From: an uncultured Spirochaetaceae bacterium
Lineage (GTDB): Bacteria > Spirochaetota > Spirochaetia > SZUA-6 > DRHE01
Assembly (NCBI GenBank): GCA_964588355.1
Contig: CAZPPB010000002.1
Location: forward strand, 16,218-80,217
Direction: 5' to 3'
DNA length: 64,000 nucleotides
Positions 1 to 64,000 of this stretch are shown piece by piece; positions within the stretch are counted from its first letter, which is position 1, and every line of letters begins with the position of its first letter. The notes beneath the pieces were generated by a model. The model worked only from the letters and a program-made list of their open reading frames with translations. It had not been told where the DNA came from and ran no database searches. The translations under genes and the position numbers were made by a program.

Positions 1-24
1 TTCAATCCGAAAGAGCAGTATCGG

Positions 25-600
25 ATGAACTACAACACATCCCTGCTGAACCTCCTGGAGGCCCTGCGGCAGGAGCTGTGGAAGAGGCGGGTGTTCATCG
101 ATGCAATCGAATTGGTGATTAAAGTATGCCAAAACATGCCCCACTTCACCACAGACCTGGTCGAAACGGGAGGGCGACGGAAGATCACGAACGACAGCAT
201 AGCCGTTGCCGCGGAACAGGCGCGGAAGCACTACGACGGCGAAAATTTTCCGGCAGCCGCTACCACGCTTTCCAGGATCTCCGAGGAAGTGGAACAGGTT
301 CCGGAGTTCGACAGGTTGATAATTCGCTACCTCAAAGAGATCTCCCAGCGTTACGCGCTTCTGGCAAAGGAGTTCGAAGAACGGCTGGAAGGCGAGATCT
401 TGACAAAACTGGATGTCATCTTCGAGCCCCGCTACAAGACCGTGTATCAAAAAGCCCGGGAGTACATCGACACCTACGAGAAGTTGAAAGCCTTCGCCAT
501 GAATAGCGGCGCCCTGGGCAACAAGAAGAGCGCCTGGTATTCCCTGGTGGAGGATAAAAAAACAGAACTGAAACTGCAGTTCTATTCGGGAAAACGCTAG
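25..600 (+). CDS. hypothetical protein (charged, helical; possibly continues upstream of window start)
   Basis: 191-aa ORF with coding-like composition; no recognisable motif. Confidence 0.45.
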   Translation: MNYNTSLLNLLEALRQELWKRRVFIDAIELVIKVCQNMPHFTTDLVETGGRRKITNDSIAVAAEQARKHYDGENFPAAATTLSRISEEVEQVPEFDRLIIRYLKEISQRYALLAKEFEERLEGEILTKLDVIFEPRYKTVYQKAREYIDTYEKLKAFAMNSGALGNKKSAWYSLVEDKKTELKLQFYSGKR

Positions 601-603
601 CCT

Positions 604-1281
604 TCAGTTTCCGCCCAAGATGAATCCGCCGAACTGCTCGACACTGTCGAAGTAGATGTCGCAGTTTTCCCGCATGAAGGTATGGATCTCGGGAATTCGA
701 TGCGCCCAGCCGGCCGCGGCGATTGCCACCCCCGCGGCCCGGGACATCAGCAGCCCGGGTTTCAGGTCATCGACGATCAGGGCCTGAGCGGGGGATAGAT
801 CGAAGCGCTGAAGGATGCTGCGGACCGGCCAGGGACTGGGTTTGCGGCGGGACTCATCGTAGTCCCAACCGAAAACCAGATCCGGCAGGAAGCCTTCCTC
901 TCCCCCGGCGGCCCGATACGCGTTCAGGATAAACTCCTCCTCCGAATGGGACACCACCGTGATGATTCCCCCCCGGGCCCGATAGGCGCGCAGGGATTCG
1001 AGAAAGCCCGGGAAGAATGGGGGGATCCTGCTGGTGTTGAACTCCCTCCATATCTTGTATTCGATTTCCAGCTCTTCCTCGCTCAAACCTAGTTCTTCCC
1101 TCAGGTAGCCCATGATCCCCGGTTCGAAGTTCTTGAGAAACCAACCGTCCAGATCGATCGCCTCCATCCCGGGACGCAGCAATCGCATCGATTCCACGTG
1201 GGAAGGGTGGTGGATCACAGCGGTACTGTTTACAGCTGTGTCATCGTGATCCAGGATCAGGCATTGATAGGGCAGGTCCAT
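604..1281 (-). CDS. HAD-superfamily hydrolase
   Basis: N-terminal LILDHDDTAV (HAD motif I DxDxT); later VVSHSEEE and KPSP, consistent with HAD motifs II/III. Confidence 0.6.
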   Translation of the reverse strand: MDLPYQCLILDHDDTAVNSTAVIHHPSHVESMRLLRPGMEAIDLDGWFLKNFEPGIMGYLREELGLSEEELEIEYKIWREFNTSRIPPFFPGFLESLRAYRARGGIITVVSHSEEEFILNAYRAAGGEEGFLPDLVFGWDYDESRRKPSPWPVRSILQRFDLSPAQALIVDDLKPGLLMSRAAGVAIAAAGWAHRIPEIHTFMRENCDIYFDSVEQFGGFILGGN

Positions 1282-1383
1282 CGATTCCTCAGATTAAACA
1301 GTGCGCCTGAGTTTGAGTCAAGTCATCACCTTTCCTCACCGCATCAGTTGTTGATACAATGTAGATCGATCGGAGTGAAGACG

Positions 1384-2280
1384 ATGGAGCTGCAGGTTCT
1401 TGAGATTAAGAAGCGCTACGGATCGGTGCAGGCCGTGGATGGTATTTCCCTGACCGCCTCCCCCGGAAAGATCTACGGCCTGCTCGGTCCCAATGGGGCG
1501 GGCAAGACCACCACGATCCGAATGATCATGAACATCATCGCCCCGGACGAGGGTCAGATCCTCTTCGACGGCAAACCGATCCGCCCCGGAGACAAGAATC
1601 GTATCGGCTATCTTCCCGAAGAACGGGGTCTGTACAGGAAGATGGTCTTGAACGAGTTGCTCCAGTATTTCGCCTCCCTCAAGGGGGGGAGGCGGGGGTA
1701 CATTCAGGATCGTATCGACGGCTGGCTGGAGCGCTTCGACCTGTCGGAATGGAAGATGCGCAAGGTCGAGGAGCTGTCCAAAGGGATGAGCCAGAAGGTC
1801 CAGTTCATCGTCTCCGTGCTCCATGAACCGGACATCCTCGTGCTGGACGAGCCCTTCGCCGGTCTGGACCCTGTCAGCACCGAAGCCCTGAGAAAGGCGG
1901 TTCTGGATCTGAAAAAGCAGGGCAAGACGATCCTGCTCTCAACCCACATTATGGAGCAGGCCGAGCGGATGTGCGGAGAGATCCTGATCATCGATTCCGG
2001 ACGGGAGGTGCTTTGCGGTTCGGTGGAAGCAATCAAAAGCCGCTTCGGGAAGAACAGCGTGATCATCGAGTTCGACGGGGACTCCGATATCCTCCAGCGC
2101 TGTGAGCTCACCACGGATGTAATCTCCTACCCCCGCTGGATCGAGGCGGAGTTGGCCCCCGGAGCAACCCCGGATGCGCTGCTCGGTTACCTGGTCGGAA
2201 AGATCTCCCTCAAGAGATTCGAAGTAGTCACCCCCTCTCTGCACAAGATCTTCATCGATCAGCTGGAGAAAGGACGGTAG
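1384..2280 (+). CDS. ABC transporter ATP-binding protein (ABC-2 type exporter ATPase)
   Basis: Walker A GPNGAGKTT, ABC signature LSKGMSQK, Walker B LVLDEPFAGLDP; ATG at 1384 preceded by GGAG; ORF-track start 1198 is an upstream extension. Confidence 0.9.
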   Translation: MELQVLEIKKRYGSVQAVDGISLTASPGKIYGLLGPNGAGKTTTIRMIMNIIAPDEGQILFDGKPIRPGDKNRIGYLPEERGLYRKMVLNELLQYFASLKGGRRGYIQDRIDGWLERFDLSEWKMRKVEELSKGMSQKVQFIVSVLHEPDILVLDEPFAGLDPVSTEALRKAVLDLKKQGKTILLSTHIMEQAERMCGEILIIDSGREVLCGSVEAIKSRFGKNSVIIEFDGDSDILQRCELTTDVISYPRWIEAELAPGATPDALLGYLVGKISLKRFEVVTPSLHKIFIDQLEKGR

Positions 2281-2286
2281 AAGAGG

Positions 2287-3507
2287 ATGGAAAAACTGCG
2301 CAAAGTCATCGGTCACGAGTTCCGCATGATCGCCGCTACCAGGGCTTTCATCATTCTGACGATTATAGGTCCGTTTCTGCTCATCGGCATGACCGTTGTG
2401 CCGGCCCTGGTTTCTCAAGGGACCGAGCGCAGGGGCATCGAAATCGCCGCGACCGGCATCTCCCCCGAGCTGCACGCCGCGATCTCCCCGCCCCTCGAGC
2501 AGCTCGGGATCGAGCTGGAAGCGAGCGATCTGCCGGCGGAGGATCTGGAGAAACGGCTCAGGGAGGAGGACCTGTACGGATACCTCGTCTTTCCCGAGAA
2601 CATTCTCTCCGCAGGCCCTCTGGAGCTGGTCACGGCGGAGTTCCCCGATTATCGGATCGTGGAGGCGATGAAAGGGGTGATAGGGCAGGTGGTCATGGAT
2701 GAGCGGATCAGGCAAGCCGGCCTGGATTCGACGCAGATTCGAGCCTTGATCTCCCCGGTTGATATTGAAGCCAAGCAGATCACCCGCAGCGGTGCAAAAG
2801 CTCAGACCGACAGCTTTTCCTTCATCATGATCGGGATCACCTTCACCTTGATGCTGTACATGACGATTCTGATGTACGGACAGTCCATTGGACGTTCCGT
2901 CGTTCAGGAGAAGACCGCGAAGACAGTCGAAATCATGCTCTCCTCGGTGAGTGAGAAGGACCTGCTGTTCGGCAAGATCTTCGGGCAGGCTGCCGCGAGC
3001 CTGCTGCAGTACGCGCTCTGGGTCGGCATGGCCCTGATCGGGACTCGCCTCATCGGACCCGCTCTGGGCCTGGATCGGCTTCCCCAGTTGAGCGTTTCCA
3101 CGCTGCTGTACCTGGTGCTGTTTTTCCTGCTCGGCTTCTTTCTCTTCGCCTCGATCTTCGCAGCCTTCGGAGCTGCTGCCCGGGATGAGCAGAACCTGGG
3201 GCAGTTGTCCTGGCCGGTGATCGTGGTCCTGGTGTTTCCCGTGGTGTCAGCAGGGCCGCTCATCACCGCCCCCAGCTCCTCCTTCAGCGTCTTTCTGTCT
3301 CTGTTCCCATTGACAGCGCCGATCGTGATGTTCGTGCGCATACTGGTGAGCGATCCGGCCAGCTGGCAGATCCTCCTGTCCGTAGGTATCCAGATCGGCA
3401 CGGTGGCGGTGGTAATCCTGCTGGCGGCCAAGATCTTTCGCGTCGGCATCCTTATGACGGGAAAACGCTTCAACCTTGCGGAGGTTTTCAGCCTGCTCAA
3501 GACATAG
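2287..3507 (+). CDS. ABC-2 family transporter permease
   Basis: 406 aa, N-terminal TM helix then large loop then five or more C-terminal TM helices; starts 7 nt after the ATPase stop. Confidence 0.8.
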   Translation: MEKLRKVIGHEFRMIAATRAFIILTIIGPFLLIGMTVVPALVSQGTERRGIEIAATGISPELHAAISPPLEQLGIELEASDLPAEDLEKRLREEDLYGYLVFPENILSAGPLELVTAEFPDYRIVEAMKGVIGQVVMDERIRQAGLDSTQIRALISPVDIEAKQITRSGAKAQTDSFSFIMIGITFTLMLYMTILMYGQSIGRSVVQEKTAKTVEIMLSSVSEKDLLFGKIFGQAAASLLQYALWVGMALIGTRLIGPALGLDRLPQLSVSTLLYLVLFFLLGFFLFASIFAAFGAAARDEQNLGQLSWPVIVVLVFPVVSAGPLITAPSSSFSVFLSLFPLTAPIVMFVRILVSDPASWQILLSVGIQIGTVAVVILLAAKIFRVGILMTGKRFNLAEVFSLLKT

Positions 3508-3514
3508 CGGGTCT

Positions 3515-4120
3515 TTACGGCAGCTGCTCCAGCTTGACCGCGAAGCAGTGCCCCAGAGACAGGATGATCTCCATGGGCAGTTGAAACTGGATTGTGGAAT
3601 CGAAGAGAAACGTGACCCGGGCGGGAAACTCCTCATCGGCGGTATAGAGGACGCAGGCCAGAGGGATGCGTGGAAGGGCCACAAAGGCGAAGGAGGAATC
3701 CCCGAAATCCAATGCTTCGCCGCCCAACTGCAGACAATGCCGGCGAAACAGTTGCGCATCCGATCCGTAGCGTTTTTCCAGCGTGTCGGAGGGCAGATGG
3801 TGGGGGCCGCTGAAGAAATTGCTTCCACCGGGCAGCTGTTTCTCATTGACCCACTGCCCCGCTGGTTCGATCTCCGTAGCCCGGATCAGATAGATCAGCA
3901 TCAGAAGCTCGAACTCCGCGTCGCCGGCCAGGGGATCATCCACCGGACAATGGATCCGGGCAGATGCGGGTTCCACCCGGTAGGAGGTGCCCAGGAGGGG
4001 CAGGGGAAAGCAGCCATCCCGCCAGGAAACGCCGGTACGCTCCTCGACTTCCTTGGGGTCCAGGGCTGCCAGGTCCAGCCAGTGTTTCTCCCGGCCCGAA
4101 TCGAATTGGAGTTCTTCCAT
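3515..4120 (-). CDS. hypothetical protein, possibly DUF3786-like
   Basis: 201-aa ORF; pattern recalled as resembling DUF3786; not verifiable without a profile search. Confidence 0.4.
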   Translation of the reverse strand: MEELQFDSGREKHWLDLAALDPKEVEERTGVSWRDGCFPLPLLGTSYRVEPASARIHCPVDDPLAGDAEFELLMLIYLIRATEIEPAGQWVNEKQLPGGSNFFSGPHHLPSDTLEKRYGSDAQLFRRHCLQLGGEALDFGDSSFAFVALPRIPLACVLYTADEEFPARVTFLFDSTIQFQLPMEIILSLGHCFAVKLEQLP

Positions 4121-4233
4121 GACAACGTGAGTTTAGCCTCTCAGCCGGGTTTAGGTCAAATCGCTGTGGATAAAACGGCGGTTTTTCCGTACTGTCAATA
4201 CAGATCAACTGTCGGCACAGGGAGGGATCAGCA

Positions 4234-5247
4234 GTGGCGGAGGTACTGAAAGCGGCTTTCGTGGGTTTTCGGCATATGCATATGTTCGATATCCACGCTC
4301 ACCTGAACAAGAGCAAGGATGTGGAGATCGCGGCGGTCTGCGAGGAGGATGCCCAAACACGGAATGAGCTGGCTGCGGACGGCAGGATTGAGGTGAGCCA
4401 TACGGTTTTCGAGGATATGCTCGAGGCCGTGGACTTCGATCTTCTGGTGGTCGGGGAGGTTTTTTCGGGAAGGGGCAGGTTGATCCGTGCCGCCCTGGAA
4501 GCGGGGAAGCACGTTCTGAGTGACAAGCCGATCTGTACGGATCTGGAACAGTTGGGTGAGATCGCGGCTCTTTCTGTCCGGCAGCACCTGGTCGTCGGTG
4601 CTGCCTTGGACCTGAGGGATGCGGGAGCTTTCCGCCGCGCCCGGCAGCTGATCCGCTCCGGCACCATCGGTGCTCTGCGCGCCGTCACTTTCAGCGCACA
4701 GCATCCGCTTCTATTGGACACCCGGCCCGGTTGGTATTTCGAAAACGGAAATCACGGCGGAACGATCAACGATATCGCGATCCATGCGGTGGATCTGCTT
4801 CAATGGATCTCCGATCGGGGATTCAGCGAGATTTTGGCTGCCCGGAGTTGGAACGCGGGACTTTCCGCTGCTCCCGGATTCCGCAACGCCGCCCAGGTGA
4901 TCCTGGTCATGGACGGGGGTTGCGGGGTGATTGGAGATGTGTCCTACATCTCTCCCGACGGATTCCGCTATTCCCTGCCGCAGTACTGGCGCTTCAATTT
5001 CTGGGGTGATCGGGGAATGATCGAATCCGGATTGAATCTGCCGAAGCTGAGCCTGTATCGCTCGGATGCGGACACCGTCGAAGAAATGGATCTTCCTCCG
5101 GACCGTTCCGGGGGCTATTTGGAGGATCTGCTCCTGGCCATCAGGACAGGCCGCGGCTATCCCAACACCGCGTTATTCTCCGCCACCGAAGTATGTTTGA
5201 AGGCTCAGCAGGCCGCAGACCGGGGTGTGTTCGGAATTTCGTTGTAA
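4234..5247 (+). CDS. Gfo/Idh/MocA family oxidoreductase
   Basis: N-terminal Rossmann-like AAFVGFRHMHM..H, EAGKHVLSDKP (conserved EKP-like motif); GTG start with GGAGGGA 6 nt upstream. Confidence 0.75.
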   Translation: MAEVLKAAFVGFRHMHMFDIHAHLNKSKDVEIAAVCEEDAQTRNELAADGRIEVSHTVFEDMLEAVDFDLLVVGEVFSGRGRLIRAALEAGKHVLSDKPICTDLEQLGEIAALSVRQHLVVGAALDLRDAGAFRRARQLIRSGTIGALRAVTFSAQHPLLLDTRPGWYFENGNHGGTINDIAIHAVDLLQWISDRGFSEILAARSWNAGLSAAPGFRNAAQVILVMDGGCGVIGDVSYISPDGFRYSLPQYWRFNFWGDRGMIESGLNLPKLSLYRSDADTVEEMDLPPDRSGGYLEDLLLAIRTGRGYPNTALFSATEVCLKAQQAADRGVFGISL

Positions 5248-5303
5248 GACTGAATTTTTTCTTGCAATTTCTCGTCTGCTACACAAGAATAGGAACAACT
5301 CCG

Positions 5304-5507
5304 ATGAATACGGCCGGCCAACCAAAGAAGCGACTCGGTGAAGCCCTGGTGCAACGGGGAGCGATGACCGAAGAGCAGGTGAAACAGGTGCTTCTCAAAC
5401 AACGCGAGCAAAGCGGAATGGATAAACTGTTCGGTGAGATCGCCGTAGAGCTGAACTTCGTCGATTCCCAGATGATCGAGGATATCCTCAACCAGGGGAC
5501 GGACTGA
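5304..5507 (+). CDS. MshEN / T2SS-E N-terminal-domain-like mini-protein (67 aa)
   Basis: KKRLGEALVQRGAMTEEQVKQVLLKQREQSG..LFGEIAVELNFVDSQMIEDIL matches the repeated LGEiLv..g.iteeql..aL motif of the GspE/MshE N-domain; internal ATG at 5304; upstream part of track ORF 5193 looks non-coding. Confidence 0.5.
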   Translation: MNTAGQPKKRLGEALVQRGAMTEEQVKQVLLKQREQSGMDKLFGEIAVELNFVDSQMIEDILNQGTD

Positions 5508-5512
5508 CATTC

Positions 5513-6769
5513 TCAGCTGCGAACGCTTCGAAGCAGTACTCTCAGCACGGTATCGATTCGAGACAATTCCGAGGCCAGCTGTCCGGCAGCCGCGGGACTG
5601 AGCGGGAAGCAGTCGTTTTCCAGTTCGAGCAGCACCTTGTAGACCCCGTCCACAGCCCGGCCGGCGGACAGATCGTCGTTCATATGCTTTTCGAATTCCT
5701 CACGGATACTCTCGATTAATTCCCTGGCTCGCCGATCTGCGGGATTGGGCTCGGAGTCCCCGCGCGGTGTCTCTACCAGTTTTCGGATCAGGGAGCGGAT
5801 CGAGTCGATATATTCAACCGCCCGGGTGAAGCGCACACTGGTGAGGTTCAGCTTCCGCCGGTAGTGGGTGTAGATCAGAAAGAACCGCAGGTGATGGGGC
5901 TGAGTGTCCCATGTCAGCATATCCTCCGGATAGCGGATATTGCCCACGCTTTTGGACATCGTCTTGCCATCGATCACCAGGTGTTCCCCGTGGAGGTAGT
6001 AGTTCGCGTACTCCTTTCCCGACAGGGATTCGATAATCGCGATATTGTAGTCGTGGTGTCTGTAGATGTTGTCGATCCCCCCGCAGTTGATGTCGATTTG
6101 GTATCCCAGATTCTCCGTGACCATCGCCGGATCCTGGATGTTCCAGGAGGGTCTGCCCCTGCCGATCTCGGTATCCCAGGTGCTCAGGTCCCCATCCTCG
6201 TGCCCGTGCCATAGGACAAAATCCCCCAGGTTCCAGCGGCGGCCGTTGTAGGTGTCCTTTTTGAAACGGATTTTCTTTTTCGGCCATCTGCTCATGTCCA
6301 GCCGAAACAGCTTGCCGAAGCCTTCGAACTTCAGGGGATCGAAAAAAACCTTGTTCTCATGCCAGTAAGCCAGGCCCTTGTCGATCAATTTTTGGATCAG
6401 ATGAACCGCCTGGTCGATGCTCGTCGAAGCCCTGGGTATCCTGGGGGGAAGCTTGATATCCAGGATCTCGGTCTCTTTGTGGAAATGTTCAGCTACTTCC
6501 GCGGCGATCTGCTGGGGATTTTTCCCCACCGCTACCGCCTCTTCCAGCATTTTGTCTTCCACATCGGTGAAATTGATAACACGGTTGACCTTGTATCCGA
6601 GGTATTCCAAGTAGCGGACCAGGATATCCTCGTAGAGAAAGGTGCGGTAGTTGCCGATGTGGGGACGGCGGTACGTCGACGGTCCGCAGGTGAAGATTTT
6701 GACCTCTCCCTCCTTCAGTGGCTGAAAGGTCTCCTTGCTGCGGCTCATCGTGTTGTACAATCGAAGCAT
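5513..6769 (-). CDS. cysS: cysteine--tRNA ligase
   Basis: Class I aaRS: CGPSTYRRPHIGN (HIGH), KTMSKSVGN (KMSKS), zinc-ligand context NCGGIDNIYRHHDYN; start MLRLYNTMSR with GAGGGG RBS (the track start 6820 is an extension). Confidence 0.8.
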   Translation of the reverse strand: MLRLYNTMSRSKETFQPLKEGEVKIFTCGPSTYRRPHIGNYRTFLYEDILVRYLEYLGYKVNRVINFTDVEDKMLEEAVAVGKNPQQIAAEVAEHFHKETEILDIKLPPRIPRASTSIDQAVHLIQKLIDKGLAYWHENKVFFDPLKFEGFGKLFRLDMSRWPKKKIRFKKDTYNGRRWNLGDFVLWHGHEDGDLSTWDTEIGRGRPSWNIQDPAMVTENLGYQIDINCGGIDNIYRHHDYNIAIIESLSGKEYANYYLHGEHLVIDGKTMSKSVGNIRYPEDMLTWDTQPHHLRFFLIYTHYRRKLNLTSVRFTRAVEYIDSIRSLIRKLVETPRGDSEPNPADRRARELIESIREEFEKHMNDDLSAGRAVDGVYKVLLELENDCFPLSPAAAGQLASELSRIDTVLRVLLRSVRS

Positions 6770-6954
6770 TCTTCCCCTCTCTTTCTGGCCTAAAATACCC
6801 AGATACTCGCGTCGAGTCAAAGAGTCGCTGAAGAATTACCTTGCTCATTATCGCCATTTCGAATATCATGATGACGGCGGGGTTTCTCGCGCCGTCAGAT
6901 CGTATCGCAGGCGACTGCGGTCAAACGTACAATACGGAATCAGGAGCAAACGCG

Positions 6955-7950
6955 ATGGCAAATCTCAAAACGACCTATATGGGCCTGGAGTTGAAGAATC
7001 CCTTCATCGCAGGCGCCTCCGGCCATACGGCCAATGTCGACCGCATCAAACAACTGGAGGAGGCCGGAGCGGCGGCCGTGGTGACCGCTTCCCTGTTCGA
7101 AGAACAGATCCAGTATGAACGCTTCCGTCTGCAGGAGGATCTTCACCAGTTCGACAATCTGTACGCGGAGATGACGGACTTCTTCCCCCAGGTGAAGCAC
7201 GCGGGACCTAAAGAACACCTGGGTTGGGTGAAAAAGACAAAACAAAGTGTCGGGATCCCGGTGATCGCCAGCCTCAATGCAGTAAACCGCGACATCTGGA
7301 GTGAATGGGCGGTTCAGCTGGAGGATACCGGCGCGGATGCCCTGGAATGTAATTTCTACTCCACCCCGAGCAGCTTCGACCGGAGTTCCCAGGACGTGGA
7401 AAACGAGCAGGCGGAGATCCTCGCGGAGGTCAAAAACAAGGTCAAGATCCCGCTGAGCGTGAAGCTGAGCGCCTTCTATTCGAATCCGCTGTATTTCATA
7501 AAGCGGCTCGATGAGGTCGGCGTTCGGGGATTCGTGCTGTTCAACCGTCTGTTCCAGCCTGACATCGACGTCGATAAGCAGACCAACAGCTATCGCCACA
7601 GCTTGAGCACCGGGACGGAGTTCGAGGCGTCGCTTCGCTATGCCGGGTTGCTGCACGGAAACATCCGGGGGGATGTGTGTGCCAACAGCGGAATAATGAC
7701 CGGAAAGGATGCGATCAAGCTGATCCTGGCCGGGGCCTCCTGCGTGCAGGTCGTCAGTACCCTGTACAAGAACAAGATCAGCAGCCTGGCCAGCCTGATC
7801 AAGGAAGCGGAGTCCTGGATGGACGACAAGGGATACAAGGATCTGCCTGGCTTCCAGGGAAAGATGGACGCCAAGAACAACCGGGATCCGGCATTCTACC
7901 GCCGCGCCCAGTACGTCAAAAACATCATCAAGGCGGATTACTCGAACTGA
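6955..7950 (+). CDS. dihydroorotate dehydrogenase-like protein (DHOD-like TIM barrel)
   Basis: MANLKTTYMGLELKNPFIAGASG..EEAGAAAVVTASLFEEQI matches the PyrD-like family N-terminus; AGGAGC RBS upstream of ATG 6955. Confidence 0.7.
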   Translation: MANLKTTYMGLELKNPFIAGASGHTANVDRIKQLEEAGAAAVVTASLFEEQIQYERFRLQEDLHQFDNLYAEMTDFFPQVKHAGPKEHLGWVKKTKQSVGIPVIASLNAVNRDIWSEWAVQLEDTGADALECNFYSTPSSFDRSSQDVENEQAEILAEVKNKVKIPLSVKLSAFYSNPLYFIKRLDEVGVRGFVLFNRLFQPDIDVDKQTNSYRHSLSTGTEFEASLRYAGLLHGNIRGDVCANSGIMTGKDAIKLILAGASCVQVVSTLYKNKISSLASLIKEAESWMDDKGYKDLPGFQGKMDAKNNRDPAFYRRAQYVKNIIKADYSN

Positions 7951-7953
7951 GGG

Positions 7954-8289
7954 CTAATCAGCCATGGCGAGGTAACTCTTCAGCTCTTTGAAGGCCAAGT
8001 CCCGCTGTTTGACATCGATCTTGGTCTCCTTGATCGCCTTGCGCAGAACGTTGTCCCACTTGCTGTCGGAGAGGTCTTCTTTCATCTCCGCTAGCAGCGT
8101 GAGGATCTCCGCATTGTCTTTCAGATTGTAGATCTTCTTGTCGTCGTGGTAGAAGAGGGAATAGAGCTTCTTGATATAGTCCCCAACGCTGCGGTCCGCC
8201 CGGTTTTCCAGCCTTTTCTCGAGCAGCTCTTCTTTTTTACGGGCTCTCTTGAACTCTCGATCGATTCTGTCGATATCTGTACTTTTCAT
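7954..8289 (-). CDS. hypothetical coiled-coil protein
   Basis: 111 aa from internal Met (MKSTDIDRIDRE..); K/E-rich; no motif. Confidence 0.35.
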   Translation of the reverse strand: MKSTDIDRIDREFKRARKKEELLEKRLENRADRSVGDYIKKLYSLFYHDDKKIYNLKDNAEILTLLAEMKEDLSDSKWDNVLRKAIKETKIDVKQRDLAFKELKSYLAMAD

Positions 8290-8476
8290 GTCGCCCCTCC
8301 TCGTACACCCACAAATATAGTGAAAGGGTGGGCGAAAAACAAGGTGGGAGGCCGCCCTGACCCGCTCCCCTTTTTCGATTGACAACCCAAACCGCCGATG
8401 TTACGCTTCTCTGTCGCCGAAAAGCTCTCGGGGCGATACCCGGGAGCTCGATTTTCGTTTCGAAGGGGGGAGTGGA

Positions 8477-10409
8477 TATGGGTGACACCATACCGAAACT
8501 GATGCTGGAGCACGTGCGCAGAGAACCGGAGATGACGATCCAGTGGTCAAAAGATGCAACCGGTACGTTCCAGCCGTTCGTCTGGAGACAGGTGCTCGAC
8601 GAGGTCGAGGCCTTTGCCGCGGGTTTGCTGGACCTCGGGATCAAGCGGGGGGATCACATCGGCATGATCTCCGAGAACATGAAAGAGTGGTTTTGGGCGG
8701 ATATGGCCATTCTGTCCATCGGTGCGGTGGACGTGCCCAGGGGATCCGATTCCACGGCCCCCGAGATCCGGTACATCCTGGAACACGCCGAATGCGCCCT
8801 GTGCATCGTGGAGAATCTGGCTCAGCTGGAAAAGGTGCTCTCGATCAAGAAGAGTCTGAAAAGGCTCAAGACCCTCATCGTGCTGGATCCGGATTTCAAG
8901 AAGGTCGACGAAATTGCCGTTGCCCAAATGGCCAAAAACGCCGGCGTCAAGGTGTTTAGTTTCAAAGAGGTGCAGGAGCGGGGCCGGGAATACGCCCGCA
9001 AACATCCGGGTTTTCTCGAGGAGGACATCGCCGAGGGTAAGCCCGAGGATCTGGCCACCCTGATCTACACCTCCGGAACCACCGGGGAACCCAAGGGGGT
9101 GATGCTGACCCACAGCAACTACATGCATCAGATACCAACGCCCCTCAAGCACCTCGATATACGGAAGGGTGATATTTTCCTTTCAGTACTTCCGGTCTGG
9201 CACTCCTACGAACGGGCCATCGGCTATGTAGCCACCTTCGCCGGCTGTTCCATTGCCTATTCCAAACTGGTTGCCCAGGTCATGTTGGAGGACATGGGCA
9301 AGATCAAGCCGCAGATCTTTCCCTCGGTTCCCCGCATCTGGGAGGCGGTGAAGCGGGGCATTATCCGCAACATCGAGTCCGGCAGCTCCGTGAAAAAAGC
9401 CCTGGCCTTCTTCTTCATCTCCGTGGGTGCAGCCTACTCCAAGCTCAAGACGAGGCTCAGGGGCCTGCGGCCCCGCTTCAAGAAGTCCAGCCGCCTCGCG
9501 GATGCCCTGCTCAGCATCCTGCCCTTTCTGCTGCTTGCCCCATTGAATGCCCTTGGACAGCTGTTGGTCTTCAAGAAGATCAAGCACAGGTTGGGGGGCA
9601 AGTTCAAATTCGGCGTGTCAGGAGCCGGAGCCCTGCCGCCCCACGTGGATGAGTTCTTTGCCGCTGCGGGGATCCTGCTGCTCGAAGGTTACGGCCTTAC
9701 CGAAACCTCCCCGATCGTGTCGGTGCGGCAGAGTTTTCACCCGGTTCCCGGAACGATCGGACCGCCTCTGGAACAGGTCGAGGTCAAGGTGCTTGCCGAA
9801 GACGGTAGCGAGCTGCCTCCTGGACACAAGGGCGTGCTCTACATCCGCGGTCCCAACGTGATGAAGGGCTACTACAAGAGGCCGGAGCTGACCGCGCAGA
9901 CCATTACCGCAGACGGTTGGCTGAATACCGGAGATCTGGCCATGCTGAGTTATGACGGGGAGATCAAGATCATGGGACGGGTCAAGGAAACCGTCGTTCT
10001 GCTGGGCGGGGAGAACGTAGAACCCAGCCCGATCGAAGATACCATCTGCGAATCCGACTATGTGGATCAAGTCATGGTCGTCGGCCAGGATCAAAAATAT
10101 TTGGCCGCCCTGGTAGTGCCCAATTTTGAAACCCTGAAAGATTTTGCCGAGGAGAACGGTATCCCCTTCGAAAAGCCCGAAGACCTGCTGAACAACAATG
10201 ACGTGTACAAACTGATCATGGACGAGATCGACTCCAAGATCGGTCCCAAACGGGGCTTCAAACTCTTCGAGCGCATCAACAAGATAAAAATTCTGGTAAA
10301 ACCCTTTGAGAAAGGCGTGGAGATGACCCATACCTTGAAACTCAAACGGGATGTGATCTACGATGAGTACGACAGAGAGATAAAAGAACTATTCAAGGAA
10401 CTTCGTTAG
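8477..10409 (+). CDS. long-chain-fatty-acid--CoA ligase (AMP-binding family)
   Basis: AMP-binding motif LIYTSGTTGEPKGVMLTHSNY, YGLTE, GWLNTGD; ATG 8477 preceded by G-rich RBS. Confidence 0.85.
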
Positions 10410-10799
10410 GTGAATATTCTCATTGTTGAAGACGAACTGACGAGCAGGGAACTCCTAAAGGTAATCCTCGAGCCCTATGGAACCGTACAGAGCGCAGCCG
10501 ACGGGATCGAGGCCATGAAAGCCTTTAATCTGGCACTGGCAAAACAGCCCTACGACCTCATCTGTCTGGATATCATGCTGCCCAAGATGGACGGGCAGCA
10601 GGTGCTGAAGGGCATCCGCAAGATAGAGCAGGACAAGGGGATAATCGGTCCCGATGCTGTGAAGATCATCATGATTTCGGCCCTGGGAGACTTCGAGACT
10701 GTCACCGAGGCCTTTTCCTCCCAATGTACCAGCTACATCGCCAAACCGATCGATGCCGATAATATCGTAGAGGAGTTGAGGAATCTCGAATTGATCTAG
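10410..10799 (+). CDS. single-domain response regulator (CheY-like receiver)
   Basis: ILIVEDE..DLICLDIMLPKMDG..IIMISA; GTG start immediately after the ligase stop. Confidence 0.8.
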   Translation: MNILIVEDELTSRELLKVILEPYGTVQSAADGIEAMKAFNLALAKQPYDLICLDIMLPKMDGQQVLKGIRKIEQDKGIIGPDAVKIIMISALGDFETVTEAFSSQCTSYIAKPIDADNIVEELRNLELI

Positions 10800-10987
10800 A
10801 GGGAGTATGGCCTGCTTCATCGCCCTCCCGCTGTTCACTCCGGCCTGCCCGTCGGGATCGCCCCCTCGGGGGGGGGCGGTCCTCTTCGTTTCCAGAGCTT
10901 CTTTCGTGACCCTGCTTCTGAACTGCCTCATAGAGGCGCCCCTGTTCGGGCGCAGCTGCGGGGCCGCAGAAATAGTGCGGATAGGAC

Positions 10988-11016
10988 TTGACAGAAAAAG
11001 AATTATATAGTAAATA
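10988..11016 (+). promoter_or_regulatory. candidate sigma-70 promoter for the selenoprotein gene (TTGACA-N17-TAAATA)
   Basis: TTGACA at 10988-10993, TAAATA at 11011-11016, in an AT-rich island ~30 nt upstream of the AAGGTGG RBS. Confidence 0.35.
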
Positions 11017-11045
11017 TTCTATATACAAAATAAGGTGGTGTACCT

Positions 11046-11330
11046 ATGCAGATAACCAGATCGGCTCTCTCAGAGCTGTTCGATGTGCTGAAAGAGAATC
11101 AGGGCAAGAGTCTACGCGTGGTGTTTAAAGGCTTTGGATGAGGCGGTCCCCGTTTGGGGTTGGCTCTGGATGAGCCTCAGGACGGTGACAAGACCTACAA
11201 AGTCGAGGGAATAGACATTCTGGTGGATAAACGGGCAATTCCCTATGCCAGCGAGAGCACCGTAGACTATATCGACAGTTTCTGGGGCAAAGGCTTCACG
11301 ATCCGCCCGGCCTACGGGGGAGCCTGCTAG
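11046..11330 (+). CDS. HesB/IscA-like (A-type Fe-S carrier fold) selenoprotein with in-frame UGA (Sec) at 11139-11141
   Basis: MQITRSALSELFDVLKENQGKSLRVVFKGFG-U-GGPRLGLALDEPQDGDKTYKVEGIDILVDKRAIPYASESTVDYIDSFWGKGFTIRPAYGGAC*; UGA replaces the conserved Cys of the G-G-G-C-x-G motif of IscA/HesB; strong AAGGTGG RBS 7 nt before ATG 11046; no alternative start downstream of the UGA. Confidence 0.7.
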
Positions 11331-12210
11331 GTTCCCTCCGTTCGCCTCTCCGGCGTGATCTAACCAATCCCCTCAGATACTCCAAAATAACAGTCGCTGG
11401 GCCCCAGTCTGCGCGCTCCTGTTGGCGCGCAAGCAGCCCCCGGTAGGATTCCAGTATCAACTCTCGGAACCGCACCACGGTAGCGGGGTCAGGGATCGGC
11501 GCTTCGGCGAACAGCTCCGAGACGAATCTTCTGACTTCCCGGTCATCGTACGCGGGAAACAGGCTAGACAGCAAAAACAGAGAGGGCCCGATGTCGAGCA
11601 GACTGTGCTGCTTCACCAGAAGTATCGCCTCGGTGATTCGCAGGGCCGCTCTATAGGTCTCAGCCAACAGCCGGCTCCCGGATGCATCCTCGGGGTCGAT
11701 TCTCGTCAAGATTTCGCGTGCCCGGAGGTAGTTGTAGCAGACCGTGAGCACGTGGAGGCTGGGAATGCAGTGCAGGTGAGGATCGAAGACGGCAATCAGG
11801 AGGAAGTAGGGATTTGCAGGCGCTGCGCGCCGGGTTGTGGTCGTGGACTGGCAGCGTCGGTACACACTTCCCGATGCACGATACAGCAGGACCAGATCCC
11901 GCATCATCCCTTCGATATCCTTCAGAACGGGTTTCCCGCAAATCCGGTACAGGCGACCCAGAGTCTTCAGCCACATTGTGAAGTAACTGAGGTACCTGCG
12001 AAACAGGTTTGGATCGAAGGGAAGGCGGTCATCCAGCGGATGGGTCACAACCGCCACAGGCCGCAACCCCGGGAGCAGCCGAGATTGGAATTGGGGGAGG
12101 AAAAACTCCCGCAGCGCCGCTTTGAAGATCAGGATGCCTCTGCGTCGAAGCCGGCCGTGTCGAAGGATCAGTCGTACACTTGATCCGAGACCGACCCTCT
12201 CGGTATCCAT
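11296..12210 (-). CDS. hypothetical protein (co-operonic with MinD/ParA-like ATPase)
   Basis: 304-aa ORF 19 nt downstream of the ATPase gene; Arg-rich C-terminus overlapping the selenoprotein gene may be a frame artefact. Confidence 0.45.
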   Translation of the reverse strand: MDTERVGLGSSVRLILRHGRLRRRGILIFKAALREFFLPQFQSRLLPGLRPVAVVTHPLDDRLPFDPNLFRRYLSYFTMWLKTLGRLYRICGKPVLKDIEGMMRDLVLLYRASGSVYRRCQSTTTTRRAAPANPYFLLIAVFDPHLHCIPSLHVLTVCYNYLRAREILTRIDPEDASGSRLLAETYRAALRITEAILLVKQHSLLDIGPSLFLLSSLFPAYDDREVRRFVSELFAEAPIPDPATVVRFRELILESYRGLLARQQERADWGPATVILEYLRGLVRSRRRGERREPSRLPRRPGGS

Positions 12211-12228
12211 ATCAGCCGCTGTCCTTGG

Positions 12229-13977
12229 CTATCCGGTCTGCTTGAGAGCCTGAAGGGTCCTCTCTGCGCCTTCCTGAAACGCGCCGGCTGCGCAGCGAAA
12301 GGGAAACCCGACTACGACGCTGAGCCCGCTGTACAGGGTATCGTGGATGAAATTCGTCAACAGTTTTACATAGGCGCTGCGGATGATGCTCCCATTTTGG
12401 TCACGAAAAAGCAGTGCGGAAAGCTCGAAGGTCTTCACGATATTGGCTATCTGTTTGCTCACGATCGGATGGAGGGTCTTCAGGAGTTTCAGATAGCGGC
12501 TCTTGTACTCGGGATCTCCCTCGACGAGATTACGGATCTGGCGGTGCCGGTCCCGTACAGGCGAACCTTTTGTGTTCGTCTTGGACGGCACGAGAGAGCT
12601 GATCAGCTCGGTCACCGTCTGGGATTGAAAAAGCTTGTAGAGGGAGAAGTAGAACAGGAGGAGGCCTCCCTGGTTGGCCATCCGCGGGTTCCGCCTGCTG
12701 ATCCGATTGACCGCTACCAGCAGGGCGGACAGTTCCCGGTCTACTGCCTTGTCGGGAACCACGGCGGTCCCGGCGGCGAAGGGATTCTTTCCCTCCTCCA
12801 GACGATGAAGTTTTTCCTCCAGCAGATCCATGGTTCGGATGATCCGCCGGCGCAGGGGGTCGGAGTTGAGTTTCTGCAGGAAAATACGGAAGCTCTTTTT
12901 CTCTGCGGGCGTGAAAACCTCCGCTGTACTGATTGCTGCTGCAGGACCCGAGGTTTCTTCCGGCCTGGCCTGAAGCTGAATTTCCAGCAGGATTCGGAGG
13001 TAGCGTCCGATCTCATCCAGGTACTCGTCGATATTCTCTACAGTTTTGTGATGGCTGAGGAACTGTTTGATCAACTCGAAGGAACGGTTCGAGATCGTGG
13101 AGGCAGCCAGGGTGGCGATCCGTTCTTCGTGGATAAACATGAGGGTATCGAGAAGAAAGCGGATAACATTCTCATCGGCTCCGGGACTGCCCCGCAGCAG
13201 ATTCAGGGCCGGGTCTTCCGGGATGCTTGCGAAATCCCGAAGCCGCGCTGAAACCCGTCTGTCGATCTGCAGCTCTTTGGGCACATTGCGGTTGTAGTTG
13301 CCCACGATGTCTTTGGGATTGAAGTGGCTGCGGGTGTTCGGGCTGAAGCGATTATGCCAGAGGTTGATCGTGAGATCGTGGTACACATCGAAGGCTCGCT
13401 TGATGTAGGCTCCCGCGGCGGCATGCGCGGTGGGTTCGGGGTTGGTCACCAGCAGGATCGAACCCATAAAGGGCAGGAAAACCAGGTTTTCTTCGAACTC
13501 GCTTCCGGCGGGCAGGTCGAATACGAGCAGCTGGTAGCGCTCATCCAAATCCCCGGGCAGTTCCCCGTAGATCTTTTCCAGCATTGCGTTCCGTTCCAGC
13601 TTCTTGAGCTTCGGGGAGGGGAAGATCAGATCGAGATGTTTGAACACCGGAATCGCCAAGCCCTGCAGTCCGGCATTCTGCATGTCGATCGTCTGTTCCT
13701 CCAAAGCCGCTTCGGACTCCACGATATCCAGAAGTGTGGCGATGTCGGAAAGCGGATCCAGATCGACCAAAGCGGTGCTAACCCCCCTGCGTGCGTAGTA
13801 GATGGAGAGGTTCACCGCGGTAATCGTTTTGCCCACGCCCCCCTTTCCGGAGGTTACGGCGATGGACTTGTTCCGCAGGGAGAACACATCCCGGTTGGCG
13901 CTTCTGGAAAGCAGGCGGTTTACCGTGCTCTTGAGCTCCCCCGGGATCTGAGCCCCCCGTTTGAAAATCTTGCTCAT
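12229..13977 (-). CDS. MinD/ParA-superfamily P-loop ATPase with ~300-aa uncharacterised C-terminal extension
   Basis: Deviant Walker A IAVTSGKGGVGKTITAVNL, followed by VDLDP; 582 aa total, C-terminal half has no recognisable motif. Confidence 0.75.
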   Translation of the reverse strand: MSKIFKRGAQIPGELKSTVNRLLSRSANRDVFSLRNKSIAVTSGKGGVGKTITAVNLSIYYARRGVSTALVDLDPLSDIATLLDIVESEAALEEQTIDMQNAGLQGLAIPVFKHLDLIFPSPKLKKLERNAMLEKIYGELPGDLDERYQLLVFDLPAGSEFEENLVFLPFMGSILLVTNPEPTAHAAAGAYIKRAFDVYHDLTINLWHNRFSPNTRSHFNPKDIVGNYNRNVPKELQIDRRVSARLRDFASIPEDPALNLLRGSPGADENVIRFLLDTLMFIHEERIATLAASTISNRSFELIKQFLSHHKTVENIDEYLDEIGRYLRILLEIQLQARPEETSGPAAAISTAEVFTPAEKKSFRIFLQKLNSDPLRRRIIRTMDLLEEKLHRLEEGKNPFAAGTAVVPDKAVDRELSALLVAVNRISRRNPRMANQGGLLLFYFSLYKLFQSQTVTELISSLVPSKTNTKGSPVRDRHRQIRNLVEGDPEYKSRYLKLLKTLHPIVSKQIANIVKTFELSALLFRDQNGSIIRSAYVKLLTNFIHDTLYSGLSVVVGFPFRCAAGAFQEGAERTLQALKQTG

Positions 13978-14085
13978 CCTGTTGCCGGCATTATCGTACG
14001 TATCGTTACTTTTCTCAAGTTGAAGTTCATTATCCAGCGGATCGATTCCGAAAAGTAAAAATAGTAGAGAAAGGGATGAAAATCA

Positions 14086-16038
14086 ATGCCCAACAGTTAT
14101 CGAATCTTGATCATCGATGATGAACCTCGGATGTGCGAAAGCCTGGAGCAACTGCTCGGCGGCCGAGGCTACCAGGTGGACAGCGCCAATACGGCTGAAG
14201 AGGGAATACAGCTGCTGGCCAAGACCGCCTACGATCTCCTGCTTCTCGACATCGTGCTCCCCGATATGAACGGCCTGGAAGTCCTGGAATATGTGCACGG
14301 CAGATACTCCGAACTGCTGGTGATCATGTTCTCCGGATTCGCCTCTATAGAGTCAGCGGTCAGTGCTCTCAAGAACGGCGCTTTCGACTATATACGCAAG
14401 CCTGTTGAGTACGAAGAGCTGATCAAACGGGTGGCCAATGCCCTGGAGCAGAAACGGCTGATACGGGAGAAGGAGGCCATCCACTGGGCGTTGGAGCAGT
14501 CCCAGAAGAGGTACAAATACCTGGTGGAAAGTTCGCCGGACATCATTTACACCCTCGACGAAAAGGGCCGTTTTTCCTTCGTCAACGATGCTTTCGAGCG
14601 TCTCCTGGGAGTGAAGCGGGAGCAGATCATCGGCAAGCATTACTCGCAGGTCATTTGCGACCGGGATCTCGAGAAATCCGAGCATGTATTCAATGAACGA
14701 CGGACCGGCAGCCGGGCGTCCTCCGGCGTAGAGATCCACCTCAGCAAACCCAGGAAGGGGGAGAAGGGCAACGGTTCGGGGACTAAACCCGAGGTTCCCG
14801 TGGAGGTCAAATCCCAGGGAATCTACGACCGGGAACCGGAGGAAAGGGAAAAGAATTTTCTCGGAACCTACGGTGTGGCTCGGGACATCCGGGATCGCAA
14901 ACTTTTAGAGGAGCATCTGCAGCAGGAGGAGAAGATGGAGGCGGTGGGGCGCCTGGCCGGTGGAATCGCCCATGACTTCAACAATTTTCTGGCCGCGGTG
15001 GTGGGCAATGTGGCCCTGGCCAAGATCCACACTCAGCCGGCTGACGAAATATATACGCGCCTCGAGGAGCTGGAGAGAGCCGCGCTGCGGGCCCGCGGGC
15101 TGACCCAGCAGTTGATCACCTTCGCCCAGGGTGGTGTGCCCGTCAAGCTTCCGGGGACCCTCCCCGATCTGATCAGGGATGCCTCCACCTTCGTGCTTCG
15201 CGGCTCCAACGTACGCTGTACGTATAAGCTACCCCCAGATCTCTGGTGGGCCGAGTTCGACCAGGGACAGATCATTCAGGTGATCCAGAATCTCCTCATC
15301 AATGCGGACCAGGCCATGCCCGACGGTGGCGTGGTCTCCGTGGAAGCGGAAAACGTCACGGTTACCTCCTCCTATCGGCTTCCTCTGAAGGCGGGTCGCT
15401 ATATACGGATCGTGGTAGAAGACAACGGATGTGGAATTCCGAAGGAGAACCTGAACAAGATCTTCGATCCCTTCTTCACGACCAAGAGCAACGGAACCGG
15501 TTTTGGGCTTGCTACGGCGTATTCGATCCTCAAGAATCACGACGGTTATCTGTATGCCGAATCGGAACTGGGCAGCGGCACCCGGTTTTTCCTGTTTCTG
15601 CCGGCCACGGACAAAAAAGGCGTCAAGACCGGGAATAACATGGGTGTCAAACTGTACAGCGGCAAGGGCAAGATCCTGGTGATGGATGACGATAACAGTC
15701 TGCGGGATGTCTATTCCCGTCTTCTCAAACATCTGGGATACGCGCCCACGGTGGTGGCCACCGGCGAGGAGGCGCTTTCCCGCTATTCACAGGCAAAGAA
15801 AACCGGAACGCCCTATTGCGCGGTGATCATGGATCTGACCGTGCCGGGTGCCATGGGGGGCAAGGAAGCGGTGCAGCGACTGCTGGAAATAGATCCCAAA
15901 GCGGTGGCTATCATCTCCAGTGGATATTCCAACGATCCGGTCATTGCGAATTTTCGGAAATACGGCTTCAAAGATGTGATCGGAAAACCCTTCACCGCCG
16001 AGAAGCTGAGCGAGGTGCTCTGGAAGCTTTTGAAGTAA
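14086..16038 (+). CDS. hybrid sensor histidine kinase/response regulator (REC-PAS-HisKA-HATPase-REC)
   Basis: N-terminal receiver ILIIDDE..LLLLDIVLPDMNG; H-box AHDFNNFLAAV; HATPase G-boxes DNGCGIP, GTGFGLA; C-terminal receiver ILVMDDD..VIMDLTVPG. Confidence 0.85.
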   Translation: MPNSYRILIIDDEPRMCESLEQLLGGRGYQVDSANTAEEGIQLLAKTAYDLLLLDIVLPDMNGLEVLEYVHGRYSELLVIMFSGFASIESAVSALKNGAFDYIRKPVEYEELIKRVANALEQKRLIREKEAIHWALEQSQKRYKYLVESSPDIIYTLDEKGRFSFVNDAFERLLGVKREQIIGKHYSQVICDRDLEKSEHVFNERRTGSRASSGVEIHLSKPRKGEKGNGSGTKPEVPVEVKSQGIYDREPEEREKNFLGTYGVARDIRDRKLLEEHLQQEEKMEAVGRLAGGIAHDFNNFLAAVVGNVALAKIHTQPADEIYTRLEELERAALRARGLTQQLITFAQGGVPVKLPGTLPDLIRDASTFVLRGSNVRCTYKLPPDLWWAEFDQGQIIQVIQNLLINADQAMPDGGVVSVEAENVTVTSSYRLPLKAGRYIRIVVEDNGCGIPKENLNKIFDPFFTTKSNGTGFGLATAYSILKNHDGYLYAESELGSGTRFFLFLPATDKKGVKTGNNMGVKLYSGKGKILVMDDDNSLRDVYSRLLKHLGYAPTVVATGEEALSRYSQAKKTGTPYCAVIMDLTVPGAMGGKEAVQRLLEIDPKAVAIISSGYSNDPVIANFRKYGFKDVIGKPFTAEKLSEVLWKLLK

Positions 16039-16072
16039 CGTCTTTTCATTCTGCAGCCCCCCTGCCTATACT

Positions 16073-17827
16073 GTGAACGACGTGCGCAGGTTCACATTGA
16101 AACGACTTCGATTCAACAGTCTTCAAACCAAGATTCTCTTCTACGCGTTTCTTCCCTTTATCCTGGTAATCGTTTTCATCGTGATCGTGGGCTTCCAGGT
16201 TTTCGAACGGGTTCCTCAAGCTGTGGCGCAACAGCGGGAGGGCGAGCTGGCCCGAGTCGTGGCCGGACAGGTGGATCTCAGGTTGACGGAAGCCGGGTCG
16301 ACTCTGCTGCGGCTGGCAACCGAGCTGATGAACCGTCAAAGCGATGGAAATGGCGGCGATGTCGACCTTGATCCCTTCGACGGTGGCGTTGCCGTATTCA
16401 GTCCAGGGGGTGTTCTCCTGCAAGCCGACCCGCCTGGTGACGGTTGGGAAGACTTGATCTCCGGGCGGCTGGAGACGCTGATGAGGCAACGGAGACAAAC
16501 CTGTTCGGATATCCTTCGAGATCCCCGGAATGCGGAGCCCGTCATTGTATTTGTAGTGCCGATACTCGGCGAGCAGGGGGAGGTGCAGGCGGCCGCAGCC
16601 GGGGTGGCCACCCTGAGCGGCTCCCCGTTGATCGAGAGCTTCGAAGCGCTGATGGAGTCCACCAGAAACCGCAGCGGCTACACATATCTTGTCGACGGCA
16701 GGGGAAAGTTCCTCTACCATCGAAACCGCTCGCTGTTGGCAACCGCGCTGGCCGGCACTGTGCCGATGATGGGTGCCACCTACGGATTGAGCGGCGCTGT
16801 TCTCACCAGAGATGTCTCCGGGCAGCGGGTGATCGTTGGATACTCTCCGGTTGCCGGCACGGACTGGGCGCTGATTACCATGGAACGATGGCGGGTGATC
16901 GTCGGTCCGTTGCGCCTGTATAGTCTGGTGCTCCTGGCCGTTCTCATCAGCGGCGCTGCGGCCTCAGTCGTTCTCGTTCTTTTCGCTGTCGGACGAATCC
17001 TGAAGCCGATCCGGGATCTGACCCAAGGAGCCGAGAGGATCGCGGCTGGACAGTTCGATTACCGGATCGTAGCCGTTACCGGTGATGAAATCGAGGATCT
17101 TGCTATCCGCTTCAACTCCATGGCGGATTCCCTCAAGAGTCTGTACCGGGGACTGGAGCAGAAGGTCGCCTCTCGCACCGCAGAGGTACTGCAGCAGCAG
17201 CGCAGGCTTGCGGCGCTGGAGGAACGAAGCCGGGTTGCCCGGGACCTGCACGATTCGGTGAGTCAGTCTCTGTACAGCGTGACCCTTTTTTCCGAAGCGG
17301 CCCGCAGACATCTGGCGGCCAAGAACGCCGGAGCAGCCGAACAGTCCCTTGATCACCTGATTGGCGCTTCCCGGCAGGCGTTGAAAGAGATGCGGCTCAT
17401 GGTTTACGAGCTGCGCCCATCCGAACTGGAAAACAGAGGCCTGATTGGAGCGTTGAGACAACGGCTCAGCAGCGTGGAAAAGCGGTCGGGGATCGAGGCT
17501 TCGATCGACGCCCCGGCAGACCTCGTGTTGCCGGACATTCTGGAACAGGAGTTGTACAGCCTTGCCCAGGAGGCGCTGAACAACGCTCTACGGCACGGCA
17601 ACGCCCGTAAGGTGAAGCTGCGCCTCCAGCAGCGGGGTGAGGAGATCCAGCTGGACGTGCGGGATGACGGTGTGGGTTTCGATCCGGGTATGCTGCAGAG
17701 CACCGGCGGTATGGGCATCCGCGGGATGGAGGAGCGGGCGCACGCGCACGGGGGGCGGCTGCACGTCGATTCAGCGCCGGGACAGGGCACCCTGGTGCGC
17801 ATTGGGATACCGATTCCGAAGGGGTGA
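16073..17827 (+). CDS. sensor histidine kinase (HisKA_3/NarX-DegS type) with N-terminal TM and extracytoplasmic domain, HAMP
   Basis: TM helices at aa 21-41 and ~265-295, HAMP-like region, LHDSVSQSLYSV (HisKA_3 H-box), HATPase motifs RDDGVGF, GGMGIRGMEER. Confidence 0.75.
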   Translation: MNDVRRFTLKRLRFNSLQTKILFYAFLPFILVIVFIVIVGFQVFERVPQAVAQQREGELARVVAGQVDLRLTEAGSTLLRLATELMNRQSDGNGGDVDLDPFDGGVAVFSPGGVLLQADPPGDGWEDLISGRLETLMRQRRQTCSDILRDPRNAEPVIVFVVPILGEQGEVQAAAAGVATLSGSPLIESFEALMESTRNRSGYTYLVDGRGKFLYHRNRSLLATALAGTVPMMGATYGLSGAVLTRDVSGQRVIVGYSPVAGTDWALITMERWRVIVGPLRLYSLVLLAVLISGAAASVVLVLFAVGRILKPIRDLTQGAERIAAGQFDYRIVAVTGDEIEDLAIRFNSMADSLKSLYRGLEQKVASRTAEVLQQQRRLAALEERSRVARDLHDSVSQSLYSVTLFSEAARRHLAAKNAGAAEQSLDHLIGASRQALKEMRLMVYELRPSELENRGLIGALRQRLSSVEKRSGIEASIDAPADLVLPDILEQELYSLAQEALNNALRHGNARKVKLRLQQRGEEIQLDVRDDGVGFDPGMLQSTGGMGIRGMEERAHAHGGRLHVDSAPGQGTLVRIGIPIPKG

Positions 17828-17831
17828 GTTT

Positions 17832-18485
17832 ATGGAGGAAGAGACGATTCGGATTCTTATAGCCGATGACCATGCGGTCGTACGCAAAGGTCTGCTGGCG
17901 TTGATCCAAACGGAAGCGGGCATGGAGGCGGCCGGAGAGGCTGCTGACGGCGTCGAAGCTGTGAAGTTGGCCGCAGCACTGCGCCCCGATGTGATCCTGC
18001 TCGATCTGGTCATGCCCAGGATGGATGGGATCGAAGCGATCAGGGAGATTCGCCGCAACGATCCTGAGGCACGGATCCTGGTCCTGACGAGCTTCTCGGA
18101 GGACGAAAAGGTGCTGACCGCTATCGAAGTCGGCGCCATGGGCTGCCTGCTCAAGGACGCCACACCGGATGAGCTGCTTCGGGCTATAAGAGATGTACAT
18201 CAAGGACGATCAGCGCTCCATCCGGCGGTTGCCCAGAAATTGATCCGGAGGATGAGGAGAACAGAGACGCAAAAACCGATCGAAGAACTCACCGCCAGAG
18301 AGACCGAGGTACTGCGCTGTATCGCCCGCGGTTTGTCCAACAGGGAGATCGGGGATCAGCTGTTCATCAGCGAGCCCACCGTGCGTACCCACGTCAGCAA
18401 TATCCTGATGAAGCTCGAGCTGCCCAATCGAACCCAAGCGGCGTTGTACGCCGTTCGGGAGGGACTGGTCTCCCTGGAGGAATAG
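17832..18485 (+). CDS. NarL/LuxR-family response regulator
   Basis: ILIADDHAVVRKGL..LLDLVMPRMDG receiver plus C-terminal LuxR HTH LTARETEVLRCIARGLSNREIGDQLFISEPTVRTHVSNIL; ATG 1 nt after HK stop. Confidence 0.85.
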   Translation: MEEETIRILIADDHAVVRKGLLALIQTEAGMEAAGEAADGVEAVKLAAALRPDVILLDLVMPRMDGIEAIREIRRNDPEARILVLTSFSEDEKVLTAIEVGAMGCLLKDATPDELLRAIRDVHQGRSALHPAVAQKLIRRMRRTETQKPIEELTARETEVLRCIARGLSNREIGDQLFISEPTVRTHVSNILMKLELPNRTQAALYAVREGLVSLEE

Positions 18486-18636
18486 TCTAGGCCGATCCAC
18501 GACATTCGGATGAGTACCTCCGAGCTATGCTCTACATAGAGTGGTAGAGAAAAACCATTCATTCTTCCGATGTACTGCCCTTCATCCCAGGTTATCTTAA
18601 AGGCAAATGATTCATTGCCTATGAGGAGGGTACTCG

Positions 18637-19422
18637 ATGAATATCAAATTTTTGACCGCGGGCACCGTGTTGCTGATCTCCGCGCTGTTGATGGGGTGCA
18701 TGGTCAGCGCCCAGAGCATGGGGCCGCGAGCTCCCCGTTTCTCATTGGACAAGCTGGCCGGCGGGGATGAGCGGGTAAACGGCTCGGGGCGGATCGTTAC
18801 CGAGGACTTTGATATCCGGGGTTTCAGCAGGGTGGATATCAGCCGCGCCTTCAACGTGGAGGTCATCCAAAGCAGTTCCTATAAGGTCGCAGTCCGGATA
18901 GACGAGAATCTGCAGCAGCATCTTCGCATCGAGAAGAGGGGAGATACCCTGGTGATCGGCCTGAAGCCCTACAGAAGCTACAATCTGCGCGGCGTCACAA
19001 TGGAGGCGCAGGTCCATATGCCGGATCTGCGGGGGATCGATGCCAGCGGTGCCAGCGACGTGCGTATAAGCGGATTCTCCTCTGCCAAGGATTTCGAAGT
19101 GGACCTGTCCGGCGCCAGCTATCTCGACGGCGAGATTATGGCCCGGGATATGCGCATCGAGGTCTGCGGAGCCAGCCGGGTTCGTCTGCAGGGCGCAGCG
19201 GTGGACCTATACCTAAACGCCTCAGGGGCCAGCAACCTGGATCTGGAGGATTTTCCGGTGCAGGACGCCGATATCGAACTGAGCGGAGCCAGCGAAGCCA
19301 AGGTAGTATTGAACGGGACTCTGGATATCGATGCCAGCGGAGCTTCCAGGCTGTACTTCGGCGGCAGCCCCACCATGGGGCGAGTCGACCTGTCTGGGGC
19401 ATCGTCTATCAAGCGCCGTTAA
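18637..19422 (+). CDS. DUF2807-like (head GIN domain) putative lipoprotein adhesin
   Basis: Signal peptide with lipobox LLMGC; repetitive SGAS..D/V beta-strand repeats typical of the DUF2807 beta-helix family. Confidence 0.55.
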   Translation: MNIKFLTAGTVLLISALLMGCMVSAQSMGPRAPRFSLDKLAGGDERVNGSGRIVTEDFDIRGFSRVDISRAFNVEVIQSSSYKVAVRIDENLQQHLRIEKRGDTLVIGLKPYRSYNLRGVTMEAQVHMPDLRGIDASGASDVRISGFSSAKDFEVDLSGASYLDGEIMARDMRIEVCGASRVRLQGAAVDLYLNASGASNLDLEDFPVQDADIELSGASEAKVVLNGTLDIDASGASRLYFGGSPTMGRVDLSGASSIKRR

Positions 19423-19556
19423 CCCGGCGGCGGTCGGCGATCTGGCGGTAGCGTAAACGGCGTTTTCCCCATCTTCCGACGCCGGATGACCGTACGCCGG
19501 ATGCAAAATGCTTGAATCAGTTGGAGGGAAACGCCTTTTTGCTTATAATTATTTCT

Positions 19557-20528
19557 ATGCCGACGAACGCAGGTCCGGAATACAAGAAGGCGGAAGAGGC
19601 GTTCCGCGCCGCCAAGACCGCCGATGAGAAGATCACCCGCCTGGAAGATATGATCGCCCTTCTGCCCAAACACAAGGGTACGGATCATCTGTACGCGGAT
19701 CTCAAGCGGAGGATGTCCAAGCTGCAGAAGCAGCAGGAAAGCTACGGGCGGAAGGGCGGCGCAGGCCCCGCCCTGGGATTCGAAAAGGAGGGGGCGGCTC
19801 AGGTGATTCTGGTCGGAGCAGCGAACAGCGGTAAATCCTCGATCCTCGGAGCCCTCACCAACGCCACTCCGGATATCGGGGAGTATCCCTTCAGCACCCA
19901 TGCGATGCATCCGGGGATGGTCCAGTTTGAGGATATTCAGATCCAACTGGTCGACACCCCTCCGGTAACCCCTGAGTTCATGCCCACCCACCTGCTCAGC
20001 GTGGTTCGCGGTACCGAGGCCGCGCTGCTGGTTGCGGATCTGTCGGTGGACTCCCTACTCGACGATCTGGAGGCCGTGTTCCAGGCCTTCGAGATGCGCC
20101 ACGTCACTTTCGTGGCAGAGCAAAACGAGGACAGGGATCAAATCCGCTGCCGGCTTATCGCCAACAAGCTCGATGCGCCGGGAGCGGACGCTCGGCTGGA
20201 CCTGCTGCGGGAGATGGTGGGCGGCCGCTTCCATATCCTGCCACTCTCTATCCGCGATCCGGAGGCGGTCGGCCGGCTGCCCCGGATGCTGTTCGAATGG
20301 CTCGGTGTCGTGCGGGTCTACACCAAGGCACCCGGAAAAAGGCCGGAACTGGCAAAACCGTACACGGTGTTTGCTGGCCAGAACGTGGGGGATATCTGCT
20401 CCCTGATTCACAAGGATTTCCTGCAAAATTTACGATTCGCCCGCATGTGGCGGGGTTCGGACAAGCCCATCACCGTGTCCAAGCACGAGATCGTACAGGA
20501 CAGAGATATCCTAGAGCTGCACCTATGA
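19557..20528 (+). CDS. DRG-like (Obg/HflX superfamily) GTP-binding protein with C-terminal TGS domain
   Basis: G1 GAANSGKSS, G4 NKLD, C-terminal RVYTKAPGKRPE..PYTVFAGQNVGDICSLIHKDF..ARMWG (TGS); G3 reads DTPP not DxxG. Confidence 0.65.
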   Translation: MPTNAGPEYKKAEEAFRAAKTADEKITRLEDMIALLPKHKGTDHLYADLKRRMSKLQKQQESYGRKGGAGPALGFEKEGAAQVILVGAANSGKSSILGALTNATPDIGEYPFSTHAMHPGMVQFEDIQIQLVDTPPVTPEFMPTHLLSVVRGTEAALLVADLSVDSLLDDLEAVFQAFEMRHVTFVAEQNEDRDQIRCRLIANKLDAPGADARLDLLREMVGGRFHILPLSIRDPEAVGRLPRMLFEWLGVVRVYTKAPGKRPELAKPYTVFAGQNVGDICSLIHKDFLQNLRFARMWRGSDKPITVSKHEIVQDRDILELHL

Positions 20529-21499
20529 GGCATCCGCTGAGAGTATTCACCTTCCTGATAATCGCCGCCGTAATCGCCCCTTCCTCCTTGTGCGCCGGGG
20601 GGGGGACGGCAGAACAGCGGGAAGTAGTCCGGGAGCTGCCCGGCAGGCCGAAACTGGTGATCGAGCTTACCAGCGCCGACTGCTTCATCGAGGCGGGCGG
20701 GGAAGACCGCATTCGACTGCGGGTCCTTCACAGCTATGGGGAGGATCGCTATAAGGTGGAAATCCAGGAACGTGGAGACCAGGTTCGACTGCGGGAACGC
20801 TTCCTCCGGCGATCGCCCCGGGGGTCCGCAACCTGGTTGCTCACGGTGCCCGCCGACACGGAGCTGTCCTTCTCCTCCGCTTCCGGAGTATTCGAATCAA
20901 GGGGGGATTACCGCGGGCTGGAAGCGAGCAGCGCCTCCGGGCGTATCTACATAGAGGATTTGGACGGGAGGATCGACATCAACACAGCCAGCGCAGCGGT
21001 GCGGCTGCAGGGCGTTGCCGGAGATCTGTCGGTAACCACGGCCAGCGGTGCTGTGGAGATTGCCGATTTCGGCGGCCGCCTCAGGCTGCGCAGCGCCGCG
21101 GGGGGAGTGAAACTGGACGGTCCTGCCGCCGAGATCGAGGCGACTACGGCAGCCGGAAGTATTGAGGTTTCCCAGCTGCGCCTGACCGGGGAGTGCAGCT
21201 TCCGCAGTGCCGCCGGGGATGTCGATGTGGAATTGGCAGCAGCTCCGACCTTCGATCTCTCCCTCGCCTCCTCATCCGGTACGGTAGAGCTCGACCTGAA
21301 CGGAAACGATATCGTGGGGACCTTCGTTTTCTCGGCCCTGCAGCAAACCGGCCGCATCGAATCTCCGCTCGACTTCGACGAGCAGGAGATCTTCGTTCAC
21401 GCCGGTCAGACCTACCTTCGCAAGTCCTTCAGCCGCGGCTCCTCCCTCCCCGGAATCAACCTGGCCACGGCCTCCGGTTCGGCCAGGTTGAAACGGTAA
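20525..21499 (+). CDS. DUF4097-like putative adhesin (secreted beta-helix repeat protein)
   Basis: Signal peptide MRHPLRVFTFLIIAAVIAPSSLCAGG; many ASG/SAAG..V..L repeat strands; ATG overlaps GTPase stop (ATGA). Confidence 0.55.
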   Translation: MRHPLRVFTFLIIAAVIAPSSLCAGGGTAEQREVVRELPGRPKLVIELTSADCFIEAGGEDRIRLRVLHSYGEDRYKVEIQERGDQVRLRERFLRRSPRGSATWLLTVPADTELSFSSASGVFESRGDYRGLEASSASGRIYIEDLDGRIDINTASAAVRLQGVAGDLSVTTASGAVEIADFGGRLRLRSAAGGVKLDGPAAEIEATTAAGSIEVSQLRLTGECSFRSAAGDVDVELAAAPTFDLSLASSSGTVELDLNGNDIVGTFVFSALQQTGRIESPLDFDEQEIFVHAGQTYLRKSFSRGSSLPGINLATASGSARLKR

Positions 21500-21534
21500 C
21501 AGAAAAAAATGCGCCAAATCGGTGACGGAGAAAC

Positions 21535-21563
21535 CTGAAAAAACTGTTCCATAGGTGTATACT
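21535..21563 (+). promoter_or_regulatory. candidate promoter for the OMP gene (CTGAAA-N17-TATACT)
   Basis: TATACT at 21558-21563 with a weak -35 at 17-nt spacing. Confidence 0.3.
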
Positions 21564-21616
21564 AAACCTACGACAAATATAGACGGGAGTAGCGTTCCCG
21601 TCAGAGGGAGGACTAG

Positions 21617-22129
21617 ATGAAAAAGACGCTTATTCTGGTATTGGTGCTGGCCTTCATCCCGCTGCTCTCTTTTGCAGATCTGGGATTGGGCGCCTCGGCT
21701 TTCCTGAACAACCCGGTGCTTATCGGTCAGGAAGCGGATGCATCGGAGCTTCGTGCGGGCGGTTTCACCTTCGGAGCGGACCTCCGCTTCAAGCTGAGCA
21801 TCCTGCAGCTGGAAGCCCTCGGCCTGTTGAGTTTGGGTGATGATGTCACCTCGATCGACCTGTACGCGGACGCCGGCCTGGCCCTGGATCTGGCGTTTCT
21901 GCGCCTGTCCCTGGGAGCCGGCCCCACGCTGTTATTCTTGCTGAATGACTCCACCGGTGACGATATCCTGGCCGGTTACAACGTCAAGGCCAACGCGGAC
22001 ATCAAGCTGGGACGGATTTCCTTCGGCTTGAGCTACATCATGGGCCTGATCGTCGAGGATGGATTGTTCGACGTCGCGTTGAACAAGAGCACCGGCATGC
22101 TGGGGGCCAACGTTCTGTTCTGGTTCTAG
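21617..22129 (+). CDS. small outer-membrane beta-barrel protein
   Basis: Signal peptide MKKTLILVLVLAFIPLLSFA, alternating hydrophobic strands, C-terminal Phe (..VLFWF). Confidence 0.55.
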   Translation: MKKTLILVLVLAFIPLLSFADLGLGASAFLNNPVLIGQEADASELRAGGFTFGADLRFKLSILQLEALGLLSLGDDVTSIDLYADAGLALDLAFLRLSLGAGPTLLFLLNDSTGDDILAGYNVKANADIKLGRISFGLSYIMGLIVEDGLFDVALNKSTGMLGANVLFWF

Positions 22130-22154
22130 CAGTAGCTGGTTTCCACAGATTTCG

Positions 22155-22193
22155 AGGGGCTTTCCGTCGCTCAAGGCGGGAGCCCCTTTTTTT
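22155..22193 (+). terminator. rho-independent terminator downstream of the OMP gene
   Basis: GGGGCTTTCCGTCGCTCAAGGCGGGAGCCCC stem-loop followed by TTTTTTT. Confidence 0.7.
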
Positions 22194-22279
22194 GTATCCA
22201 GCAGATGTTTTTACAGATTCAGTTTCATCCAGACGGCGGCTTTCTCAAAAGGCTCCACATCCGGTAGAATACAGGCACT

Positions 22280-23611
22280 ATGAGCAAACTCGCTTTGTTA
22301 GGCGGACCGAAAACCGTGTCCGCGGAGGGGGATCTGTTCTCCTGGCCAATCGTTACTCCCCGGATGGAAGCAGCTGTCTTGGAAGTGCTGCGAAAAGGCA
22401 AGATCTCCGATCTGGATATCACCGTGGAATTCGAGAAGGAGTTCGCCCGGTGGCTGGGTGTCAAGTATGCTCTGGCCCATAATACAGGTACCGCCGCAGT
22501 TCACTGCGCCTTGTTCGGTCTGGGGATCGGCAGGGGGGAGGAAATCATCTGTCCGAGTATGACTTACTGGGCTTCCTGTGTGCCGGTTTTTTCGCTCGGA
22601 GGGAAGGTGGTCTTCGCGGATATCGCTCCGGACAGCCTCTGCATCGATCCCGATGATATCGAACGCTGCATCACCAGCCGGAGCAGAGCGATCGTGGTTG
22701 TCCATTACTCGGGGATGCCGGCCGACATGGACGCGATTCTGTCGATCGCCCGCAAACATCGACTCGCCGTGTTGGAGGATTGCTCCCACTCCCACGGGAG
22801 CCTCTACAAAGGCAAAATGACGGGAACCTTCGGCGAGGTAGCTGCTTTCTCGATGATGTCGGCCAAGTCCTTTCCCATCGGAGAGGGGGGAATGCTGGCT
22901 ACGAATGACCGCCGCATCTACGAGCGGGCGATCGCCTTCGCCCACTATGCCCGGCACAGCAGTTTCATAACGCTTCCGGACATCAAGGCGGGAGCCGGCA
23001 TCCCCTGGGGAGGCTATAAATACCGGCTCAACCAGCTGTGCTCTGCAATTGGAAGGGAGCAGCTGCAAAACTACGGCCCTCAGATGGCCGAGATCGATCA
23101 GGCGATGAATTTCCTCTGGGACCGCCTGGAAGGGGTTGCGGGGATCAGGGCTCACCGGCCGGCGGCGAACTCGGGGAACACGATGGGCGGCTGGTACAAC
23201 CCTCTGGGACACTACCTCCCCGAGGAGCTGGGCGGTCTTTCCATCAGCCGCTTCTGCGAAGCCCTGAGAGCCGAAGGGGTGCGGGATTGCCGGCCCGGCT
23301 GCAATCTGGCCCTTCACATCCATCCCCTGTTTCGCGACCTGGATGTCTACGGTGACGGCCCGCCGACCAACGCGGTCGGCTCTTCGGGAGAGGCGAAGAA
23401 GGCGGGGAAGAGCCTCCAGGTTTCCGCCGCAGTCCAGTCCAGGGTCTTCAAGATTCCCTGGTTCAGACGGTACCGGACAGAGGCGATCGGACAGTACGCC
23501 GAGGCCTTCGGCAAGGTTGTGGAAAACCACAAAGAGCTGCTCGCCGACGATCCGGGGGATCCGGAAACCCTCGGCAGTTGGGGCACGAGCTCCCTGGTTG
23601 TCTCGGCTTGA
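22280..23611 (+). CDS. DegT/DnrJ/EryC1/StrS-family PLP-dependent aminotransferase
   Basis: Typical family layout with sugar-aminotransferase-like N-terminus; ..SFSMMSAKSFPIGEGG (the Lys in SAKS is the putative PLP-binding lysine). Confidence 0.8.
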   Translation: MSKLALLGGPKTVSAEGDLFSWPIVTPRMEAAVLEVLRKGKISDLDITVEFEKEFARWLGVKYALAHNTGTAAVHCALFGLGIGRGEEIICPSMTYWASCVPVFSLGGKVVFADIAPDSLCIDPDDIERCITSRSRAIVVVHYSGMPADMDAILSIARKHRLAVLEDCSHSHGSLYKGKMTGTFGEVAAFSMMSAKSFPIGEGGMLATNDRRIYERAIAFAHYARHSSFITLPDIKAGAGIPWGGYKYRLNQLCSAIGREQLQNYGPQMAEIDQAMNFLWDRLEGVAGIRAHRPAANSGNTMGGWYNPLGHYLPEELGGLSISRFCEALRAEGVRDCRPGCNLALHIHPLFRDLDVYGDGPPTNAVGSSGEAKKAGKSLQVSAAVQSRVFKIPWFRRYRTEAIGQYAEAFGKVVENHKELLADDPGDPETLGSWGTSSLVVSA

Positions 23612-23634
23612 GAAGGCGAAAGAGGAACAACGAT

Positions 23635-24573
23635 TTGATAATCGATTTTCATACCCACGTCGGTGATTTGCGAAGCCCCGGCCGGATGGACAGGATTCCG
23701 GTAACCTGGGAAAACCTCCTGCGCCGCCTCGACCGGCAGCGCATCGACAAGGCGGTCTTTCTGCCCCTGGGTGTGTCCCCGGAAAGCACCCAAGCCCCCT
23801 TCCTTTTCGCCCCCCACCCCGATATTGCAGGCCAGCTGAACGCAGCGCTGGACTATCGCGACCGGGTAATCCCGTTCGGGAATATCGATCCCCGTATGGG
23901 TTGCCTGGGCAATCTGGATGCCGAGCAGTTGGCGAATCCACCGGAGACGGACTTCGGCTGGATCCTGGAGCGCTTCAGGGAGTTGGGTTGCGCGGGGATC
24001 GGCGAGGTTACCGCTAATATACCCCTGGATGATTTCAGGGTCATCAACCTCTGCCGGCAGTGCGGGCGCTTCGGTATGCCGGTCCTGTTCCACATAACCG
24101 GTCCGGGTAGAGGTGTTTACGGCCTGATCGATGAGATCGGCTCTCCCCGTTTGGAGCGGCTGCTGCAGGCAGCTCCCGAGACCACCGTAGTCGGCCATGC
24201 TCCGGGATTCTGGGCCGAGATAAGCGGCGATGCGAGTCATCAGGACAAGTTCGTCTATCCGGAAGGGCCGGTGAGCGCGGAGGGAAGCCTGATCCGGCTT
24301 CTTCGATCCTATCCCAATCTGTACGCCGATATTTCCGCCGGAAGCGGACTCAATGCAATCAAACGGGATCGGGATTTCGGCATCCGCTTCCTGAACGAAT
24401 TTCAAGACCGCATCCTGTTCGGCACCGACGTCTGCTTCGCCGATCCGCAAGGGGACATCCCTACATTGCAGTATTTGAGGGAGCTGCAGAGCGACGGCGC
24501 GATCAGCCGCGAGGTCTTCGATAAAATTACCGGAACAAACGCCCTGAAGGTGCTCGCGCTCGACCAAAGGTGA
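23635..24573 (+). CDS. amidohydrolase-family metal-dependent hydrolase (TIM barrel)
   Basis: N-terminal IIDFHTHVG (HxH metal motif), later GHAPGFW and FGTDV; probable TTG start at 23635 with AGAGGA 11 nt upstream. Confidence 0.6.
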   Translation: MIIDFHTHVGDLRSPGRMDRIPVTWENLLRRLDRQRIDKAVFLPLGVSPESTQAPFLFAPHPDIAGQLNAALDYRDRVIPFGNIDPRMGCLGNLDAEQLANPPETDFGWILERFRELGCAGIGEVTANIPLDDFRVINLCRQCGRFGMPVLFHITGPGRGVYGLIDEIGSPRLERLLQAAPETTVVGHAPGFWAEISGDASHQDKFVYPEGPVSAEGSLIRLLRSYPNLYADISAGSGLNAIKRDRDFGIRFLNEFQDRILFGTDVCFADPQGDIPTLQYLRELQSDGAISREVFDKITGTNALKVLALDQR

Positions 24574-24590
24574 GTCCCGCCGGACTCAAG

Positions 24591-26285
24591 TCATACCATC
24601 TTGAACATCTGCGACATCCGCCGCCCCAGAATCCGGTTGGCCAGGAATATGGCTGAGAGCACCAGCACGATGAGGATCGTTCCCAGAGCGTAGGCGGGAC
24701 CGATAGTGGCGGAGAACAGATATTCCACGATGGCCACGGAGATCGTTTTCCAGCGGGCGGAGAAGAGGATCACCGTCGTTGAGAGCTCCCCCATCAGCGT
24801 GGCAAAGGATATCACGGCCCCCGCCAGGATGCCCGGTGCCATCAGGGGAAGGGTGATCTTCCTGAAGGTGGTCAACCAGGAAGCCCCGGTGATGGTGGAA
24901 GCCTCCTCTACGGCCACGTCGATCTGGGTCAACGAAGCGGTCGTGGATCTGAATATATAGGGCATGCGGCGGATGAAGAAGCCCACCACCATGATCATCC
25001 AGGTGCCGCTGAGGATGAGAAGACCCGAGGAGAAGCCGACCAGAATGGCCACCCCGACCACGATGCCGGGCAGGATGAAGGGCAGCATGACCGTCAGATC
25101 CAGGATCCAACGGGCCTTCAGATTTTTACGCACGTTGATATAGGAAAGCAGCGTACCGATCACCGAGGCGATCAGGGTAGCCGTAGTGGCCAGAAAAAGG
25201 CTGTTTCTAATGGGCGTCAGAGCGATCTCAAAGATCCTCCGGAAATTGTCGAACGAAAATTTGGTTGGATAGCGGGTGCCGGCCCAGCCCTCGGTGAAGG
25301 ATGTAAAAATCACAGTCAGGTGAGGGAGCAGGGAGAAGAAGATCACGCCGAAGCAGAATACGGTTCCCAGCCACTTCAAGAGCTTGCTCGAGGATACCCG
25401 CGCTGCCTGGGTCGTGCTGGTAATGGTGATGTAGGAGCGTTTGGCCGTCACATACTGGGAGAGGAGGATCGCGAAGGCCACCAGCACTACGTTGACCATG
25501 GCGATGGCCGCGGCGGCGTTGAGGTTGAAGAACCCGGTGACCTGAAAATGGATCAGGGTCGGCAGTACGTAGAAATTTCCTCCCAAAATCGCCGGGACAC
25601 CGAAATTACCCACCGAACGCATGAACACGATCAGAGCCCCGGCCACGATGGCAGGTATGACCAGAGGCAGGGTCACCGTGCGGATGACCCGCCAACGGGA
25701 GGCGCCCATGATTTCGGCGCTTTCCTCGATGTACGGATCCGCCGATATCAAGGCGCCGTAGGTAAGGAGGAAGATGAACGGATAGGTGCTCATGGTTATG
25801 GCGATGATGACCCCCGGTGCGCCGTAAATGTCCGGCAGGGTGAACCCGAAGGCCGCATCCAGAAAATAGTTGATCACTCCCTGCCGTCCGAACAGGAGGA
25901 TCCAGGAGTAGGCTCCTACAAACGGCGGAAGGATCAGAGGCAGGGTGCCGAGGGTGAGGAAGAAGGTTTTGAACGGGGTCTGGGTCTTGGCCACGAAGTA
26001 GGCCATGGGAATACCGATCAGACAGGAAAACAGAACGCAGACCAGACCGACCACCATGGTGTTCAAGAAAGCGCTTCTGTAGAGGGTGGATTTGGAGAAC
26101 TGAGCGAAGTTGGCCAGGGTCAGGTTGCGCAAGGTGGGGGCATCCCCCAGTTTGATGAAGCTGCTGAACACCACTTTGGAAAGCGGATAGACGATGAATA
26201 CGACCAGGATGATCAACGCCAGTCCTAAAACCAGGTAAGGGGTAAACTCAAAGGTCTTCAGCCGCCGGGTGATTTCTCGAGCCAT
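24591..26285 (-). CDS. ABC transporter permease, fused two-domain FbpB/AfuB type
   Basis: 564 aa, two repeated permease halves each with EAA-like loop (EESAEIMGASRWR.. and EEASTITGASWLTTFRKITLP). Confidence 0.85.
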   Translation of the reverse strand: MAREITRRLKTFEFTPYLVLGLALIILVVFIVYPLSKVVFSSFIKLGDAPTLRNLTLANFAQFSKSTLYRSAFLNTMVVGLVCVLFSCLIGIPMAYFVAKTQTPFKTFFLTLGTLPLILPPFVGAYSWILLFGRQGVINYFLDAAFGFTLPDIYGAPGVIIAITMSTYPFIFLLTYGALISADPYIEESAEIMGASRWRVIRTVTLPLVIPAIVAGALIVFMRSVGNFGVPAILGGNFYVLPTLIHFQVTGFFNLNAAAAIAMVNVVLVAFAILLSQYVTAKRSYITITSTTQAARVSSSKLLKWLGTVFCFGVIFFSLLPHLTVIFTSFTEGWAGTRYPTKFSFDNFRRIFEIALTPIRNSLFLATTATLIASVIGTLLSYINVRKNLKARWILDLTVMLPFILPGIVVGVAILVGFSSGLLILSGTWMIMVVGFFIRRMPYIFRSTTASLTQIDVAVEEASTITGASWLTTFRKITLPLMAPGILAGAVISFATLMGELSTTVILFSARWKTISVAIVEYLFSATIGPAYALGTILIVLVLSAIFLANRILGRRMSQMFKMV

Positions 26286-26293
26286 GGGACCTC

Positions 26294-27430
26294 CTAAGCC
26301 TTCTCCAGCTGTTGCCTCTGTTCCGTGGGAAACAGTTTGGCTTCCTGCCCGTGGACCAGGACGGCGACAGCATCGCCCACCCCCACACCATGGACACGGC
26401 GATCCTGATCGACCAGAATCTCCTGCGGATCGTGGTCCTGAAAGATCTCGATGTAATAGCGGACCACCGAGCCGAGGTAGAGGATGACCTTCACCTGACC
26501 TTTCAGGCTGTTCGGATGATTCGCAGCCGCGGAGACCTCCATCTGTTCGGGGCGGACGAAGAGGATCCCCTCCGTATCCTGGTAGCCGCGGACATTGTCC
26601 GAGCTGTTCGTTAGAGTGATCTGTTCGCCAGAACGGAACCGTAAGACCGGGTCTGCGTTGGCTTGGACTTCGCAGGTGAGGAAATTGGCTTGGCCGATGA
26701 AATCCGCCACCCGGATCGTGTTGGGATTTTCGTAGATTTCATCGGGAGTCCCGACCTGGCTGACCTTGCCGGCGTGCATCACGGCGATCCGGTCGGAGAT
26801 CGACAGGGCTTCCTCCTGATCGTGGGTCACATAGATCGTGGTCACTTTGGCCTGCTGTTGAATCCGCCGGATCTCTTCGCGCATGTAGACCCTCAGCTTG
26901 GCATCCAGATTGCTCAGGGGTTCATCCAGAAGCAGAAGCTGGGGATCGTAGACCAAAGCTCGAGCCAGGGCGATCCTCTGCTGCTGACCTCCGGACAACT
27001 CGCTGGGCTTACGCTTTTGAGTCGCCTCCAGTCCCACCAGTTGAATGATCCGGTTGACTTTCTGCTCAGTATCCTTTCGCGGCAGCTTGCGGATTCTCAG
27101 TCCGTAAGCCACGTTTTCGAAGATGGAAAGATGGGGGAACAGAGCGTAGCTCTGGAACACCATACCGATATTGCGCCGGAAAGGGGGGATCGAGGTGAAG
27201 TCCTGACCGAGGAAATCGATCCTCCCGCTGCTCGGTTTCTCGAAACCGGCAACACAGCGCAGCGTGGTGGTCTTCCCGCAGCCGCTGGGGCCGAGAAGAG
27301 TGAACAGTTCTCCTTCTCGAATATCCAGGGAAACGTCGTTCAAAGCCTGAACCTGCTCGTTTTTTCCGCCGAAGACCTTGCTGAGATTCCGGATAGACAA
27401 AGTGATCCGGCTGTTGTCCTGTTCCGTCAT
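26294..27430 (-). CDS. ABC transporter ATP-binding protein (FbpC/AfuC/PotA type)
   Basis: LLGPSGCGKTT, LSGGQQQRIALARAL, LLLDEPLSNLD; C-terminal TOBE-like domain. Confidence 0.9.
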   Translation of the reverse strand: MTEQDNSRITLSIRNLSKVFGGKNEQVQALNDVSLDIREGELFTLLGPSGCGKTTTLRCVAGFEKPSSGRIDFLGQDFTSIPPFRRNIGMVFQSYALFPHLSIFENVAYGLRIRKLPRKDTEQKVNRIIQLVGLEATQKRKPSELSGGQQQRIALARALVYDPQLLLLDEPLSNLDAKLRVYMREEIRRIQQQAKVTTIYVTHDQEEALSISDRIAVMHAGKVSQVGTPDEIYENPNTIRVADFIGQANFLTCEVQANADPVLRFRSGEQITLTNSSDNVRGYQDTEGILFVRPEQMEVSAAANHPNSLKGQVKVILYLGSVVRYYIEIFQDHDPQEILVDQDRRVHGVGVGDAVAVLVHGQEAKLFPTEQRQQLEKA

Positions 27431-27506
27431 TGGGGAAACCTCATTTGGTGATTAAAGAGTAAGCAGGCATGGACGGCTCGTCGAACCGTCCATGCCCGAG
27501 AGTACG

Positions 27507-28487
27507 TTAACGAGTGGCGAAGATCTCTCCAAACTTCTGCAGGTAATCGTTCCTGCTTGCCGAAGCCTTGTTGGCGTCGTACTCGAAGAATTTTATCTCC
27601 CCGGTCGGTTTGAGTCCCGGAGGCGGCGGCACATCGGGACGGGTCATCCTGCGAAAGTGGGGGGCTTGGCAGATAATGGTCATGGCTTCCTTGGTGGTCA
27701 GCCAGTCCATGAAGATCTTTGCATTATCCGGGTTCGGTCCTCCCTTGATGATCCCCGAGGCGTCGAAACGCAGACCCGTGCCTTCACTGGGATACACAGC
27801 TTCCACCGGATTGCCCTTGGCCTTCTCCGTGAACACGTTCCCCTCGCCGGTGATGCCGATGGCGAACTCACCCCGTCCTACAAACGTGTACACCAAAGAC
27901 GATTTCGGTACGAAGGTAGTTACCTGGCGGACGTCGTTGATATGGTCCCACCCGTACAGCCCGACCATCTGGAACAGTTGGGCGTAGGCCGAACCGGAAA
28001 GGGCCGGGTTGGCCATTACGACTTCCCCGCGATATTTGCTGTCTCCCAGGTCCTTCCAGCTCTTAGGAGCATCCCCGAGAGGAATCCTGTCGGTGTTGAT
28101 GATGAACGCCTGGATGTTGAAGCTGAAGCCGAAGTACTTGTTTCCCTTGGCATCTTTAACGTCGTTGGGGAAAGCGGATGCTTCCTTCACCCTGTAGGAG
28201 TCCAGAAGGTCGTAGACCACATCCATATTTTCCTTGGCCATGGCCATGATGATGTCCCCCTGGGGTCTTCTGGCCTCGGCCTGAACACGGGTGATGATCT
28301 CCCCTGAACCCAGCCGGATCTCCTCCACGTCGATGTTGCGGTACTTGGCCTTGAAGGCCCGCACCAAATCTTCTCCCATCTCCACGGATCCGGCATTGTA
28401 GATCACCAGCGTTCCGTCCGCTGAGACGAGCGCCGTGCCGAGCACGAGCATCAGGCCGATCACTACGGGAATGAGTCTTTTTTTCAT
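27507..28487 (-). CDS. ABC transporter periplasmic substrate-binding protein (FbpA/AfuA family)
   Basis: Signal peptide MKKRLIPVVIGLMLVLGTALVSA; cluster D (Fe3+/sugar-phosphate type) SBP layout. Confidence 0.8.
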   Translation of the reverse strand: MKKRLIPVVIGLMLVLGTALVSADGTLVIYNAGSVEMGEDLVRAFKAKYRNIDVEEIRLGSGEIITRVQAEARRPQGDIIMAMAKENMDVVYDLLDSYRVKEASAFPNDVKDAKGNKYFGFSFNIQAFIINTDRIPLGDAPKSWKDLGDSKYRGEVVMANPALSGSAYAQLFQMVGLYGWDHINDVRQVTTFVPKSSLVYTFVGRGEFAIGITGEGNVFTEKAKGNPVEAVYPSEGTGLRFDASGIIKGGPNPDNAKIFMDWLTTKEAMTIICQAPHFRRMTRPDVPPPPGLKPTGEIKFFEYDANKASASRNDYLQKFGEIFATR

Positions 28488-28522
28488 ACCTACCTCCTTG
28501 AGAAATATTGGTTACTTGCGAG

Positions 28523-28551
28523 ATTTTACATGATTCCTTACTGACGTGCAA
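28523..28551 (-). promoter_or_regulatory. candidate sigma-70 promoter for the ABC importer operon (TTGCAC-N17-TAAAAT on minus strand)
   Basis: Reverse complement reads TTGCACgtcagtaaggaatcatgTAAAAT about 30 nt upstream of the GGAGG RBS. Confidence 0.4.
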
Positions 28552-28602
28552 ATCAAAAATTGACCAAACTGAAAGTCTGCATTCACCCTATGCGCAGCCT
28601 GC

Positions 28603-29175
28603 CTATGCGCAGCCTGCAAGATCCCTGTTCAGTTGTTCCGCATCCGTAAACAACAGGGAGCGAATCCCCAGAGCGCCGGCTGCTTCAACGTTCTCTGGAA
28701 CGTCGTCTACGAAAACGGCTCGATCGGCCGAACAACCCTCGTGCTCCAAAATATAGGCGTAGAAGGCCGGGTCCGGTTTTGCCAACCCTATCAGATGCGA
28801 AGCATAGACCGCATCGAAGATACGGTAGTCACCCTTTCGCAGATGTATCTGGTAGTGGGGGCTGATCGTATTTGTTCCGGCCACGACCCGGGCGCCGTTT
28901 TTCAGCGTATCGATAAGCTCGATGACATCCGGATCCAGCTCGGGCTCGAAGAATCTGTTGAGCAAGTCTTCTTCTACGGTGAGCCCGCTTCTCCGGCAAA
29001 ATCTTCGGACGAACTCCTGTTCCGAAATCCTGCCGGTGGTCAGCTCTCCGAAATCATCCCGGGCGTATTCGATCATCTTCGCACCGTCGAACTCCAGATA
29101 CGCAGCTATATTCGGCACCGCGTTCGTATTTCGGCTTACGACCCCCCCCATATCGAAGATATATAGATCGACCAT
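28603..29175 (-). CDS. HAD-superfamily hydrolase (subfamily IA-like phosphatase)
   Basis: Motif I IFDMGGV, later VVAGTN, K..KPDP, FVDDV. Confidence 0.7.
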   Translation of the reverse strand: MVDLYIFDMGGVVSRNTNAVPNIAAYLEFDGAKMIEYARDDFGELTTGRISEQEFVRRFCRRSGLTVEEDLLNRFFEPELDPDVIELIDTLKNGARVVAGTNTISPHYQIHLRKGDYRIFDAVYASHLIGLAKPDPAFYAYILEHEGCSADRAVFVDDVPENVEAAGALGIRSLLFTDAEQLNRDLAGCA

Positions 29176-29192
29176 CCACTCTCCATGACTGC

Positions 29193-30068
29193 TCAGTCGA
29201 GCTCTCTCATTCTCTCAAGCACCTCGTCGATCGTTCCGTCGAACGGCCCCGGTTTCTCCATCTTGAGGCTGGTCAGGGCGGCGGCGTACCGCAGAGATTC
29301 CTCGGGCCCGTGGTTCATCCGCCGGGTCATATAGGCGGCAAAGCAGGTATCCCCCCGTCCTGTCCGGCCCGACAGGTTCGAGGGATTGAACGGTGCCGTG
29401 AACAACTTCTTGCCGTCGTACAGCAGCACCTCACTCGAATGGGTGATCAGAACCTCCGATGCTCCCCAGCCGTGGAGCATTCGGGCTGCTTCCCGTCTGT
29501 CCTCGGTTCCGGTAATGACCCTCGATTCGAGGGAGTCGGCCTTCAAATAGTGGATGTGGGGAAGATACTCCTGTTTCTCCGGCCAATCGTGCCAGGAGAA
29601 GTTGCCCTCCCGGCTGCTGCGGAGCATGCACTGCAGGTCCAGCCCCACCCGGGCCTTCCGGGCGAGCGGTTCGATCATCTCCGGGGGTATGTCTCCGTAA
29701 AACAGGCCGGCGAGATTGAAAATCTCCGTCTGTACGTCGGGGATCTCCTCGAACCGAAAGGGCTCGGCCTGTGAGAGAAGCCGCACCTTGCGCCGGTCCG
29801 CATCCTCGGTCTCGAAGATGTTTTTTATGGAGGTGGTATGGATGCTCGGCAGTGCGATCACCTCTATGCCCTGTTCGGTCAGCCCGTACAGAAGCCCGAA
29901 GTCTTTCCGGGCCAGCTTCGTCAGGACCAGGATCCTGGCGCCGGAACGTTGCGCGGCGAAAGAAGAAAAATAGGCTGCGCCGCCGATGAACCGGGAGACC
30001 TCACCCCTTTCGCTCAGCACATCATTGGTAACGTGGCCGATCGTGACGATGTCATACCCCTTGCGCAT
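29193..30068 (-). CDS. PfkB-family carbohydrate kinase
   Basis: Ribokinase-like fold; C-terminal GRGDTCFAAY (anion hole/GG-DTxGAGD-type motif); ATG at 30068 overlaps the PMM stop (TAATG). Confidence 0.8.
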   Translation of the reverse strand: MRKGYDIVTIGHVTNDVLSERGEVSRFIGGAAYFSSFAAQRSGARILVLTKLARKDFGLLYGLTEQGIEVIALPSIHTTSIKNIFETEDADRRKVRLLSQAEPFRFEEIPDVQTEIFNLAGLFYGDIPPEMIEPLARKARVGLDLQCMLRSSREGNFSWHDWPEKQEYLPHIHYLKADSLESRVITGTEDRREAARMLHGWGASEVLITHSSEVLLYDGKKLFTAPFNPSNLSGRTGRGDTCFAAYMTRRMNHGPEESLRYAAALTSLKMEKPGPFDGTIDEVLERMRELD

Positions 30069-31306
30069 TATGTCTTCTCCCCTTTGTCGTTGAGAATCAG
30101 AGCAATCAATTCCCGTTTCCGCCTTTCGAGTTTCTCCTCCGTGTCCGCCTCGACAACCAGACGCAGCTTCGGCTCGGTGCTGCCCGCACGGAGGACGAAC
30201 CACCAGTCGGAAAAATCAACCTGCAGGCCCGAGATCTCCGACACGCTTCCGTTAGGATAAACTTGCCGGACTTTTTTGACTATACCTTCCGCGTTCTCCA
30301 CGGTAAAACTCAATTCACCGGTGGAGAAGTAGCGCTCCAGCGGGTCGACAAGCTCGGACAGCCTCTTTTTCTCCCTGCAGAGGATATTGAGCATGATCAG
30401 GAGAGCCAGCAGGGCAGAGGTGTTGCTCCCAGGGTCAGAAGATATTCGGCAACGCTTCGGGAGGAACGGATATCGCACAGCACCTTCGAGTGTACTCGCA
30501 CTGTGTCGGGATGATGCTTGTAGAAGAAAAGCCCCAACAGGGCTGTGATCCGATCGGCCGCAACCGGTTGCCCCCGTTCGTCGATAAAAATGAGCCGATC
30601 GCCGTCTCCGTCGAAGCATACTCCCAGGTCGGCGTGCTCAGTCAGGACCTTCTCCCGGACCTGGCTGAGGTTCTGCAGCTCCAGGGGATTAGGCCCATGC
30701 TGAGGAAAGCGTCCATCCGCAACGTCATTGATGATGCTGTGTCTTATGGGCAGGTCCGCCACCAGTCGGCCGAAGCCGTAGGCCGCCGCACCGTTGGAGC
30801 AATCCGAGACCAAACGAAGATACCCAATTCCCTTCTTGTACGGTTGCAAGAATTCCAGGTAATCCCCGATGACATCCAGCCGGCGCATTCGTCCCGTTGA
30901 TCGCCTGGCTTTTGGCGCCACCTTCACCATTTCTTCCAACTCTTTCAGGCTCGTGTCAAGCCACCACCGGCACCGCTCCCCTGCCGGAGATCTTCAGCCC
31001 GTTGTATTCCGGTGGATTGTGGGAGGCTGTGATCATGGCGCTGCCGTCAAATCCATAAAATGCATTGGCGAAGTACAGACTGGGCGTGCAGCAGGGACCG
31101 ATGTCGGTGACCTCCGCGCCTGCATCTCTGATGCCTTGGCTGAGAGCGGAGAAGATCTCCTGCGAGGACAGCCGTGGATCTCGTCCCAAAACGATATCTC
31201 GGGCTCCAAGAAGGCCGGGCAGATAGTAGCCGATTCGATAGACCGTCTCCCTGTTCAACTGCTCGGGATAGATGCCCCTGATGTCGTTCCCGGAAAACAG
31301 CGCCAC
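30068..31306 (-). pseudogene. phosphomannomutase/phosphoglucomutase, disrupted by two frameshifts
   Basis: Domain I with active-site TASHNPPEYNGLK in one frame (30956-31306); domains II/III with metal loop CFDGDGDRLIF in a second frame (30397-30939); domain IV GELSFTVE..DWWFVLRAGSTEPKLRLVVEA back in the first frame (30068-30480). Confidence 0.6.
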
Positions 31307-31314
31307 GGTCTAGG

Positions 31315-32085
31315 CTACGGTCCCGTGCTTGCTCTCGGAGATGAGATCAACGCTGACTCGAGCAGGCTGGGCAGTTCTGCAATCGAGTTCAGCACCGCAT
31401 CGGGCTTGGGAAACTCAGGATCGGGGGTCTCCTTGAAATCATGGCGAATCTGCAGAGCCAGGGCGAAGCCGGCCCGTTTCGCCCCCAGGATATCCCGGGA
31501 GATACGATCCCCTATGTGAACGCATGCGCTTGGGGAGGCGTTCAACAGTCCCGCGGCGTGCTGGAAGATAGCCGGGTCGGGCTTGCGGCGCCCGTATTCG
31601 CTGGACAGTACGACAGGGTCGAAGTAATGCCTGATCCCGTAGCGGTTCAGATCGTCGGGGACCTGACCGCGGGATTGGATATTGCTGATGATTCCCAGCT
31701 TCAAACCCATCCGCGTGAGGGTCTCCAGCACCTTAGGAATCTCGGGACGCATGCGGCGCTGGTAGTACCGTGTATCCACAGTGTATGTAAGATCTTCCGC
31801 TACCCCGTCCAGCTGACCGGGAGCTAAAGGGTAGGTTTTCAATATAAACTCCCGCCAAACTTTCTCGGGTGGAAGCTCAACCAAAGAAACCTCCCGCCAC
31901 CGGCGGTAGGCCTTCAACCCTTGGTTGATCCGGTCGTACAGCTCCTCATCGCAGCCGTGAACGTCCACACCGGCTCGGGACAGCAGCAGACGGATCTCTT
32001 CGGTGGCCTTTATCCCGGCTCTGCGCTCATAGGTGTGCGTATCTATGGTACCGCCCATGTCGAAAAAGACAGCTTTCAGATTCAT
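31315..32085 (-). CDS. HAD-superfamily hydrolase
   Basis: Motif I VFFDMGGT (start MNLKAVFFDMGG at 32085), later ISNI, RRKPDP, GDRISRD. Confidence 0.7.
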   Translation of the reverse strand: MNLKAVFFDMGGTIDTHTYERRAGIKATEEIRLLLSRAGVDVHGCDEELYDRINQGLKAYRRWREVSLVELPPEKVWREFILKTYPLAPGQLDGVAEDLTYTVDTRYYQRRMRPEIPKVLETLTRMGLKLGIISNIQSRGQVPDDLNRYGIRHYFDPVVLSSEYGRRKPDPAIFQHAAGLLNASPSACVHIGDRISRDILGAKRAGFALALQIRHDFKETPDPEFPKPDAVLNSIAELPSLLESALISSPRASTGP

Positions 32086-32234
32086 GTCATCATACCGGAG
32101 AGTGGATTTCCTTCCATAAAATAGACTGTGAGTGAACGAATTGTACCGTTGAACTGGATTGTCCGCGTCCAAAAATATCAGGTTTGTCTGCGAGTGTAAA
32201 TAAAAATTTTCAATGAATTTGTGATGCGCAAATT

Positions 32235-33018
32235 TTATTTCTGCACCCGCCGGCGAGCAGTTGTTTCCGGTTTCGCTGTATTCACCCTGTTGCTTTTTTT
32301 GTTCACCCTGGCCAGGTCAGATACCTCTTCGTGGTAGTAGGTAGTTCTGATATCATTGAGCTCGCGCAGGGCTTCCATAGCCTTCTCCCCCAATTTTTCG
32401 GCCACCCGGATGATGAGGGCATTTGTAACCGCCATGGGAACGAGGGAGTGGAGAGAAACACACCGAAGGGCCCCCGCTTGGCGTACAGAACAAGGTGAGC
32501 ATTGCGGACCATGGGGGGCACACGGGTATCGGTTATCAGCAGATTGGGAATTTGCCTTCTGTGTACGAAATCGAGGAGGCTTATTATATCGGGGGTAGGT
32601 TTGTAGAATGCATACACGACGAGGAAATCTTTAGGGGTCAGCAGAATGAGCTTCTCGAAGATATTGTTATCGGTATCCGGGATGAGAACGGTTTTTTTTC
32701 GGAAGCTGTTCAACCGAAAGCACAGGTAGGTGGCCAGGGATTCGTTGGAGCCGCTGCCGAACATGTAGATCGTATCGGCACGGCACAGGTAGCGGACAGC
32801 AGAGTTGAAGTTATTTTTATCAATAGAAGAGACTGATTCGCTCAAGTACTCGATACCGCCGCTTCGCTGGTGTCCAGGACGGAAGCCAATTCCGAGATCG
32901 AATAGAATATGACCTCCTGCACATTGGTTGAGATATAGTCGGCTATCTTCCTCTGCTTCTTGGGCAATCGGTCGTAGGCTTCGTGTATCTGCGAAAACAA
33001 ATCCTTTTCCCCCGACAT
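32235..33018 (-). pseudogene. MurR/RpiR-family transcriptional regulator (HTH_6 + SIS), frameshifted
   Basis: Canonical N-terminus MSGEKDLFSQIHEAYDRLPKKQRKIADYISTNVQEVIFYSISELASVLDTSEAAV from ATG 33018 (GGAGAA RBS) runs into a stop near 32845; the SIS domain (TIYMFGSGSNESLATYLCFRL..) continues in another frame, and the C-terminal helix appears in a third frame (32235-32435). Confidence 0.55.
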
Positions 33019-33132
33019 GATCGGTTCTCCCGCTCGAAAATATTTTTACTTTATTCTTGAGCATATTTTCATTTTTTTGCAGCCTTTACGGGAAGCCGGC
33101 CGGCAGCTTAAGTTGACACGGCAGGAGGGATC

Positions 33133-34320
33133 TCACATACCGGTGGTGGAACCGACCAGCCAGCGAAGCAAAACCCAGGCTGCGGCAATAAGCAGCCAGG
33201 CGAGCATCGCCACCCAGAAGAATCCGAAGCCGGAGTAAAGGGCGAAGCCGACGATCGGGCCCGCGGCGGTTCCCAAGTCGAGGAAGGTGGAGAAGCGACT
33301 CAGGTGAAGCGCCCCGTCTCGATGGGGAGCAAGGTCTCCCGCCAGGGTGTACAGCAGGAGGCGGACCCCTATACTGGCGGCGAACTGAAGCAGCAGGCAG
33401 GTAACCATCAGGGGCCAGGCAGGACAGAAGGCGATACCCCCTATGCAGCCTGCCTGCAGGGCGATCAGGACCATCAGCAGTCGCTTTCTCCCGAAGCGAT
33501 CACCGATCATTCCTGCGAGGGGGCCCAGAATCAAAGTTCCAAACGAGCGAAAGCCGAGCAGCAGCCCAGTCAGGCTGGTTACTCCGAGAGACAGTGGCAG
33601 GATGGGCCCGATTCGGTCGGCCACCAGGCGTCCGGTGAGATTTGCGATCATCTCCTCGGTCATTGTCAGAGCCAGGGCGCATCCCCAGAGGCCGAGAAGC
33701 GATTTTCCCTGCTCTGAGGCGAACACGGAGTTCGGAGTGATCGGATTGCGCTGCGGAGCTTTCCACAGCAGGAGCAGACCAGACAGTGTAGCGCAGCCGA
33801 AGATGAAGAATGTCGAGGGGATCCCAATCGTATCTACCAGCAGGCCGCCGATGAGAACGCCGCCTCCCTGCCCGATCCTGGTGATCGCCTGATAGACTGC
33901 GAAGATGCGTCCCCGGGTTTGGCGGGAGGAAATCGCCAGGGCGGCCAGATATCCTTCGACCCGAAACAGAGACCAGCAGGCTCCCCAGGCTAGGCGGGCG
34001 GCCAGGAGACCCCAGAAACCGATCGGCAGGGCGTAGCTGGCCGTAATCAGGCTGCCGGCGATGACAGCCGCGTACAGAGGCCGGTTGCTGCGGCTGCGCC
34101 GGACCAGGCGTCCGGCCAATTCGTTTGTTCCGAGACGGACCAGGCGGTTTGCCCCGAGCAGGATGCCGACCTGCCAGACCTGCAGGCTGAAGGCCTCCGG
34201 GCGGGAGGGAAGCACTGCATACAGCAGGGCATCACCAAGCAGGGAAAGTGCCACGATCATCGAAGTCAACAGAAACCGCCTTCGATTTTCGGTTGCCTCT
34301 GTGGTTTCGATTCTCCGCAT
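33133..34320 (-). CDS. MFS transporter
   Basis: 395 aa, ~12 TM helices, MFS-like loop motifs. Confidence 0.75.
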   Translation of the reverse strand: MRRIETTEATENRRRFLLTSMIVALSLLGDALLYAVLPSRPEAFSLQVWQVGILLGANRLVRLGTNELAGRLVRRSRSNRPLYAAVIAGSLITASYALPIGFWGLLAARLAWGACWSLFRVEGYLAALAISSRQTRGRIFAVYQAITRIGQGGGVLIGGLLVDTIGIPSTFFIFGCATLSGLLLLWKAPQRNPITPNSVFASEQGKSLLGLWGCALALTMTEEMIANLTGRLVADRIGPILPLSLGVTSLTGLLLGFRSFGTLILGPLAGMIGDRFGRKRLLMVLIALQAGCIGGIAFCPAWPLMVTCLLLQFAASIGVRLLLYTLAGDLAPHRDGALHLSRFSTFLDLGTAAGPIVGFALYSGFGFFWVAMLAWLLIAAAWVLLRWLVGSTTGM

Positions 34321-34445
34321 TGATTAGCTCCCGCAAGGCATCGGCAGTACCCGGTGTCGTCGTGGGCTCATCGTGGTTCAGATTCGATGCATCGTCAAGC
34401 ATTGATGAAAATGAAGTTGCATACTCGAAGCCAAACGAACGTCAC

Positions 34446-34473
34446 TTGACAGACCGGCCAGGACTTGTAGTAT
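34446..34473 (+). promoter_or_regulatory. candidate sigma-70 promoter (TTGACA-N16-TAGTAT) for the second ABC importer operon
   Basis: Consensus -35 at 34446-34451 and near-consensus -10 at 34468-34473, 14 nt before ATG 34487 (short leader). Confidence 0.45.
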
Positions 34474-34486
34474 TAGACCAAACGAA

Positions 34487-36316
34487 ATGGCAGTTAACAC
34501 ACCTGCGGATCTCGTGGGCGGTCGGAAATTTCAGTTTGCCGCCGCTAAGCTCCGCAATCGTCCTGACATCCTGCTGGCTCTTTTATTCCTGGTCGTGCTG
34601 TCGTTTCTGGTCATCGCACCTCTGGTTCAGATCATCTACACGTCTGTGATCTATCAGAGCAACGATCTGCGGGTCGTTCGGGACGCGCGAGCCGGTCAGT
34701 TCACCCTGTACCATTATGCCAGGATTTTCAGCGGGCGCCTGGCCCGCTCGATCTTCTATAAGCCGTTTGTAAACAGCCTGATCGTCGGATTCGGGGTTAC
34801 TCTGTTCGCCATGACTATCGGGGCGCTGCTGGCCTGGGTCCTGGTACGCACCGACATCCACCTCAAGGGTTTTTTCAACTCCGTGATCGTCATCCCCTAC
34901 ATGATGCCATCCTGGGTTATCGCCCTTGCCTGGCTGATCTTCTTCAAAAACGATCGCATAGCGGGCCAGCAGGGAATGCTACAACAGCTGCTGGGGGTGG
35001 GACCTCCGGATTGGTTTTCTTACGGGCTGCTGCCGATCATCATCTGTCTCGGCCTGCACTACTATTCATACTCGTTCCTGCTGGTTTCCGGGGCTCTCAG
35101 AACCGTAGACTCAGAGCTGGAGGAGGCGGGAGCGATCGCCGGACTTTCCAGATCCGCCATACTGCGAAAGATCACGCTTCCGATCGTACTGCCGGCACTC
35201 AGCTCCTCCTTCATTCTCACCTTCACCCGTAGCATGGGAACCTTCGGCACTCCTGCTCTGTTGGGGTTGCCGGTGCGCTTCTTCACTATTCCCACCCGGA
35301 TCTATGCATCGATCAACTCTCGAAACATGGGCGATGCATTTGTGCTGGCGTTGGTGCTGGTGCTGCTGGCTTCTGTGGCCATTTACATCAACAGTCGCAT
35401 CATCGGTATCCGCCGGAGCTTCGTAACGATGCGGGGTAAAGGATTCCGCAGCCATCCGACCAGGCTTGGTGCTCTGCGTGTTCCGCTGACGATCATCGTG
35501 CTCGTATTCCTGCTGGTGGCGGTGTTTCTGCCGGTGGTGATCCTGGGCTACAGCACCTTCATGCTTCTCCCCGGAGACTACTCGTTCTCCAATCTCACCC
35601 TCCATTTCTGGGTTGGGGAAAGCGATTTCAGGATAGCCAGCGGTCAGGAGGGTATCCTGCGCAACGACGGGATCGGCAGGGGCGTATGGAACAGCGTCCG
35701 CCTGGGCGTGCTGGCAGCAGCAATCAACGGGGTCATCGGTCTTCTCATCGGATATTCGGTGGTGCGCAGCCGGGGCCGTCCCCTGTCCAAACTGCTGGAG
35801 GCCGTGTCTTTTGCCCCCTATGTGTTTCCTAGCATTGCTATGGGAGCGATCTACCTGGGTATGTTCGCCCGTCCCCTCGGGCCGATCCCCGCTCTATACG
35901 GAACCTTCGTGCTCCTGGTGCTTATTGTGGTGGTCAAGAATCTGCCCTTCTCTTCACGGTCGGGGATCAGCGCCATGCTGCAGATCGACAAGTCCCTGGA
36001 GGAGAGCGCCCGTATCCATGGGCTCCCCTGGTTCAAGCGTTTTCGAAAAATCATCTTTCCTCTGGCTAGAAGCGGGTTCGTTTCGGGAATGATCCTGACT
36101 TTCATCACCGCCATGAGAGAGCTTTCCCTTTTGATCCTCCTGGTCACACCCGCCACCCGGGTACTCACCTCGGTGATTTTCGAGTACGAGAGCCAGGATC
36201 AGACCCAGCACGCCAATGGGGTCACCCTGATCCTGCTCGCCATTATCGTAGTCGCGAGTCTAGTGGTTCGGCGTTTTTTCGGTCAACGAAGCCTGTCAGG
36301 CTTGAGAGATTCCTGA
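34487..36316 (+). CDS. ABC transporter permease, fused two-domain FbpB/AfuB type
   Basis: 609 aa with two permease repeats (EEAGAIAGLSRSAILRKITLP.. and EESARIHGLPWFKRFRKIIFP). Confidence 0.85.
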   Translation: MAVNTPADLVGGRKFQFAAAKLRNRPDILLALLFLVVLSFLVIAPLVQIIYTSVIYQSNDLRVVRDARAGQFTLYHYARIFSGRLARSIFYKPFVNSLIVGFGVTLFAMTIGALLAWVLVRTDIHLKGFFNSVIVIPYMMPSWVIALAWLIFFKNDRIAGQQGMLQQLLGVGPPDWFSYGLLPIIICLGLHYYSYSFLLVSGALRTVDSELEEAGAIAGLSRSAILRKITLPIVLPALSSSFILTFTRSMGTFGTPALLGLPVRFFTIPTRIYASINSRNMGDAFVLALVLVLLASVAIYINSRIIGIRRSFVTMRGKGFRSHPTRLGALRVPLTIIVLVFLLVAVFLPVVILGYSTFMLLPGDYSFSNLTLHFWVGESDFRIASGQEGILRNDGIGRGVWNSVRLGVLAAAINGVIGLLIGYSVVRSRGRPLSKLLEAVSFAPYVFPSIAMGAIYLGMFARPLGPIPALYGTFVLLVLIVVVKNLPFSSRSGISAMLQIDKSLEESARIHGLPWFKRFRKIIFPLARSGFVSGMILTFITAMRELSLLILLVTPATRVLTSVIFEYESQDQTQHANGVTLILLAIIVVASLVVRRFFGQRSLSGLRDS

Positions 36317-36355
36317 TGCGTCGCATCGGAAAAAAACTTTACTAAGGAGTTCGAT

Positions 36356-37618
36356 ATGAAAACGAAGTATTTGACTCTATCCATTTTGTTCCTTTTCATC
36401 CTTTTGGCCGTCCTTGGCTGCGGCGAAGGCCGTAAGGAGGCGGTTCCGAATGTGTATTCGCCGGAAACGGTGCAGTGGCTCCGGTCGGCGAAGCTGGATG
36501 CCTTTGAGGACAGTCCCCAGGATTGGGCGGAAATCGAGCGTTTGGCCAAGGAGGAGGGACGTGTGGTAGTCTACTCCTCCTCATCCCGGATCGCCAATGT
36601 GGCCGAAGCTTTCGAGGCCACCTATCCGGAAATTACACTCGAGGGCTACGACCTGGGATCGGTGCAGACCCTGGAAAAAACGATCCGGGAGCAGGAAGCC
36701 GGTGTTTACAACGCCGACATCATCACAACCGGTGGATCCGGGCAGGTTATCTACGAGCTGCTGGCCAATCACCGGATCGTGAATTTCGTTCCCGACACGG
36801 TGGGTGATCAGATTTCCGAAGAGATGAAGGATCCTCTTCTGGTCCGCATCAACGAGGCGATCGTCTTCTTCTACAACAGGGAGGCCTATCCCGACGCCCC
36901 GCCGATCGAAAATATCTGGGCGCTCACAACCGAAGAATGGCGAGGGAAAGTTGTGCTTAAAAATCCCCTGGAATCGGAATCCGTGTTCATGGGGGTCTGC
37001 ACCCTGGTCGAACATGCAGATGAGATGGAAGCGGCATACGAGCGCTTCGCCGGCAAGAAGCTCGAGCTCAGTCCCGATGTTCCCGACGCCGGTTATGAGT
37101 TTCTTTACCGCCTGTTGAAAAATGACTTGATCCTTCTCTCCTCAGGCAGCAAGTCCGCCGAAGCTTCCGGCCAGACGGGCCAGCCGGATCCCCCGATCAG
37201 CATCGGGTCCTTCACCTATATCCGCTACAATGACACGAAGGGATTTGCCAATGAGGTATTTCGGGATCTGGACCCTGTTTCCGGCGTGATCTATCCCACC
37301 TACACGGGAATCGCTGCGTATGCGCCCCATCCGAACGCGGCAAAGCTGCTCACAGCCTTCCTGCTTGGATCTCCGGAGATCAATCCGAATTCGGTGATCG
37401 AGGAACCCTACACGGAGGGCGAGAGTGTAGAGCTGCTTCAGGGTTTGGCTCCCTACTACGAGATGGGTTCCCAGAGCCCGAGGAAGGACGTGCCTCCGCC
37501 GGCGGGTGGAGAGATCTGGGACGAGGTAGCTTCCAATTGCTGGACCGTCAGTCCGGAGTTCATGTGGTATGAGGCTCCGAATGTGCAGGATTTCTGGGTC
37601 CAGGAGTCGGCCCAATAG
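36356..37618 (+). CDS. ABC transporter substrate-binding lipoprotein (FbpA/AfuA family)
   Basis: Lipoprotein signal LAVLGCGEG, AAGGAG RBS; SBP fold. Confidence 0.8.
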   Translation: MKTKYLTLSILFLFILLAVLGCGEGRKEAVPNVYSPETVQWLRSAKLDAFEDSPQDWAEIERLAKEEGRVVVYSSSSRIANVAEAFEATYPEITLEGYDLGSVQTLEKTIREQEAGVYNADIITTGGSGQVIYELLANHRIVNFVPDTVGDQISEEMKDPLLVRINEAIVFFYNREAYPDAPPIENIWALTTEEWRGKVVLKNPLESESVFMGVCTLVEHADEMEAAYERFAGKKLELSPDVPDAGYEFLYRLLKNDLILLSSGSKSAEASGQTGQPDPPISIGSFTYIRYNDTKGFANEVFRDLDPVSGVIYPTYTGIAAYAPHPNAAKLLTAFLLGSPEINPNSVIEEPYTEGESVELLQGLAPYYEMGSQSPRKDVPPPAGGEIWDEVASNCWTVSPEFMWYEAPNVQDFWVQESAQ

Positions 37619-37629
37619 GTGAGGGGCGT

Positions 37630-38721
37630 TTGAGCAGCATCGTTCTACAAGACATCAGTAAATCGTACGGCGGGGTAACCGCCGTACGAAATCTTTCTCT
37701 TCATATCGCCGAAGGCCAGTTCGTGACCCTTCTGGGTCCTTCCGGATGCGGCAAGACTACCACTCTGCGAGTCATCGCCGGTCTGGAGGAACCCGACACA
37801 GGGGAGGTGCTAATAGGTGAACGGCTGCTGTTTTCCCGCTCCAGGGGGGTGTTCATCCCCCCTGAAAAGAGGGGACTGGGGCTGATCTTCCAGAGCTATG
37901 CCCTCTGGCCGCACATGACGGTCCGACGCAACATCGCCTTAGGGCTGGAGCAGCAGCGCCTCGCCAAGGATGTCGTACAAAAGAGGGTACAATCGGCACT
38001 GGAAAAGGTTCATCTGACCGGCTACGAAGAGCGGTACCCGTCGGAACTATCCGGCGGTCAGCAGCAGAGGGTGGCGGTAGCCCGGATGGTGGCCGCTGAA
38101 CCGGAGATCTTTCTAATGGACGAACCCCTTTCCAACCTCGACGCCATGCTGCGCATCGACATGCGGGCGGAGCTCAAGCGCTTGCATCACGAGCTGGAAG
38201 CGACCACTGTCTACGTTACCCATGACCAGGTGGAAGCCCTGACCTTGTCGGACCTGATCGCGGTCATGGACTCCGGGGTTGTCCGGCAGATCGGCACGCC
38301 CGAGGATATCTACAAGCGGCCTGAGGACCTGTTCGTAGCCCGCTTCGTGGGCAGTCCCCGGATCAACACGGTAACGGGGCGTATCGTGAGTGAAGACGGT
38401 CGAAGCCAATTTACCGCCGGGCAGCTGTCGATCCCCGTTCAGCCCGATCGATCATTCCCGGGGGAACAGATAGTTGCGGCAGTGCGCCCCGAAGACATCG
38501 AGGTTTCCGGAAAACCGGTGGAGGGGTGGTTGGAATGCAGGGCTTACTCGATCCTTCCGGTGGGCTCGGAAACGATCATCAACGTGCAGTCCTCCGACTT
38601 TTCCCTGTCTGTAAAAGTGAATGGTTTCTCCGATATACAGATGGATGACCCGGTCTGGGTGCAGCTGAATGAATCTGCTGTGAATTTTTACGACAGCCGA
38701 GACGAGCAGCGCATCCCCTGA
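37630..38721 (+). CDS. ABC transporter ATP-binding protein (FbpC/AfuC/PotA type)
   Basis: LLGPSGCGKTT, LSGGQQQRVAVARM, FLMDEPLSNLD; TTG start. Confidence 0.9.
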   Translation: MSSIVLQDISKSYGGVTAVRNLSLHIAEGQFVTLLGPSGCGKTTTLRVIAGLEEPDTGEVLIGERLLFSRSRGVFIPPEKRGLGLIFQSYALWPHMTVRRNIALGLEQQRLAKDVVQKRVQSALEKVHLTGYEERYPSELSGGQQQRVAVARMVAAEPEIFLMDEPLSNLDAMLRIDMRAELKRLHHELEATTVYVTHDQVEALTLSDLIAVMDSGVVRQIGTPEDIYKRPEDLFVARFVGSPRINTVTGRIVSEDGRSQFTAGQLSIPVQPDRSFPGEQIVAAVRPEDIEVSGKPVEGWLECRAYSILPVGSETIINVQSSDFSLSVKVNGFSDIQMDDPVWVQLNESAVNFYDSRDEQRIP

Positions 38722-38879
38722 GTACCGGCGTAGGGCAGGGAAAGACCGATTACCGTCATTCCTGCAGGATTCCCCCAATCTTTCGTTTTGATCGCCGACC
38801 GTGAAGCGGCCTACTGCCGCTGCACTATACAACAATTTCACGGTGCACGTGTGATGAAGCGCAGGTATTGAAGATCCAC

Positions 38880-39500
38880 CTAACCTGTTTTAATCATGAT
38901 GTCTGAAATAATGTTCGCCGCTTCGTCGCAGTTGTCCGCCGATCGATTCAGGTGGCGGTAGATCTCCCGCATCTTCAGCATATAGCCTGGGGTGTGCTCG
39001 GGATTGTCGAATAATTCCGCCAGAGCCTTGAGATAGATATGATGGATCTGGTTCTCTGTAGCCTTGGCCCGCTTGGCATGCTCCAAAGCCACGGCAGGGT
39101 ACTGCTTCATGTTCTTCAGTGCATCGTAGATTTCCAGCGTACCTTTTTCCAAAACCTTCGCCATGGCAATCAGGTCGTCGTCGGGCTGCACGTTGAAGAT
39201 GTTGAGTTCCTCCACCGTCCTCTGGGCGGCATCTATGATCTCATCCACGGCTCTGGACAGTGCGTAGATATCCTCTCGATCGAAGGGTGTTACGAGAGTT
39301 CGGTTCAGGCGATCTATCAGGATTCTTCTCAGGTCATCCGCCTCCCTTTCCAGAAAGTAGACCCGTTCCGAGGCCTCCCCATTGCCTGATTCCAGGCCGC
39401 GAACCAGGATTTTGTAGGCATCGTAAACCGTCTTGGCGTGATCGACGAGGAGTTGATAGAAATCCGTTTTCTTGTCCTTGCGGAACAGAGACATTTTCAT
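38880..39500 (-). CDS. DUF47-family protein (PhoU-like, PiT-associated)
   Basis: 206 aa; N-terminal LF.kdKk.dFyqLL..ha pattern typical of DUF47; adjacent to PiT. Confidence 0.7.
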   Translation of the reverse strand: MKMSLFRKDKKTDFYQLLVDHAKTVYDAYKILVRGLESGNGEASERVYFLEREADDLRRILIDRLNRTLVTPFDREDIYALSRAVDEIIDAAQRTVEELNIFNVQPDDDLIAMAKVLEKGTLEIYDALKNMKQYPAVALEHAKRAKATENQIHHIYLKALAELFDNPEHTPGYMLKMREIYRHLNRSADNCDEAANIISDIMIKTG

Positions 39501-39512
39501 CTCGATTGCCTC

Positions 39513-40523
39513 CTATGTTATTTGTATGATTTGACGAACAATCAGATACAGCACAGTCGAGAGCATCCCCGCCAGCGGGATCGTGAAGATCCAGGCGAGC
39601 ACGATCGAGCGAATCACCTGCCAGCGTACCGCTGTTCGCCGGTGGGCGCTGCCGACCCCTATTACCGAGGAGCTGACAATCTGGGTCGTGCTTACCGGTG
39701 CGCCCCCAAGATTGCATGCCAGCAGGACGATAGATGCAGCCAGTTGAGCGCTGAAGGAGTGATACGGGCGGACCCGAAAGATGTTGTAACCCACGGTGCG
39801 TATGATCTTGGTGCCCCCCATCGTAACTCCAAAGGACAGGCTGGCGACACTCGCCACCATCACCCATAGAGGAACATCCATGCGCTGTGTGTGCCCGCTC
39901 AAGAAAAGCAACAGAGCGATGAGCCCCATGGTTTTTTGGGAATCATTTGTCCCGTGATTCATTCCCAGAATGATCAGGCTTCCTATTTGGAGTCTCTTCA
40001 GGAACCTGGCCGTTTTCCGCGGAGCGTTTTCCAAGATTCGAACCAGAAGCTTGTGAACAATGCCGCCGAAGATGAAGCCGAGGAAAGGTGACAGGAGGAG
40101 TGCTCCGACCACTTTCAGCAGGAAGACGATCCAGGGAATGCCGGCAAGCCCATAGCGGAACAGAACCGGGCCGATCAGACCGCCTACCATAGCGAAGGAC
40201 GAGCTGGTCGGCAGCCGCAGGAGCCAACAGGACCCGTTCCAAAGTACAGCACCCGCTACGCCGCTGAGAACGAGGAGCAAAGAGCCGATATCCCGGGGAA
40301 GCATCTCAACCCGGATGATGCCTCGAGCCACAGTCAGGGCAACGGGGATCCCGAAAATAAAAGGCCCGCAGAACTCCGCTGCAGCAACCAACCATAGGGC
40401 CTGTCGGAATGTCAGAGAGCGGGAAGAGACGGCCGTAGCTAATACGTTCGCTCCGTCTTTCATACCGTTGGTGAAGGCGAACATGAGGCTGAGCACGATC
40501 GCCCCAACCAGCACCGTATCCAT
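39513..40523 (-). CDS. inorganic phosphate transporter, PiT family
   Basis: N-terminal FAFTNGMKDGANVLATAVSS (PiT GANDxANA signature), ~10 TM; ATG overlaps upstream DUF47 stop (TGATG). Confidence 0.85.
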   Translation of the reverse strand: MDTVLVGAIVLSLMFAFTNGMKDGANVLATAVSSRSLTFRQALWLVAAAEFCGPFIFGIPVALTVARGIIRVEMLPRDIGSLLLVLSGVAGAVLWNGSCWLLRLPTSSSFAMVGGLIGPVLFRYGLAGIPWIVFLLKVVGALLLSPFLGFIFGGIVHKLLVRILENAPRKTARFLKRLQIGSLIILGMNHGTNDSQKTMGLIALLLFLSGHTQRMDVPLWVMVASVASLSFGVTMGGTKIIRTVGYNIFRVRPYHSFSAQLAASIVLLACNLGGAPVSTTQIVSSSVIGVGSAHRRTAVRWQVIRSIVLAWIFTIPLAGMLSTVLYLIVRQIIQIT

Positions 40524-41134
40524 CACAGGTTGGTACCGATAAGGATTTTTTGCAGCAGGTCCTGAATGGTGTTGTTTACCGCGTTGATTTCCAACAAGAT
40601 TTCCAGGAGCCTTGAGGTGAAGTGGGATTGCGCTTCCTTCCGGCCGATCGAGGCAATCCCGTGATAGTAGAGCCGTATGAAATTTTGCAGCTCGTGGCAG
40701 TTGTTTTTCAGTAATTCCTCGGCATACTTACGGTTTTTCAGATATTCACCGATGAAACACCTGACGTTCCCCAGGACCCGGTCTTCCAGCTCGAGGAAGT
40801 GGGAAAAGGAAAAACGCGAGTGATAGATCCGCTTTTCAGTTGAGTAGGTCTGCAAGATGGCAAAGATCTTCTTCAGATTCGAGTAGACCTCGAACATGTA
40901 TTCCCAGTAGAAGGGCAGGTAGTACTTCTTATCAAGGCTGCGCAGGAAAAGAGAATAACCGTCTTCCAACTGCAGCTGCAGATCCAGCATTGCTTCCGTC
41001 TGCTCGGTATCCGGACTTCCCGGCTCGCAGACCAGCAACATCTGGAGGAGTTTCTGCAAAACCTCTATTCCGGCGATCAGGTAGTCGTCCAGCTTGATTC
41101 TTTGTCGAAACAGCACCCTGCCCAGGTTTTTCAT
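40523..41134 (-). CDS. DUF47-family protein (second copy, upstream of PiT)
   Basis: 203 aa from MKNLGRVLFRQRIKLDDYL.. with AGGAG RBS; DUF47-like N-terminus. Confidence 0.55.
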   Translation of the reverse strand: MKNLGRVLFRQRIKLDDYLIAGIEVLQKLLQMLLVCEPGSPDTEQTEAMLDLQLQLEDGYSLFLRSLDKKYYLPFYWEYMFEVYSNLKKIFAILQTYSTEKRIYHSRFSFSHFLELEDRVLGNVRCFIGEYLKNRKYAEELLKNNCHELQNFIRLYYHGIASIGRKEAQSHFTSRLLEILLEINAVNNTIQDLLQKILIGTNL

Positions 41135-41170
41135 TCCTCTTTTCTCCTCTCGTGTATGGAAAATTATGAA

Positions 41171-41185
41171 GCAATACATGTGCCA
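41171..41185 (-). promoter_or_regulatory. sigma-54 (-24/-12) promoter: TGGCAC-N5-TTGC
   Basis: Minus-strand sequence CTGGCACATGTATTGCT matches TGGCACG-N4-TTGCW with exact GG..GC spacing; 35 nt upstream of the DUF47-PiT start codon. Confidence 0.6.
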
Positions 41186-41287
41186 GATTGTGACATCGAT
41201 GAAACGAATAGGACCCAAATGCTTTGGTTATAAAGAAATGAGAAAGAAGGCGATCGACGGAAGTGAGGTGGTGAAAGCAGTCGAAGC

Positions 41288-41324
41288 GTAAAGGAACTGT
41301 ACAGTCCTCGTACAGTTCCTTTAC
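41288..41324. promoter_or_regulatory. 15-bp perfect inverted repeat (GTAAAGGAACTGTAC-N7-GTACAGTTCCTTTAC)
   Basis: Read directly; overlaps the stop codon of the NtrC-type gene and lies ~120 bp upstream of the sigma-54 -24 element; could be a terminator hairpin, an enhancer site for a bacterial enhancer-binding protein (bEBP), or both. Confidence 0.6.
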
Positions 41325-42706
41325 GGCTGCTTGATCTGCGAAAGTCTGCGCTGGAGGGTGACCCGGCTTATACCCAGCCGATCGGCAACCGCGGTCTTGT
41401 TGCCTCCCAACTTGATCATAAGCTTCTCGATCAGCAGCGGTTCGACACCCTTGTATAGTAGTTCGAGGAGCCCTTTCCGATCCGTGTGTTTTTTTAGAAA
41501 TTCGTCGGTAAATTCGGAAAACAGATCGATCTGTTCGCTGTTTGCGCTCAAATACCGGGGTATCTCGGCAGCCTGTATGATCCCGCTCTGGCAGTTGATC
41601 CCCAGGCTCAGGATGACGTTTTCCAGCTCCCGGATGTTCCCCGGCCATGGGTAGCGCTCCAGGATAGACTGAGCCTCTCGAGTGATCCCACTCAGGTTCT
41701 TGTTCAGTTTGCTGGCGGCAACCTTGATGAAGTGCTCTACTAGCAGGGGAATGTCGTTCCTGCGCTCCCGCAGCGGCGGCACATCTATGGAAGCGACATT
41801 GATTCGGTAGTAGAGATCTTCCCGGAATTTGCCGTTCTTGACCAGCGTCAAGAGGTTTCTGTTGGTAGCGGTGATGACCCTGGCATTGAGGGTGATATTG
41901 CGCGTTCCTCCCAGTCTTTGGAACTCCCGCTCCTGGAGGACGCGAAGTAGCTTTGTCTGAATGGCCAAAGGAAGATCACTGATCTCGTCAAGAAAGATCG
42001 TTCCCTCCGCCGCCGCCTCGAATTTGCCTGCCTGCCTCGATGTGGCCCCGGTGTATGCCTGAGGTTCGTGTCCGAAAAGCTCATTTTCCAGAAGCGTCTC
42101 CGGCAGAGCGGAACAGTTCACGGCGATGAACGGTTCGCTGCTCCGGTTGCCGTTGAAGTGCAGTGCCCTGGCGATAAGCTCTTTGCCCGTTCCGCTTTCT
42201 CCGGTTATCAGAACGTTGATGTCATTGTTGACGAGTCGGCCGATTGCTTTGAATACGTTCTGCATGACTTCGGATTTACCGACCACCCGGGTCAGGTTGT
42301 AGGCCCGCTGTTGTTCATCCCGCAACACCCGCACGTAATGACGCATCTTCCTCGACTCTATCACTCTGCGGGTGATGATTTTTATCTTCTCGATATCCAG
42401 AGGTTTTTCCAGGTAGTCACATGCCCCCAGTGCAATAGAATAGACGATGGTCTCCAGGCTCCCGTAAGCCGTGATCATCACGATATCCGCATCCTGTGCC
42501 TTTGATCGGATCGTCTTCAGCACCGAGAGGCCGTCTTCGCCCGGAAGCCGGTAGTCCAGGAAAACGAGCTGCACCTCGTTTTCCTGCAGCAGTTTCTGTG
42601 CTTCCTTGCCGTTGTACGCTCCGAGAATGGTGTGCTCACCTCGGAACAGAGCCGAAAAACTCAGAAAAACACTGCGGTCGTCGTCTATAACAAGAATCGT
42701 CGCCAA
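41321..42706 (-). CDS. sigma-54-dependent response regulator (NtrC family: REC-AAA+-Fis HTH)
   Basis: Receiver ILVIDDD..LVFLDYRLPGEDG; AAA+ GESGTGKE, GAFTGA-like region, ESELFGHE; C-terminal HTH. Confidence 0.9.
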   Translation of the reverse strand: MATILVIDDDRSVFLSFSALFRGEHTILGAYNGKEAQKLLQENEVQLVFLDYRLPGEDGLSVLKTIRSKAQDADIVMITAYGSLETIVYSIALGACDYLEKPLDIEKIKIITRRVIESRKMRHYVRVLRDEQQRAYNLTRVVGKSEVMQNVFKAIGRLVNNDINVLITGESGTGKELIARALHFNGNRSSEPFIAVNCSALPETLLENELFGHEPQAYTGATSRQAGKFEAAAEGTIFLDEISDLPLAIQTKLLRVLQEREFQRLGGTRNITLNARVITATNRNLLTLVKNGKFREDLYYRINVASIDVPPLRERRNDIPLLVEHFIKVAASKLNKNLSGITREAQSILERYPWPGNIRELENVILSLGINCQSGIIQAAEIPRYLSANSEQIDLFSEFTDEFLKKHTDRKGLLELLYKGVEPLLIEKLMIKLGGNKTAVADRLGISRVTLQRRLSQIKQP

Positions 42707-42735
42707 AGCTCTTTCTCTCCTCTACTCGCTCTTCT

Positions 42736-44565
42736 CTACAGCGTGTGTATTCTCTGTTCGAGATCCTCCGGAATGGTGATCGAGAAACAGGTCTGTGCCT
42801 TGCTGCTGCGAACCTCCACCTTGCCGAAATGCCGCTCCACGATCATCTTCACGATCGCCAGCCCCAGCCCCGTGCCTTCTTTCTTGGTGGTGAAGAAGGG
42901 TTCGAAAATCATGCCGAGATTTTCCGTCAAGATCTCCTGCCCATCATCGCAGAAACAGAACATGACCCCGCCGTCGCGGCGGTGCTCAGATGTCACCTCC
43001 AGTGTACCGCCCTGCGGCATCGCCTGGATGGCGTTCAGTACCAGATTCATAACCATGAGTTTGAATTTTTCGCGGTCCAGGAACAGGGCAGGGATCGATC
43101 TGTCCAGCTTTACGATGACTTTTATATTCTGATGTTCCGTGTTATACCGAAACAGGTTAAGGATCTCCTCCACGATCTCGCCGGAATTGTGGCGACCGAA
43201 GCGCATGGGGCTGGGCCGGGCAAACTCGAGCAAATCCTTGATCAGGTCATTCAGCCTTTCGGTTTCTGCAAGAATCGTTAGTATCTCTCCTTGGCCTTTC
43301 GCGTTTGTGAGGTATCTTTCGCGGAGAATCTGAGCCATCATCTTGATCGAGCTCAAAGGGTTGCGGATCTCGTGGGCCAAGCCGGCTGCCATCTGCCCCG
43401 CAGTGGCCAGCTTGGCCGATTTGATCATGTTGTCCTGCAGTTCCAGGATGCGTTGATTGTACAAGCTCAATTTTCGCACAAGGCGATTGAAACTGTCGGA
43501 AATCAGCCCGAACTCGTCCTTGCTGGCCAATTCGATTCGAGTGTCGAATCTGTCTATGTTCAAGCCGTCCATGCCCGCAAGGATCTTCACCAGGGAAGTG
43601 TTGATGTTCCTCGCCAGTAACACGTAGATTATAAAAGCAAGAAGCACTCCTATTCCGATCATCAGATACAGCAGGTTCTGCGAGTAACGCAGGTATCTCT
43701 TTTCCTCCTGCTGGGATACCCCCAGGCTGAGAGCTCCCCAGTACGAGTTTAAATCGAGGAACAGAGGCTTGAGCAGAAAGTATGATGGTTCCTGGTTGAG
43801 TTGGACGTTCTTGAGGAACACTGTTTGATCGGAGGTCAACCGGGACACGACCTCCTCCGGTAGCTGATCGTAGCCCTGATAGGTGGAGACAACCTTCCCG
43901 TAGCCCTGGTAAATCCCATTCTCCATACCGGTCAGAAGCTTGATATGTTCTGCGAAATCAGTTGAGAACGACGATCCGATCATTAGCAGGCCCAGAATTT
44001 CACCCCCGCTTTCGATCGGGGAAACGGCCCGTATGGCCACTCCGGACTGACCCTGCTCGTAGCTGACTGCGCTCCTACCGGCCAGCCCTTGCTTCACGAT
44101 TTCCTGATTGATCTTCACGTCGCCGGTAGCCTCGGGTTGGTGCCCTCTAAGAATTACCTTGCCGGCGGTGTCCTCGATCTCGATGATGTCGAAGATGCCC
44201 AAGCGGTGGTAATGCACCAGCTGATTCTCCAGGGGATCGAACCGCCCCTCGGCCAGCAGGGCAACGAGGTTCCGGTCCGAGGACAGCTCTTCAGCGATTG
44301 TAAGACATTGCTCTTCCATGAAACGCACTTCCTGGGAATAGGCGGTGATGCTGTTGGCTAGGCGGATGCGGATTTCCCGGTCGATTGTGTTGCGAATGAT
44401 CAGGTACCCGAGCAAGAGCGCACTGATCGTGGTAATGAAGATAATCAGCATGAAGGAGAAGAAGATCTTGAAATTCAAGCGGTATTGAAAGAAACGCAGC
44501 ATGTTCAACCGGCCGATTCGCTTTCTGGTCAAAGTATAAGGGTGAAGCCCTTTTCTTAGAAGCAC
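42736..44565 (-). CDS. sensor histidine kinase (two TM helices, periplasmic sensing domain, HAMP, HisKA, HATPase)
   Basis: H-box LAHEIRNPLSSI, N-box LVLNAIQAM, G-boxes DDGQEI, GTGLGLAIV; start may be at internal Met (MLRFFQ.., 44502). Confidence 0.85.
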   Translation of the reverse strand: MLLRKGLHPYTLTRKRIGRLNMLRFFQYRLNFKIFFSFMLIIFITTISALLLGYLIIRNTIDREIRIRLANSITAYSQEVRFMEEQCLTIAEELSSDRNLVALLAEGRFDPLENQLVHYHRLGIFDIIEIEDTAGKVILRGHQPEATGDVKINQEIVKQGLAGRSAVSYEQGQSGVAIRAVSPIESGGEILGLLMIGSSFSTDFAEHIKLLTGMENGIYQGYGKVVSTYQGYDQLPEEVVSRLTSDQTVFLKNVQLNQEPSYFLLKPLFLDLNSYWGALSLGVSQQEEKRYLRYSQNLLYLMIGIGVLLAFIIYVLLARNINTSLVKILAGMDGLNIDRFDTRIELASKDEFGLISDSFNRLVRKLSLYNQRILELQDNMIKSAKLATAGQMAAGLAHEIRNPLSSIKMMAQILRERYLTNAKGQGEILTILAETERLNDLIKDLLEFARPSPMRFGRHNSGEIVEEILNLFRYNTEHQNIKVIVKLDRSIPALFLDREKFKLMVMNLVLNAIQAMPQGGTLEVTSEHRRDGGVMFCFCDDGQEILTENLGMIFEPFFTTKKEGTGLGLAIVKMIVERHFGKVEVRSSKAQTCFSITIPEDLEQRIHTL

Positions 44566-44899
44566 AAGGAAGTATCTTTATTAGAAATTCGAGCAATGCC
44601 GTGGTGCGGACGGGGATCGGGATGAGTGCAGTTTTCCCCTTATTCTCTCTCTATTTTGCCCCATAATTGTCCTTGACATCCGGCCTGCACCTGCTTACTA
44701 ATTGGGAAGGAGACAGAGAGATGCGCTCCCTGAGTCTGTTGGCCGAAAAGCGGGGGGGGCGGCATCATTCCGGCGCCTCTGAACAAAGAGGTTGAAGCTC
44801 TCCAACGCCGTCTTAGGGGGACGATCCCCGGTCTGTTTTCGCGGAAAACGACCTGCGCGTCTACGGTACTATCACAGCATATCGGCACAGGGGGTAACG

Positions 44900-46096
44900 A
44901 TGAGTGAAACAATGAAAGCCGTCCGGCTCTATGCGGATTGGGATCCCAAACCGGATTTCAAACTGGGGGCGAAAGACATCGACAAGAAGCAGACCTATCT
45001 GGGAAGCAAGGTCTGGCGCAATCCCAGAATGAAGATCGAAGAGGTCCCGGTGCCCAAACCCGGACCGGGGCAGGTCCTGGTCCAGGTCAAGGCCTGCGGC
45101 ATCTGCGGAAGCGACGTACACATGGCTCAGGCGGATGCGGAGGGCTACATCTGGTACCCCGGACTGACCGGCTTCCCCTGCACCCTCGGCCATGAGATGT
45201 CCGGAGTGGTCGTGGAGGGAGGTCCCGGAGCTCTGGACAAGAAAACCAACAGACCCTTCAGAGGCGGGGAATGGGTATGCGTGGAAGAGATGATCTGGTG
45301 CGGGTCCTGTCGGCCCTGTGCGGACGGCTGGCCGAACCATTGCGAACGGCTGGACGAGATCGGCTTCAATGTAGACGGGGCGTTCACCCGCTACGTGGTG
45401 CTGCCTGCGCGGGTCCTGTGGAGCCTTGATCCCCTGCGGGAAACACACAGTGACCAGGATGTGTTCAAACTCGGCAGCATGGTGGAGCCGACCAGCGTGG
45501 CCTACAATGCGGTGATCGAGCGCGGAGGCGGAGTGCGGCCGGGAGACAATGTGGTGATCCTGGGGGGCGGCCCCGTTGGGCTGGCGGCCTGTGCCGTGTT
45601 GAAGCGAAACGGTGCTGCCAATGTGATCATCTCCGAGCCGGAGGAGGGGAGGGCGGAGATCGCCCGCAAGCTTGGCGCCGATCATGTAATCAACCCGAAG
45701 AAGGAGAGTATGGCTGATCGGGTGCTGGAGATCACCCACGGGATGGGGGCGTCGATCTACCTGGAGGCGACCGGTCTTCCGACCATAGTATACCCTGAAA
45801 TCGAGCGCTGTATCTGGGAAGGACGTACCTTGAACAGTACGGTCGTTGTGGTGGCCAGAGCGGATGCCAAGATTCCGGTCACCGGAGAGGTGCTCCAGGT
45901 ACGCCGGGCACGGATTGTCGGTTCACAAGGGCACTCGGGTCACGGCACCTTCCCCCGTGTTATCGCCTCGATGGCCGCCGGAATGAACATGCTTCCCATG
46001 ATGACCAAGACCATCGGATTGGATGAGGTTCCCAAGCACATAGAGATTCTGCGCACCGACAGACGTGAGGCCAAGATCACCTGTCTGATGGATTAG
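44900..46096 (+). CDS. zinc-binding medium-chain alcohol/polyol dehydrogenase
   Basis: GHEMSGVVVEGG (catalytic Zn region), C..C..C..C structural Zn cysteines (CGSCRPCADGWPNHC), Rossmann GGGPVGLAA; ATG 44900 after GGGGG. Confidence 0.8.
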   Translation: MSETMKAVRLYADWDPKPDFKLGAKDIDKKQTYLGSKVWRNPRMKIEEVPVPKPGPGQVLVQVKACGICGSDVHMAQADAEGYIWYPGLTGFPCTLGHEMSGVVVEGGPGALDKKTNRPFRGGEWVCVEEMIWCGSCRPCADGWPNHCERLDEIGFNVDGAFTRYVVLPARVLWSLDPLRETHSDQDVFKLGSMVEPTSVAYNAVIERGGGVRPGDNVVILGGGPVGLAACAVLKRNGAANVIISEPEEGRAEIARKLGADHVINPKKESMADRVLEITHGMGASIYLEATGLPTIVYPEIERCIWEGRTLNSTVVVVARADAKIPVTGEVLQVRRARIVGSQGHSGHGTFPRVIASMAAGMNMLPMMTKTIGLDEVPKHIEILRTDRREAKITCLMD

Positions 46097-46111
46097 GAGG
46101 CAGCCAGGCTT

Positions 46112-46750
46112 ATGTTGTGGAAAAAAGAGAAATCGATCATCGACAAAATAAAAACCTACCTCGATCAAGTGGACAGGTGCCGTAATAGCTTTCGTGAGTG
46201 CATCGAGAAACTGATTTTCGACCCTGAAAACAAGGAAAACCCGGCGATCGTCGAAGAGGTGCATCGATCGGAGTCCAAAGCCGACGATCTGCGCAGGACT
46301 GTCGAGCTCCAGTTGTACGAACGGGCTTTGATACCCGAATCCAGGGGGGATGTACTGGGTCTGCTGGAAACCATGGATGCGATCCCGGGTCTGTTTCAAT
46401 CTCTTTGCTATCAATTTCTGCTGGAAAAGATCGTTATTCCCGACAGGTTCAGGGAACGCTACCTGCACCTGGTGGATCTCAATCTCAAATCCTACGATCT
46501 GGTACGGGAGGCGGTGCTGGGTCTGTTTTACAACAAGGACGTCAAGGCTCAGACGGACCTGGTGGACGCTGTGGAAAGTGATTCCGACCACGCAGAGCGG
46601 AATCTGATCCGGGACATATTCAGCAGCAAGCTTGACAAAGCGGACAAAATATTACTGAAGGAAATCGTGATCAACACGGGAGACATTTCCGATCAGGCGG
46701 AGACTGTTAAAGACAGGTTGATTCTCGCCATCATCAAGCGGAAGATCTGA
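46112..46750 (+). CDS. DUF47-family protein (third copy)
   Basis: 212 aa, DUF47-like N-terminus, immediately upstream of second PiT gene. Confidence 0.65.
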   Translation: MLWKKEKSIIDKIKTYLDQVDRCRNSFRECIEKLIFDPENKENPAIVEEVHRSESKADDLRRTVELQLYERALIPESRGDVLGLLETMDAIPGLFQSLCYQFLLEKIVIPDRFRERYLHLVDLNLKSYDLVREAVLGLFYNKDVKAQTDLVDAVESDSDHAERNLIRDIFSSKLDKADKILLKEIVINTGDISDQAETVKDRLILAIIKRKI

Positions 46751-46753
46751 TAG

Positions 46754-47680
46754 ATGTACCGGCTGCTCAGCGGGGTCTTCTTGGGCTGGTCTCTTGGCGC
46801 CAACAATTCCGCCAATAACTTCGGAACCGCCGTGTACTCGCAAAAGATCCGCTATCGAACCGCGGTCATACTCTGCGCCGTTTTCGTGATCGTCGGAGCG
46901 CTGTTGGAAGGGCAGGCCGGGATGCACACCCTGGGCGGCCTGGTGGAACAGACCGCGGACAGCGCATTTGCAGCCACCCTGGCCGCGGCCCTGACCGCTA
47001 CACTCATGAGCGTCCTGAAACTGCCGGTCTCAACCTCCCAGGCCATGGTCGGGGCGATAATCGGCATCGGCATCCTTCGGGGTGAGGTAAATTTCAGCGG
47101 ATTGACCAAGGTTATGATCGCCTGGGTTGCTACGCCGGTAGGTACGATCATAGCCACCCTGATCCTCTATCCTCTGATCGGCTGGTTTCTGCGCCTGCTT
47201 CGCTTCAACATCTTTACCCGGGACCTGGTTCTCAAGTGGGGTCTGATAATCGCCGGCTGCTACGGTTCTTACGCCCTGGGAGCCAACAACGTGGCCAACG
47301 TGACCGGGTTGTACACCCAGACCGGACAACTTACGGTGTTTCAGGCCACTCTATTGGGAGGTGTAAGCATTGCCCTAGGCGCACTGACTTACAGCAGAAA
47401 TGTGATGATCACCGTTGGCAAGAAGCTTGTCAGCCTTGATCCTTTTAGTGCCTTTATCGCGGTTTTTTCTATGGCCGTAATCGTCCACGGTTTCGCGATC
47501 ATCGGCGTGCCGGTTTCCACATCCCAGGGGATTGTCGGCTCGGTGCTGGGAATCGGGATTCTAAAAGGGGTGCAGACTATCAAGATACGCACGCTTATAA
47601 TGATTCTGTTCGGCTGGATCGGGACGCCGTCGATCGCTCTGGTCCTCGCCTACCTCATGTTCCGGTTCGTGTATCTTTGA
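46754..47680 (+). CDS. inorganic phosphate transporter, PiT family (short form)
   Basis: N-terminal GWSLGANNSANNFGTAVYS PiT signature, ~8-9 TM, 308 aa. Confidence 0.8.
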   Translation: MYRLLSGVFLGWSLGANNSANNFGTAVYSQKIRYRTAVILCAVFVIVGALLEGQAGMHTLGGLVEQTADSAFAATLAAALTATLMSVLKLPVSTSQAMVGAIIGIGILRGEVNFSGLTKVMIAWVATPVGTIIATLILYPLIGWFLRLLRFNIFTRDLVLKWGLIIAGCYGSYALGANNVANVTGLYTQTGQLTVFQATLLGGVSIALGALTYSRNVMITVGKKLVSLDPFSAFIAVFSMAVIVHGFAIIGVPVSTSQGIVGSVLGIGILKGVQTIKIRTLIMILFGWIGTPSIALVLAYLMFRFVYL

Positions 47681-47693
47681 TCCATTGTTGCAG

Positions 47694-48170
47694 ATGCCCT
47701 TCCGGCCAAGCCCTGTGGGAAGATTCCCCGCGATATTGCACTATCTTCAGCTTGTTCGGATAATGCTATGGAGTGTGTACGACCTGGGGGCGGAGATCGG
47801 CGGTTATCTGGCGCGCAGGGCTGTGGAGGCCCTCGGGGTTAAACCTGCGGATGTCCAAAGCTACGGCAAAGGTGCCATTGTGGGGGTCGATGGCGAGATC
47901 GAACATGCCGCCGCCATTCTCCACCCCAGATTCGGCAAGCCCGTACGCGCAGCCGTGGAGAAGGGTGATGATATCATCCCCTCCACGAAGAAAATGGGCG
48001 GAGCCGGCGCTTCCATCACCATGCCGCTTACGAACAAGGACAGCATCTGGAGTTTTGACCATATGGACGCGGCGGAAATCAGCATACCCGATGCACCGCG
48101 TCCGGATGAAATCGTCGTGGCCGTGGTGGTCGCAGACCGCGGACGCCCGCTGGCCCGTGTGTCCACTTGA
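47694..48170 (+). CDS. amino-acid-synthesis-family-like protein (PF06684-like), N-terminally short
   Basis: YGKGAIVGVDGEIEHAAAILHP..IPDAPRPDEIVVAVVVADRGRPLARV matches my recollection of the family core; lacks the usual first ~50 residues. Confidence 0.5.
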   Translation: MPFRPSPVGRFPAILHYLQLVRIMLWSVYDLGAEIGGYLARRAVEALGVKPADVQSYGKGAIVGVDGEIEHAAAILHPRFGKPVRAAVEKGDDIIPSTKKMGGAGASITMPLTNKDSIWSFDHMDAAEISIPDAPRPDEIVVAVVVADRGRPLARVST

Positions 48171-48205
48171 GCAATATTCCGTTTACGTATGGGAGGAGTG
48201 ATGGT

Positions 48206-48517
48206 TTGATAAAAATCATGATCCTTTTGAAGAGGCAGGAACACCTCAGCTTCGAGGAATTCAAAAAATGGTGGCTTGGGCAGCATCAGGAAATGGCTGC
48301 TCAGATGCCGAAGCTCAGACGGGCATGCTTCAACCTGGTTCAGGGAGAAAAGGATGGTCTGTACGACGGTGTGTCCGAGCTCTGGTTTGACACCCTCGCT
48401 GATTTCGAATCGGCCTACCAATCGGAGATCGGCAAGAAGGTAGCCGCCGATTCACTGGCCCACGTGAGCAGGCGTGATCGGCTGATCGTCGAGGAGCATA
48501 CGATAGTCGGCGATTAG
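48206..48517 (+). CDS. EthD-domain protein (dimeric alpha+beta barrel)
   Basis: MIKIMILLKRQEHLSFEEFKKWWLGQH.. typical EthD N-terminus; TTG start with GGGAGGAG RBS 7 nt upstream. Confidence 0.55.
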   Translation: MIKIMILLKRQEHLSFEEFKKWWLGQHQEMAAQMPKLRRACFNLVQGEKDGLYDGVSELWFDTLADFESAYQSEIGKKVAADSLAHVSRRDRLIVEEHTIVGD

Positions 48518-48611
48518 GCGCCGCGGTGCTGGGATGGGCGCTTGTAGCCCCGGTGGTCGAACTCTGGAAGACGCTTCCGACAGTTGTCCCTGCTTGCGGC
48601 AGCACTACATC

Positions 48612-51185
48612 TCATTGCTCTGCCGGCAGTACACCACCTGCACTAGCCCAGTCCGGCGGAAGTGTACCTATACGAGAAATACGGTTAAAAATTTCCTCTG
48701 CTTCTTTCTTTTTACCGGCACGCGTGAGAAGTGTCGACAGGTCGGTAAGGTAGCCGACGGTATTTTCATGATCCGGACCGTCTGTACGTTCCTGGAACGC
48801 CAGGGCGTTGCGAAGAAGGCCTTCCGCTTCATCGTATTGTTCGAGTCCCACCAGCAACATGGCCAGGGTGTGAGTTGCCGCCACGGTTGAGGAGTTGTCC
48901 GATTCAAAAGCTTTTGAGTAGATCGATACCGAGCGGCGGGCGAGCGGCTCTCCTTCACGATAACGGCCGGACAAATATAGATCCCAGGCCACATTGTTTA
49001 GAAATTGGCCCATTTCGGCAAGGTTGTCGTCGGCGGTGAAAGCCAATTCCGCCCGGTCCAGATAATTGGCAGCCAGATTTTGATGCCCGAAAATGATGTA
49101 AAGTGCTCCGATGGATGCTATGGTCTCGGTATATTCGGGATCCTCGGGATCGAGGGACTCGGCGAAGCGGGTAAACAAATTGAGTTCATCCTCAGCTCTT
49201 TTCATGTCTCCGGAGCCGTAGAAACCGGTGATGCGATCGAAGAACCCGCTCGCTATCTGTGCCGTGTCGAATGACCTGATATCTCGCTGGAGGTCCTCAG
49301 GGAAATGGAAAGAGCGGAGGAGATCGAAGCAAAGTTCAGATTCTGAATGATTCTTTATAGAGGCACATTGGAGCAACCATAACTGATTGTCCCGAAACAG
49401 ATATACTTGAGTAAGCCGCATAGTCATCTGTTGGTTATCGACGTTAAACTTGATCCATTCGCCGGGAACTGAATCAATAGTTACGTCTTCCCGGGACACA
49501 ACCTCGGTTCCGGACATTGCACTTTTCATCGCTTCGACTAACATGGTTACAAACCATGTGGACACAGCGTTACTCGGAACGGGGATCAACACGACAGTGA
49601 TATTCGGATCGTAGCCAAAGCCCGTCCACAGCCCGCCTCCGAATTGTACGGTTACCTCAGGACCCATGGTCTGTTGAAAGAGCTCCGTGTCCACCGTCCA
49701 CCCCTCAGGGGCGAAACCGAAGTATTTTCTCCATTGTCGTACGGTTTCCGGATCATCGACTTTTTTCCCCTGCTGCTCGAGTGTTTCAGTTTCCGCATCC
49801 GGGCTTTGATCCTTCATTATGAAGGTCTGCGCGACCAGTTCAGGGGATGCTTCATCGATCTCGATTATATATCCCCCTGTCCAGTATCCTTCAGCATCCG
49901 ACACGGCAAGCGTGTGCTTTCCGGCCTTTGTCGCCTGGAAGGTAAGCCTGGAATTGAGGCCGAGGACTCCGCCTCCGCTGTCGTCATCCTCCACAGGAGT
50001 CGATACTCCGGCCATATCGATGCAGACATAAGGATCGATCATCACTGATTCAACCTCTACGGTCACCTTTTGGCCTTGCTGCAGGTCGATCACGAACCAA
50101 TCGTAGTCAAACGGAAAGTCCAGGTTGGCCGTGTAAGAATGTCCGACTTCCAGCTCCCGTGCATCGTCGGGATCTGATATCCGGGCCAGCGGTTGGTTGC
50201 TTTCAAGAAGGACTTCGCCCCTGCCCTCAACCATGGGTTCGACCATGACGTAATGAAAATCCTGCTGGGATTCTAAATAAAGGGTTTCGGTCATTCCTCC
50301 TTCAAGGTCGTCAGCTGAACCGAGGGTGTCGCCGTATCGATCGAGAATATACAATGCAATGTCCAGGTCACTTTGTGCCGTAAGGTCAATGGCTGAACCC
50401 GGAGCAGTCACCGCTACGTACACTCCTGTGTCCCAAACATTCTCGAGTGTGAACTCTTGAGTGGTACTCCCCTCCCCATACGAGAGCTCTCTGAGATCTA
50501 ATCCGGTCACATCGACGCCCGAGGTCATCTGCTCCAGCCTTTGCAGGACATCCTCAGCCGACGCTGCAAGTGCGAAGTTGTTCCCGGCCATCGACAGGCT
50601 CGAGATCCCGATGACTTCACCGCGGTCGGTGGCCAGCACGCCACCGCTCTGCCCGCCTGCGATCGCCGCATCCGTTTGGAAAAAGGTTAATTCAATCCTC
50701 GTCCACTCGCGAATACGTGAGAGAATGCCCCGTGTTATGGTGGGCTCAGGGAATGCCTCGGTCTCGACCGGATAGCCGATGAGATATACATCGCTGCCGA
50801 TTTCCACATTTTCCCGAGGCACAAAGGTGATAGCCGCAACATCAATGGCGACTGGACCGAGCAGAGCGAGATCCCCGATCAGATCGATGAAGGCGACGGG
50901 TACCTTCTGAAGTGCCGTGCCCTCGGCAAAGGTCACTCCGACCTCCGAGTATGGCCAAACAACATGGGCGTTGGTCAGAATATAACCATCGTCCATCAAT
51001 GTGCCGCTTCCGGAGCCCAAAGGTGTATACACGAAGGCCAGGGAAGGGCTGATTCGATCGTAAACCTCTTTCGCACTCAACAGCGGCAGAATATCGCTGT
51101 CCGTTCGGCTGAGCGTTGTTGTGCAACCGATGGTCAGGACGAAAAGAGTACAAGCACAAAGGAGTTTAACGATACCTCTATACAT
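48612..51185 (-). CDS. large lipoprotein with trypsin-like (S1) serine protease domain and C-terminal TPR repeats
   Basis: Signal/lipobox LTIGC; ILTNAHVV (His), GGQSGGVL (Ser) in N-terminal ~250 aa; C-terminal ~250 aa with TPR-like helical repeats (YDEAEGLLRNALAF..). Confidence 0.7.
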   Translation of the reverse strand: MYRGIVKLLCACTLFVLTIGCTTTLSRTDSDILPLLSAKEVYDRISPSLAFVYTPLGSGSGTLMDDGYILTNAHVVWPYSEVGVTFAEGTALQKVPVAFIDLIGDLALLGPVAIDVAAITFVPRENVEIGSDVYLIGYPVETEAFPEPTITRGILSRIREWTRIELTFFQTDAAIAGGQSGGVLATDRGEVIGISSLSMAGNNFALAASAEDVLQRLEQMTSGVDVTGLDLRELSYGEGSTTQEFTLENVWDTGVYVAVTAPGSAIDLTAQSDLDIALYILDRYGDTLGSADDLEGGMTETLYLESQQDFHYVMVEPMVEGRGEVLLESNQPLARISDPDDARELEVGHSYTANLDFPFDYDWFVIDLQQGQKVTVEVESVMIDPYVCIDMAGVSTPVEDDDSGGGVLGLNSRLTFQATKAGKHTLAVSDAEGYWTGGYIIEIDEASPELVAQTFIMKDQSPDAETETLEQQGKKVDDPETVRQWRKYFGFAPEGWTVDTELFQQTMGPEVTVQFGGGLWTGFGYDPNITVVLIPVPSNAVSTWFVTMLVEAMKSAMSGTEVVSREDVTIDSVPGEWIKFNVDNQQMTMRLTQVYLFRDNQLWLLQCASIKNHSESELCFDLLRSFHFPEDLQRDIRSFDTAQIASGFFDRITGFYGSGDMKRAEDELNLFTRFAESLDPEDPEYTETIASIGALYIIFGHQNLAANYLDRAELAFTADDNLAEMGQFLNNVAWDLYLSGRYREGEPLARRSVSIYSKAFESDNSSTVAATHTLAMLLVGLEQYDEAEGLLRNALAFQERTDGPDHENTVGYLTDLSTLLTRAGKKKEAEEIFNRISRIGTLPPDWASAGGVLPAEQ

Positions 51186-51561
51186 AACATTTACCTCCTA
51201 TCTCCATACCCGGACAGGCCAGTTTGAGAGACAGCAGACGGCGTCTGAATCAGCATCGAATACCCCAAGAGCAAAGACATGGTAATTCGAACTCCTTATC
51301 TGTTGTTATTGGTATTCCCTATCGGCCGACTCATCCGTAACCGTCCTCAATCTGAAGTAAGCAATTCTTATGCCATTCCTATGATTCAGTATAATTACTT
51401 AGGATGGAGATAATTAACTATTGCGTATACTTATGGGTCCGCAAGCTTCTGCAGTTTTTGTTGCGGATCTTTGGCAATGAAGTTACGCTGTACCACCTGT
51501 GACAAGACACCGGTTCTCTGGGAGGAATCGTGCTGCCCGAGCCGTTGCTCTGGTACTCGCC

Positions 51562-52440
51562 TTAGCTATATTTGCGTCGAATCAACTCTTCGACTTCCTT
51601 GGGAGAAGATCTGAACGGGCCGTTTCCCTCCATCTTGAGACTCGTGACTGCGGCAGCCCAGATCGTGGCCTCTGCAGGATCGCTCGTCAGTCGGCGACAG
51701 GCATAGGCGGCGATACAGGTGTCTCCGCGGCCGCTGCGGCCGATCAGCTCCCTGGGGAAGAATCCCGCTTCGTGAAATTGCCGACCGTCGTAGACCAGAA
51801 CCCCGTCCCTGTGGGTCAGGACGATCTCTCTCGAGCCCATGCCGAAGAGCATCCGCGCCGCCTCTCGCAGATCCCGGCTCCCGGTCAGGATCTCCGCCTC
51901 GGCTATATCCGCTTTCAAGAATTGGACCAGAGGGAGCACTTCTTCCCTCTCCGGCCAGGGTTCGGCAACCAGCAGGCCGTCCATAACCGACCGTACGTAT
52001 CCCTGTACGTCCAAGGCAATCATCGCCTTCCTCTGCTCAAGAGCCTGCAAGACATCCAGTCCCACCTCTCCTCGGAACGAGGCGCCCACCACTGCCGTCT
52101 TTGTACGAAGATCCGCCACCTGTTCCGGGTGGAAGGAGCCTGCAGATGCATCCACGAAGATCCGGCGTTCATCCGGATTGTTGCTGGGATAGACCAAACG
52201 GAGTCTGGTCGACTCGCGGGTATACTCGGGAAACACATCGATGCCCAGCGCTTCCAGCGATTTGACCACGTGAATGTCTTCAGCCGCCAGGCGTGTAACT
52301 GCGCAGGTTCTCAGGTCGAACCGGGCGGCGACATTGGCGCCGTAGTTGAAGGCCCCCCCATCCACCACGCGTTCTCCGCTTTGGTCGATAATTGTATCCT
52401 TGGTGTAGTTGCCGATGAAGGTCACATCGTAGCTCTTCAT
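51562..52440 (-). CDS. PfkB-family carbohydrate kinase
   Basis: GRSGRGDTCIAAY motif; start MKSYDVTFIGN with GGAGA RBS. Confidence 0.8.
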   Translation of the reverse strand: MKSYDVTFIGNYTKDTIIDQSGERVVDGGAFNYGANVAARFDLRTCAVTRLAAEDIHVVKSLEALGIDVFPEYTRESTRLRLVYPSNNPDERRIFVDASAGSFHPEQVADLRTKTAVVGASFRGEVGLDVLQALEQRKAMIALDVQGYVRSVMDGLLVAEPWPEREEVLPLVQFLKADIAEAEILTGSRDLREAARMLFGMGSREIVLTHRDGVLVYDGRQFHEAGFFPRELIGRSGRGDTCIAAYACRRLTSDPAEATIWAAAVTSLKMEGNGPFRSSPKEVEELIRRKYS

Positions 52441-52457
52441 TGCCGGGGTCTCCAATT

Positions 52458-53252
52458 TCAGGGAAAGGTCTCGCTCCAAAAGGCCCGGATTCGCTGCAAC
52501 GATTCCGTCGAGTCGCCTTCTGGACTGTACTCGAATCCGACGAAGCCGTTGTACCCGAAAGCGGCCAGGCGGGACAGGACGGATTTCCAGTCGATATTGC
52601 CCGTTCCCGGCTCGTGCCTGCCCGGAACATCGGCGACATGGATGTATCCGATATGTCTAACGTACTCCTTCAAGACGGCGGAAAGGTCGACCCCCATCAC
52701 GCCCAGGTGATACAGGTCACACAGCACCTTCAACCTGCTGTCACCGATTTCCTCTATCAGTTGCGCAGCCGTCTGTATATCGGACAGCCAATAACCGGGG
52801 TGGTCGATTCGGGTGTTCAGCGGCTCAAGAACCAGTTGGAGACCGGGGGGCAACAGCTCGAGAGCTTTCCCGAGGCCCAGTCGCGCATTTTTGTACTTTT
52901 GTTCGCCAGGAATTTCGGGGTAGGAATTTACAACCGCGCCGGTTTCGGTGAGCTCGTTACTGAGCAGCATCAGGGTCCCGCATTCCATAGACTCGGCGGT
53001 TTCAATACCAGCCTGCAGATCTTGAAGAAAAAGATCGTGGGTTTGCTCTGCTACCAGGCTGCCACGGCGGTGACCACTGAAGTTGACCACCCGCACCCCT
53101 TCTTGGCTGCAGGTGGCGGTGAGTGCCGGAATGTTTTTATCTCTCCAGCCCCAAAATTCGACGTATTCGAACCCCTGGCCGGCGATTCTGCGGATCTTTT
53201 CCAGCAGATGCAGTTCGGGGAAGAGCATCTCAAAGCAGATGACCGGCTTCAA
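52458..53252 (-). CDS. sugar phosphate isomerase/epimerase (xylose-isomerase-like TIM barrel; hydroxypyruvate-isomerase-like)
   Basis: 264 aa; FEYVEFW, LEPLN, HVADVPGRHEPGTG, GFEYSP features of the AP-endonuclease-2/Hyi-like family. Confidence 0.7.
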   Translation of the reverse strand: MKPVICFEMLFPELHLLEKIRRIAGQGFEYVEFWGWRDKNIPALTATCSQEGVRVVNFSGHRRGSLVAEQTHDLFLQDLQAGIETAESMECGTLMLLSNELTETGAVVNSYPEIPGEQKYKNARLGLGKALELLPPGLQLVLEPLNTRIDHPGYWLSDIQTAAQLIEEIGDSRLKVLCDLYHLGVMGVDLSAVLKEYVRHIGYIHVADVPGRHEPGTGNIDWKSVLSRLAAFGYNGFVGFEYSPEGDSTESLQRIRAFWSETFP

Positions 53253-53257
53253 CGAGT

Positions 53258-54346
53258 CTAGTCCTCCGCCGGCAGAATGTGAAGGCTCTTCTCCTTGAGA
53301 AGGATCGTCACCTCCTGATCGGTTGTGAAGAGGGTGTGCTCGCGGGGGTTGGGGACCTTAACGGTGATGAGCCTGTCTTCCAGTTCGACTTCATATACGA
53401 TCTCCGAGCCCAGGTATACCGATTCCTTGATCACTCCGGTGAGCCCCTTCCGCCTCTTCGATTCCAGTGCTACGGATTCGGGGCGGACCACGACGACCAC
53501 TTTCATACCCTCCACAAGGCTCTCCGTTACTGCGGACACCTTCAGCTTCGTTCCGTGCATATCCACTGTGGCGCTTGCCGGTGAGTCGATGGATGTGATC
53601 GTGGCCTCGAGGAAATTGGCTTTGCCTATAAAGTCTGCAACGAAGCGATTGGCCGGGTGGGCGTAGATTTCCGACGGGGTGCCGATCTGCTGAATTCGAC
53701 CTTCGTGCATGATCACGACCCTGTCGGACAGGGTCATGGCCTCCTCTTGGTCGTGAGTCACATAAACCGATGTGATGCCGACCCTGCGCTGGAGCTTGCG
53801 GATCTCGATGCGGGTGGATTCCCGCAGCTTGGCGTCGAGATTGGAAAGTGGCTCGTCCAGGAGAAGGACCTTGGGTTCCATGATCAACGAACGAGCCAGA
53901 CTGACCCGCTGCTGCTGGCCCCCGGACAGCTGTGCCGGGGAGCGGTTGCCCATCCCTTTCAGCCCCACCAGGCGCATCACTTCTTCGACTCGTTCTTTGA
54001 TTTGTTTACCGCTCACCCGATGGATCTTCAATCCGTATTGGATATTCTGAGCGACCGTCATGTGCGGGAACAGGGCGTAATTCTGAAACACCATGGTGGT
54101 GGGACGGCGGTTGGGCGGGACGTCGTTCAACCGTTCCCCATCCAGGTAGATGTCTCCGGAAGTCGGAAATTCGAAGCCCGCTATCATCCTCAGCGTGGTG
54201 GTCTTACCGCAGCCCGAAGGACCCAGCAGCGTGACCAATTCGCCTTCCTGCACCTGCAGGCTGACCTGATCCACCGCCACCACGGATTCCTTCGCGCCGC
54301 CGAATACCTTCACCAGATGGTTCAGTACCAGATAGTCATCCCTCAT
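53258..54346 (-). CDS. ABC transporter ATP-binding protein (FbpC/AfuC/PotA type)
   Basis: LLGPSGCGKTT, LSGGQQQRVSLARSL, LLLDEPLSNLD. Confidence 0.9.
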   Translation of the reverse strand: MRDDYLVLNHLVKVFGGAKESVVAVDQVSLQVQEGELVTLLGPSGCGKTTTLRMIAGFEFPTSGDIYLDGERLNDVPPNRRPTTMVFQNYALFPHMTVAQNIQYGLKIHRVSGKQIKERVEEVMRLVGLKGMGNRSPAQLSGGQQQRVSLARSLIMEPKVLLLDEPLSNLDAKLRESTRIEIRKLQRRVGITSVYVTHDQEEAMTLSDRVVIMHEGRIQQIGTPSEIYAHPANRFVADFIGKANFLEATITSIDSPASATVDMHGTKLKVSAVTESLVEGMKVVVVVRPESVALESKRRKGLTGVIKESVYLGSEIVYEVELEDRLITVKVPNPREHTLFTTDQEVTILLKEKSLHILPAED

Positions 54347-54356
54347 ACGCCACTCC

Positions 54357-56069
54357 TTAGCTGATTATAGTGGTGGTACGCACGCCCCGCCCGATCCGGT
54401 TGACCACCAGCTGGATGATGCCCAGGGAGATCATGACGATGACGATCAATAAAAGGCTCATGGCCGCCGCGGGTGCGTATTGGCTGTTGTCCACAAAACC
54501 GAGTATGGCCACCGTAATCAGGTTCCACTTTCCCGAGACCACGAAGATAACGGCGCTGATGGCGGTCATGGCCTTCACGAAACCGAAGGCCAGGCCGGAG
54601 AAGAAGGCCGGTGCGATCATAGGCAGGGTGATCTTGCGAAAGGTCGTGCTGCTGTCCGCTCCCAGGTCTGTAGAGGCTTCCTCGATCGCAGGGTCGATCT
54701 GCTGCAAGGCTGCTATTCCCGAGCGGATACCCACCGGCATGTTCCTGAAAAGGAGCAGCAGCACGATGATCCAGGCGGTGCCCGTCAGGATGAATGGAAA
54801 CAGGGCGGAGCGCTGGTTGAAGGCAAGGATGTAACCGATGCCCACCACGGTCCCGGGCACGGCGAAGGTCAGCATGGAGATGAACTCCATGACACCCCGG
54901 CCGATGAACCGCTTACGGATAACCAGAAAAGCGATGAACATACCCAGTAAACCGGTCAGCGGCGTGGCCAGTGTGGAAAGACTCAAAGAGTCGATGATGT
55001 AGCCCTTCCCGACGCGGAACATCTGGATGTAGTTGTTCAGCGTCAGTGTGCGATCCACCCCCCACAGTTTTTGAAAGGAACCATAGATGATCGTGCCGTA
55101 GAGCAGAAACACCATAGCCGTGAAGGCGATGCAGAGGGTGTACACCGGCACCTTGATATACCACTCCAGGCGCTTGATCGTCGCTGCAGTAGGTTTGCCC
55201 GTCACCGTAACGTAGCTTTTTCGGGAGACCCAGTACTTCTGAAGAAAGAAGGCCACAGTGGTGGGGATGAACAGCAGCACCGCCAGGGTGGCGCCCCGGG
55301 ACAGGTCGTACATGCCCGTGATCTGGAGAAAAGCCTGCACCGAGAGCACCCTGAAGTCCCCGGAAATGATCATCGGATTGCCGAAATCCGCCATGCTCTG
55401 AATGAACACCAGCAGCCAGGCGCTGGCGATCCCTGGGATCGACAAGGGAAGAGTTACGGTGGTAAATACTCTTGCCCGGGAGGCTCCCAGATCCATGGAA
55501 GCCTCCTCCAAGGCCGGATCGATGGCCTGGAGCACGCCGTAGAGAACGAGGAAGGCTGTAGGACCGTAGGCGATCGTTTCGACAAAAACCAGCCCTCCCA
55601 GCCCGTAGATCGAGTACTCACCAAGGATCCGCTTCAGGATGGGTGATAGGCTACCCGCGCGGCCGAACAGAAGGATCGTGGACAGGGCCACTACGAACGG
55701 TGGAGAAATGATGGGGAAGGTTATGGTCTGGCGGAAGAAGCCCTTCAACGGCAGGGGAGTGCGGGTCAGAGCGTAGGCGAATCCGAAGCCCATGATCGAA
55801 CCCGTGGTAGCGGTGATCGCTCCCAGTAGAATCGAGTTAAGGAACGGCTGGTAGTAGTAGCGAGCGGAAAACACGGCCGCATAGTTGGATGGATCGAACT
55901 TCTCGTCGACTACCAGACTGTAGCGGAAGACCTGGAATATGGGAAAGGCTACGAAGAGGATGAGGAAGTAGAAGATCGCCAGGATCGCCACCAGCAGCAA
56001 GGGCTCCTTCCATATGATCCGCATGCTGGCAATGATCTCTTTGGCACGGCGGGAGGTCGCATTCGTCAT
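54357..56069 (-). CDS. ABC transporter permease, fused two-domain FbpB/AfuB type
   Basis: 570 aa, two permease repeats (EEASMDLGASRARVF.. and EEASTDLGADSSTTFRKITLP). Confidence 0.85.
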   Translation of the reverse strand: MTNATSRRAKEIIASMRIIWKEPLLLVAILAIFYFLILFVAFPIFQVFRYSLVVDEKFDPSNYAAVFSARYYYQPFLNSILLGAITATTGSIMGFGFAYALTRTPLPLKGFFRQTITFPIISPPFVVALSTILLFGRAGSLSPILKRILGEYSIYGLGGLVFVETIAYGPTAFLVLYGVLQAIDPALEEASMDLGASRARVFTTVTLPLSIPGIASAWLLVFIQSMADFGNPMIISGDFRVLSVQAFLQITGMYDLSRGATLAVLLFIPTTVAFFLQKYWVSRKSYVTVTGKPTAATIKRLEWYIKVPVYTLCIAFTAMVFLLYGTIIYGSFQKLWGVDRTLTLNNYIQMFRVGKGYIIDSLSLSTLATPLTGLLGMFIAFLVIRKRFIGRGVMEFISMLTFAVPGTVVGIGYILAFNQRSALFPFILTGTAWIIVLLLLFRNMPVGIRSGIAALQQIDPAIEEASTDLGADSSTTFRKITLPMIAPAFFSGLAFGFVKAMTAISAVIFVVSGKWNLITVAILGFVDNSQYAPAAAMSLLLIVIVMISLGIIQLVVNRIGRGVRTTTIIS

Positions 56070-56163
56070 CTCTTTCTGGATGCCTCCTCGGATTATAGAG
56101 AAAAATCCCCACCCCTCAAAGGGTGAGGGGCGGGGAGATCTGTCTAAGTGGTATGGTCGCCGA

Positions 56164-57165
56164 TTACTTGCCGATCCGGTCCCGCCAGGCCTCGATCAGA
56201 CGATCCTTGTTTTCTCCGGCCCAGATGGCATCGTAGTCGATCAGCTTGACCTGATCCATGGTCACGGCTCCCGAAGCCACGGTGGCTTTGGGATTGACCG
56301 GCAGCCGGCTGTACTGCTGGAACAGGTCCTGGGCTTTTTTCGTGAAGCACCAGTCGATGAACTGTTTGCCCAGCTCCGGTTCGGGGCCGCCTTTGATCAG
56401 GGAAAGACCACCAACCTCGTATCCGGTTCCTTCTTCCGGGAAGGTCATGACCACCGGATAGCCCTGGTTGATCCCTTTGGCTACGATATCGTGGGAGAAG
56501 GCTATCCCCACGCCGACCTCTCCGAGACCCACCATGGGGATGCAGCCGGTGCCGGATTTCGTGTATTGGAATATGCTCTGTCTGTCGAACCGCTCCCACC
56601 AGTCGAGGGTTTCATCCTCACCGAGCATCTGCACCAGGGTGGCGTAGGTCGTATAGGCCGTGCCGGATGTGTAGGGATAGGCCATAGCCACGTTCTTGGC
56701 AAAGGCGGGATTCAGCAGGTCTCTCCAGGAAGTCGGAGCCTTTGCGCCCGTCTTGCTGAGGAAATCCTTGTTGCTGATGAAGCCGATCGCTCCTGTGTAG
56801 AAACCGGTCCACGCCCAGTCGTCTGCGTGGAGCTGTGGCTGGAGTTGAAAATCGGTGTTCGGGCGGTACGGAGCCAGCAGACCCTTGCTGGCCGCATTGA
56901 TGTGGGACGTGTTTGAGCCCGCATGCCAGACGCTGGACTGGGGATTGCTGGCCTCCGCCTCTACGCGGGCCAGGACCTCCCCGGAAGACATGCGCACCCA
57001 CTCCACGTCGATGCCGGTCTCCGCTTCGAAAGCCTCGATATAATACTGAGCCTCTTCGGTGTCGAAGGCCGTGTAGATGTGGAGCACTCGCGGCTCCTGC
57101 CCGGGGCTACCGAAGCCTGCCGCGGCAATTGCTGCGAGCAGCAATACCAGAAACAAACGTTTCAT
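56164..57165 (-). CDS. ABC transporter periplasmic substrate-binding protein (FbpA/AfuA family)
   Basis: Signal peptide MKRLFLVLLLAAIAAAGFG; SBP fold. Confidence 0.8.
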   Translation of the reverse strand: MKRLFLVLLLAAIAAAGFGSPGQEPRVLHIYTAFDTEEAQYYIEAFEAETGIDVEWVRMSSGEVLARVEAEASNPQSSVWHAGSNTSHINAASKGLLAPYRPNTDFQLQPQLHADDWAWTGFYTGAIGFISNKDFLSKTGAKAPTSWRDLLNPAFAKNVAMAYPYTSGTAYTTYATLVQMLGEDETLDWWERFDRQSIFQYTKSGTGCIPMVGLGEVGVGIAFSHDIVAKGINQGYPVVMTFPEEGTGYEVGGLSLIKGGPEPELGKQFIDWCFTKKAQDLFQQYSRLPVNPKATVASGAVTMDQVKLIDYDAIWAGENKDRLIEAWRDRIGK

Positions 57166-57414
57166 ATAAACCTCCTTGTTGTATTTTTTTGATAGTCGAG
57201 GTAAACGAATACATCAACTACCTGTTTTTTCTATCTCCTTACAATCATAACCTGGCGATATGGGCTGTCAAGGACATTTGCGATGGTATTTCTCGATCCG
57301 GCCGGGAATACCCCGCATCCCGCAGATTTCCTGGACGGATGGCATCCCCATCGTCTTGACTCCAGATCCTGGTAACATTTAGGCTTGAACCCGCCAGGAG
57401 GAAGGGAGCCGTCC

Positions 57415-58257
57415 ATGTTTAGTCGGACTCGTATAGCACTGAATCGCATCATCTATCCGAATCTCGATTTAGAAGGTTTTCTGGAACTGGCATCGGATCT
57501 CGGTCTGTCGATGGTGGAGCTGCGGAACGATCTTCCCGGCGGAAGAATCACCGACGGAATGGAACCACGGCAGGTGTGCGAGTTGGCTGATCATTATGGC
57601 GTTTCGATCGTTTCGATAAACGCTCTCCAGAAATTCAACCTGGCCGGGAATCTTCCGGCCGCCATGGAGGAGCTCAAAGCGCTCCTAGAACTTTCATCGG
57701 CTATTCACTGTCCGGCGGTCGTTCTCTGTCCCCTGAACGATCAGGACGATACAGGAGATCCGCAGCAGTGTTTCGAGCAAACCGTTAGATGCCTACAGGC
57801 CTTCCATCCGATGTTTGTTGATGCCGGCGCGCTCGGATATATCGAACCGCTCGGATTTGCCGAATCCTCTCTTTCTTCCCTGATCACCGCTCAGGCGGCG
57901 ATCAGGGAATCGAAGGCTCCTTGCTTTCGCCTTGTATATGACACGTTCCATCACTTTATTGGTCCAGACAGCCCAGAGAAGCTGAAGACAGAACTCGATG
58001 TGGGGCTGGTCGGGCTGATCCACGCCTCCGGCGTGGAGGAGGACCTCCAGAGGGAGCGATACAGGGATGGGCACCGCAGTTTGATCACGCAGGCCGATCG
58101 TTTTCGAAACGTTGAACAGATCTCTCTGTTGCTGAGCAGAGGCTACACCGGTCCTCTCTCCCTTGAACCGTTCGCATCTGAGATCCAGAATCTGCCGAGA
58201 GCTCAATTTGTCCGAGCCCTGAACCGCAGTCTCGATCTGCTATGCCGGCGGTTGTAG
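57415..58257 (+). CDS. sugar phosphate isomerase/epimerase (xylose-isomerase-like TIM barrel)
   Basis: 281 aa from MFSRTRIALN with GGAAGGGAG RBS; TIM-barrel family features (..YIEPLG.., ..DTFHH..). Confidence 0.65.
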   Translation: MFSRTRIALNRIIYPNLDLEGFLELASDLGLSMVELRNDLPGGRITDGMEPRQVCELADHYGVSIVSINALQKFNLAGNLPAAMEELKALLELSSAIHCPAVVLCPLNDQDDTGDPQQCFEQTVRCLQAFHPMFVDAGALGYIEPLGFAESSLSSLITAQAAIRESKAPCFRLVYDTFHHFIGPDSPEKLKTELDVGLVGLIHASGVEEDLQRERYRDGHRSLITQADRFRNVEQISLLLSRGYTGPLSLEPFASEIQNLPRAQFVRALNRSLDLLCRRL

Positions 58258-58406
58258 CTGGTAAATCTTCACCGGGTATTATCAGATCTGCACGACCTGA
58301 CCGGAATGACTCTTTAGATACATTCATCGTGAAGCTCAGGCCGATCGAATCTGTGTCTTTCGGCGCACTTGATCGTATCGTTACGGGTCTATACCGCTTC
58401 AGAAAA

Positions 58407-59642
58407 ATGAACTGCAGGGAGTGTAGGCTCAGCTTCAAACGGTTCCGTTACAATTCGGGGTTTGTTTCTCAACGAGTATCCTATGGTCCAGGAGTTAATA
58501 GTCGCCCGTATCCAGCCCACAGGGTGAAACCATGCACGAATCCTGACTGCAAGTACGAATACTTCCGTCCGTTCAGTTGTAAGTCGTTTTACTTCTGTCC
58601 TTCCTGCTCGCAGAAACGGACCCTGCTATTCTCCGAGTATATGAACGAGCGGCTCCTGCTGGCCTTGCTCCACCGGCAGTTCGTCTTCACTATACCCAAG
58701 CTCCTGCGGCCCTACTTCCGCCACAACCGCCGGCTGTTCTCGGAGATCAGCCGGCTCATCTTTGCGATACTCAAGCGGTTCTACGACAGAGCGGCGAAGA
58801 GGCCGGTTCGAACCGGAATGGTTCTGGCTTACCAGTTCCAGTCCTCAGGGGAGTTTTTGCGGTGGAATCCGCATTACCACTGCCTCGTGTTGGAGGGCGG
58901 GTTCGATGAGACTGGTAGATTTGTACATATCCCTTTAGGAAACCTCAATAGAATGTCAGAGTACTTCCGCCGAGTGATCATCAGGTTCTTCCTGGAAAAA
59001 GAGCTGATCAATGCCCATCTGGCAACCAGTTTGATCAACTGGCGACACTCAGGCTTTTCTGTTAATCACGAAGTTCGGATCCCCGCATTCTCTGACCAAG
59101 CCCGTAAAGCCCTCTCCCAATACATCGCCCGCCCACCTTTGTCTTTGAAGAAGATGAGTATCGAAGAGAATAGAGAGGCCACGGTGGTCTCCTACACTTC
59201 CGATAACGAATTCTTCAAGGGAAAGATCGAATCCTTCCCTGTGACCCGTTTCTTGTTGGAGCTGACACAACACATCCCTCCCCGTGGATTACAATATATC
59301 CGGCGATATGGATTGTATGCTTCCCGCACAAAGGGCAAGTGGCCGGATATGCCACTTGTGATGAGGCTCGCCCCTGCCGGATGGAAAGCCGAGCGCCTAC
59401 AGGCTTCTGAATCGATACAATCTTGCTATGATGAAGCAGCTGTTTCTGATCAAGAAAGCCGGTGCACCTGGGCCAGGCTCATCGCTCAGGTGTACGAAGT
59501 GGACCCCTTGACCTGCAGTAGATGCGGCTCGCAGATGCAGATCCTCGCCGTGATCACCGAGCCGGAAGAGGTCCGCAAGATCCTGCGGCATCTGGTGAAG
59601 ATCGGTCGATCGCCACCGGGGCTGGATCCAAACTTCGTGTAA
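58407..59642 (+). mobile_element. IS91-family (Y2, HUH rolling-circle) transposase gene
   Basis: N-terminal zinc ribbon C..C/CTNPDC/CPSC, HUH-like NPHYHCLVLEGG, C-terminal RYGLYASRTKGKW and CSRCGSQMQILAVIT typical of IS91/IS801 transposases. Confidence 0.7.
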
Positions 59643-59825
59643 TCTCTCATCTGTCTCCCTGACTGCTCCGGGGGATGAGCATGTCCCTGCAGCGTTCCTT
59701 ATCCTTCCAAAAAGCCATGTTTCTCGTTTTGAGTGCTCGACGCAGTAGCCAGGAGGGGCAGCCGTCACGGGATTTGCTTTGCGTGGCCGAGGATGAGCGG
59801 CAGAGTTGCCTCGATCGCCCGATGG

Positions 59826-60029
59826 TCACCACATTCGGAGTTTGCATGACTGGCTCGGATTATAAAAACTCCTGTCACTCCCCTGCCAGGTATATACGCT
59901 GGTGATCGGGTCGATAATCTGAACACAGGCGGCCAGTCGTCCTTCCACCAGTGTGGAGGCGATCTTCCTTGCATCCTCCATCGTTGCTGTCGTGGTCGTT
60001 GTCAAAACGGGCACACGTTTTTTCTTCAC
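59826..60029 (-). pseudogene. cutA: truncated cutA (divalent-cation tolerance protein) remnant
   Basis: GTG-start ORF VLTTTTTATMEDARKIASTLVEGRLAACVQIIDPITSVYTWQG matches CutA N-terminal ~50 aa, then loses homology and terminates; no continuation in other frames. Confidence 0.55.
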
Positions 60030-60039
60030 TGAGTCGTTC

Positions 60040-60495
60040 CTATCGGCGGGGTCGAATGCTGGTCAGGCTGTCCAGCAGGGCCTGCCTGTATTGGGTGAAC
60101 ACCGGATGGGGCGCTGCGGCTTCGGCCAGAGTGATGGTCCTTTCGGTCACGATGAGGGCGGTGAGATAGAGGTAGCTTTCGTTTCCCGCAGGCAGGATCC
60201 ACTCGTAGTACAGTCCCTCCCGGTCGCCGCTTTCAAAAGACTGGGCATCTGCACTGGAGCGATACCCCTCTTTTCTCAGGTGGTTCTCTAAAGCATCCCC
60301 CCAGAACGACAGATCCTTCTGCGGTTCGTTCTTTATGCTGCGAACGCGGTACAGCATTCCCTCCGGGCTTATCGCCCGATAGGAACGGCCCCCTTTGAGC
60401 TCAGCGAATCCTGCGGGAGGAACCACGGAGATCCGGGAACAGGAAACAGTGAGAAGCATCAGCGCCACTCCGAAAGGCAGTAATACTCGCCTCAT
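60040..60495 (-). CDS. hypothetical lipoprotein
   Basis: Signal peptide with lipobox LLTVSC; no motif. Confidence 0.5.
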   Translation of the reverse strand: MRRVLLPFGVALMLLTVSCSRISVVPPAGFAELKGGRSYRAISPEGMLYRVRSIKNEPQKDLSFWGDALENHLRKEGYRSSADAQSFESGDREGLYYEWILPAGNESYLYLTALIVTERTITLAEAAAPHPVFTQYRQALLDSLTSIRPRR

Positions 60496-60496
60496 C

Positions 60497-61114
60497 CTAC
60501 CTCTCCTCCCCGGCTAGTCCCCGACGGATAAACGTGTAGAAATCCACGCCGTTGATCCAGTCAAAAGATGAAGGGATGTTCTCCGGCAATGTCTGCTCCA
60601 GGTACCGGAGAGAGATCTCGGCCCGGGAGAAGGTGCGGTTCAGATTCAAAGTCTGAAGCGTTGCGGTGTGCTGTTCGATCTCCTCTATAAGGGTGAGAAC
60701 TTCCTTCTCGATCGCCAGGGTCCCCTTGGCATCCGCCTGGTCGAGGAGGGCCAGGGTTTGCCGTAAAACCTCTTGCCGGCTGTTGATCTTGGCCACGGTT
60801 TCCAGAATCGCCTCCCGCAGATCCTGACTCTGCGGGGAAAGATCCAGAACGTAATCGGAAAGCTCCTCCAGTTTGCTGCGAAGCCGGGGCATCTGCTCGA
60901 AGGGAAGGCGCAGCACGACCCTGTCGCTGGATGTGAGCAGGGCGTAGCCGCCGTTGTTTTCCGCCCACAACTCCAGCTCGTCGGCGCTGCGGTCCGGATC
61001 CGCTACCAGTACCGTGGCCTCGAGAATCTGATACAGGTAGTTCTGGCCTGCCGCCGGTTGGATGAATACAGCTGCCAGAATCGCGAGCAGCAGGGCGGAT
61101 CTCACCAGAGCCAT
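60497..61114 (-). CDS. hypothetical secreted coiled-coil protein
   Basis: Signal peptide MALVRSALLLAILAAVFIQPAAG; heptad-like Leu pattern. Confidence 0.5.
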   Translation of the reverse strand: MALVRSALLLAILAAVFIQPAAGQNYLYQILEATVLVADPDRSADELELWAENNGGYALLTSSDRVVLRLPFEQMPRLRSKLEELSDYVLDLSPQSQDLREAILETVAKINSRQEVLRQTLALLDQADAKGTLAIEKEVLTLIEEIEQHTATLQTLNLNRTFSRAEISLRYLEQTLPENIPSSFDWINGVDFYTFIRRGLAGEER

Positions 61115-62169
61115 GGACGTACCTCCAGGGAATCCAAAGCTTCCCGGATGCCTATCAGGTGCTGCTCTTTCGCCTCGATATCCGGAAAGAAAACCTCGAC
61201 AACGTACAACCTGCCTCTGTTCACCAGAACCGCCACCAGGTAGGCGTAGGGATTCCTGTCTTTGCTGGTAAACAGCACCCCTTTCAGTGAGCCTGCTTCC
61301 AGAGGATCTGCCTGCTTGTAGAAGGGTTGAAGGTGATGAAGCAGGGCCTGCTGCCAGAACTGCTCATCCCCTTGGGGTTGATTTCTCGTGCTGCCGATAC
61401 GCACCCGGGTTCCGTCGGAGCTCTCAGCCCGGAAGACGCGGCGTTCTTCCAGAATCGCAAAATCTTCTCCCAGGGACACACGCACCCGGCCCCGTAATCG
61501 CGATAGGCTGCCGTACACAGGTTCCAGGGAAGCAATCCAGGCAAAGGGGATGTCCTCCTTGCGGATCTTTCCCACAGGCAGCCGAGGAACCAGCTCCACG
61601 GTGATGCGGGAGAAGGAGATCTGACGCTCCAGAGTCTCGAGGCGCAGGCGGATACCCTCGATCTCCTCGCTCAGGCGTTTGATCTCGCGGAGGATCTGCA
61701 GCCTCTCTTCTACATCGTCGGTTCGCTCCAACAGGGTGTAGAGCCGCTCCCGGGCCCGCTCCGCGGTGCGCAGTCGCATCTCCTGGTCCCGGAAATAGTC
61801 GCTGACATCGAAGGTTTCGATGGATTTGTACAGCAGTTCGCCCTTGTCGAGAATCGCCTCGAAAAGCTCGCGGAATCGGTTGGCGGGAACCCGCAGGATG
61901 ATCGTGTTTTCGTAGGCGCTTTCCACATAACCGCCGCTGCGCTCCGCGAATTGAGTGAGATCGGCCTTGGCCTGTTCGACTTCATCCACGATCAGGCGGC
62001 AGAAGCCGCTGTAGATGCGTTTTCGCTCCGCCGGTTTTTGCGGCGCTGCGGTTGTAGCCAAGATGCCGGAGCTGTCTTTGGCCAGGTCTGCATAGAGCTC
62101 GTCAGCGGCAACCCCGCCCACCGCTTTACTCGCCTGCGGTGCCGGGGCTTCCCGTAGCATGTCCTCCAT
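61102..62169 (-). CDS. DUF4349-like protein (probably a lipoprotein with N-terminus extending to ~62265)
   Basis: Central coiled-coil RLRTAERARERLYTLLERTDDVEERLQILREIKRLSEEIEGIRLRLETLERQISFSRITVEL typical of DUF4349; in-frame upstream lipoprotein signal KKAIRAICAAASVLLVLILAIGTLIGCGGGSGGG without canonical start. Confidence 0.55.
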   Translation of the reverse strand: MEDMLREAPAPQASKAVGGVAADELYADLAKDSSGILATTAAPQKPAERKRIYSGFCRLIVDEVEQAKADLTQFAERSGGYVESAYENTIILRVPANRFRELFEAILDKGELLYKSIETFDVSDYFRDQEMRLRTAERARERLYTLLERTDDVEERLQILREIKRLSEEIEGIRLRLETLERQISFSRITVELVPRLPVGKIRKEDIPFAWIASLEPVYGSLSRLRGRVRVSLGEDFAILEERRVFRAESSDGTRVRIGSTRNQPQGDEQFWQQALLHHLQPFYKQADPLEAGSLKGVLFTSKDRNPYAYLVAVLVNRGRLYVVEVFFPDIEAKEQHLIGIREALDSLEVRPWLW

Positions 62170-62360
62170 GGGCTCGGCCGCGCTTGCTTTACCGCCAAGT
62201 GACCAGCCACCACCAGAGCCTCCGCCGCAGCCAATAAGTGTGCCGATGGCAAGTATGAGAACGAGCAGTACGGACGCAGCACAAATCGCCCGGATCGCCT
62301 TCTTTCACCCCATAGTAGTGTGCAAATCTGGGGATTGCAAGGATCGGTTCTGAATTGAAG

Positions 62361-62972
62361 CTATTGGCTGCGTGAATGTCCTTGTTTATGGCGTCTACGC
62401 AACACGTCCAAAACATCGTCTAAGCAGTATCCCTTATCCGCCAGGAGAACGAGAACATGGTAGATAAGGTCCGCCGCTTCTTCCAGAAAGTGGTCGTGAT
62501 TCTCACCCATAGCTTCAATCGCCAATTCCCCCGCTTCTTCTACCACCTTTTGGGCAATTTTGGCTCTGCCTTTTCGGAAGAGAGAGGCTGTATAGGAGGT
62601 CTCCGGAGAAGCCTGCCGCCTGTTCTCAATCACTGTTTCCAGAAGGCTTAGAAAAGGCGGGGTATTTTCCTGACGGAAACAGGTGTCTTCTCCCGTGTGG
62701 CATACCGGCCCTGCGGGTTCAGCTAATATCAGTAAGGTATCCTGGTCGCAGTCGAGCAGAATCTCCCGAACGTGCAGCAGATTTCCGGAGGTTTCTCCTT
62801 TGGTCCACAGACAATCCCGGCTGCGACTGTAAAAGGTTACCAATCCGCTGGAACGAGTTTTCTCTAAAGCGGCTTCGTTCATATAGCCGAGCATCAACAC
62901 TCTCTGAGTTCTCGAATCTTGAATAACGGCAGGGACCAGTTGGTCCGGATGTTTGGAATAATCGATGGTCAC
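62361..62972 (-). CDS. hisIE: bifunctional phosphoribosyl-AMP cyclohydrolase/phosphoribosyl-ATP pyrophosphatase
   Basis: N-terminal HisI region (LVPAVIQD..SRSRDCLWTKGETSG..C..C..H), C-terminal HisE region (LEEAADLIYHVLVLL); GTG start with AAGGAG RBS. Confidence 0.85.
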   Translation of the reverse strand: MTIDYSKHPDQLVPAVIQDSRTQRVLMLGYMNEAALEKTRSSGLVTFYSRSRDCLWTKGETSGNLLHVREILLDCDQDTLLILAEPAGPVCHTGEDTCFRQENTPPFLSLLETVIENRRQASPETSYTASLFRKGRAKIAQKVVEEAGELAIEAMGENHDHFLEEAADLIYHVLVLLADKGYCLDDVLDVLRRRHKQGHSRSQ

Positions 62973-62982
62973 AATCAGCTCC

Positions 62983-63744
62983 TTAAACAGTTATACGCAC
63001 AGGAATACCCCGGCTGTTCAATCCGTCCTTTACATCCCGTATGCGCATTTCCTTGTAGTGAAATATTCCAGCGGCCAGGGCTGCATCGGCTTGGCCCTCC
63101 GTGAACACCCGGACAAAATCCTCCAGGCATCCCGCCCCGCCCGAGGCGATAACCGGTACATCGACCAGACGGGAAACGATACGGGTAAGTTCGAGGTCAA
63201 ATCCCTGCCGGGTGCCGTCGGCATCCATAGAGGTGAGAAGGATCTCCCCGGCCCCCCGTTCTACCCCTTCGGTAATCCATTCCAGGGTAGAGCGATCCGT
63301 CATGCGGCTGCCCCCATGGGTAAATACTCTGGAGCCTTGGGCTGTATTTTTAGAATCCACAGCTAAAACCACACACTGGCTGCCGAATGCATAGGCCAGT
63401 TCCGTTATCAGTTGGGAGTGCCGAACAGCTGCTGAGTTGATGGTGATTTTGTCGGCTCCGTTTTCTAACAGACGCCCGGCATCGGCAACGGAACCGATCC
63501 CTCCGCCCACGGTAAATGGGATATTGATCTCTCGGGAGATGCTTTTAGCCAGGTCGGCCAAGGTCTCCCTGGATTCCAGGGTGGCCGTTATATCCAGAAA
63601 GGCAAGCTCATCCGCACCTTCTCGGGAATAGTAGGCTCCCAGCTCAACGGGATCACCGGCATCCTGCAGTTTTTTGAAGTTGACTCCTTTTACCGTGCGT
63701 CCGTTCTTGATATCCAAACAGGGTATGATGCGTTTTACCAGCAT
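62983..63744 (-). CDS. hisF: imidazole glycerol phosphate synthase cyclase subunit
   Basis: MLVKRIIPCLDIKNGRTVKGVNF..GADELAFLDITA..SGGAG: canonical HisF. Confidence 0.9.
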   Translation of the reverse strand: MLVKRIIPCLDIKNGRTVKGVNFKKLQDAGDPVELGAYYSREGADELAFLDITATLESRETLADLAKSISREINIPFTVGGGIGSVADAGRLLENGADKITINSAAVRHSQLITELAYAFGSQCVVLAVDSKNTAQGSRVFTHGGSRMTDRSTLEWITEGVERGAGEILLTSMDADGTRQGFDLELTRIVSRLVDVPVIASGGAGCLEDFVRVFTEGQADAALAAGIFHYKEMRIRDVKDGLNSRGIPVRITV

Positions 63745-63759
63745 AGCGTACTCCGTTGT

Positions 63760-64000
63760 TTATCCGCTGTTTAGCCGGGATAACTCATCCAAGCTGATTC
63801 GCTTTTCATACAAAGCTTTTCCGACGATTACTCCCGGGATTCCGGCTTCCGCCAAAGCCTGCAGATCCCGAATGTCCGACACTCCACCGCTGGCGATGAT
63901 CTTGAGTCCGGGGAACTGATCCTTCATAGCCTTGTAAAGGGGGAGGGCCGGTCCCCTAAGCATCCCGTCCCGGCTGATATCCGTCGATATCACCTGGGTG
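63760..64000 (-). CDS. hisA: HisA (ProFAR isomerase), C-terminal part only; gene continues past window end
   Basis: ITDISRDGMLRGPALPLY..IIASGGVSDIRDL..GVIVGKALYE matches HisA C-terminal half. Confidence 0.8.
   Translation of the reverse strand, partial: TQVISTDISRDGMLRGPALPLYKAMKDQFPGLKIIASGGVSDIRDLQALAEAGIPGVIVGKALYEKRISLDELSRLNSG

Follow-up and report, generated by a model that had tools for sequence, protein, structure and literature searches.

The locus described here lies in a 64-kb stretch of DNA from an uncultured Spirochaetaceae bacterium, which was analysed over its whole length and is referred to below as the window. Between an ATG at 11046–11048 and a TAG at 11328–11330, the window sequence contains a frame which is interrupted by a single TGA. 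The read-through product of 94 residues has the form MQITRSALSELFDVLKENQGKSLRVVFKGFG-U-GGPRLGLALDEPQ...AYGGAC, its full translation being MQITRSALSELFDVLKENQGKSLRVVFKGFG-U-GGPRLGLALDEPQDGDKTYKVEGIDILVDKRAIPYASESTVDYIDSFWGKGFTIRPAYGGAC, where U denotes the residue at the TGA codon. A mechanical ORF list gives only two short entries for this locus, a 31-aa ORF (11046–11141) and a 58-aa ORF starting with TTG (11154–11330). A first-pass annotation of this DNA had already described the frame split by the TGA, the 94-aa read-through product and an AAGGTGG ribosome-binding site in front of the ATG, and its coordinates match the window sequence (Table 1); most relatives have a purine-rich (A/G)AGGTGA aligned at the same position. 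Its remark that the C-terminal part lacks a start codon of its own was inexact, since a TTG is present at 11154 and is used by public gene callers.

Table 1. Sequence features of the selenoprotein locus (window coordinates)
Feature	Position	Strand	Remarks
-35-like TTGACA, probable own promoter	10988..10993	+	TTGAC invariant in 12 loci
AT-rich palindrome TATATAG-N8-CTATATA, candidate operator	11004..11025	.	overlaps expected -10; kept in 12 loci
Shine-Dalgarno-like AAGGTGG	11032..11038	+	7 nt 5' of ATG
Putative HesB/IscA-like selenoprotein CDS	11046..11330	+	94 codons + TAG, read through TGA at codon 32
In-frame TGA, putative Sec32 codon	11139..11141	+	first conserved Cys site of A-type carriers; motif U-G-G-P
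Candidate bacterial SECIS GGCUC-UGGAU-GAGCC	11162..11176	+	5-bp stem, 5-nt loop; encodes (L)ALDEP
Cys94 codon	11325..11327	+	last residue, sole other Cys; aligns with first Cys of C-terminal CxC (1nwb)

The upstream DNA of the 12 Spirochaetaceae loci is unalignable apart from the invariant TTGAC and the palindrome. A promoter consisting of TTGACA, a 17-nt spacer and TAAATA (11011–11016) had been proposed for the gene. Both hexamers are present and the first is supported by its conservation, but the -10 element is weak: TAAATA agrees with TATAAT at three of six positions, the final T being absent, and a scan for consensus sigma-70 promoters called nothing here. The arms of the palindrome are 7 nt long and 100% complementary, with the consensus TATATAGTA-ATAA-TACTATATA. 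Because this conserved palindrome covers the expected -10 site, it suggests that the gene is preceded by a regulated promoter.

The selenoprotein gene is apparently monocistronic. Upstream of it there is a terminator-like hairpin (10854–10883), and the downstream gene is convergent and overlaps the last 35 nt of the selenoprotein gene. In the window, the gene is flanked by a response-regulator gene on one side and by this convergent gene, which belongs to an unknown family, on the other. The window is syntenic with contigs of Spirochaetaceae MAGs at 80–83% nucleotide identity; the gene order in the relatives is acyl-CoA-synthetase-like gene, response regulator, plsY, selenoprotein gene, convergent gene of unknown family (294–309 aa) and ParA/MinD-like ATPase. 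The plsY gene is deleted in the window.

Protein family and the residue at the TGA position

A search with the read-through sequence, with Cys placed at the TGA, against 5.8 billion predicted proteins returned 17 relatives. Fifteen of them (P0003–P0017) are calls of 56–58 aa which comprise only the part after the TGA, and the other two (P0001 and P0002) are 95 aa long and have Trp where the TGA lies. The DNA of the two contigs concerned (506–565 bp) has TGA at the Trp codon, hence the Trp is an artefact of code-4 gene calling on contigs of about 500 bp. A close orthologue with Cys at this position was not found among the 5.8 billion proteins, all matches being either split at the TGA or translated with code 4. 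All 14 metagenome loci that were fetched contain the identical in-frame TGA, and protein-level conservation extends over the 31 codons preceding it.

When one genome per species was scanned with degenerate back-translated peptide patterns, 27 loci were found, 22 of which have TGA at the same column, so that 36 TGA-bearing loci (14 metagenome and 22 genome loci) are available in all, which also share the reading frame on either side of the TGA and the 15-nt hairpin; among distinct sequences, TGA is present in 27 of 27. Besides Spirochaetaceae, whose uncultured members from the genome scan share 83–89% identity, the taxa with TGA include Desulfuromonas, Deferribacterales, Desulfobulbus, Desulfovibrio, Thermodesulfobacteriota, Bacteriovoracaceae and Acetofilamentum, and also the two Bacillales Pseudalkalibacillus and Ammoniphilus. 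L031, a homologue from the Desulfovibrionaceae, carries the Cys codon TGT instead, and archaeal IscA-type proteins from Woesearchaeota and Methanosarcinales show GGCSS at the TGA column. In alignments with the solved structures 1nwb, 2apn and 1r94, the TGA column coincides with the Cys of GGCSG. The first-pass annotation, which had placed the TGA at the first conserved Cys of IscA/HesB proteins, was right on this point, and the homologues, which it had suggested as a check, keep the in-frame TGA and include one Cys form.

For the profile searches, Cys was placed at position 32. NF038090 (IscA_HesB_Se) was the best NCBIfam match with 68.6 bits (E=4.7e-19), a score that does not reach the cut-off of 85; TIGR00049 (47.4 bits, cut-off 58.8) and TIGR01911 (HesB_rel_seleno; 45.1 bits, cut-off 66.35) were likewise matched below their thresholds. 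A match to Pfam family PF01521 (Fe-S_biosyn), as anticipated from the first reading of the sequence, does exist (20.3 bits, E=6.7e-4), but it falls under the gathering score of 26.3. Three distant relatives pass the NF038090 cut-off (L028, 128.9 bits; L030, 113 bits; L033, 110.6 bits); in all three, TGA occupies the same column and is followed by an identical GGCUCUGGAUGAGCC hairpin. The Spirochaetaceae clade scores about 68–72 bits (69.6–71.9 for the relatives of the window protein), and its members as well as those from Desulfuromonas, Deferribacterales and Bacillales all remain under the cut-off. Since the distant relatives pass and the Spirochaetaceae members do not, the window protein belongs, as judged from profile scores, to a divergent sister clade of the curated selenoprotein subfamily NF038090 and is not a member of it by the NCBI threshold.

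The window protein shares with NF038090 the motif ...U-x-G-P-x-L-[GS]-L-A-L-D-E-P-Q, the TGA column and the hairpin. In contrast, its length of 94 aa is below the 104–115 aa of the relatives passing the cut-off, and the C-terminus of its clade has a single Cys (GGAC; GC in L023), whereas that of all other clades is of the CC or CxC type and NF038090 has a Cys-rich CxC or CxxC tail. Cys94 is invariant in the alignment (A1).

Sequence matches among solved structures comprised Aquifex AQ_1857 (1nwb, E=6.8e-11), HI1723, E. coli IscA, T. elongatus IscA and SufA; AQ_1857, HI1723, IscA and SufA have Cys at the TGA column. For the fold, the 64%-identical homologue P0001 was modelled as a proxy, with low confidence owing to a shallow alignment (pLDDT 63, pTM 0.52). 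The best nine PDB matches of this model in a Foldseek search were all A-type carriers (TM 0.63–0.74), which is consistent with an IscA/HesB fold of the window protein. Together with the NF038090 and 1nwb matches, this supports the earlier description of the read-through product as an A-type-carrier-like protein.

HesB-like selenoproteins have been known for about two decades (2004–2006). A census published in 2006 comprised eleven bacterial members, with Desulfovibrio, Geobacter, Desulfuromonas, Syntrophus, Alkaliphilus and Symbiobacterium as hosts (PMC1794560). A review of 2026 equates the family with TIGR01911 and gives its motif as UxGP (PMC13188914), which in the window protein occurs as U32-G-G-P35. 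The HesB-like selenoprotein of Methanococcus maripaludis was confirmed via mutagenesis and 75Se labelling (PMC11097638). The mention, in the first-pass annotation, of a "HesB-like" selenoprotein family from anaerobes thus was correct (PMC1794560, PMC13188914), and the window gene adds a member from a divergent Spirochaetaceae clade. Like the proteins of family TIGR01911, its product is a small HesB/IscA homologue with Sec predicted at the first conserved Cys, Cys homologues exist, and the hosts are anaerobes such as Desulfovibrio, Desulfuromonas and Geobacter relatives. Because the 2006 census lists no HesB-like protein for Treponema denticola, the sole selenoprotein-rich spirochaete it covered (PMC1794560), the occurrence in Spirochaetaceae extends the listed distribution of the family.

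A candidate SECIS element downstream of the TGA

The hairpin GGCUC-UGGAU-GAGCC is located 21–35 nt past the UGA codon, and its loop is spaced 25 nt from the UGA. The bacterial SECIS (bSECIS) model demands a loop of 3–9 nt, a stem of 4–16 bp, a UGA-loop spacing of 16–37 nt, G[G/U] in the first loop positions and a folding energy of -7.5 kcal/mol or lower (PMC13188914, Fig. 2A). With a loop of 5 nt, in which G at loop position 2 is followed by another G, a stem of 5 bp and a folding energy of -8.8 kcal/mol, the element in the window agrees with the model in every respect, although its stem is near the short end of the allowed range. The search for a SECIS in the region after the TGA, as recommended in the first-pass annotation, thus gave a positive result.

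The element also shows constraint at the RNA level. G GCT CTG GAT GAG CC is invariant in the 27 distinct TGA-bearing sequences except for a change of GAT to GAC in two of them; at codons +8 to +11, GCT, CTG and GAG are used in 27/27 sequences each and GAT in 25/27. Other invariant residues of the protein vary synonymously, Pro+3 being encoded by four codons, Leu+5 by five and Asp+16 by two. In the Spirochaetaceae, pS is 0.033 in the six hairpin codons as compared to 0.39–0.58 in the flanks. This invariance at the nucleotide level is not an artefact of the search, because the genome scan used degenerate back-translated patterns. RNAalifold predicted exactly this hairpin as the consensus structure (-8.88 kcal/mol), its five pairs being intact in 24/24 aligned sequences. 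As the stem is invariant in all 24 sequences, there are no compensatory changes and covariation is not possible; support for the structure comes from the suppression of synonymous change. The 15-mer of the hairpin occurs once in the window (0.03 occurrences expected).

In the Cys homologue L031, the hairpin in the same register is broken (-2.4 vs -8.8 kcal/mol). It may represent a remnant like the one described for the Cys form of the Desulfitobacterium HesB-like protein (PMC1794560). The 62 nt from 11139 to 11200, folded as a whole, are no more stable than shuffled sequences (z = -0.78). A longer lower stem in the minimum free energy structure of this segment (CCGUUU/GGACGG) was rejected, as the codons involved vary in the relatives without compensation.

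The bSECIS elements of different genes are generally dissimilar (PMC13188914), whereas the window element is sequence-invariant across phyla. The 15-nt candidate element is identical in nucleotide sequence from Bacillota to Spirochaetota, which might mean that gene and SECIS have spread together, as one unit.

Reading of the UGA codon

Taken from the sequence comparisons, 11046–11330 is very probably a single gene of the uncultured Spirochaetaceae bacterium which codes for a 94-residue selenoprotein of the HesB/IscA fold. The UGA at codon 32 would then not be read as a stop. In the proposed mechanism, the GGCUC-UGGAU-GAGCC hairpin acts as a bacterial SECIS, whose G-containing apical loop would be bound by SelB-GTP carrying Sec-tRNA(Sec); selenocysteine would be delivered to the ribosome paused at the UGA, and translation would run on to the TAG. 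Transcription presumably starts from the gene's own promoter, consisting of the conserved TTGACA and the palindrome over the -10 region, the latter probably being the operator of a regulator.

Genes for the decoding machinery itself are absent from the window, as the first-pass annotation had noted: selA, selB and selD are not among the 40 long ORFs of the 64 kb, which also contain no tRNA. A tRNA-Sec gene (selC) was found neither in the window nor in 25 related loci, and tblastn with approximate E. coli SelD and SelA sequences as baits gave no match in 519 kb (window plus loci), an uninformative negative. The capacity of the organism to decode Sec would instead follow from the conserved, apparently functional Sec gene, which marks the host lineage within the Spirochaetaceae as a probable selenocysteine user.

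The failure to find Sec machinery in the 64-kb window could also be taken to mean that read-through of the UGA does not involve selenocysteine, but either a near-cognate or suppressor tRNA inserting Trp, Cys or Arg, or a reassignment of TGA as in genetic codes 4 and 25; the public translations of P0001 and P0002 with W at the TGA codon would fit such a view. However, these W calls are the code-4 artefacts from short contigs described above, whose DNA has TGA. Reassignment in the code of this organism is excluded because TGA is the ordinary stop of 17 of the 43 long ORFs in the window. The conservation of the TGA in phyla which use the standard code and have known selenoproteins (PMC1794560), its location exactly at the Cys column, and the presence after it of a hairpin that agrees with the SECIS model and is preserved even at synonymous sites likewise argue against read-through without Sec, which we regard as very unlikely.

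Even less likely is the presence of two small genes, one for a 31-aa peptide ending at the UGA and one for a 58-aa protein starting from the TTG at 11154, although the ORF list and public annotations give exactly this split and the TTG is available as a start. An analysis of selection across 13 distinct Spirochaetaceae genes gave pN/pS values of 0.139 for codons 1–31 and 0.143 for codons 45–94, and third codon positions hold most of the variable columns, before the TGA (12/6/28 at first, second and third positions) as well as after it (13/11/48); purifying selection thus is equal on either side of the TGA. The short interval from the TGA to the TTG, four codons encoding G-G-P-R/S, is conserved at the protein level and has no non-synonymous change within the Spirochaetaceae clade. 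In distant relatives, the TTG is replaced by other Leu codons, among them CTT, CTC and CTA, which are not start codons. Moreover, neither half is a domain by itself, whereas the joined halves can be aligned over the full length with A-type carriers, which are single chains, and with the Cys homologue.

As to the hairpin, a GGA loop would also suit a binding site of a CsrA/RsmA-type regulator or of another RNA-binding factor. A search of the whole window against Rfam at gathering thresholds gave no match, and an E-value search of 11000–11350 returned no SECIS family, its sole match being a weak one to PrrB/RsmZ which is driven by the GGA loop (13.1 bits, E=0.84). This match is at chance level and far under the gathering score of 44. 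The strict co-occurrence of the hairpin with the TGA across phyla, its disruption in L031 and the fit of its position and loop to the SECIS model leave very little probability for such a site in place of a SECIS. A broken iscA-like gene, i.e., a pseudogene or an error of sequencing or assembly, might be considered in view of the deleted plsY and of a PGM/PMM gene at 30310–31306 that looks frameshifted, but it is effectively refuted by conservation, that is, by the occurrence of the identical TGA in 36 loci, which are independent of one another and represent many assemblies and phyla, and by purifying selection on both sides of it.

Possible role of the selenoprotein

IscA and SufA proteins have three conserved ligand cysteines arranged as C...CxC. 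The window protein has a common fold and detectable sequence homology with the IscA/SufA/ErpA carriers (PF01521; 1r94, 1s98, 1x0g, 2d2a, 2apn, 1nwb), and its predicted Sec32 and Cys94 occupy the site of the first ligand Cys and that of the first Cys of CxC, respectively. It differs from them in having Sec for Cys and in the absence of the third ligand Cys, as the chain ends at Cys94; moreover, its gene lies outside any isc, suf or nif operon.

Sec32, standing in for the first cluster-ligating Cys of IscA-type carriers, might form a reactive site with Cys94. A homodimer could then transiently bind iron or an Fe-S cluster via two Sec and two Cys, and hand it over to client proteins under anoxic conditions. 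This role as a homodimeric iron or Fe-S carrier is put forward tentatively on the basis of homology; it is a real possibility, but we stop short of calling it probable, and the case for an Fe-S carrier is weakened because the last Cys of the CxC motif is missing. The main alternative would be Sec/Cys redox chemistry or chalcogen transfer on the same fold.

A more far-reaching reading would see the Spirochaetaceae clade as a functionally distinct offshoot of the HesB-like selenoproteins with an obligate Sec residue and only two reactive residues in all, Sec32 and Cys94. Instead of being a conventional Fe-S carrier, the protein would act in selenenyl-sulfide redox reactions or in chalcogen or metal transfer, and its transcription would be under a dedicated control that might respond to selenium, iron or the redox state. 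This reading is based on the lack of a close Cys orthologue among the 5.8 billion proteins searched, the loss of the last CxC Cys, scores below every curated cut-off and the palindromic operator; we consider it unlikely.

Whichever role applies, a member of 94 residues in which Sec32 and Cys94 are the only reactive residues offers a clean subject for studying what selenium contributes to the A-type scaffold. The current understanding of the family and of the recoding mechanism, both of which are well established, is not changed. In public data the clade is systematically mis-annotated, either as a pair of ORFs of 31 aa and 56–58 aa or with Trp under code 4, and it falls under the NCBIfam cut-offs that would rescue its annotation; the 15-nt SECIS in combination with the UxGP motif and the LALDEPQ signature provides a simple detector for such genes. 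When the window was scanned for other ORFs split by TGA, ten candidates were obtained. None of these has a Pfam domain spanning the TGA, and two of the ten are fragments of the frameshifted PGM/PMM gene.

Upstream region and gene order

The TTGAC(A) element 5' of the selenoprotein gene is invariant in 12 Spirochaetaceae loci and is followed on its 3' side by a conserved, AT-rich palindrome (see table), which looks like a putative operator overlapping the -10 region. The relatives L001 (about 9840-9880), L012, L015, L016 and L017 contain an extra insertion of ~26 nt, located downstream of the promoter palindrome and ahead of the ribosome-binding site, with a palindrome of its own (CGATATC...GATATCG); this insertion is absent from the window.

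In related loci, plsY, coding for a glycerol-3-phosphate (G3P) acyltransferase (about 675 bp), is located between the response-regulator gene and the selenoprotein gene. Only about 184 bp occupy the plsY position in the window, and the 5' end of plsY persists as about 54 nt forming the start of an ORF, with a G-run/terminator-like hairpin 3' of the remnant. The shortening is due to a deletion or else arose during assembly as an artefact. The convergent gene, which shares 35 nt with the 3' end of the selenoprotein gene and codes for a protein of 304 aa without a match in Pfam or NCBIfam, is kept at the same position in every Spirochaetaceae locus, where its product has 294-309 aa.

Positions of features in the window and in related loci
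Feature	Location	Strand	Sequence
TTGAC(A) with promoter palindrome	10988-11025		TATATAG-N8-CTATATA (window form)
Promoter palindrome, consensus	12 Spirochaetaceae loci		TATATAGTA-ATAA-TACTATATA
plsY position	10800-11045
ORF starting with plsY remnant	10807-11010
G-run/terminator-like hairpin	10854-10883
Convergent gene	11296-12210	-
Broken PGM/PMM gene	30310-31306	-
ABC-transporter sets	24591-28487, 34487-38721, 53258-57165
SECIS-equivalent region, Cys-type homologue	L031 2292-2351		CUGGCC/8-nt loop/GGCCGG (alternative hairpin)
P0001	L009 228-515
P0002	L010 203-490

Homologues with Cys or artefactual Trp at the Sec site

In L031, the Cys-type homologue from Desulfovibrionaceae, the SECIS register is lost (-2.4 kcal/mol); an alternative hairpin (-9.0 kcal/mol) is possible, which may be a fossil SECIS remaining after Sec-to-Cys conversion. 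The public gene calls P0001 and P0002, made on contigs of about 500 bp, appear as "full-length" members of the HesB-like type that have W where Sec is expected, the Sec-TGA having been rendered as Trp under genetic code 4. This tryptophan is a database artefact, and such proteins can misdirect homology-based checks.

Other genes of the window

In the broken phosphoglucomutase/phosphomannomutase gene, the domains PGM_PMM_I (97.7 bits) and PGM_PMM_II (63.7 bits) fall in separate reading frames. This is not a selenoprotein gene but a pseudogene with a frameshift, or else the result of a sequencing error. Of the three ABC-transporter gene sets in the 64-kb window, only two have a detectable substrate-binding component. 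The best NCBIfam matches of the three sets, every one below the family cut-off, are of the PhnS2/PhnT2/PhnU2 type, corresponding to putative 2-aminoethylphosphonate or iron-type uptake.

Follow-up and report, generated by a model that had tools for sequence, protein, structure and literature searches.

A DRG-like GTPase with a proline-containing G3 motif between envelope-protein genes in an uncultured spirochaete

Gene content and layout of the locus

The window, a 64,000-nt stretch of a contig from an uncultured Spirochaetaceae bacterium in which all positions below are counted, carries four consecutive genes on one strand, located downstream of a two-component system and followed by an intrinsic terminator. 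The features considered are the following:

16073..17827, + strand: sensor histidine kinase (Pfam: dCache_1-HAMP-HisKA_3-HATPase_c), context
17832..18485, + strand: response regulator (Pfam: REC-GerE/LuxR), partner of the histidine kinase, context
18637..19422, + strand: DUF2807 (Toastrack) beta-helix protein, probable lipoprotein (Pfam PF10988, E 2.9e-35)
19521..19549, + strand: sigma-70-like promoter element, TTGGAG-17 nt-TATAAT, whose end lies 7 nt upstream of the GTPase ATG
19557..20528, + strand: DRG-like GTPase, 323 aa, with N-terminal extension, HTH, G domain and TGS, without S5D2L
19662..19685, + strand: HTH apex motif LPKHKGTD
19815..19838, + strand: G1/P-loop GAANSGKS, its Asn conserved in 85/86 loci
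19953..19964, + strand: G3 DTPP, family consensus D-x-P-[P/A]
20163..20174, + strand: G4 NKLD
20310..20519, + strand: TGS domain (Pfam 20.5 bits, slightly short of the 22.2 cut-off)
20525..21499, + strand: DUF4097 (Toastrack) secreted protein or lipoprotein (Pfam PF13349, E 1.4e-15)
21582..21602, no strand assigned: 7-bp hairpin directly 5' of the Shine-Dalgarno sequence of the barrel gene
21617..22129, + strand: small 8-stranded outer-membrane beta-barrel with a signal peptide and a C-terminal ...LFWF
22156..22193, + strand: intrinsic terminator, GGGGCT...AGCCCC stem followed by T7

The first-pass annotation had described this single-strand series of DUF2807, GTPase, DUF4097 and barrel genes closed by a terminator, and the series is real, as is the terminator after the fourth gene; its domain calls for the proteins are also correct. 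Its description of the junctions as tight or overlapping holds for only one of them, where the DUF4097 ATG and the GTPase TGA share a 4-nt ATGA that can be read directly in the sequence, the other two being gaps of 134 nt (DUF2807 to GTPase, containing the conserved promoter-like element) and 117 nt (DUF4097 to barrel). The hairpin lies within an intergenic block kept among close relatives. The open reading frames initially listed start too far upstream (TTG 19512 for the GTPase, ATG 20297 for DUF4097); the GTPase start is placed at ATG 19557 because the MP[TA]N start is conserved throughout the family. GC content near this gene is unremarkable.

The promoter-like element upstream of the GTPase, which scores below the threshold of the promoter scan, is kept in six loci, including one (L006) that has no DUF2807 gene upstream. 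No Shine-Dalgarno sequence precedes the GTPase ATG, which points to a leaderless mRNA, and the GTPase would be transcribed from this conserved promoter of its own as a probably leaderless transcript. The GTPase, DUF4097 and barrel genes may be co-transcribed, and the ATGA overlap would allow translational coupling between GTPase and DUF4097 in the source genome.

Relationship of the GTPase to the DRG family

In Pfam, the GTPase gives an MMR_HSR1 match and a weak TGS match. Its initial placement as DRG-like, rather than Obg- or YchF-like, is borne out by sequence, profile and fold comparisons, in all of which the DRG/Rbg1/Rbg2 proteins (Obg family, TRAFAC class) are its best match, ahead of Obg, YchF, HflX and Nog1. 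Among proteins of known structure, yeast Rbg2 and Rbg1 are the closest (6.7e-26 by phmmer and 3.4e-40 by profile), with Obg, YchF and HflX a long way behind: with the family profile, Rbg2 is matched at 3.4e-40 and Rbg1 at 1.6e-34, compared with 2.3e-16 for the next best, MTG2/Obg, and about 1e-6 for YchF. The top Foldseek match of the AF2 model (pLDDT 82.8) is again Rbg1 (E 2.5e-17). Obg/CgtA and YchF/OLA1 proteins possess a G domain of the same superfamily, and YchF also ends in a TGS domain, but their matches are weaker (1e-10 to 1e-16 for Obg-type proteins, 1e-6 for YchF), and the GTPase has neither the Obg fold domain of Obg/CgtA nor the coiled-coil insert of YchF. Every NCBIfam equivalog score falls well short of its cut-off, among them those for ObgE (41.7 bits, cut-off 406), Obg_CgtA (40 bits, cut-off 280) and YchF (20 bits, cut-off 279).

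The GTPase shares with DRGs an Obg-type G domain whose G3 is followed by a hydrophobic residue, an N-terminal HTH with a conserved apex lysine, and a C-terminal TGS, all in the same domain order. In the HTH region, residues 24-60 align with residues 4-40 of Rbg2, PKHKGTDH being opposite QKNKATEH; none of the 86 loci departs from the PKHKGT[DE]H motif, and helices are predicted at 22-35 and 43-63 in the model. The TGS domain is modelled at pLDDT 80-93, most relatives pass the Pfam TGS cut-off, and the family profile matches the TGS domains of human DRG1 (2eki, 2.5e-12) and Rbg2 (1.3e-14).

The differences are nevertheless marked: identity is only about 20-30%, the host is a bacterium, a conserved N-terminal helix (MP[TA]N..PEY..AE..FR) is added, the DLPG of G3 is replaced by DxP[P/A], and the S5D2L insert, the tRNA-contacting domain that interrupts the G domain of DRGs between G3 and G4 (PMC8629797), is missing. 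The corresponding Pfam domain, PF16897, is not matched by the GTPase, and Rbg2 residues ~152-229 have no counterpart in the profile alignment. The span from G3 to G4 covers about 70 aa versus about 130 in Rbg2, and the predicted structure contains only canonical G-domain elements between the two motifs. Across the family, only the C-terminal half of PF16897 matches the short bacterial forms, while its full length matches longer archaeal ones.

Rbg1 docks at the GTPase-associated centre of the ribosome through its HTH, G and TGS domains (PMC8629797), and by analogy the bacterial protein would dock there via the same three domains and assist translation. Comparison of neighbours across the family loci found no conserved gene fit to encode a DFRP partner of the Tma46/Gir2 type, which is obligate for DRGs.

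The G3 motif

The motif readings GAANSGKS, DTPP and NKLD are confirmed in the sequence. The earlier description of G3 as degenerate is not: alignment with bacterial relatives identifies it as a conserved family hallmark, the remaining G motifs being intact. All 86 loci, from about a dozen phyla, carry D-x-P-[P/A], none with a glycine at the fourth position, and no canonical DxxG occurs among the best 150 cluster representatives. As for the other motifs, GK[S] is invariant; of the 86 loci, 85 keep the G2 Thr, 85-86 the K and D of NKxD, and 79 the G5 Ser.

Does the proline make this protein a pseudo-GTPase? A hallmark fixed across the family alongside intact G motifs makes a decayed pseudo-GTPase unlikely. 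A distinct case is that of a family of true pseudo-GTPases, constitutively nucleotide-bound or hydrolysis-dead, that would act as static ribosome- or RNA-binding factors without any switch; the G3 proline may indeed abolish hydrolysis or the switch altogether, in which case the GTPase label would be wrong. Every member examined has Pro, Ala or Ser where the G3 glycine would stand, and glycine-to-alanine mutants at this position in Ras, G-alpha and EF-Tu retain nucleotide binding while the GTP-driven conformational change is blocked. However, residues that serve only catalysis or Mg2+/cation binding are strictly conserved (P-loop Asn 85/86, G2 Thr 85/86, G3 Asp 86/86), and some eukaryotic GTPases with a non-canonical G3, such as the RGK family, still bind and hydrolyse GTP, so that a dead family is considered improbable. 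The reading preferred here is that the protein is a ribosome-associated GTPase whose switch II is altered. It would bind guanine nucleotide, and, because the G3 proline offers no backbone NH and little flexibility, would sense the gamma-phosphate through switch I only, switch II remaining rigid.

Flanking envelope proteins and the two-component system

Both proteins flanking the GTPase pass their Pfam gathering scores (DUF2807: 122.1 bits versus 24.2; DUF4097: 57.7 bits versus 22.9), and the DUF2807 protein harbors a signal peptide and an LLMGC lipobox. The adhesin designation given to them at first is a database label only: DUF2807 and DUF4097, like DUF2154, are Toastrack domains (of LiaG/LiaF/YvlB-type proteins), which are tied to envelope-stress signalling in LiaRS/Psp systems (PMC11237479). 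As in lia loci, the Toastrack genes adjoin a HisKA_3/LuxR two-component system (PMC11237479), but no PspC or LiaI-LiaF-TM domain is found, the kinase differs from LiaS in its extracytoplasmic dCache sensor, and both Toastrack proteins are exported proteins or lipoproteins of a diderm spirochaete. LiaG itself (NCBIfam equivalog NF049997) was rejected, at 50.9 bits for a cut-off of 285.

The barrel protein matches nothing in Pfam or NCBIfam and has 130 homologues, restricted to its lineage. Its AF2 model (pLDDT 85.4) has a signal helix (2-19) followed by 8 strands, and its top 11 Foldseek matches are all small outer-membrane barrels (OmpA-TM, OprF-N, NspA, OmpX, OmpW). The signal peptide, the 8 antiparallel strands and the C-terminal aromatic residue are shared with these proteins, but there is no sequence-family match and TM-scores reach only 0.5-0.6.

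The sensor histidine kinase occurs together with the cluster in four related loci (L001, L004, L005, L089) and is absent in L002, L006 and L094; in L002, DUF2807 is kept without the two-component system. In 3/3 loci with a distant DUF4097 homologue, its gene is preceded by that of a Reg_prop/Y_Y_Y-AraC sensor. On the basis of adjacency, one co-loss (L002) and analogy with the literature, the adjacent dCache-HisKA_3/LuxR system is a more plausible partner of the Toastrack and barrel genes than the GTPase is.

Conservation of the gene arrangement

The full arrangement is found only in close relatives (L001, L004, L005 and L089, GTPase at least 77% identical). Across these relatives the GTPase is the best conserved member of the cluster (77-88% identity), followed by DUF2807 (62-75%) and DUF4097 (50-68%). 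In L002 and L003, DUF4097 is cut to a 30-aa remnant next to an intact GTPase, and, slightly further away, both Toastrack genes are absent: the order is hybrid HK - GTPase - LacI in L006 (GTPase identity 73%) and hybrid HK - GTPase - barrel in L094 (70%). A phmmer search with all the neighbours found them only in L001-L005; the 80 loci of other species yielded none. Elsewhere, UvrC is the gene met most often beside the GTPase, in 17/85 loci that belong almost entirely to Dehalococcoidia. Translation genes do not figure among the neighbours of the GTPase, which counts against a ribosomal role.

The first-pass annotation had presented the cluster as built around the GTPase, that is, as a surface-protein module in which a DRG-like regulatory pseudo-GTPase would govern how the beta-helix proteins and the barrel are made or exported. 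The common strand of the four genes, the ATGA overlap, the single strong terminator after the fourth gene and the recurrence of the arrangement in four loci are compatible with this idea. Yet that recurrence is limited to close relatives, so shared ancestry alone explains it, and even there the order is decaying, through deletion of DUF4097 beside an intact GTPase, loss of both Toastrack genes at 70-73% identity, and separation of the two overlapping genes by about 16 nt in L001 and L004. The GTPase also has its own conserved promoter-like element, and distant homologues of the barrel and DUF4097 proteins occur in other contexts without it. A direct interaction is in addition topologically unlikely, since the Toastrack proteins leave the cytoplasm, where the GTPase resides. 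The absence of DUF2807-GTPase-DUF4097 synteny beyond close relatives is essentially the outcome that the annotation itself had named as telling against the cluster; the module is already largely refuted by synteny, and is judged very improbable. A link between such a GTPase and adhesin-like surface proteins would have been the more surprising finding, but the evidence does not bear it out.

The region is instead probably a lineage-specific juxtaposition rather than a system, with a resident DRG-like gene lying between envelope genes. The GTPase gene would be a slowly evolving, housekeeping-type resident, around which the two Toastrack proteins and the barrel, fast-evolving and dispensable, would have been gained and lost in one spirochaete lineage.

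Distribution and origin of the GTPase family

DRG GTPases are described as archaeal and eukaryotic only, being "not in bacteria" (PMC8629797) or "not in eubacteria" (PMC4263083). A homologue search with the GTPase returned 4314 matches; at E <= 1e-30 there are 412 clusters (50% identity). The family has at least 577 species representatives, which cover about a dozen phyla, including Spirochaetota, Planctomycetota, Armatimonadota, Methylomirabilota, Chloroflexota and Desulfobacterota, as well as Gammaproteobacteria, Bacillota, Thermotogae and others. The statement that such proteins are uncommon in bacteria is fair as a proportion, but not as regards the breadth of the family. Within the DRG ribosome-GTPase family, the GTPase belongs to a bacterial branch that is widespread and has remained unstudied.

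Its closest longer relatives are archaeal DRG-like proteins with an MPxN start (Thermococcus "GTP-binding protein 2", 388 aa; Bathyarchaeia), which are 39-44% identical to it (E 1e-49 to 1e-61) and display the same N-terminal extension, a PKHKGTE motif and a TGS domain. Their G3 is also non-canonical (EVPG, E[VMA]PA or DTPP), but they keep the S5D2L/PF16897 region and are 60-70 aa longer. Could the spirochaete gene be a recent horizontal gain of an archaeal DRG, which would explain its odd position? The archaeal affinities and the reported restriction of DRGs to archaea and eukaryotes point that way. Nevertheless, the short DxPP form occurs in those 577 or more bacterial species of many phyla, the backbone order ParA-like - hybrid HK - GTPase is stable throughout the spirochaete lineage, and GC content is ordinary. 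Any inter-domain transfer must therefore be ancient, and a recent one is hardly credible.

A more plausible, still tentative, proposal is that bacteria carry an ancient and widespread clade of DRG-type translation GTPases, whose MPxN subfamily is common to some archaea, and in which S5D2L was lost and the switch-II proline fixed on the bacterial side. If true, this would be a mechanistically distinct ribosome-associated NTPase, sensing the gamma-phosphate without a canonical switch II. A conserved bacterial DRG clade in hundreds of species would alter the archaeal/eukaryotic-only picture of these proteins, and its HTH, G and TGS form would represent a minimal DRG, a simpler background in which to study the role of DRGs on the ribosome. 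The replacement of the G3 glycine by Pro or Ala, with the other G motifs intact, would offer a natural experiment on how much of switch II is needed.

The four genes and their transcription signals

The four genes and the two hairpins that accompany them occupy the following window positions:

18637-19422, + strand, gene 1, DUF2807 protein of 261 aa (Pfam DUF2807 at 2.9e-35), with a signal peptide and an LLMGC lipobox
19557-20528, + strand, gene 2, DRG-like GTPase of 323 aa (MMR_HSR1 at 7e-13; weak TGS)
20525-21499, + strand, gene 3, DUF4097 protein of 324 aa (Pfam DUF4097 at 1.4e-15)
21582-21602, GC-rich hairpin of 7 bp (GACGGGA...TCCCGTC), abutting the Shine-Dalgarno sequence of gene 4
21617-22129, + strand, gene 4, small barrel of 170 aa, with a predicted signal helix and eight strands
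22156-22193, terminator-like stem-loop followed by T7

The first-pass annotation described this arrangement largely correctly, and the motifs that it quoted for the GTPase (GAANSGKS, DTPP and NKLD) are exact in the sequence. Of the junctions it called tight or overlapping, the one between genes 2 and 3 is so, the DUF4097 ATG and the GTPase TGA overlapping as ATGA, whereas at the other two the genes stand 134 and 117 nt apart. The GTPase start was placed at ATG 19557 rather than at upstream TTG codons because an MP[TA]N N-terminus is conserved family-wide. The barrel protein has no match in Pfam or NCBIfam; its AlphaFold model (pLDDT 85) consists of a signal helix followed by eight strands, with the OmpA transmembrane domain, OprF-N, NspA, OmpX and OmpW as best PDB folds.

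A promoter-like TTGGAG-17 nt-TATAAT block (window 19521-19559) ends 7 nt before the GTPase ATG, ahead of which there is no Shine-Dalgarno sequence. With a -35 element matching the consensus at 3/6 positions, it was not flagged by the promoter scan and was recognised only through cross-locus alignment, in which TTGGAG-17 nt-TATA(A/C)T is kept in 6/6 loci, including the spirochaete-lineage locus L006 where no DUF2807 gene lies upstream. This conservation points to a promoter of the GTPase's own and to an mRNA that is leaderless or nearly so. Ahead of the barrel gene, the intergenic block contains a promoter-like TGAAAA-17-TATACT and the hairpin, and close relatives retain it, L002 with its DUF4097 deletion among them. 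The window, L001, L002 and L004 all keep the hairpin itself, which is imperfect in L089 and may act in translational or transcriptional control. Since the GTPase and the barrel gene each have their own promoter-like block, there are probably three transcription units: DUF2807 alone, the GTPase (with DUF4097), and the barrel gene.

Conservation of the gene order

Synteny was assessed by phmmer, with all window neighbours as queries against the ORFs of 85 loci. The DUF2807-GTPase-DUF4097 order was confined in this screen to L001-L005, and none of the window neighbours was found in the 80 loci from other species. Even among spirochaete-lineage relatives the order decays, as listed below.

Gene order around the GTPase in spirochaete-lineage loci, with GTPase identity to the window
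L001, L004/L005 and L089 (77-88%): two-component system, DUF2807, GTPase, DUF4097, barrel (full order)
L002/L003 (87%): GTPase intact and closely followed by a C-terminal DUF4097 remnant of 30 aa; no two-component system
L006 (73%): hybrid histidine kinase, GTPase, LacI-type regulator
L094 (70%): hybrid histidine kinase, GTPase, barrel

The remnant (L002 9008-9097; L003 2448-2537) is 67% identical to residues 294-323 of the window DUF4097 protein, and is direct evidence that DUF4097 was deleted in the L002/L003 lineage. Within the cluster the GTPase evolves slowest (77-88% identity, against 62-75% for DUF2807 and 50-68% for DUF4097). The surface module centred on the GTPase that had been proposed initially is therefore not sustained, its gene order being restricted to close relatives and eroding there.

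What is stable in the lineage, window included, is the succession ParA-like protein, hybrid PAS kinase, GTPase. The longer backbone that ends at the GTPase (window 8379-16038, and L002, L006 and L094) starts with an AMP-binding enzyme, a single REC protein and PlsY, the latter assigned from the three related loci and not from the window itself, and continues with a protein of 304 aa, a ParA-like ATPase of about 582 aa and a hybrid kinase of REC-PAS-HK-REC architecture.

A universal conserved neighbour was sought by all-against-all clustering of flanking ORFs, which returned UvrC only, in 17/85 loci (L022, L023, L029, L030, L036, L045, L050-L053, L058, L069, L074, L075 and L080-L082). In these, mostly from Dehalococcoidia and with two 'deltaproteobacterial' MAGs among them, the GTPase gene directly follows uvrC in the same orientation, the median distance between the two being -4 nt, an overlap. 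Neither the barrel nor DUF4097 travels with the GTPase at greater distance: barrel homologues of 52-60% identity occur in unrelated contexts (L086-L088), the two genes being adjacent only in L094, and distant DUF4097 homologues adjoin Reg_prop/AraC sensors.

Toastrack proteins beside sensory systems

Both DUF2807 and DUF4097 belong to the Toastrack beta-helix domains, which have been unified with LiaF and LiaG and linked to Psp/Lia envelope-stress signalling (PMC11237479). The term 'putative adhesin' is a database label and no more. At 50.9 bits against a cut-off of 285, the DUF4097 protein does not qualify as a LiaG equivalog. In the window, the Toastrack proteins are exported or lipoproteins, and their neighbours are a kinase of dCache-HAMP-HisKA_3 type and a regulator of REC-GerE type; L002 has lost the two-component system along with DUF4097 and retains DUF2807. 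The Toastrack proteins may plausibly be tied in function to the sensory system beside them.

In L090, L091 and L092 (about 2000-6900), 3/3 loci that lack any GTPase, more distant DUF4097 homologues (33-36% identity) directly follow a sensor-regulator of ~910 aa with Reg_prop/Y_Y_Y and HTH_AraC domains, and sensor and DUF4097 may form a conserved sensor-Toastrack module. At two of these loci a second DUF4097 gene stands in tandem.

A short DRG-like GTPase without S5D2L

The closest PDB sequences to the GTPase are yeast Rbg2 (6.7e-26) and then Rbg1. With a family profile the scores reach 3.4e-40 for Rbg2 and 1.6e-34 for Rbg1, against 2.3e-16 for the best Obg-type chain and about 1e-6 for YchF, and none of the NCBIfam equivalogs for Obg, YchF, HflX, Era and Der comes near its cut-off. 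A better alignment to a common bacterial family had been named beforehand as the outcome that would refute the DRG-like identity; it was not observed in these comparisons, and the identity stands. Foldseek places Rbg1 first (2.5e-17) for the AlphaFold model (pLDDT 82.8). The DRG alignment spans the DRG-specific N-terminal HTH, the G domain and the TGS domain. In Pfam, the TGS match of the window GTPase is weak, at 20.5 bits against a cut-off of 22.2. In the HTH, PKHKGTDH stands opposite QKNKATEH of Rbg2; the apex lysine is the residue hydroxylated in eukaryotic DRGs (PMC8629797).

Unlike canonical DRGs, the GTPase has no S5D2L insert in its G3-G4 interval: in the profile alignment nothing pairs with Rbg2 residues about 152-229, a Pfam search gave no match to PF16897, and the G3-G4 stretch of the model contains standard G-domain elements only. 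It also has an additional conserved N-terminal segment (MP[TA]N..PEY..AE..FR), and its G3 reads DTPP instead of the DLPG of DRGs. In some bacterial members of the family (P0246, P0265, P0038 and P0055), low-complexity stretches of 30-60 aa, rich in Ala, Pro and Glu, are inserted between G3 and G4 or downstream of G4, where DRGs have S5D2L; the site looks like an insertion hot spot of the G domain.

A fixed non-glycine G3

In the 120 best homologues, G3 reads DTPP, DSPP, DSPA, DAPP or DCPP, a few regex misfires aside. After clustering at 50% identity, DxxG occurs in 0/150 of the best cluster representatives, which reach down to E 2e-47. Of 86 sequences taken from loci in about a dozen phyla, 77 have P and 9 have A as the fourth G3 residue, none has glycine there, and 85 have P as the third. 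The other nucleotide-binding motifs are kept: G....GKS of G1 is invariant, as is the G3 Asp (86/86), the P-loop Asn and the G2 Thr are each conserved in 85/86, K and D of the G4 NKxD in 85-86/86, and the G5 Ser in 79/86. Across the homologues compared, the G3 change is thus a hallmark of the family and not local decay. The G3 had first been annotated as the degenerate motif of a possible regulatory pseudo-GTPase. The pattern is unlike that of a decayed pseudo-GTPase and indicates that purifying selection maintains a working nucleotide site whose switch II is different.

A backbone NH normally contacts the gamma-phosphate and proline has none, so that the GTPase would sense the gamma-phosphate via switch I. 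A constitutively 'stiff' protein, binding GTP without switching, stays a live rival because, in Ras, Gs-alpha and EF-Tu, a G-to-A mutation at the same position leaves GTP binding in place but prevents switching.

Distribution and archaeal relatives

The search for GTPase homologues returned 4314 matches, and an exhaustive search of representatives gave 412 clusters at E <= 1e-30. At least 577 confirmed loci came from a pattern scan of a single genome for each GTDB species; they lie in Spirochaetota, Planctomycetota, Armatimonadota, Methylomirabilota, Chloroflexota (Dehalococcoidia, Anaerolineae), Desulfobacterota, Gammaproteobacteria (Woeseiaceae, Arenicellales), Bacillota, Thermotogae, Bipolaricaulota and others. 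Homologues are labelled 'ribosome-interacting GTPase 1' (JGI, automatic) or 'GTPase' (NCBI). DRGs have been stated to be absent from bacteria (PMC8629797, PMC4263083), and our literature search for bacterial DRGs found no description of this clade.

The nearest longer relatives are archaeal, namely Thermococcus 'GTP-binding protein 2' (P0301) and Bathyarchaeia proteins (P0355, P0367 and P0377); P0368 (L093 5001-6179) is another long relative, in an archaeal-looking context. The archaeal long forms share the MPxN start and a PKHKGTE motif with the window GTPase but, unlike the bacterial short form, keep the S5D2L / PF16897 region. Their G3 is also non-canonical (EVPG, EVPA, EMPA, EAPA or DTPP), with Asp replaced by Glu in several. 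We infer that the bacterial short form probably derives, via loss of S5D2L, from an 'MPxN' DRG subfamily that bacteria and archaea share. The remaining interest lies in the GTPase family itself, a DRG-like clade of bacteria, broad and uncharacterised, in which a non-glycine G3 is fixed and S5D2L is missing.

What the first reader, a model, noticed from the sequence alone, without database searches (positions are those of the whole stretch)
24591..38721. FbpABC/AfuABC-type importers embedded in sugar-kinase/phosphatase/isomerase genes: likely sugar-phosphate uptake, not iron (clusters A and B)
Three paralogous ABC systems occur in this window (24591-28487 minus; 34487-38721 plus; 53258-57165 minus). 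Each has a fused ~560-610-aa two-domain permease, a PotA/FbpC-like ATPase and an FbpA-like binding protein. Automated pipelines would call all three iron(III) transporters. In this span, cluster A is neighboured by two HAD phosphatases, a PfkB kinase, a PMM/PGM remnant and a SIS-domain RpiR regulator. Cluster B sits next to the MFS transporter. Established work on Actinobacillus/E. coli AfuABC showed that this FbpA-like family can transport hexose and heptose phosphates. The gene context here fits a sugar-phosphate (or phosphorylated polyol) salvage role much better than iron. No iron-regulatory signals are obvious.
Basis: partly seen in the sequence, partly recalled or inferred. Interest (0 to 1): 0.6.

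Follow-up and report, generated by a model that had tools for sequence, protein, structure and literature searches.

The report
Non-iron importers tied to pyrophosphate kinases
Two transporters that databases label as iron importers lack every iron-binding residue and sit in a conserved gene set of phosphatases, phosphate transporters and pyrophosphate-using kinases, so they most likely take up phosphorylated sugars or sugar-like compounds, though not the ones already known for this family.

Summary
There are three ABC importers at the stated coordinates, each with a fused permease, a PotA-like ATPase and an FbpA-fold binding protein.

"Not iron" is supported. None of the three binding proteins keeps the His/Glu/Tyr-Tyr ligands, and no Fur-like box rises above chance.

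"Sugar-phosphate" is only partly supported.
- **Cluster C** (outside the span) carries the complete AfuA motif.
- **Cluster A** keeps the phosphate cradle. It replaces the sugar-recognition residues with an invariant S/G/G/N/R/R signature, in 116 homologues and in relatives at 38-45% identity. It therefore binds a different phospho-ligand. Neighbouring genes point to hexose-1-phosphate or cyclitol-phosphate.
- **Cluster B** is a separate clade. Its nearest fold is the Mg-citrate binder MctA. Its predicted pocket is rich in Ser and Arg, and its ligand is unknown.

New findings:
- The "PfkB kinase" carries all determinants of the pyrophosphate-dependent TM0415 family.
- A second such kinase ends the cluster C operon.
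- Related transporters elsewhere lie in a conserved operon: RpiR, ABC importer, HAD fusions, PhoU_div-PiT and a PPi-kinase.
- RpiR and PGM/PMM are pseudogenes in this window.

Verdict: a new variant of a known kind, with moderate-to-good interest.

The parts
24591..26285 (-). Cluster A fused two-domain ABC permease (564 aa)
   Evidence: Two BPD_transp_1 stretches. The best NCBIfam hit is PhnU2 at 207 bits, against a cutoff of 593. It is 68-92% identical in A-type loci.
26294..27430 (-). Cluster A ATPase (378 aa)
   Evidence: ABC_tran + TOBE_2. PhnT2/PotA-like, below the cutoffs.
27464..27498 (-). 16-bp G+C-rich hairpin just after the SBP-A stop codon, inside the operon
   Evidence: Terminator-like scan. 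A role as attenuator or mRNA stabiliser is an inference only.
27507..28487 (-). SBP-A. It belongs to the AfuA clade, keeps the phosphate cradle and has a new pocket signature (S103/G203/G205/N206/R229/R269 in AfuA numbering).
   Evidence: PDB hits: 8x1a (G6P binder VcA0625) 1.6e-33, AfuA 4r72 7.8e-32, P5PA 6e-27. Residue mapping in 116 homologues and in relatives at 38-45% identity.
28603..29175 (-). HAD-IA phosphatase (190 aa), YihX/glucose-1-phosphatase-like
   Evidence: Pfam Hydrolase/HAD_2. NCBIfam glucose-1-phosphatase at 74.7 bits, below the cutoff. It lies directly upstream of SBP-A in 8 loci. It matches the C-terminal half of the HAD-HAD fusion of the conserved operon.
29193..30068 (-). 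Predicted pyrophosphate-dependent ribokinase-family kinase, TM0415 type (PPiK1)
   Evidence: PDB TM0415 9e-49. RTGRGD motif. K171, F221, R229, R232 and M266 are all kept. Acceptor residues D11, I76, N78, L116, Q141 and R145 are kept, with S89V. Determinants are taken from PMC5931981.
30059..31234 (-). PGM/PMM (alpha-D-phosphohexomutase) pseudogene
   Evidence: Domain fragments lie in separate ORFs. tblastn matches fall in frames -1/-2/-1. The same fragmentation is seen in JGI contig L001, which is 100% identical over the shared genes.
31315..32172 (-). HAD-IA phosphatase (CTE7/NANP-like)
   Evidence: Pfam and NCBIfam. PDB N-acylneuraminate-9-phosphatase about 1e-16. 54% identical to the N-terminal half of the HAD-HAD fusion of the conserved operon.
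32303..33064 (-). RpiR-family regulator remnant (SIS domain ORF; the HTH part is out of frame at about 32854-33018)
   Evidence: Pfam finds SIS only. tblastn of intact RpiR homologues hits three frames with about 55 aa missing.
33133..34320 (-). MFS transporter (MFS_1/MFS_3, efflux-like)
   Evidence: Pfam. NCBIfam gives only weak efflux-type hits. It is conserved next to PPiK1 in L004, L012, L016, L021 and L027.
34446..34473 (+). Sigma-70-like promoter match (TTGACA-16-TAGTAT) in the divergent intergenic region upstream of the cluster B permease
   Evidence: Consensus scan, 10 of 12. This is a pattern match only.
34487..36316 (+). Cluster B fused two-domain ABC permease (609 aa)
   Evidence: Two BPD_transp_1 stretches. 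65-91% identical in B-proper loci.
36356..37618 (+). SBP-B. A lipoprotein (LGC lipobox) with an FbpA/AfuA/MctA fold, belonging to a separate clade.
   Evidence: No Pfam or NCBIfam hit. AF2 model pLDDT 91.6. Foldseek top hit is MctA 7f6e at 3e-16. hhalign to the AfuA group gives 99.4%. Subclade analysis.
37630..38721 (+). Cluster B ATPase (363 aa)
   Evidence: ABC_tran + OB_MalK/TOBE_2. UgpC-like at 361 bits, below the cutoff.
38880..39500 (-). PhoU_div (DUF47) partner of PiT
   Evidence: Pfam. It is conserved next to the module in L016 and L027 (89-90% identity) and inside the conserved operon in 12 metagenome loci.
39513..40526 (-). PiT (PHO4) inorganic phosphate transporter
   Evidence: Pfam PHO4 6.7e-76. 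Same conservation as PhoU_div.
51562..52479 (-). Second predicted PPi-dependent kinase (PPiK2, 'homolog No. 49' type). It is the last gene of the cluster C operon. The start is probably Met14, about position 52440.
   Evidence: tblastn 49% identity, 3e-88, to operon kinases. RSGRGD motif, K171, F221, M266, and acceptor residues L/I/S at positions 78/89/116.
52458..53252 (-). Xylose-isomerase-like TIM barrel (hydroxypyruvate-isomerase-like) in the cluster C operon
   Evidence: Pfam AP_endonuc_2. NCBIfam 162 bits, below the cutoff.
53258..57165 (-). Cluster C: ATPase, fused permease and an AfuA-type SBP with the full sugar-phosphate motif

Best explanation
The span holds two ATP-driven importers of the FbpA/AfuA/PhnS/MctA binding-protein family. 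Neither is a ferric-iron transporter.

**Cluster A.** The SBP belongs to the AfuA/VcA0625/P5PA clade and keeps the Gly-Ser-Gly / Ser-Gly-Ser / Ser phosphate cradle. Every ring-contacting residue is exchanged for an invariant set: Tyr103 to Ser, Phe203 to Gly, His205 to Gly, Asp206 to Asn, Glu229 to Arg and Gln269 to Arg. By inference this gives a roomier, more positively charged pocket. That pocket would bind a phosphomonoester other than G6P, F6P, S7P or PLP. The gene neighbours make a hexose-1-phosphate or a cyclitol (inositol) phosphate the best guess.

**Cluster B.** The SBP is a lipoprotein of a separate deep clade. Its predicted pocket positions are rich in Ser and Arg, so it likely binds another oxyanionic organic ligand.

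**Shared context.** Both importers are embedded in a set of genes that recurs with this transporter family. The set comprises a pyrophosphate-dependent ribokinase-family kinase, two HAD phosphatases (the split halves of a fusion found elsewhere), an efflux-type MFS, an RpiR regulator (decayed here) and a PhoU_div-PiT phosphate transporter.

**Proposed flow.** The steps after uptake are inferred, not shown.
1. The periplasmic SBP captures the phospho-compound.
2. The fused permease and ATPase import it.
3. Inside the cell, the HAD phosphatases and the PPi-dependent kinase reshuffle its phosphate. They either remove it or add a second one using PPi.
4. PiT and PhoU_div balance the released phosphate.
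5. The carbon skeleton enters sugar or cyclitol metabolism, or leaves through the MFS.
For: **Family placement and pocket residues.**
- Sequence placement of SBP-A and SBP-C next to solved sugar-phosphate and PLP binders.
- Residue mapping shows the phosphate cradle kept and the iron ligands absent in A, C and B.
- The A signature is near-invariant in 116 homologues at 66-91% identity. It is also present at 38-45% identity in Sphaerochaetaceae and Treponemataceae.

**Genes near A-type operons (phospho-sugar themed).**
- A YihX-like HAD lies directly upstream in 8 loci.
- PGM/PMM is present in the window, and also in L032 and L033 together with a DeoR regulator.
- Two sugar-1-P nucleotidylyltransferase-like genes flank the operon in 5 Desulfobacterota loci.
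- Cof-type HAD and PHP phosphatases occur in L004.
- TIM-barrel genes occur in L005, L011 and L025.

**Kinases.**
- All five PPi-donor determinants and the RXGRGD motif are present in both window kinases.
- The same kinase type lies next to C-type transporters in L117 and L119.

**Conserved operon.** The order RpiR, ABC, HAD-HAD, HAD-TIM, PhoU_div, PiT, PPi-kinase recurs in at least 12 metagenome loci. Spirochaetaceae relatives repeat the window's layout (L016, L027, L004, L021).

**B-proper loci elsewhere.** They are flanked by phosphatase-like genes or PGM/PMM, though the E-values are weak.

**Iron regulation.** No Fur-like box exceeds the shuffled expectation.
Against: - No ligand was measured, and no usable 3D model of SBP-A was obtained (pLDDT 39). 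Pocket statements therefore rest on alignment to AfuA.
- The cradle residues also bind carboxylates in MctA. 'Phosphate' is therefore likely but not proven, especially for B.
- SBP-B belongs to a different subclade from the SBPs of the large conserved operon. Its link to the module rests on adjacency in Spirochaetaceae only (window, L027, L012). B-proper operons elsewhere mostly stand alone.
- A kinase beside an importer is classically read as 'import the unphosphorylated compound, then phosphorylate it'.
- The only acceptor shown for this kinase family is myo-inositol, with a poor Km (PMC5931981).
- The regulator and the mutase are pseudogenes here, so the locus may be partly decaying.
- The Fur consensus used is the E. 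coli consensus and may not apply to spirochaetes.
Confidence: 0.6

Rival explanations
1. These are ferric-iron (FbpABC-type) importers, as automated annotation says.
For: JGI names homologues of all three SBPs 'iron(III) transport system substrate-binding protein'. The fold is shared with FbpA, HitA and FutA.
Against: None of the His/Glu/Tyr-Tyr ligand positions is kept in A, B or C. FbpA-type structures score far worse than the sugar-phosphate binders (1e-5 to 1e-11 against 1e-32 to 1e-49). No Fur-like site exceeds chance. The neighbours are phosphatases, kinases and phosphate transporters, not iron genes.
Confidence: 0.03
2. Cluster A is a true AfuABC orthologue that imports glucose-6-P, fructose-6-P or sedoheptulose-7-P.
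For: The best PDB relatives are VcA0625 (a G6P binder) and AfuA. The phosphate residues are kept.
Against: H205, D206 and E229 are each essential for G6P binding (PMC4546632). In A and in essentially all 116 homologues they are G, N and R. Y103, F203 and Q269 are also replaced. The window already has a full-motif AfuA-type system, cluster C.
Confidence: 0.08
3. Cluster A and/or C are 2-aminoethylphosphonate (PhnS2T2U2-type) importers.
For: The best NCBIfam models for all A and C subunits are PhnS2, PhnT2 and PhnU2.
Against: All scores are far below the curated cutoffs. For example, SBP-A scores 136.7 against 392.75. SBP-C, which has the complete AfuA sugar-phosphate motif, scores higher on PhnS2 than A does, so the hit does not discriminate. 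No phnW, phnX or phnA lies nearby. The only class-V aminotransferase neighbour is a NifS.
Confidence: 0.06
4. The importers take up non-phosphorylated polyols, cyclitols or sugar acids (for example myo-inositol). The PPi-dependent kinase phosphorylates them after uptake. The Ser/Gly cradle binds a carboxylate or hydroxyls rather than phosphate.
For: A transporter plus a kinase is the usual catabolic logic. TM0415-type enzymes phosphorylate myo-inositol (PMC5931981). The same cradle binds carboxylates in MctA. The SBPs of the large conserved operon have Asp/Gly-rich rather than Arg-rich pocket positions.
Against: SBP-C keeps every AfuA phosphate and sugar contact yet also carries a PPi-kinase, so a kinase does not argue against a phospho-ligand. 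A-type operons are surrounded by phosphatases, a phosphomutase and sugar-1-P nucleotidylyltransferases. Two invariant arginines were added to the A pocket.
Confidence: 0.2
5. Cluster B imports a metal-chelate such as Mg- or Fe-citrate, like its closest structural relative MctA.
For: MctA is the top Foldseek match (E 3e-16, 20% identity) and the only PDB sequence hit.
Against: MctA residues S26, D28 and S79 align to S75, S77 and G126, so the acidic D28 is lost. TM-scores are only about 0.56-0.6 and identity is 20%. Where neighbours exist, they are phosphatase-like or phosphomutase genes.
Confidence: 0.1

Closest known systems
AfuABC of Actinobacillus pleuropneumoniae / EHEC (hexose- and heptose-phosphate importer; PDB 4R72-4R75) and VcA0625 of Vibrio cholerae (G6P binder; 8X1A)
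   Same: The architecture is the same: SBP, fused permease and ATPase. SBP-A and SBP-C are clear homologues (E 1e-32 and 1e-49). The phosphate cradle is kept. Both were mis-annotated as iron transporters. Cluster C also shares the gene order and the H205/D206/E229 motif.
   Different: SBP-A replaces all ring-binding residues (S/G/G/N/R/R) and so cannot recognise G6P in the AfuA manner. The gene order in A is SBP-ATPase-permease. Both A and C are operonic with PPi-dependent kinases. To my knowledge (not checked in the papers read) this has not been reported for AfuABC.
P5PA of Actinobacillus (pyridoxal-5'-phosphate binding protein; 6WCE)
   Same: It is in the same clade (E 6e-27 to SBP-A). It shows that the cradle is retained while the ring pocket changes to give a new phospho-ligand specificity.
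   Different: The P5PA ring contacts Y103 and H203 are S and G in SBP-A. P5PA is restricted to Pasteurellaceae (PMC8427247).
MctA of Thermus thermophilus (Mg2+-citrate binding protein; 7F6E)
   Same: It is the closest solved fold to SBP-B. The N-terminal 'YSS...' strand-loop is shared.
   Different: Identity is only about 20%. SBP-B is about 80 residues longer. The MctA ligand residues are not conserved, and the genomic context differs.
TM0415 of Thermotoga maritima and 'homolog No. 49' of Levilinea saccharolytica (pyrophosphate-dependent ribokinase-family kinases)
   Same: Both window kinases keep K171, F221, R229, R232, M266 and the RXGRGD motif. PPiK1 has the TM0415 acceptor pocket except for S89V. 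PPiK2 has an acceptor pattern close to that of No. 49 (L/I/S at positions 78/89/116, against L/L/S).
   Different: TM0415 sits in an inositol catabolic cluster with a CUT2-type sugar ABC system (from memory, not checked here). Here the kinases are operonic with AfuA-family importers, HAD phosphatases and PiT. Their true acceptors are unknown.
FbpABC / HitABC / FutA ferric-ion importers
   Same: The overall fold and the transporter architecture are shared.
   Different: None of the metal ligands is present, and sequence similarity is only distant.

Membership tests
FbpA-type ferric-binding proteins | Metal ligands: His (about position 9), Glu (about 57) and a Tyr-Tyr pair (about 195/196), or Tyr-rich variants | tested here: not met
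   The YfuA and FutA1 ligands align to AfuA positions 11, 59 and 205/206. SBP-A has S, M, G, N. SBP-C has D, G, H, D. SBP-B has S77, G126, T287, Y288.
FbpA-type ferric-binding proteins | Iron-responsive regulation (a Fur box in the promoter) | tested here: not met
   The best match in the promoters is 10-11 of 19. The window-wide maximum is 13, and shuffled maxima are 13-15. Caveat: the E. coli consensus was used.
AfuA hexose/heptose-phosphate binding proteins | Significant full-length homology to AfuA | tested here: met
   SBP-A 7.8e-32 and SBP-C 1.4e-49 to 4r72. SBP-B is related only by profile (99.4% hhalign).
AfuA hexose/heptose-phosphate binding proteins | Sugar-coordinating motif H205, D206, E229 (used by Sit et al. 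2015 to define the family) | tested here: not met
   SBP-A has G216, N217, R240. The 116 homologues have G (112) or A (4), then N, then R. The motif is met by SBP-C (H, D, E). SBP-B has T287, Y288, P314.
AfuA hexose/heptose-phosphate binding proteins | Phosphate cradle S37/G38, S148-G149-T150, S184/G185 | tested here: met
   SBP-A has G-S-G, S-G-S and S185. SBP-C has S-S-G, S-G-T and S-G. SBP-B has G101-S102, S207/S209 and S263-G264.
AfuA hexose/heptose-phosphate binding proteins | Measured nanomolar binding of G6P, F6P or S7P | not testable with these tools
   This requires ITC or DSF on purified protein.
P5PA pyridoxal-phosphate binding proteins | At least 65% identity to P5PA, with ring contacts Y103 and H203 | tested here: not met
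   The relationship is distant (E 6e-27). The two positions are S and G in SBP-A.
PhnS2T2U2 2-aminoethylphosphonate transporter | Score above the NCBIfam equivalog cutoffs, and phnW/phnX/phnA in the neighbourhood | tested here: not met
   SBP-A scores 136.7 against 392.75. The permease scores 207 against 593. The ATPase scores 392 against 458. No phosphonate catabolic genes are nearby, and the L028 aminotransferase is NifS.
MctA metal-citrate binding proteins | Conservation of the ligand residues S26, D28, S79 (S164, T199 and Y221 were not mapped reliably) | tested here: inconclusive
   These align to S75, S77 and G126, so D28 and S79 are lost. Y288 may correspond to Y221. Only fold-level similarity is established.
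Pyrophosphate-dependent ribokinase-family kinases (TM0415 group) | K171, F221, R229, R232, M266 and the RXGRGD motif | tested here: met
   PPiK1 (29193-30068) and PPiK2 (51562-52479) keep all of them.
Pyrophosphate-dependent ribokinase-family kinases (TM0415 group) | PPi- but not ATP-dependent phosphorylation in vitro | not testable with these tools
   An enzyme assay is needed.
RpiR/MurR regulators | HTH_6 and SIS domains in one reading frame | tested here: not met
   The HTH lies in frame -3 and the SIS in frame -2, about 55 residues are missing, and there is a C-terminal frameshift.
Type I ABC importers with fused permease (FbpB/AfuB/ThiP type) | Two BPD_transp_1 domains in one polypeptide, plus an ATPase with a TOBE/OB tail, plus an SBP | tested here: met

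The most novel reading that the evidence does not exclude
AfuA-superfamily ABC importers and the orphan pyrophosphate-dependent ribokinase-family kinases form one functional unit in anaerobic sediment bacteria. On this reading, the kinases' true substrates are the phosphorylated sugars or cyclitols (for example inositol phosphates or hexose-1-phosphates) delivered by these importers. Together with multi-domain HAD phosphatases and PhoU_div-PiT, they would make up a previously undescribed pathway. It would couple organophosphate uptake to the cell's PPi/Pi economy. The kinase might even run in reverse, conserving phosphoester energy as PPi for PPi-dependent glycolysis. SBP-A and SBP-B would then be the first binding proteins for these ligand classes.
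Probability: 0.2. Interest if true: 0.8.

Novelty: new variant of a known kind. Interest (0 to 1): 0.6.

Why it matters
**Annotation.** Hundreds of environmental proteins labelled 'iron(III) transport system substrate-binding protein' belong to at least two specificity classes that lack iron ligands. These are the A-type, with its invariant S/G/G/N/R/R pocket, and the roughly 415-aa B-type lipoproteins. Iron budgets inferred from metagenomes would be inflated, and organophosphate uptake would be underestimated.

**Biochemistry.** Nagata et al. (2018) left the physiological acceptors of the PPi-dependent ribokinase-family kinases open. These kinases repeatedly share operons with AfuA-family importers, HAD phosphatases and PiT. 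That gives a concrete, testable list of candidate substrates.

**Ecology.** Dedicated import of phosphorylated sugars or cyclitols by salt-marsh and sediment Spirochaetota, Desulfobacterota, Chloroflexota and Atribacterota bears on how organic phosphorus is recycled in anoxic sediments.

Tried and rejected
- **AF2 model of SBP-A.** The 16-sequence alignment gave pLDDT 39, which is unusable, so no fold search or pocket geometry was possible. Both prediction jobs were then spent.
- **Literature look-ups by PDB code or gene name.** Searches for 6LKG, 7LI0, 8X1A, 6FJL, 4R6Y, VCA0625, 7EZN and 5M43 returned mostly noise.
- **Search for a known bacterial inositol-phosphate ABC importer.** Nothing relevant was found.
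- **Fur-box and E. coli Pho-box scans.** No site exceeded the shuffled expectation.
- **Phosphonate hypothesis.** Rejected. The NCBIfam scores are sub-threshold, the PhnS2 hit does not discriminate, no phn genes are present, and the L028 Aminotran_5 is NifS.
- **PLP or thiamine salvage idea (PfkB as PdxK/ThiD).** Dropped once the kinase proved to be TM0415-type.
- **Assumption that SBP-B is orthologous to the SBPs of the large conserved operon.** Rejected by the subclade analysis.
- **The 403-aa plus-strand ORF 51499-52710.** It has no Pfam hit and overlaps the minus-strand kinase PPiK2, so it is judged spurious.

Full report
**1. What is there**

ORF listing and Pfam/NCBIfam scans confirm three ABC importers at the stated coordinates.
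- Cluster A (minus strand): SBP 27507-28487, ATPase 26294-27430, fused permease 24591-26285.
- Cluster B (plus strand): fused permease 34487-36316, 420-aa lipoprotein 36356-37618, ATPase 37630-38721.
- Cluster C (minus strand): SBP 56164-57165, permease 54357-56069, ATPase 53258-54346.

Upstream of cluster A on the minus strand (listed 3' to 5', up to the cluster B boundary) lie HAD (190 aa), PfkB kinase, PGM/PMM fragments, HAD (285 aa), a SIS-domain ORF and an MFS transporter. Downstream of B lie PhoU_div and PiT.

The source organism is a Spirochaetaceae bacterium known from JGI metagenomes. Close relatives include the MAG CP070696.1. Homologues of all three SBPs are labelled 'iron(III) transport system substrate-binding protein' in public data.

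**2. Iron is not the ligand**

I aligned the SBPs with the solved proteins AfuA (4R72), VcA0625 (8X1A, a G6P binder), P5PA (6WCE), YfuA (1XVX) and FutA1 (2PT1).
- The iron ligands of YfuA and FutA1 fall at AfuA positions 11 (His), 59 (Glu) and 205/206 (Tyr-Tyr).
- SBP-A has S, M, G, N at these positions. SBP-C has D, G, H, D.
- A profile-profile alignment places SBP-B residues S77, G126 and T287-Y288 there.
- Ferric-binding structures score 1e-5 to 1e-11. Sugar-phosphate binders score 1e-32 to 1e-49.
- A Fur-consensus scan finds at best 10-11 of 19 matches in the promoter regions. Shuffled sequence reaches 13-15. The consensus is from E. coli, so this test is weak for a spirochaete.

**3. Cluster C is a textbook AfuA system; cluster A is not**

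Sit et al. (PMC4546632) showed the following for AfuA:
- S37 and T150 bind the phosphate.
- H205A, D206A and E229A each abolish G6P binding.
- The authors used those three residues to define the family.

SBP-C keeps all five residues.

SBP-A keeps the cradle. It has G36-S37-G38, S148-G149 with T150 changed to S, and S at position 185, matching the phosphate-binding S183 of P5PA. It differs at the ring contacts: Y103 to S, F203 to G, H205 to G, D206 to N, E229 to R, Q269 to R and T60 to A.

In 116 homologues of 66-91% identity these substitutions are invariant, except for four Ala at position 205. The same signature is present at 38-45% identity in Sphaerochaetaceae and Treponemataceae.

SBP-A is therefore a distinct, conserved specificity class within the AfuA/P5PA clade. 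P5PA shows that this clade changes ligand by changing the ring pocket while keeping the cradle (PMC8427247).

It is inference that the smaller side chains and two added arginines give a larger and more positive pocket. My structure prediction for SBP-A failed (pLDDT 39).

**4. Cluster B**

The 420-aa protein has a lipobox (LGC) and no Pfam or NCBIfam hit.
- An AlphaFold model built on 28 homologues is confident (pLDDT 91.6).
- Foldseek places it in the FbpA/AfuA/PhnS/MotA fold group. The Mg-citrate binder MctA is the best match (E 3e-16, 20% identity).
- hhalign against the AfuA group gives 99.4% probability.
- That alignment matches G101-S102, S207/S209 and S263-G264 to the AfuA cradle.
- The MctA residues S26, D28 and S79 align to S75, S77 and G126.

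The predicted pocket positions are rich in Ser and Arg in this subclade: S75, S77, R78, S102, R164, S207, S209, S263, K266, Y288 and R376. That suggests an oxyanionic ligand, but I cannot name it.

**5. The kinase is a pyrophosphate-dependent enzyme, and there are two**

The 'PfkB' gene matches T. maritima TM0415 at 9e-49. Nagata et al. (PMC5931981) defined five donor determinants (K171, F221, R229, R232, M266) and the motif RXGRGD.
- The window enzyme keeps all of them (RTGRGD).
- It also keeps the myo-inositol contacts D11, N78, Q141 and R145, plus I76 and L116. Only S89 differs (V).
- A Spirochaetes homologue with that same pattern is in their candidate list.

A second kinase lies at 51562-52479 on the minus strand.
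- It was hidden under a spurious plus-strand ORF.
- It is 49% identical to operon kinases elsewhere.
- It carries RSGRGD, K171, F221 and M266.
- Its acceptor residues at 78/89/116 are L/I/S, close to 'homolog No. 49'.
- It is the last gene of the cluster C operon, after a xylose-isomerase-like TIM barrel.

The same kinase type flanks C-type transporters in two other loci (L117, L119). In the Atribacteria locus L119 it sits beside an ATP-type PfkB and a fusion of NTP_transferase with CDP-alcohol phosphatidyltransferase. From my own knowledge, that fusion has the architecture of the inositol-1-phosphate cytidylyltransferase / DIP-phosphate synthase.

**6. A conserved gene set**

Close Spirochaetaceae relatives repeat the core MFS, PPiK1, HAD190, SBP-A, ATPase, permease.
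- B-type or B-like transporters and PhoU_div-PiT often lie alongside (L004/L026, L012, L016, L021, L027).
- L027 has the window's order but lacks the RpiR, HAD285 and PGM segment.
- L016 has PiT, PhoU_div, MFS, PPiK1, HAD190 and cluster A, with no B.

A metagenome scan with the B-family alignment, followed by local clustering, found at least 12 loci with a co-directional operon. Their SBPs are 28-35% identical to SBP-B. The gene order is:
1. PRK-like kinase, ApgM or iPGM, and an MFS_3 transporter (variable);
2. RpiR;
3. permease, ATPase, SBP;
4. a HAD-HAD fusion;
5. one or two HAD-AP_endonuc_2 fusions;
6. PhoU_div and PiT;
7. a PPi-kinase;
8. an MBL-fold protein.

Annotations come, and kinase signatures. 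The window's two HAD genes correspond to the two halves of that HAD-HAD fusion.

One caution applies. SBP-B falls in a different subclade ('B-proper') from the SBPs of this operon, and the predicted pocket residues differ between subclades. Its tie to the module is therefore positional and limited to Spirochaetaceae.

B-proper operons elsewhere mostly stand alone. Some are flanked by a PTP/DUSP-like protein (1.5e-5), a histidine-phosphatase-like protein (3.5e-4) or PGM/PMM. These are weak but consistent hints of a phosphoester substrate.

**7. What A may carry**

Several independent neighbour types point to anomeric or ring phosphates.
- The HAD immediately upstream is most like glucose-1-phosphatase YihX, though below the cutoff.
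- A phosphohexomutase accompanies A-type operons in the window (now a pseudogene). It also does so in Sphaerochaetaceae, together with a DeoR regulator.
- In five Desulfobacterota loci the operon is flanked by two genes resembling sugar-1-phosphate nucleotidylyltransferases.
- The Sulfurimonas locus L024 adds an IolG-like dehydrogenase, a DegT aminotransferase and an amidohydrolase. The last two also lie next to the A permease in the window.
- TM0415 makes inositol-1-phosphate (PMC5931981).

I therefore favour a hexose-1-phosphate or cyclitol phosphate. This is an inference from context only.

**8. Decay in this strain**

The RpiR gene is broken. Its HTH part is in another frame, about 55 residues are missing, and there is a C-terminal frameshift. 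PGM/PMM is split over three frames, and the same breakage occurs in contig L001. L001 is 100% identical across the shared genes, so it likely represents the same population. That makes an assembly artefact less likely but does not amount to independent confirmation. The transporters, kinases and HADs are full length compared with their homologues.

**9. Verdict**

'AfuA-like sugar-phosphate uptake' holds for C. For A it needs to be changed to 'a new phospho-ligand class'. For B it remains open.

What adds interest is the repeated coupling of this transporter family to pyrophosphate-dependent kinases, HAD phosphatases and PhoU_div-PiT. As far as I could find, this has not been described. I rate the finding as a new variant of a known kind, with interest 0.6.

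Noticed in passing
window 41321-47680: A sigma-54 response regulator (41321-42706) and a dCache_3/HAMP histidine kinase (42736-44565) are followed by a Zn-dependent alcohol dehydrogenase (44792-46096). A second PhoU_div-PiT pair follows at 46112-47680. Two PiT modules therefore bracket this two-component system.
   Followed up: no
window 58242-59642: An IS91-family transposase (Y2_Tnp + Zn_Tnp_IS91) lies directly beside cluster C and its divergent TIM-barrel gene. SBP-C homologues are 75-96% identical across Spirochaetes, Desulfobacterales, Thermodesulfobacteriota and Atribacteria. This suggests horizontal spread of cluster C.
   Followed up: partly
window 22280-24573; L014; L024: A DegT/DnrJ/EryC1 aminotransferase and an Amidohydro_2 protein sit next to the A-type permease in the window. 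The amidohydrolase recurs in L014. Both recur in the Sulfurimonas locus L024, where an IolG-like GFO_IDH_MocA dehydrogenase precedes them. This may be a cyclitol or amino-sugar modification step.
   Followed up: partly
L119 6872-10804 (Atribacteria contig Ga0136246_10000076): Next to a C-type AfuA-like transporter lie a PPiK2-type kinase, a MerR regulator, an ATP-type PfkB (TGAGD) and a 440-aa NTP_transferase + CDP-OH_P_transf fusion. That fusion has the architecture of inositol-1-phosphate cytidylyltransferase / di-myo-inositol-phosphate-phosphate synthase.
   Followed up: partly
L058, L065-L068, L071, L074-L078, L101: A conserved operon of about 12 genes links a PRK-like P-loop kinase, ApgM/iPGM-type phosphoglycerate mutase, MFS_3, RpiR, an ABC importer, HAD-HAD and HAD-AP_endonuc_2 fusions, PhoU_div, PiT, a PPi-dependent kinase and an MBL-fold protein. 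I found no description of its function.
   Followed up: partly
window 27464-27498 (minus strand): A 16-bp G+C-rich hairpin lies immediately after the SBP-A stop codon and before the ATPase gene. Whether it acts as an attenuator or mRNA stabiliser was not tested.
   Followed up: no
window 51499-52710 (+) versus 51562-52479 (-): The longest ORF here is a 403-aa plus-strand frame with no Pfam hit. It masks the real minus-strand PPi-kinase gene, so a length-based gene call would miss the kinase.
   Followed up: yes
window 48612-51185: An 857-aa protein combines a trypsin-like peptidase domain, a PPC domain and C-terminal TPR repeats, just downstream of the cluster C operon.
   Followed up: no
L038 237-839, L040; L042 5913-6632, L043: B-proper transporter operons in other lineages are flanked by one of two small proteins. 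One is a 200-aa PTP/dual-specificity-phosphatase-like protein (PDB 7ezn 1.5e-5). The other is a 239-aa histidine-phosphatase/PGAM-like protein (3eoz 3.5e-4). The hits are weak.
   Followed up: partly
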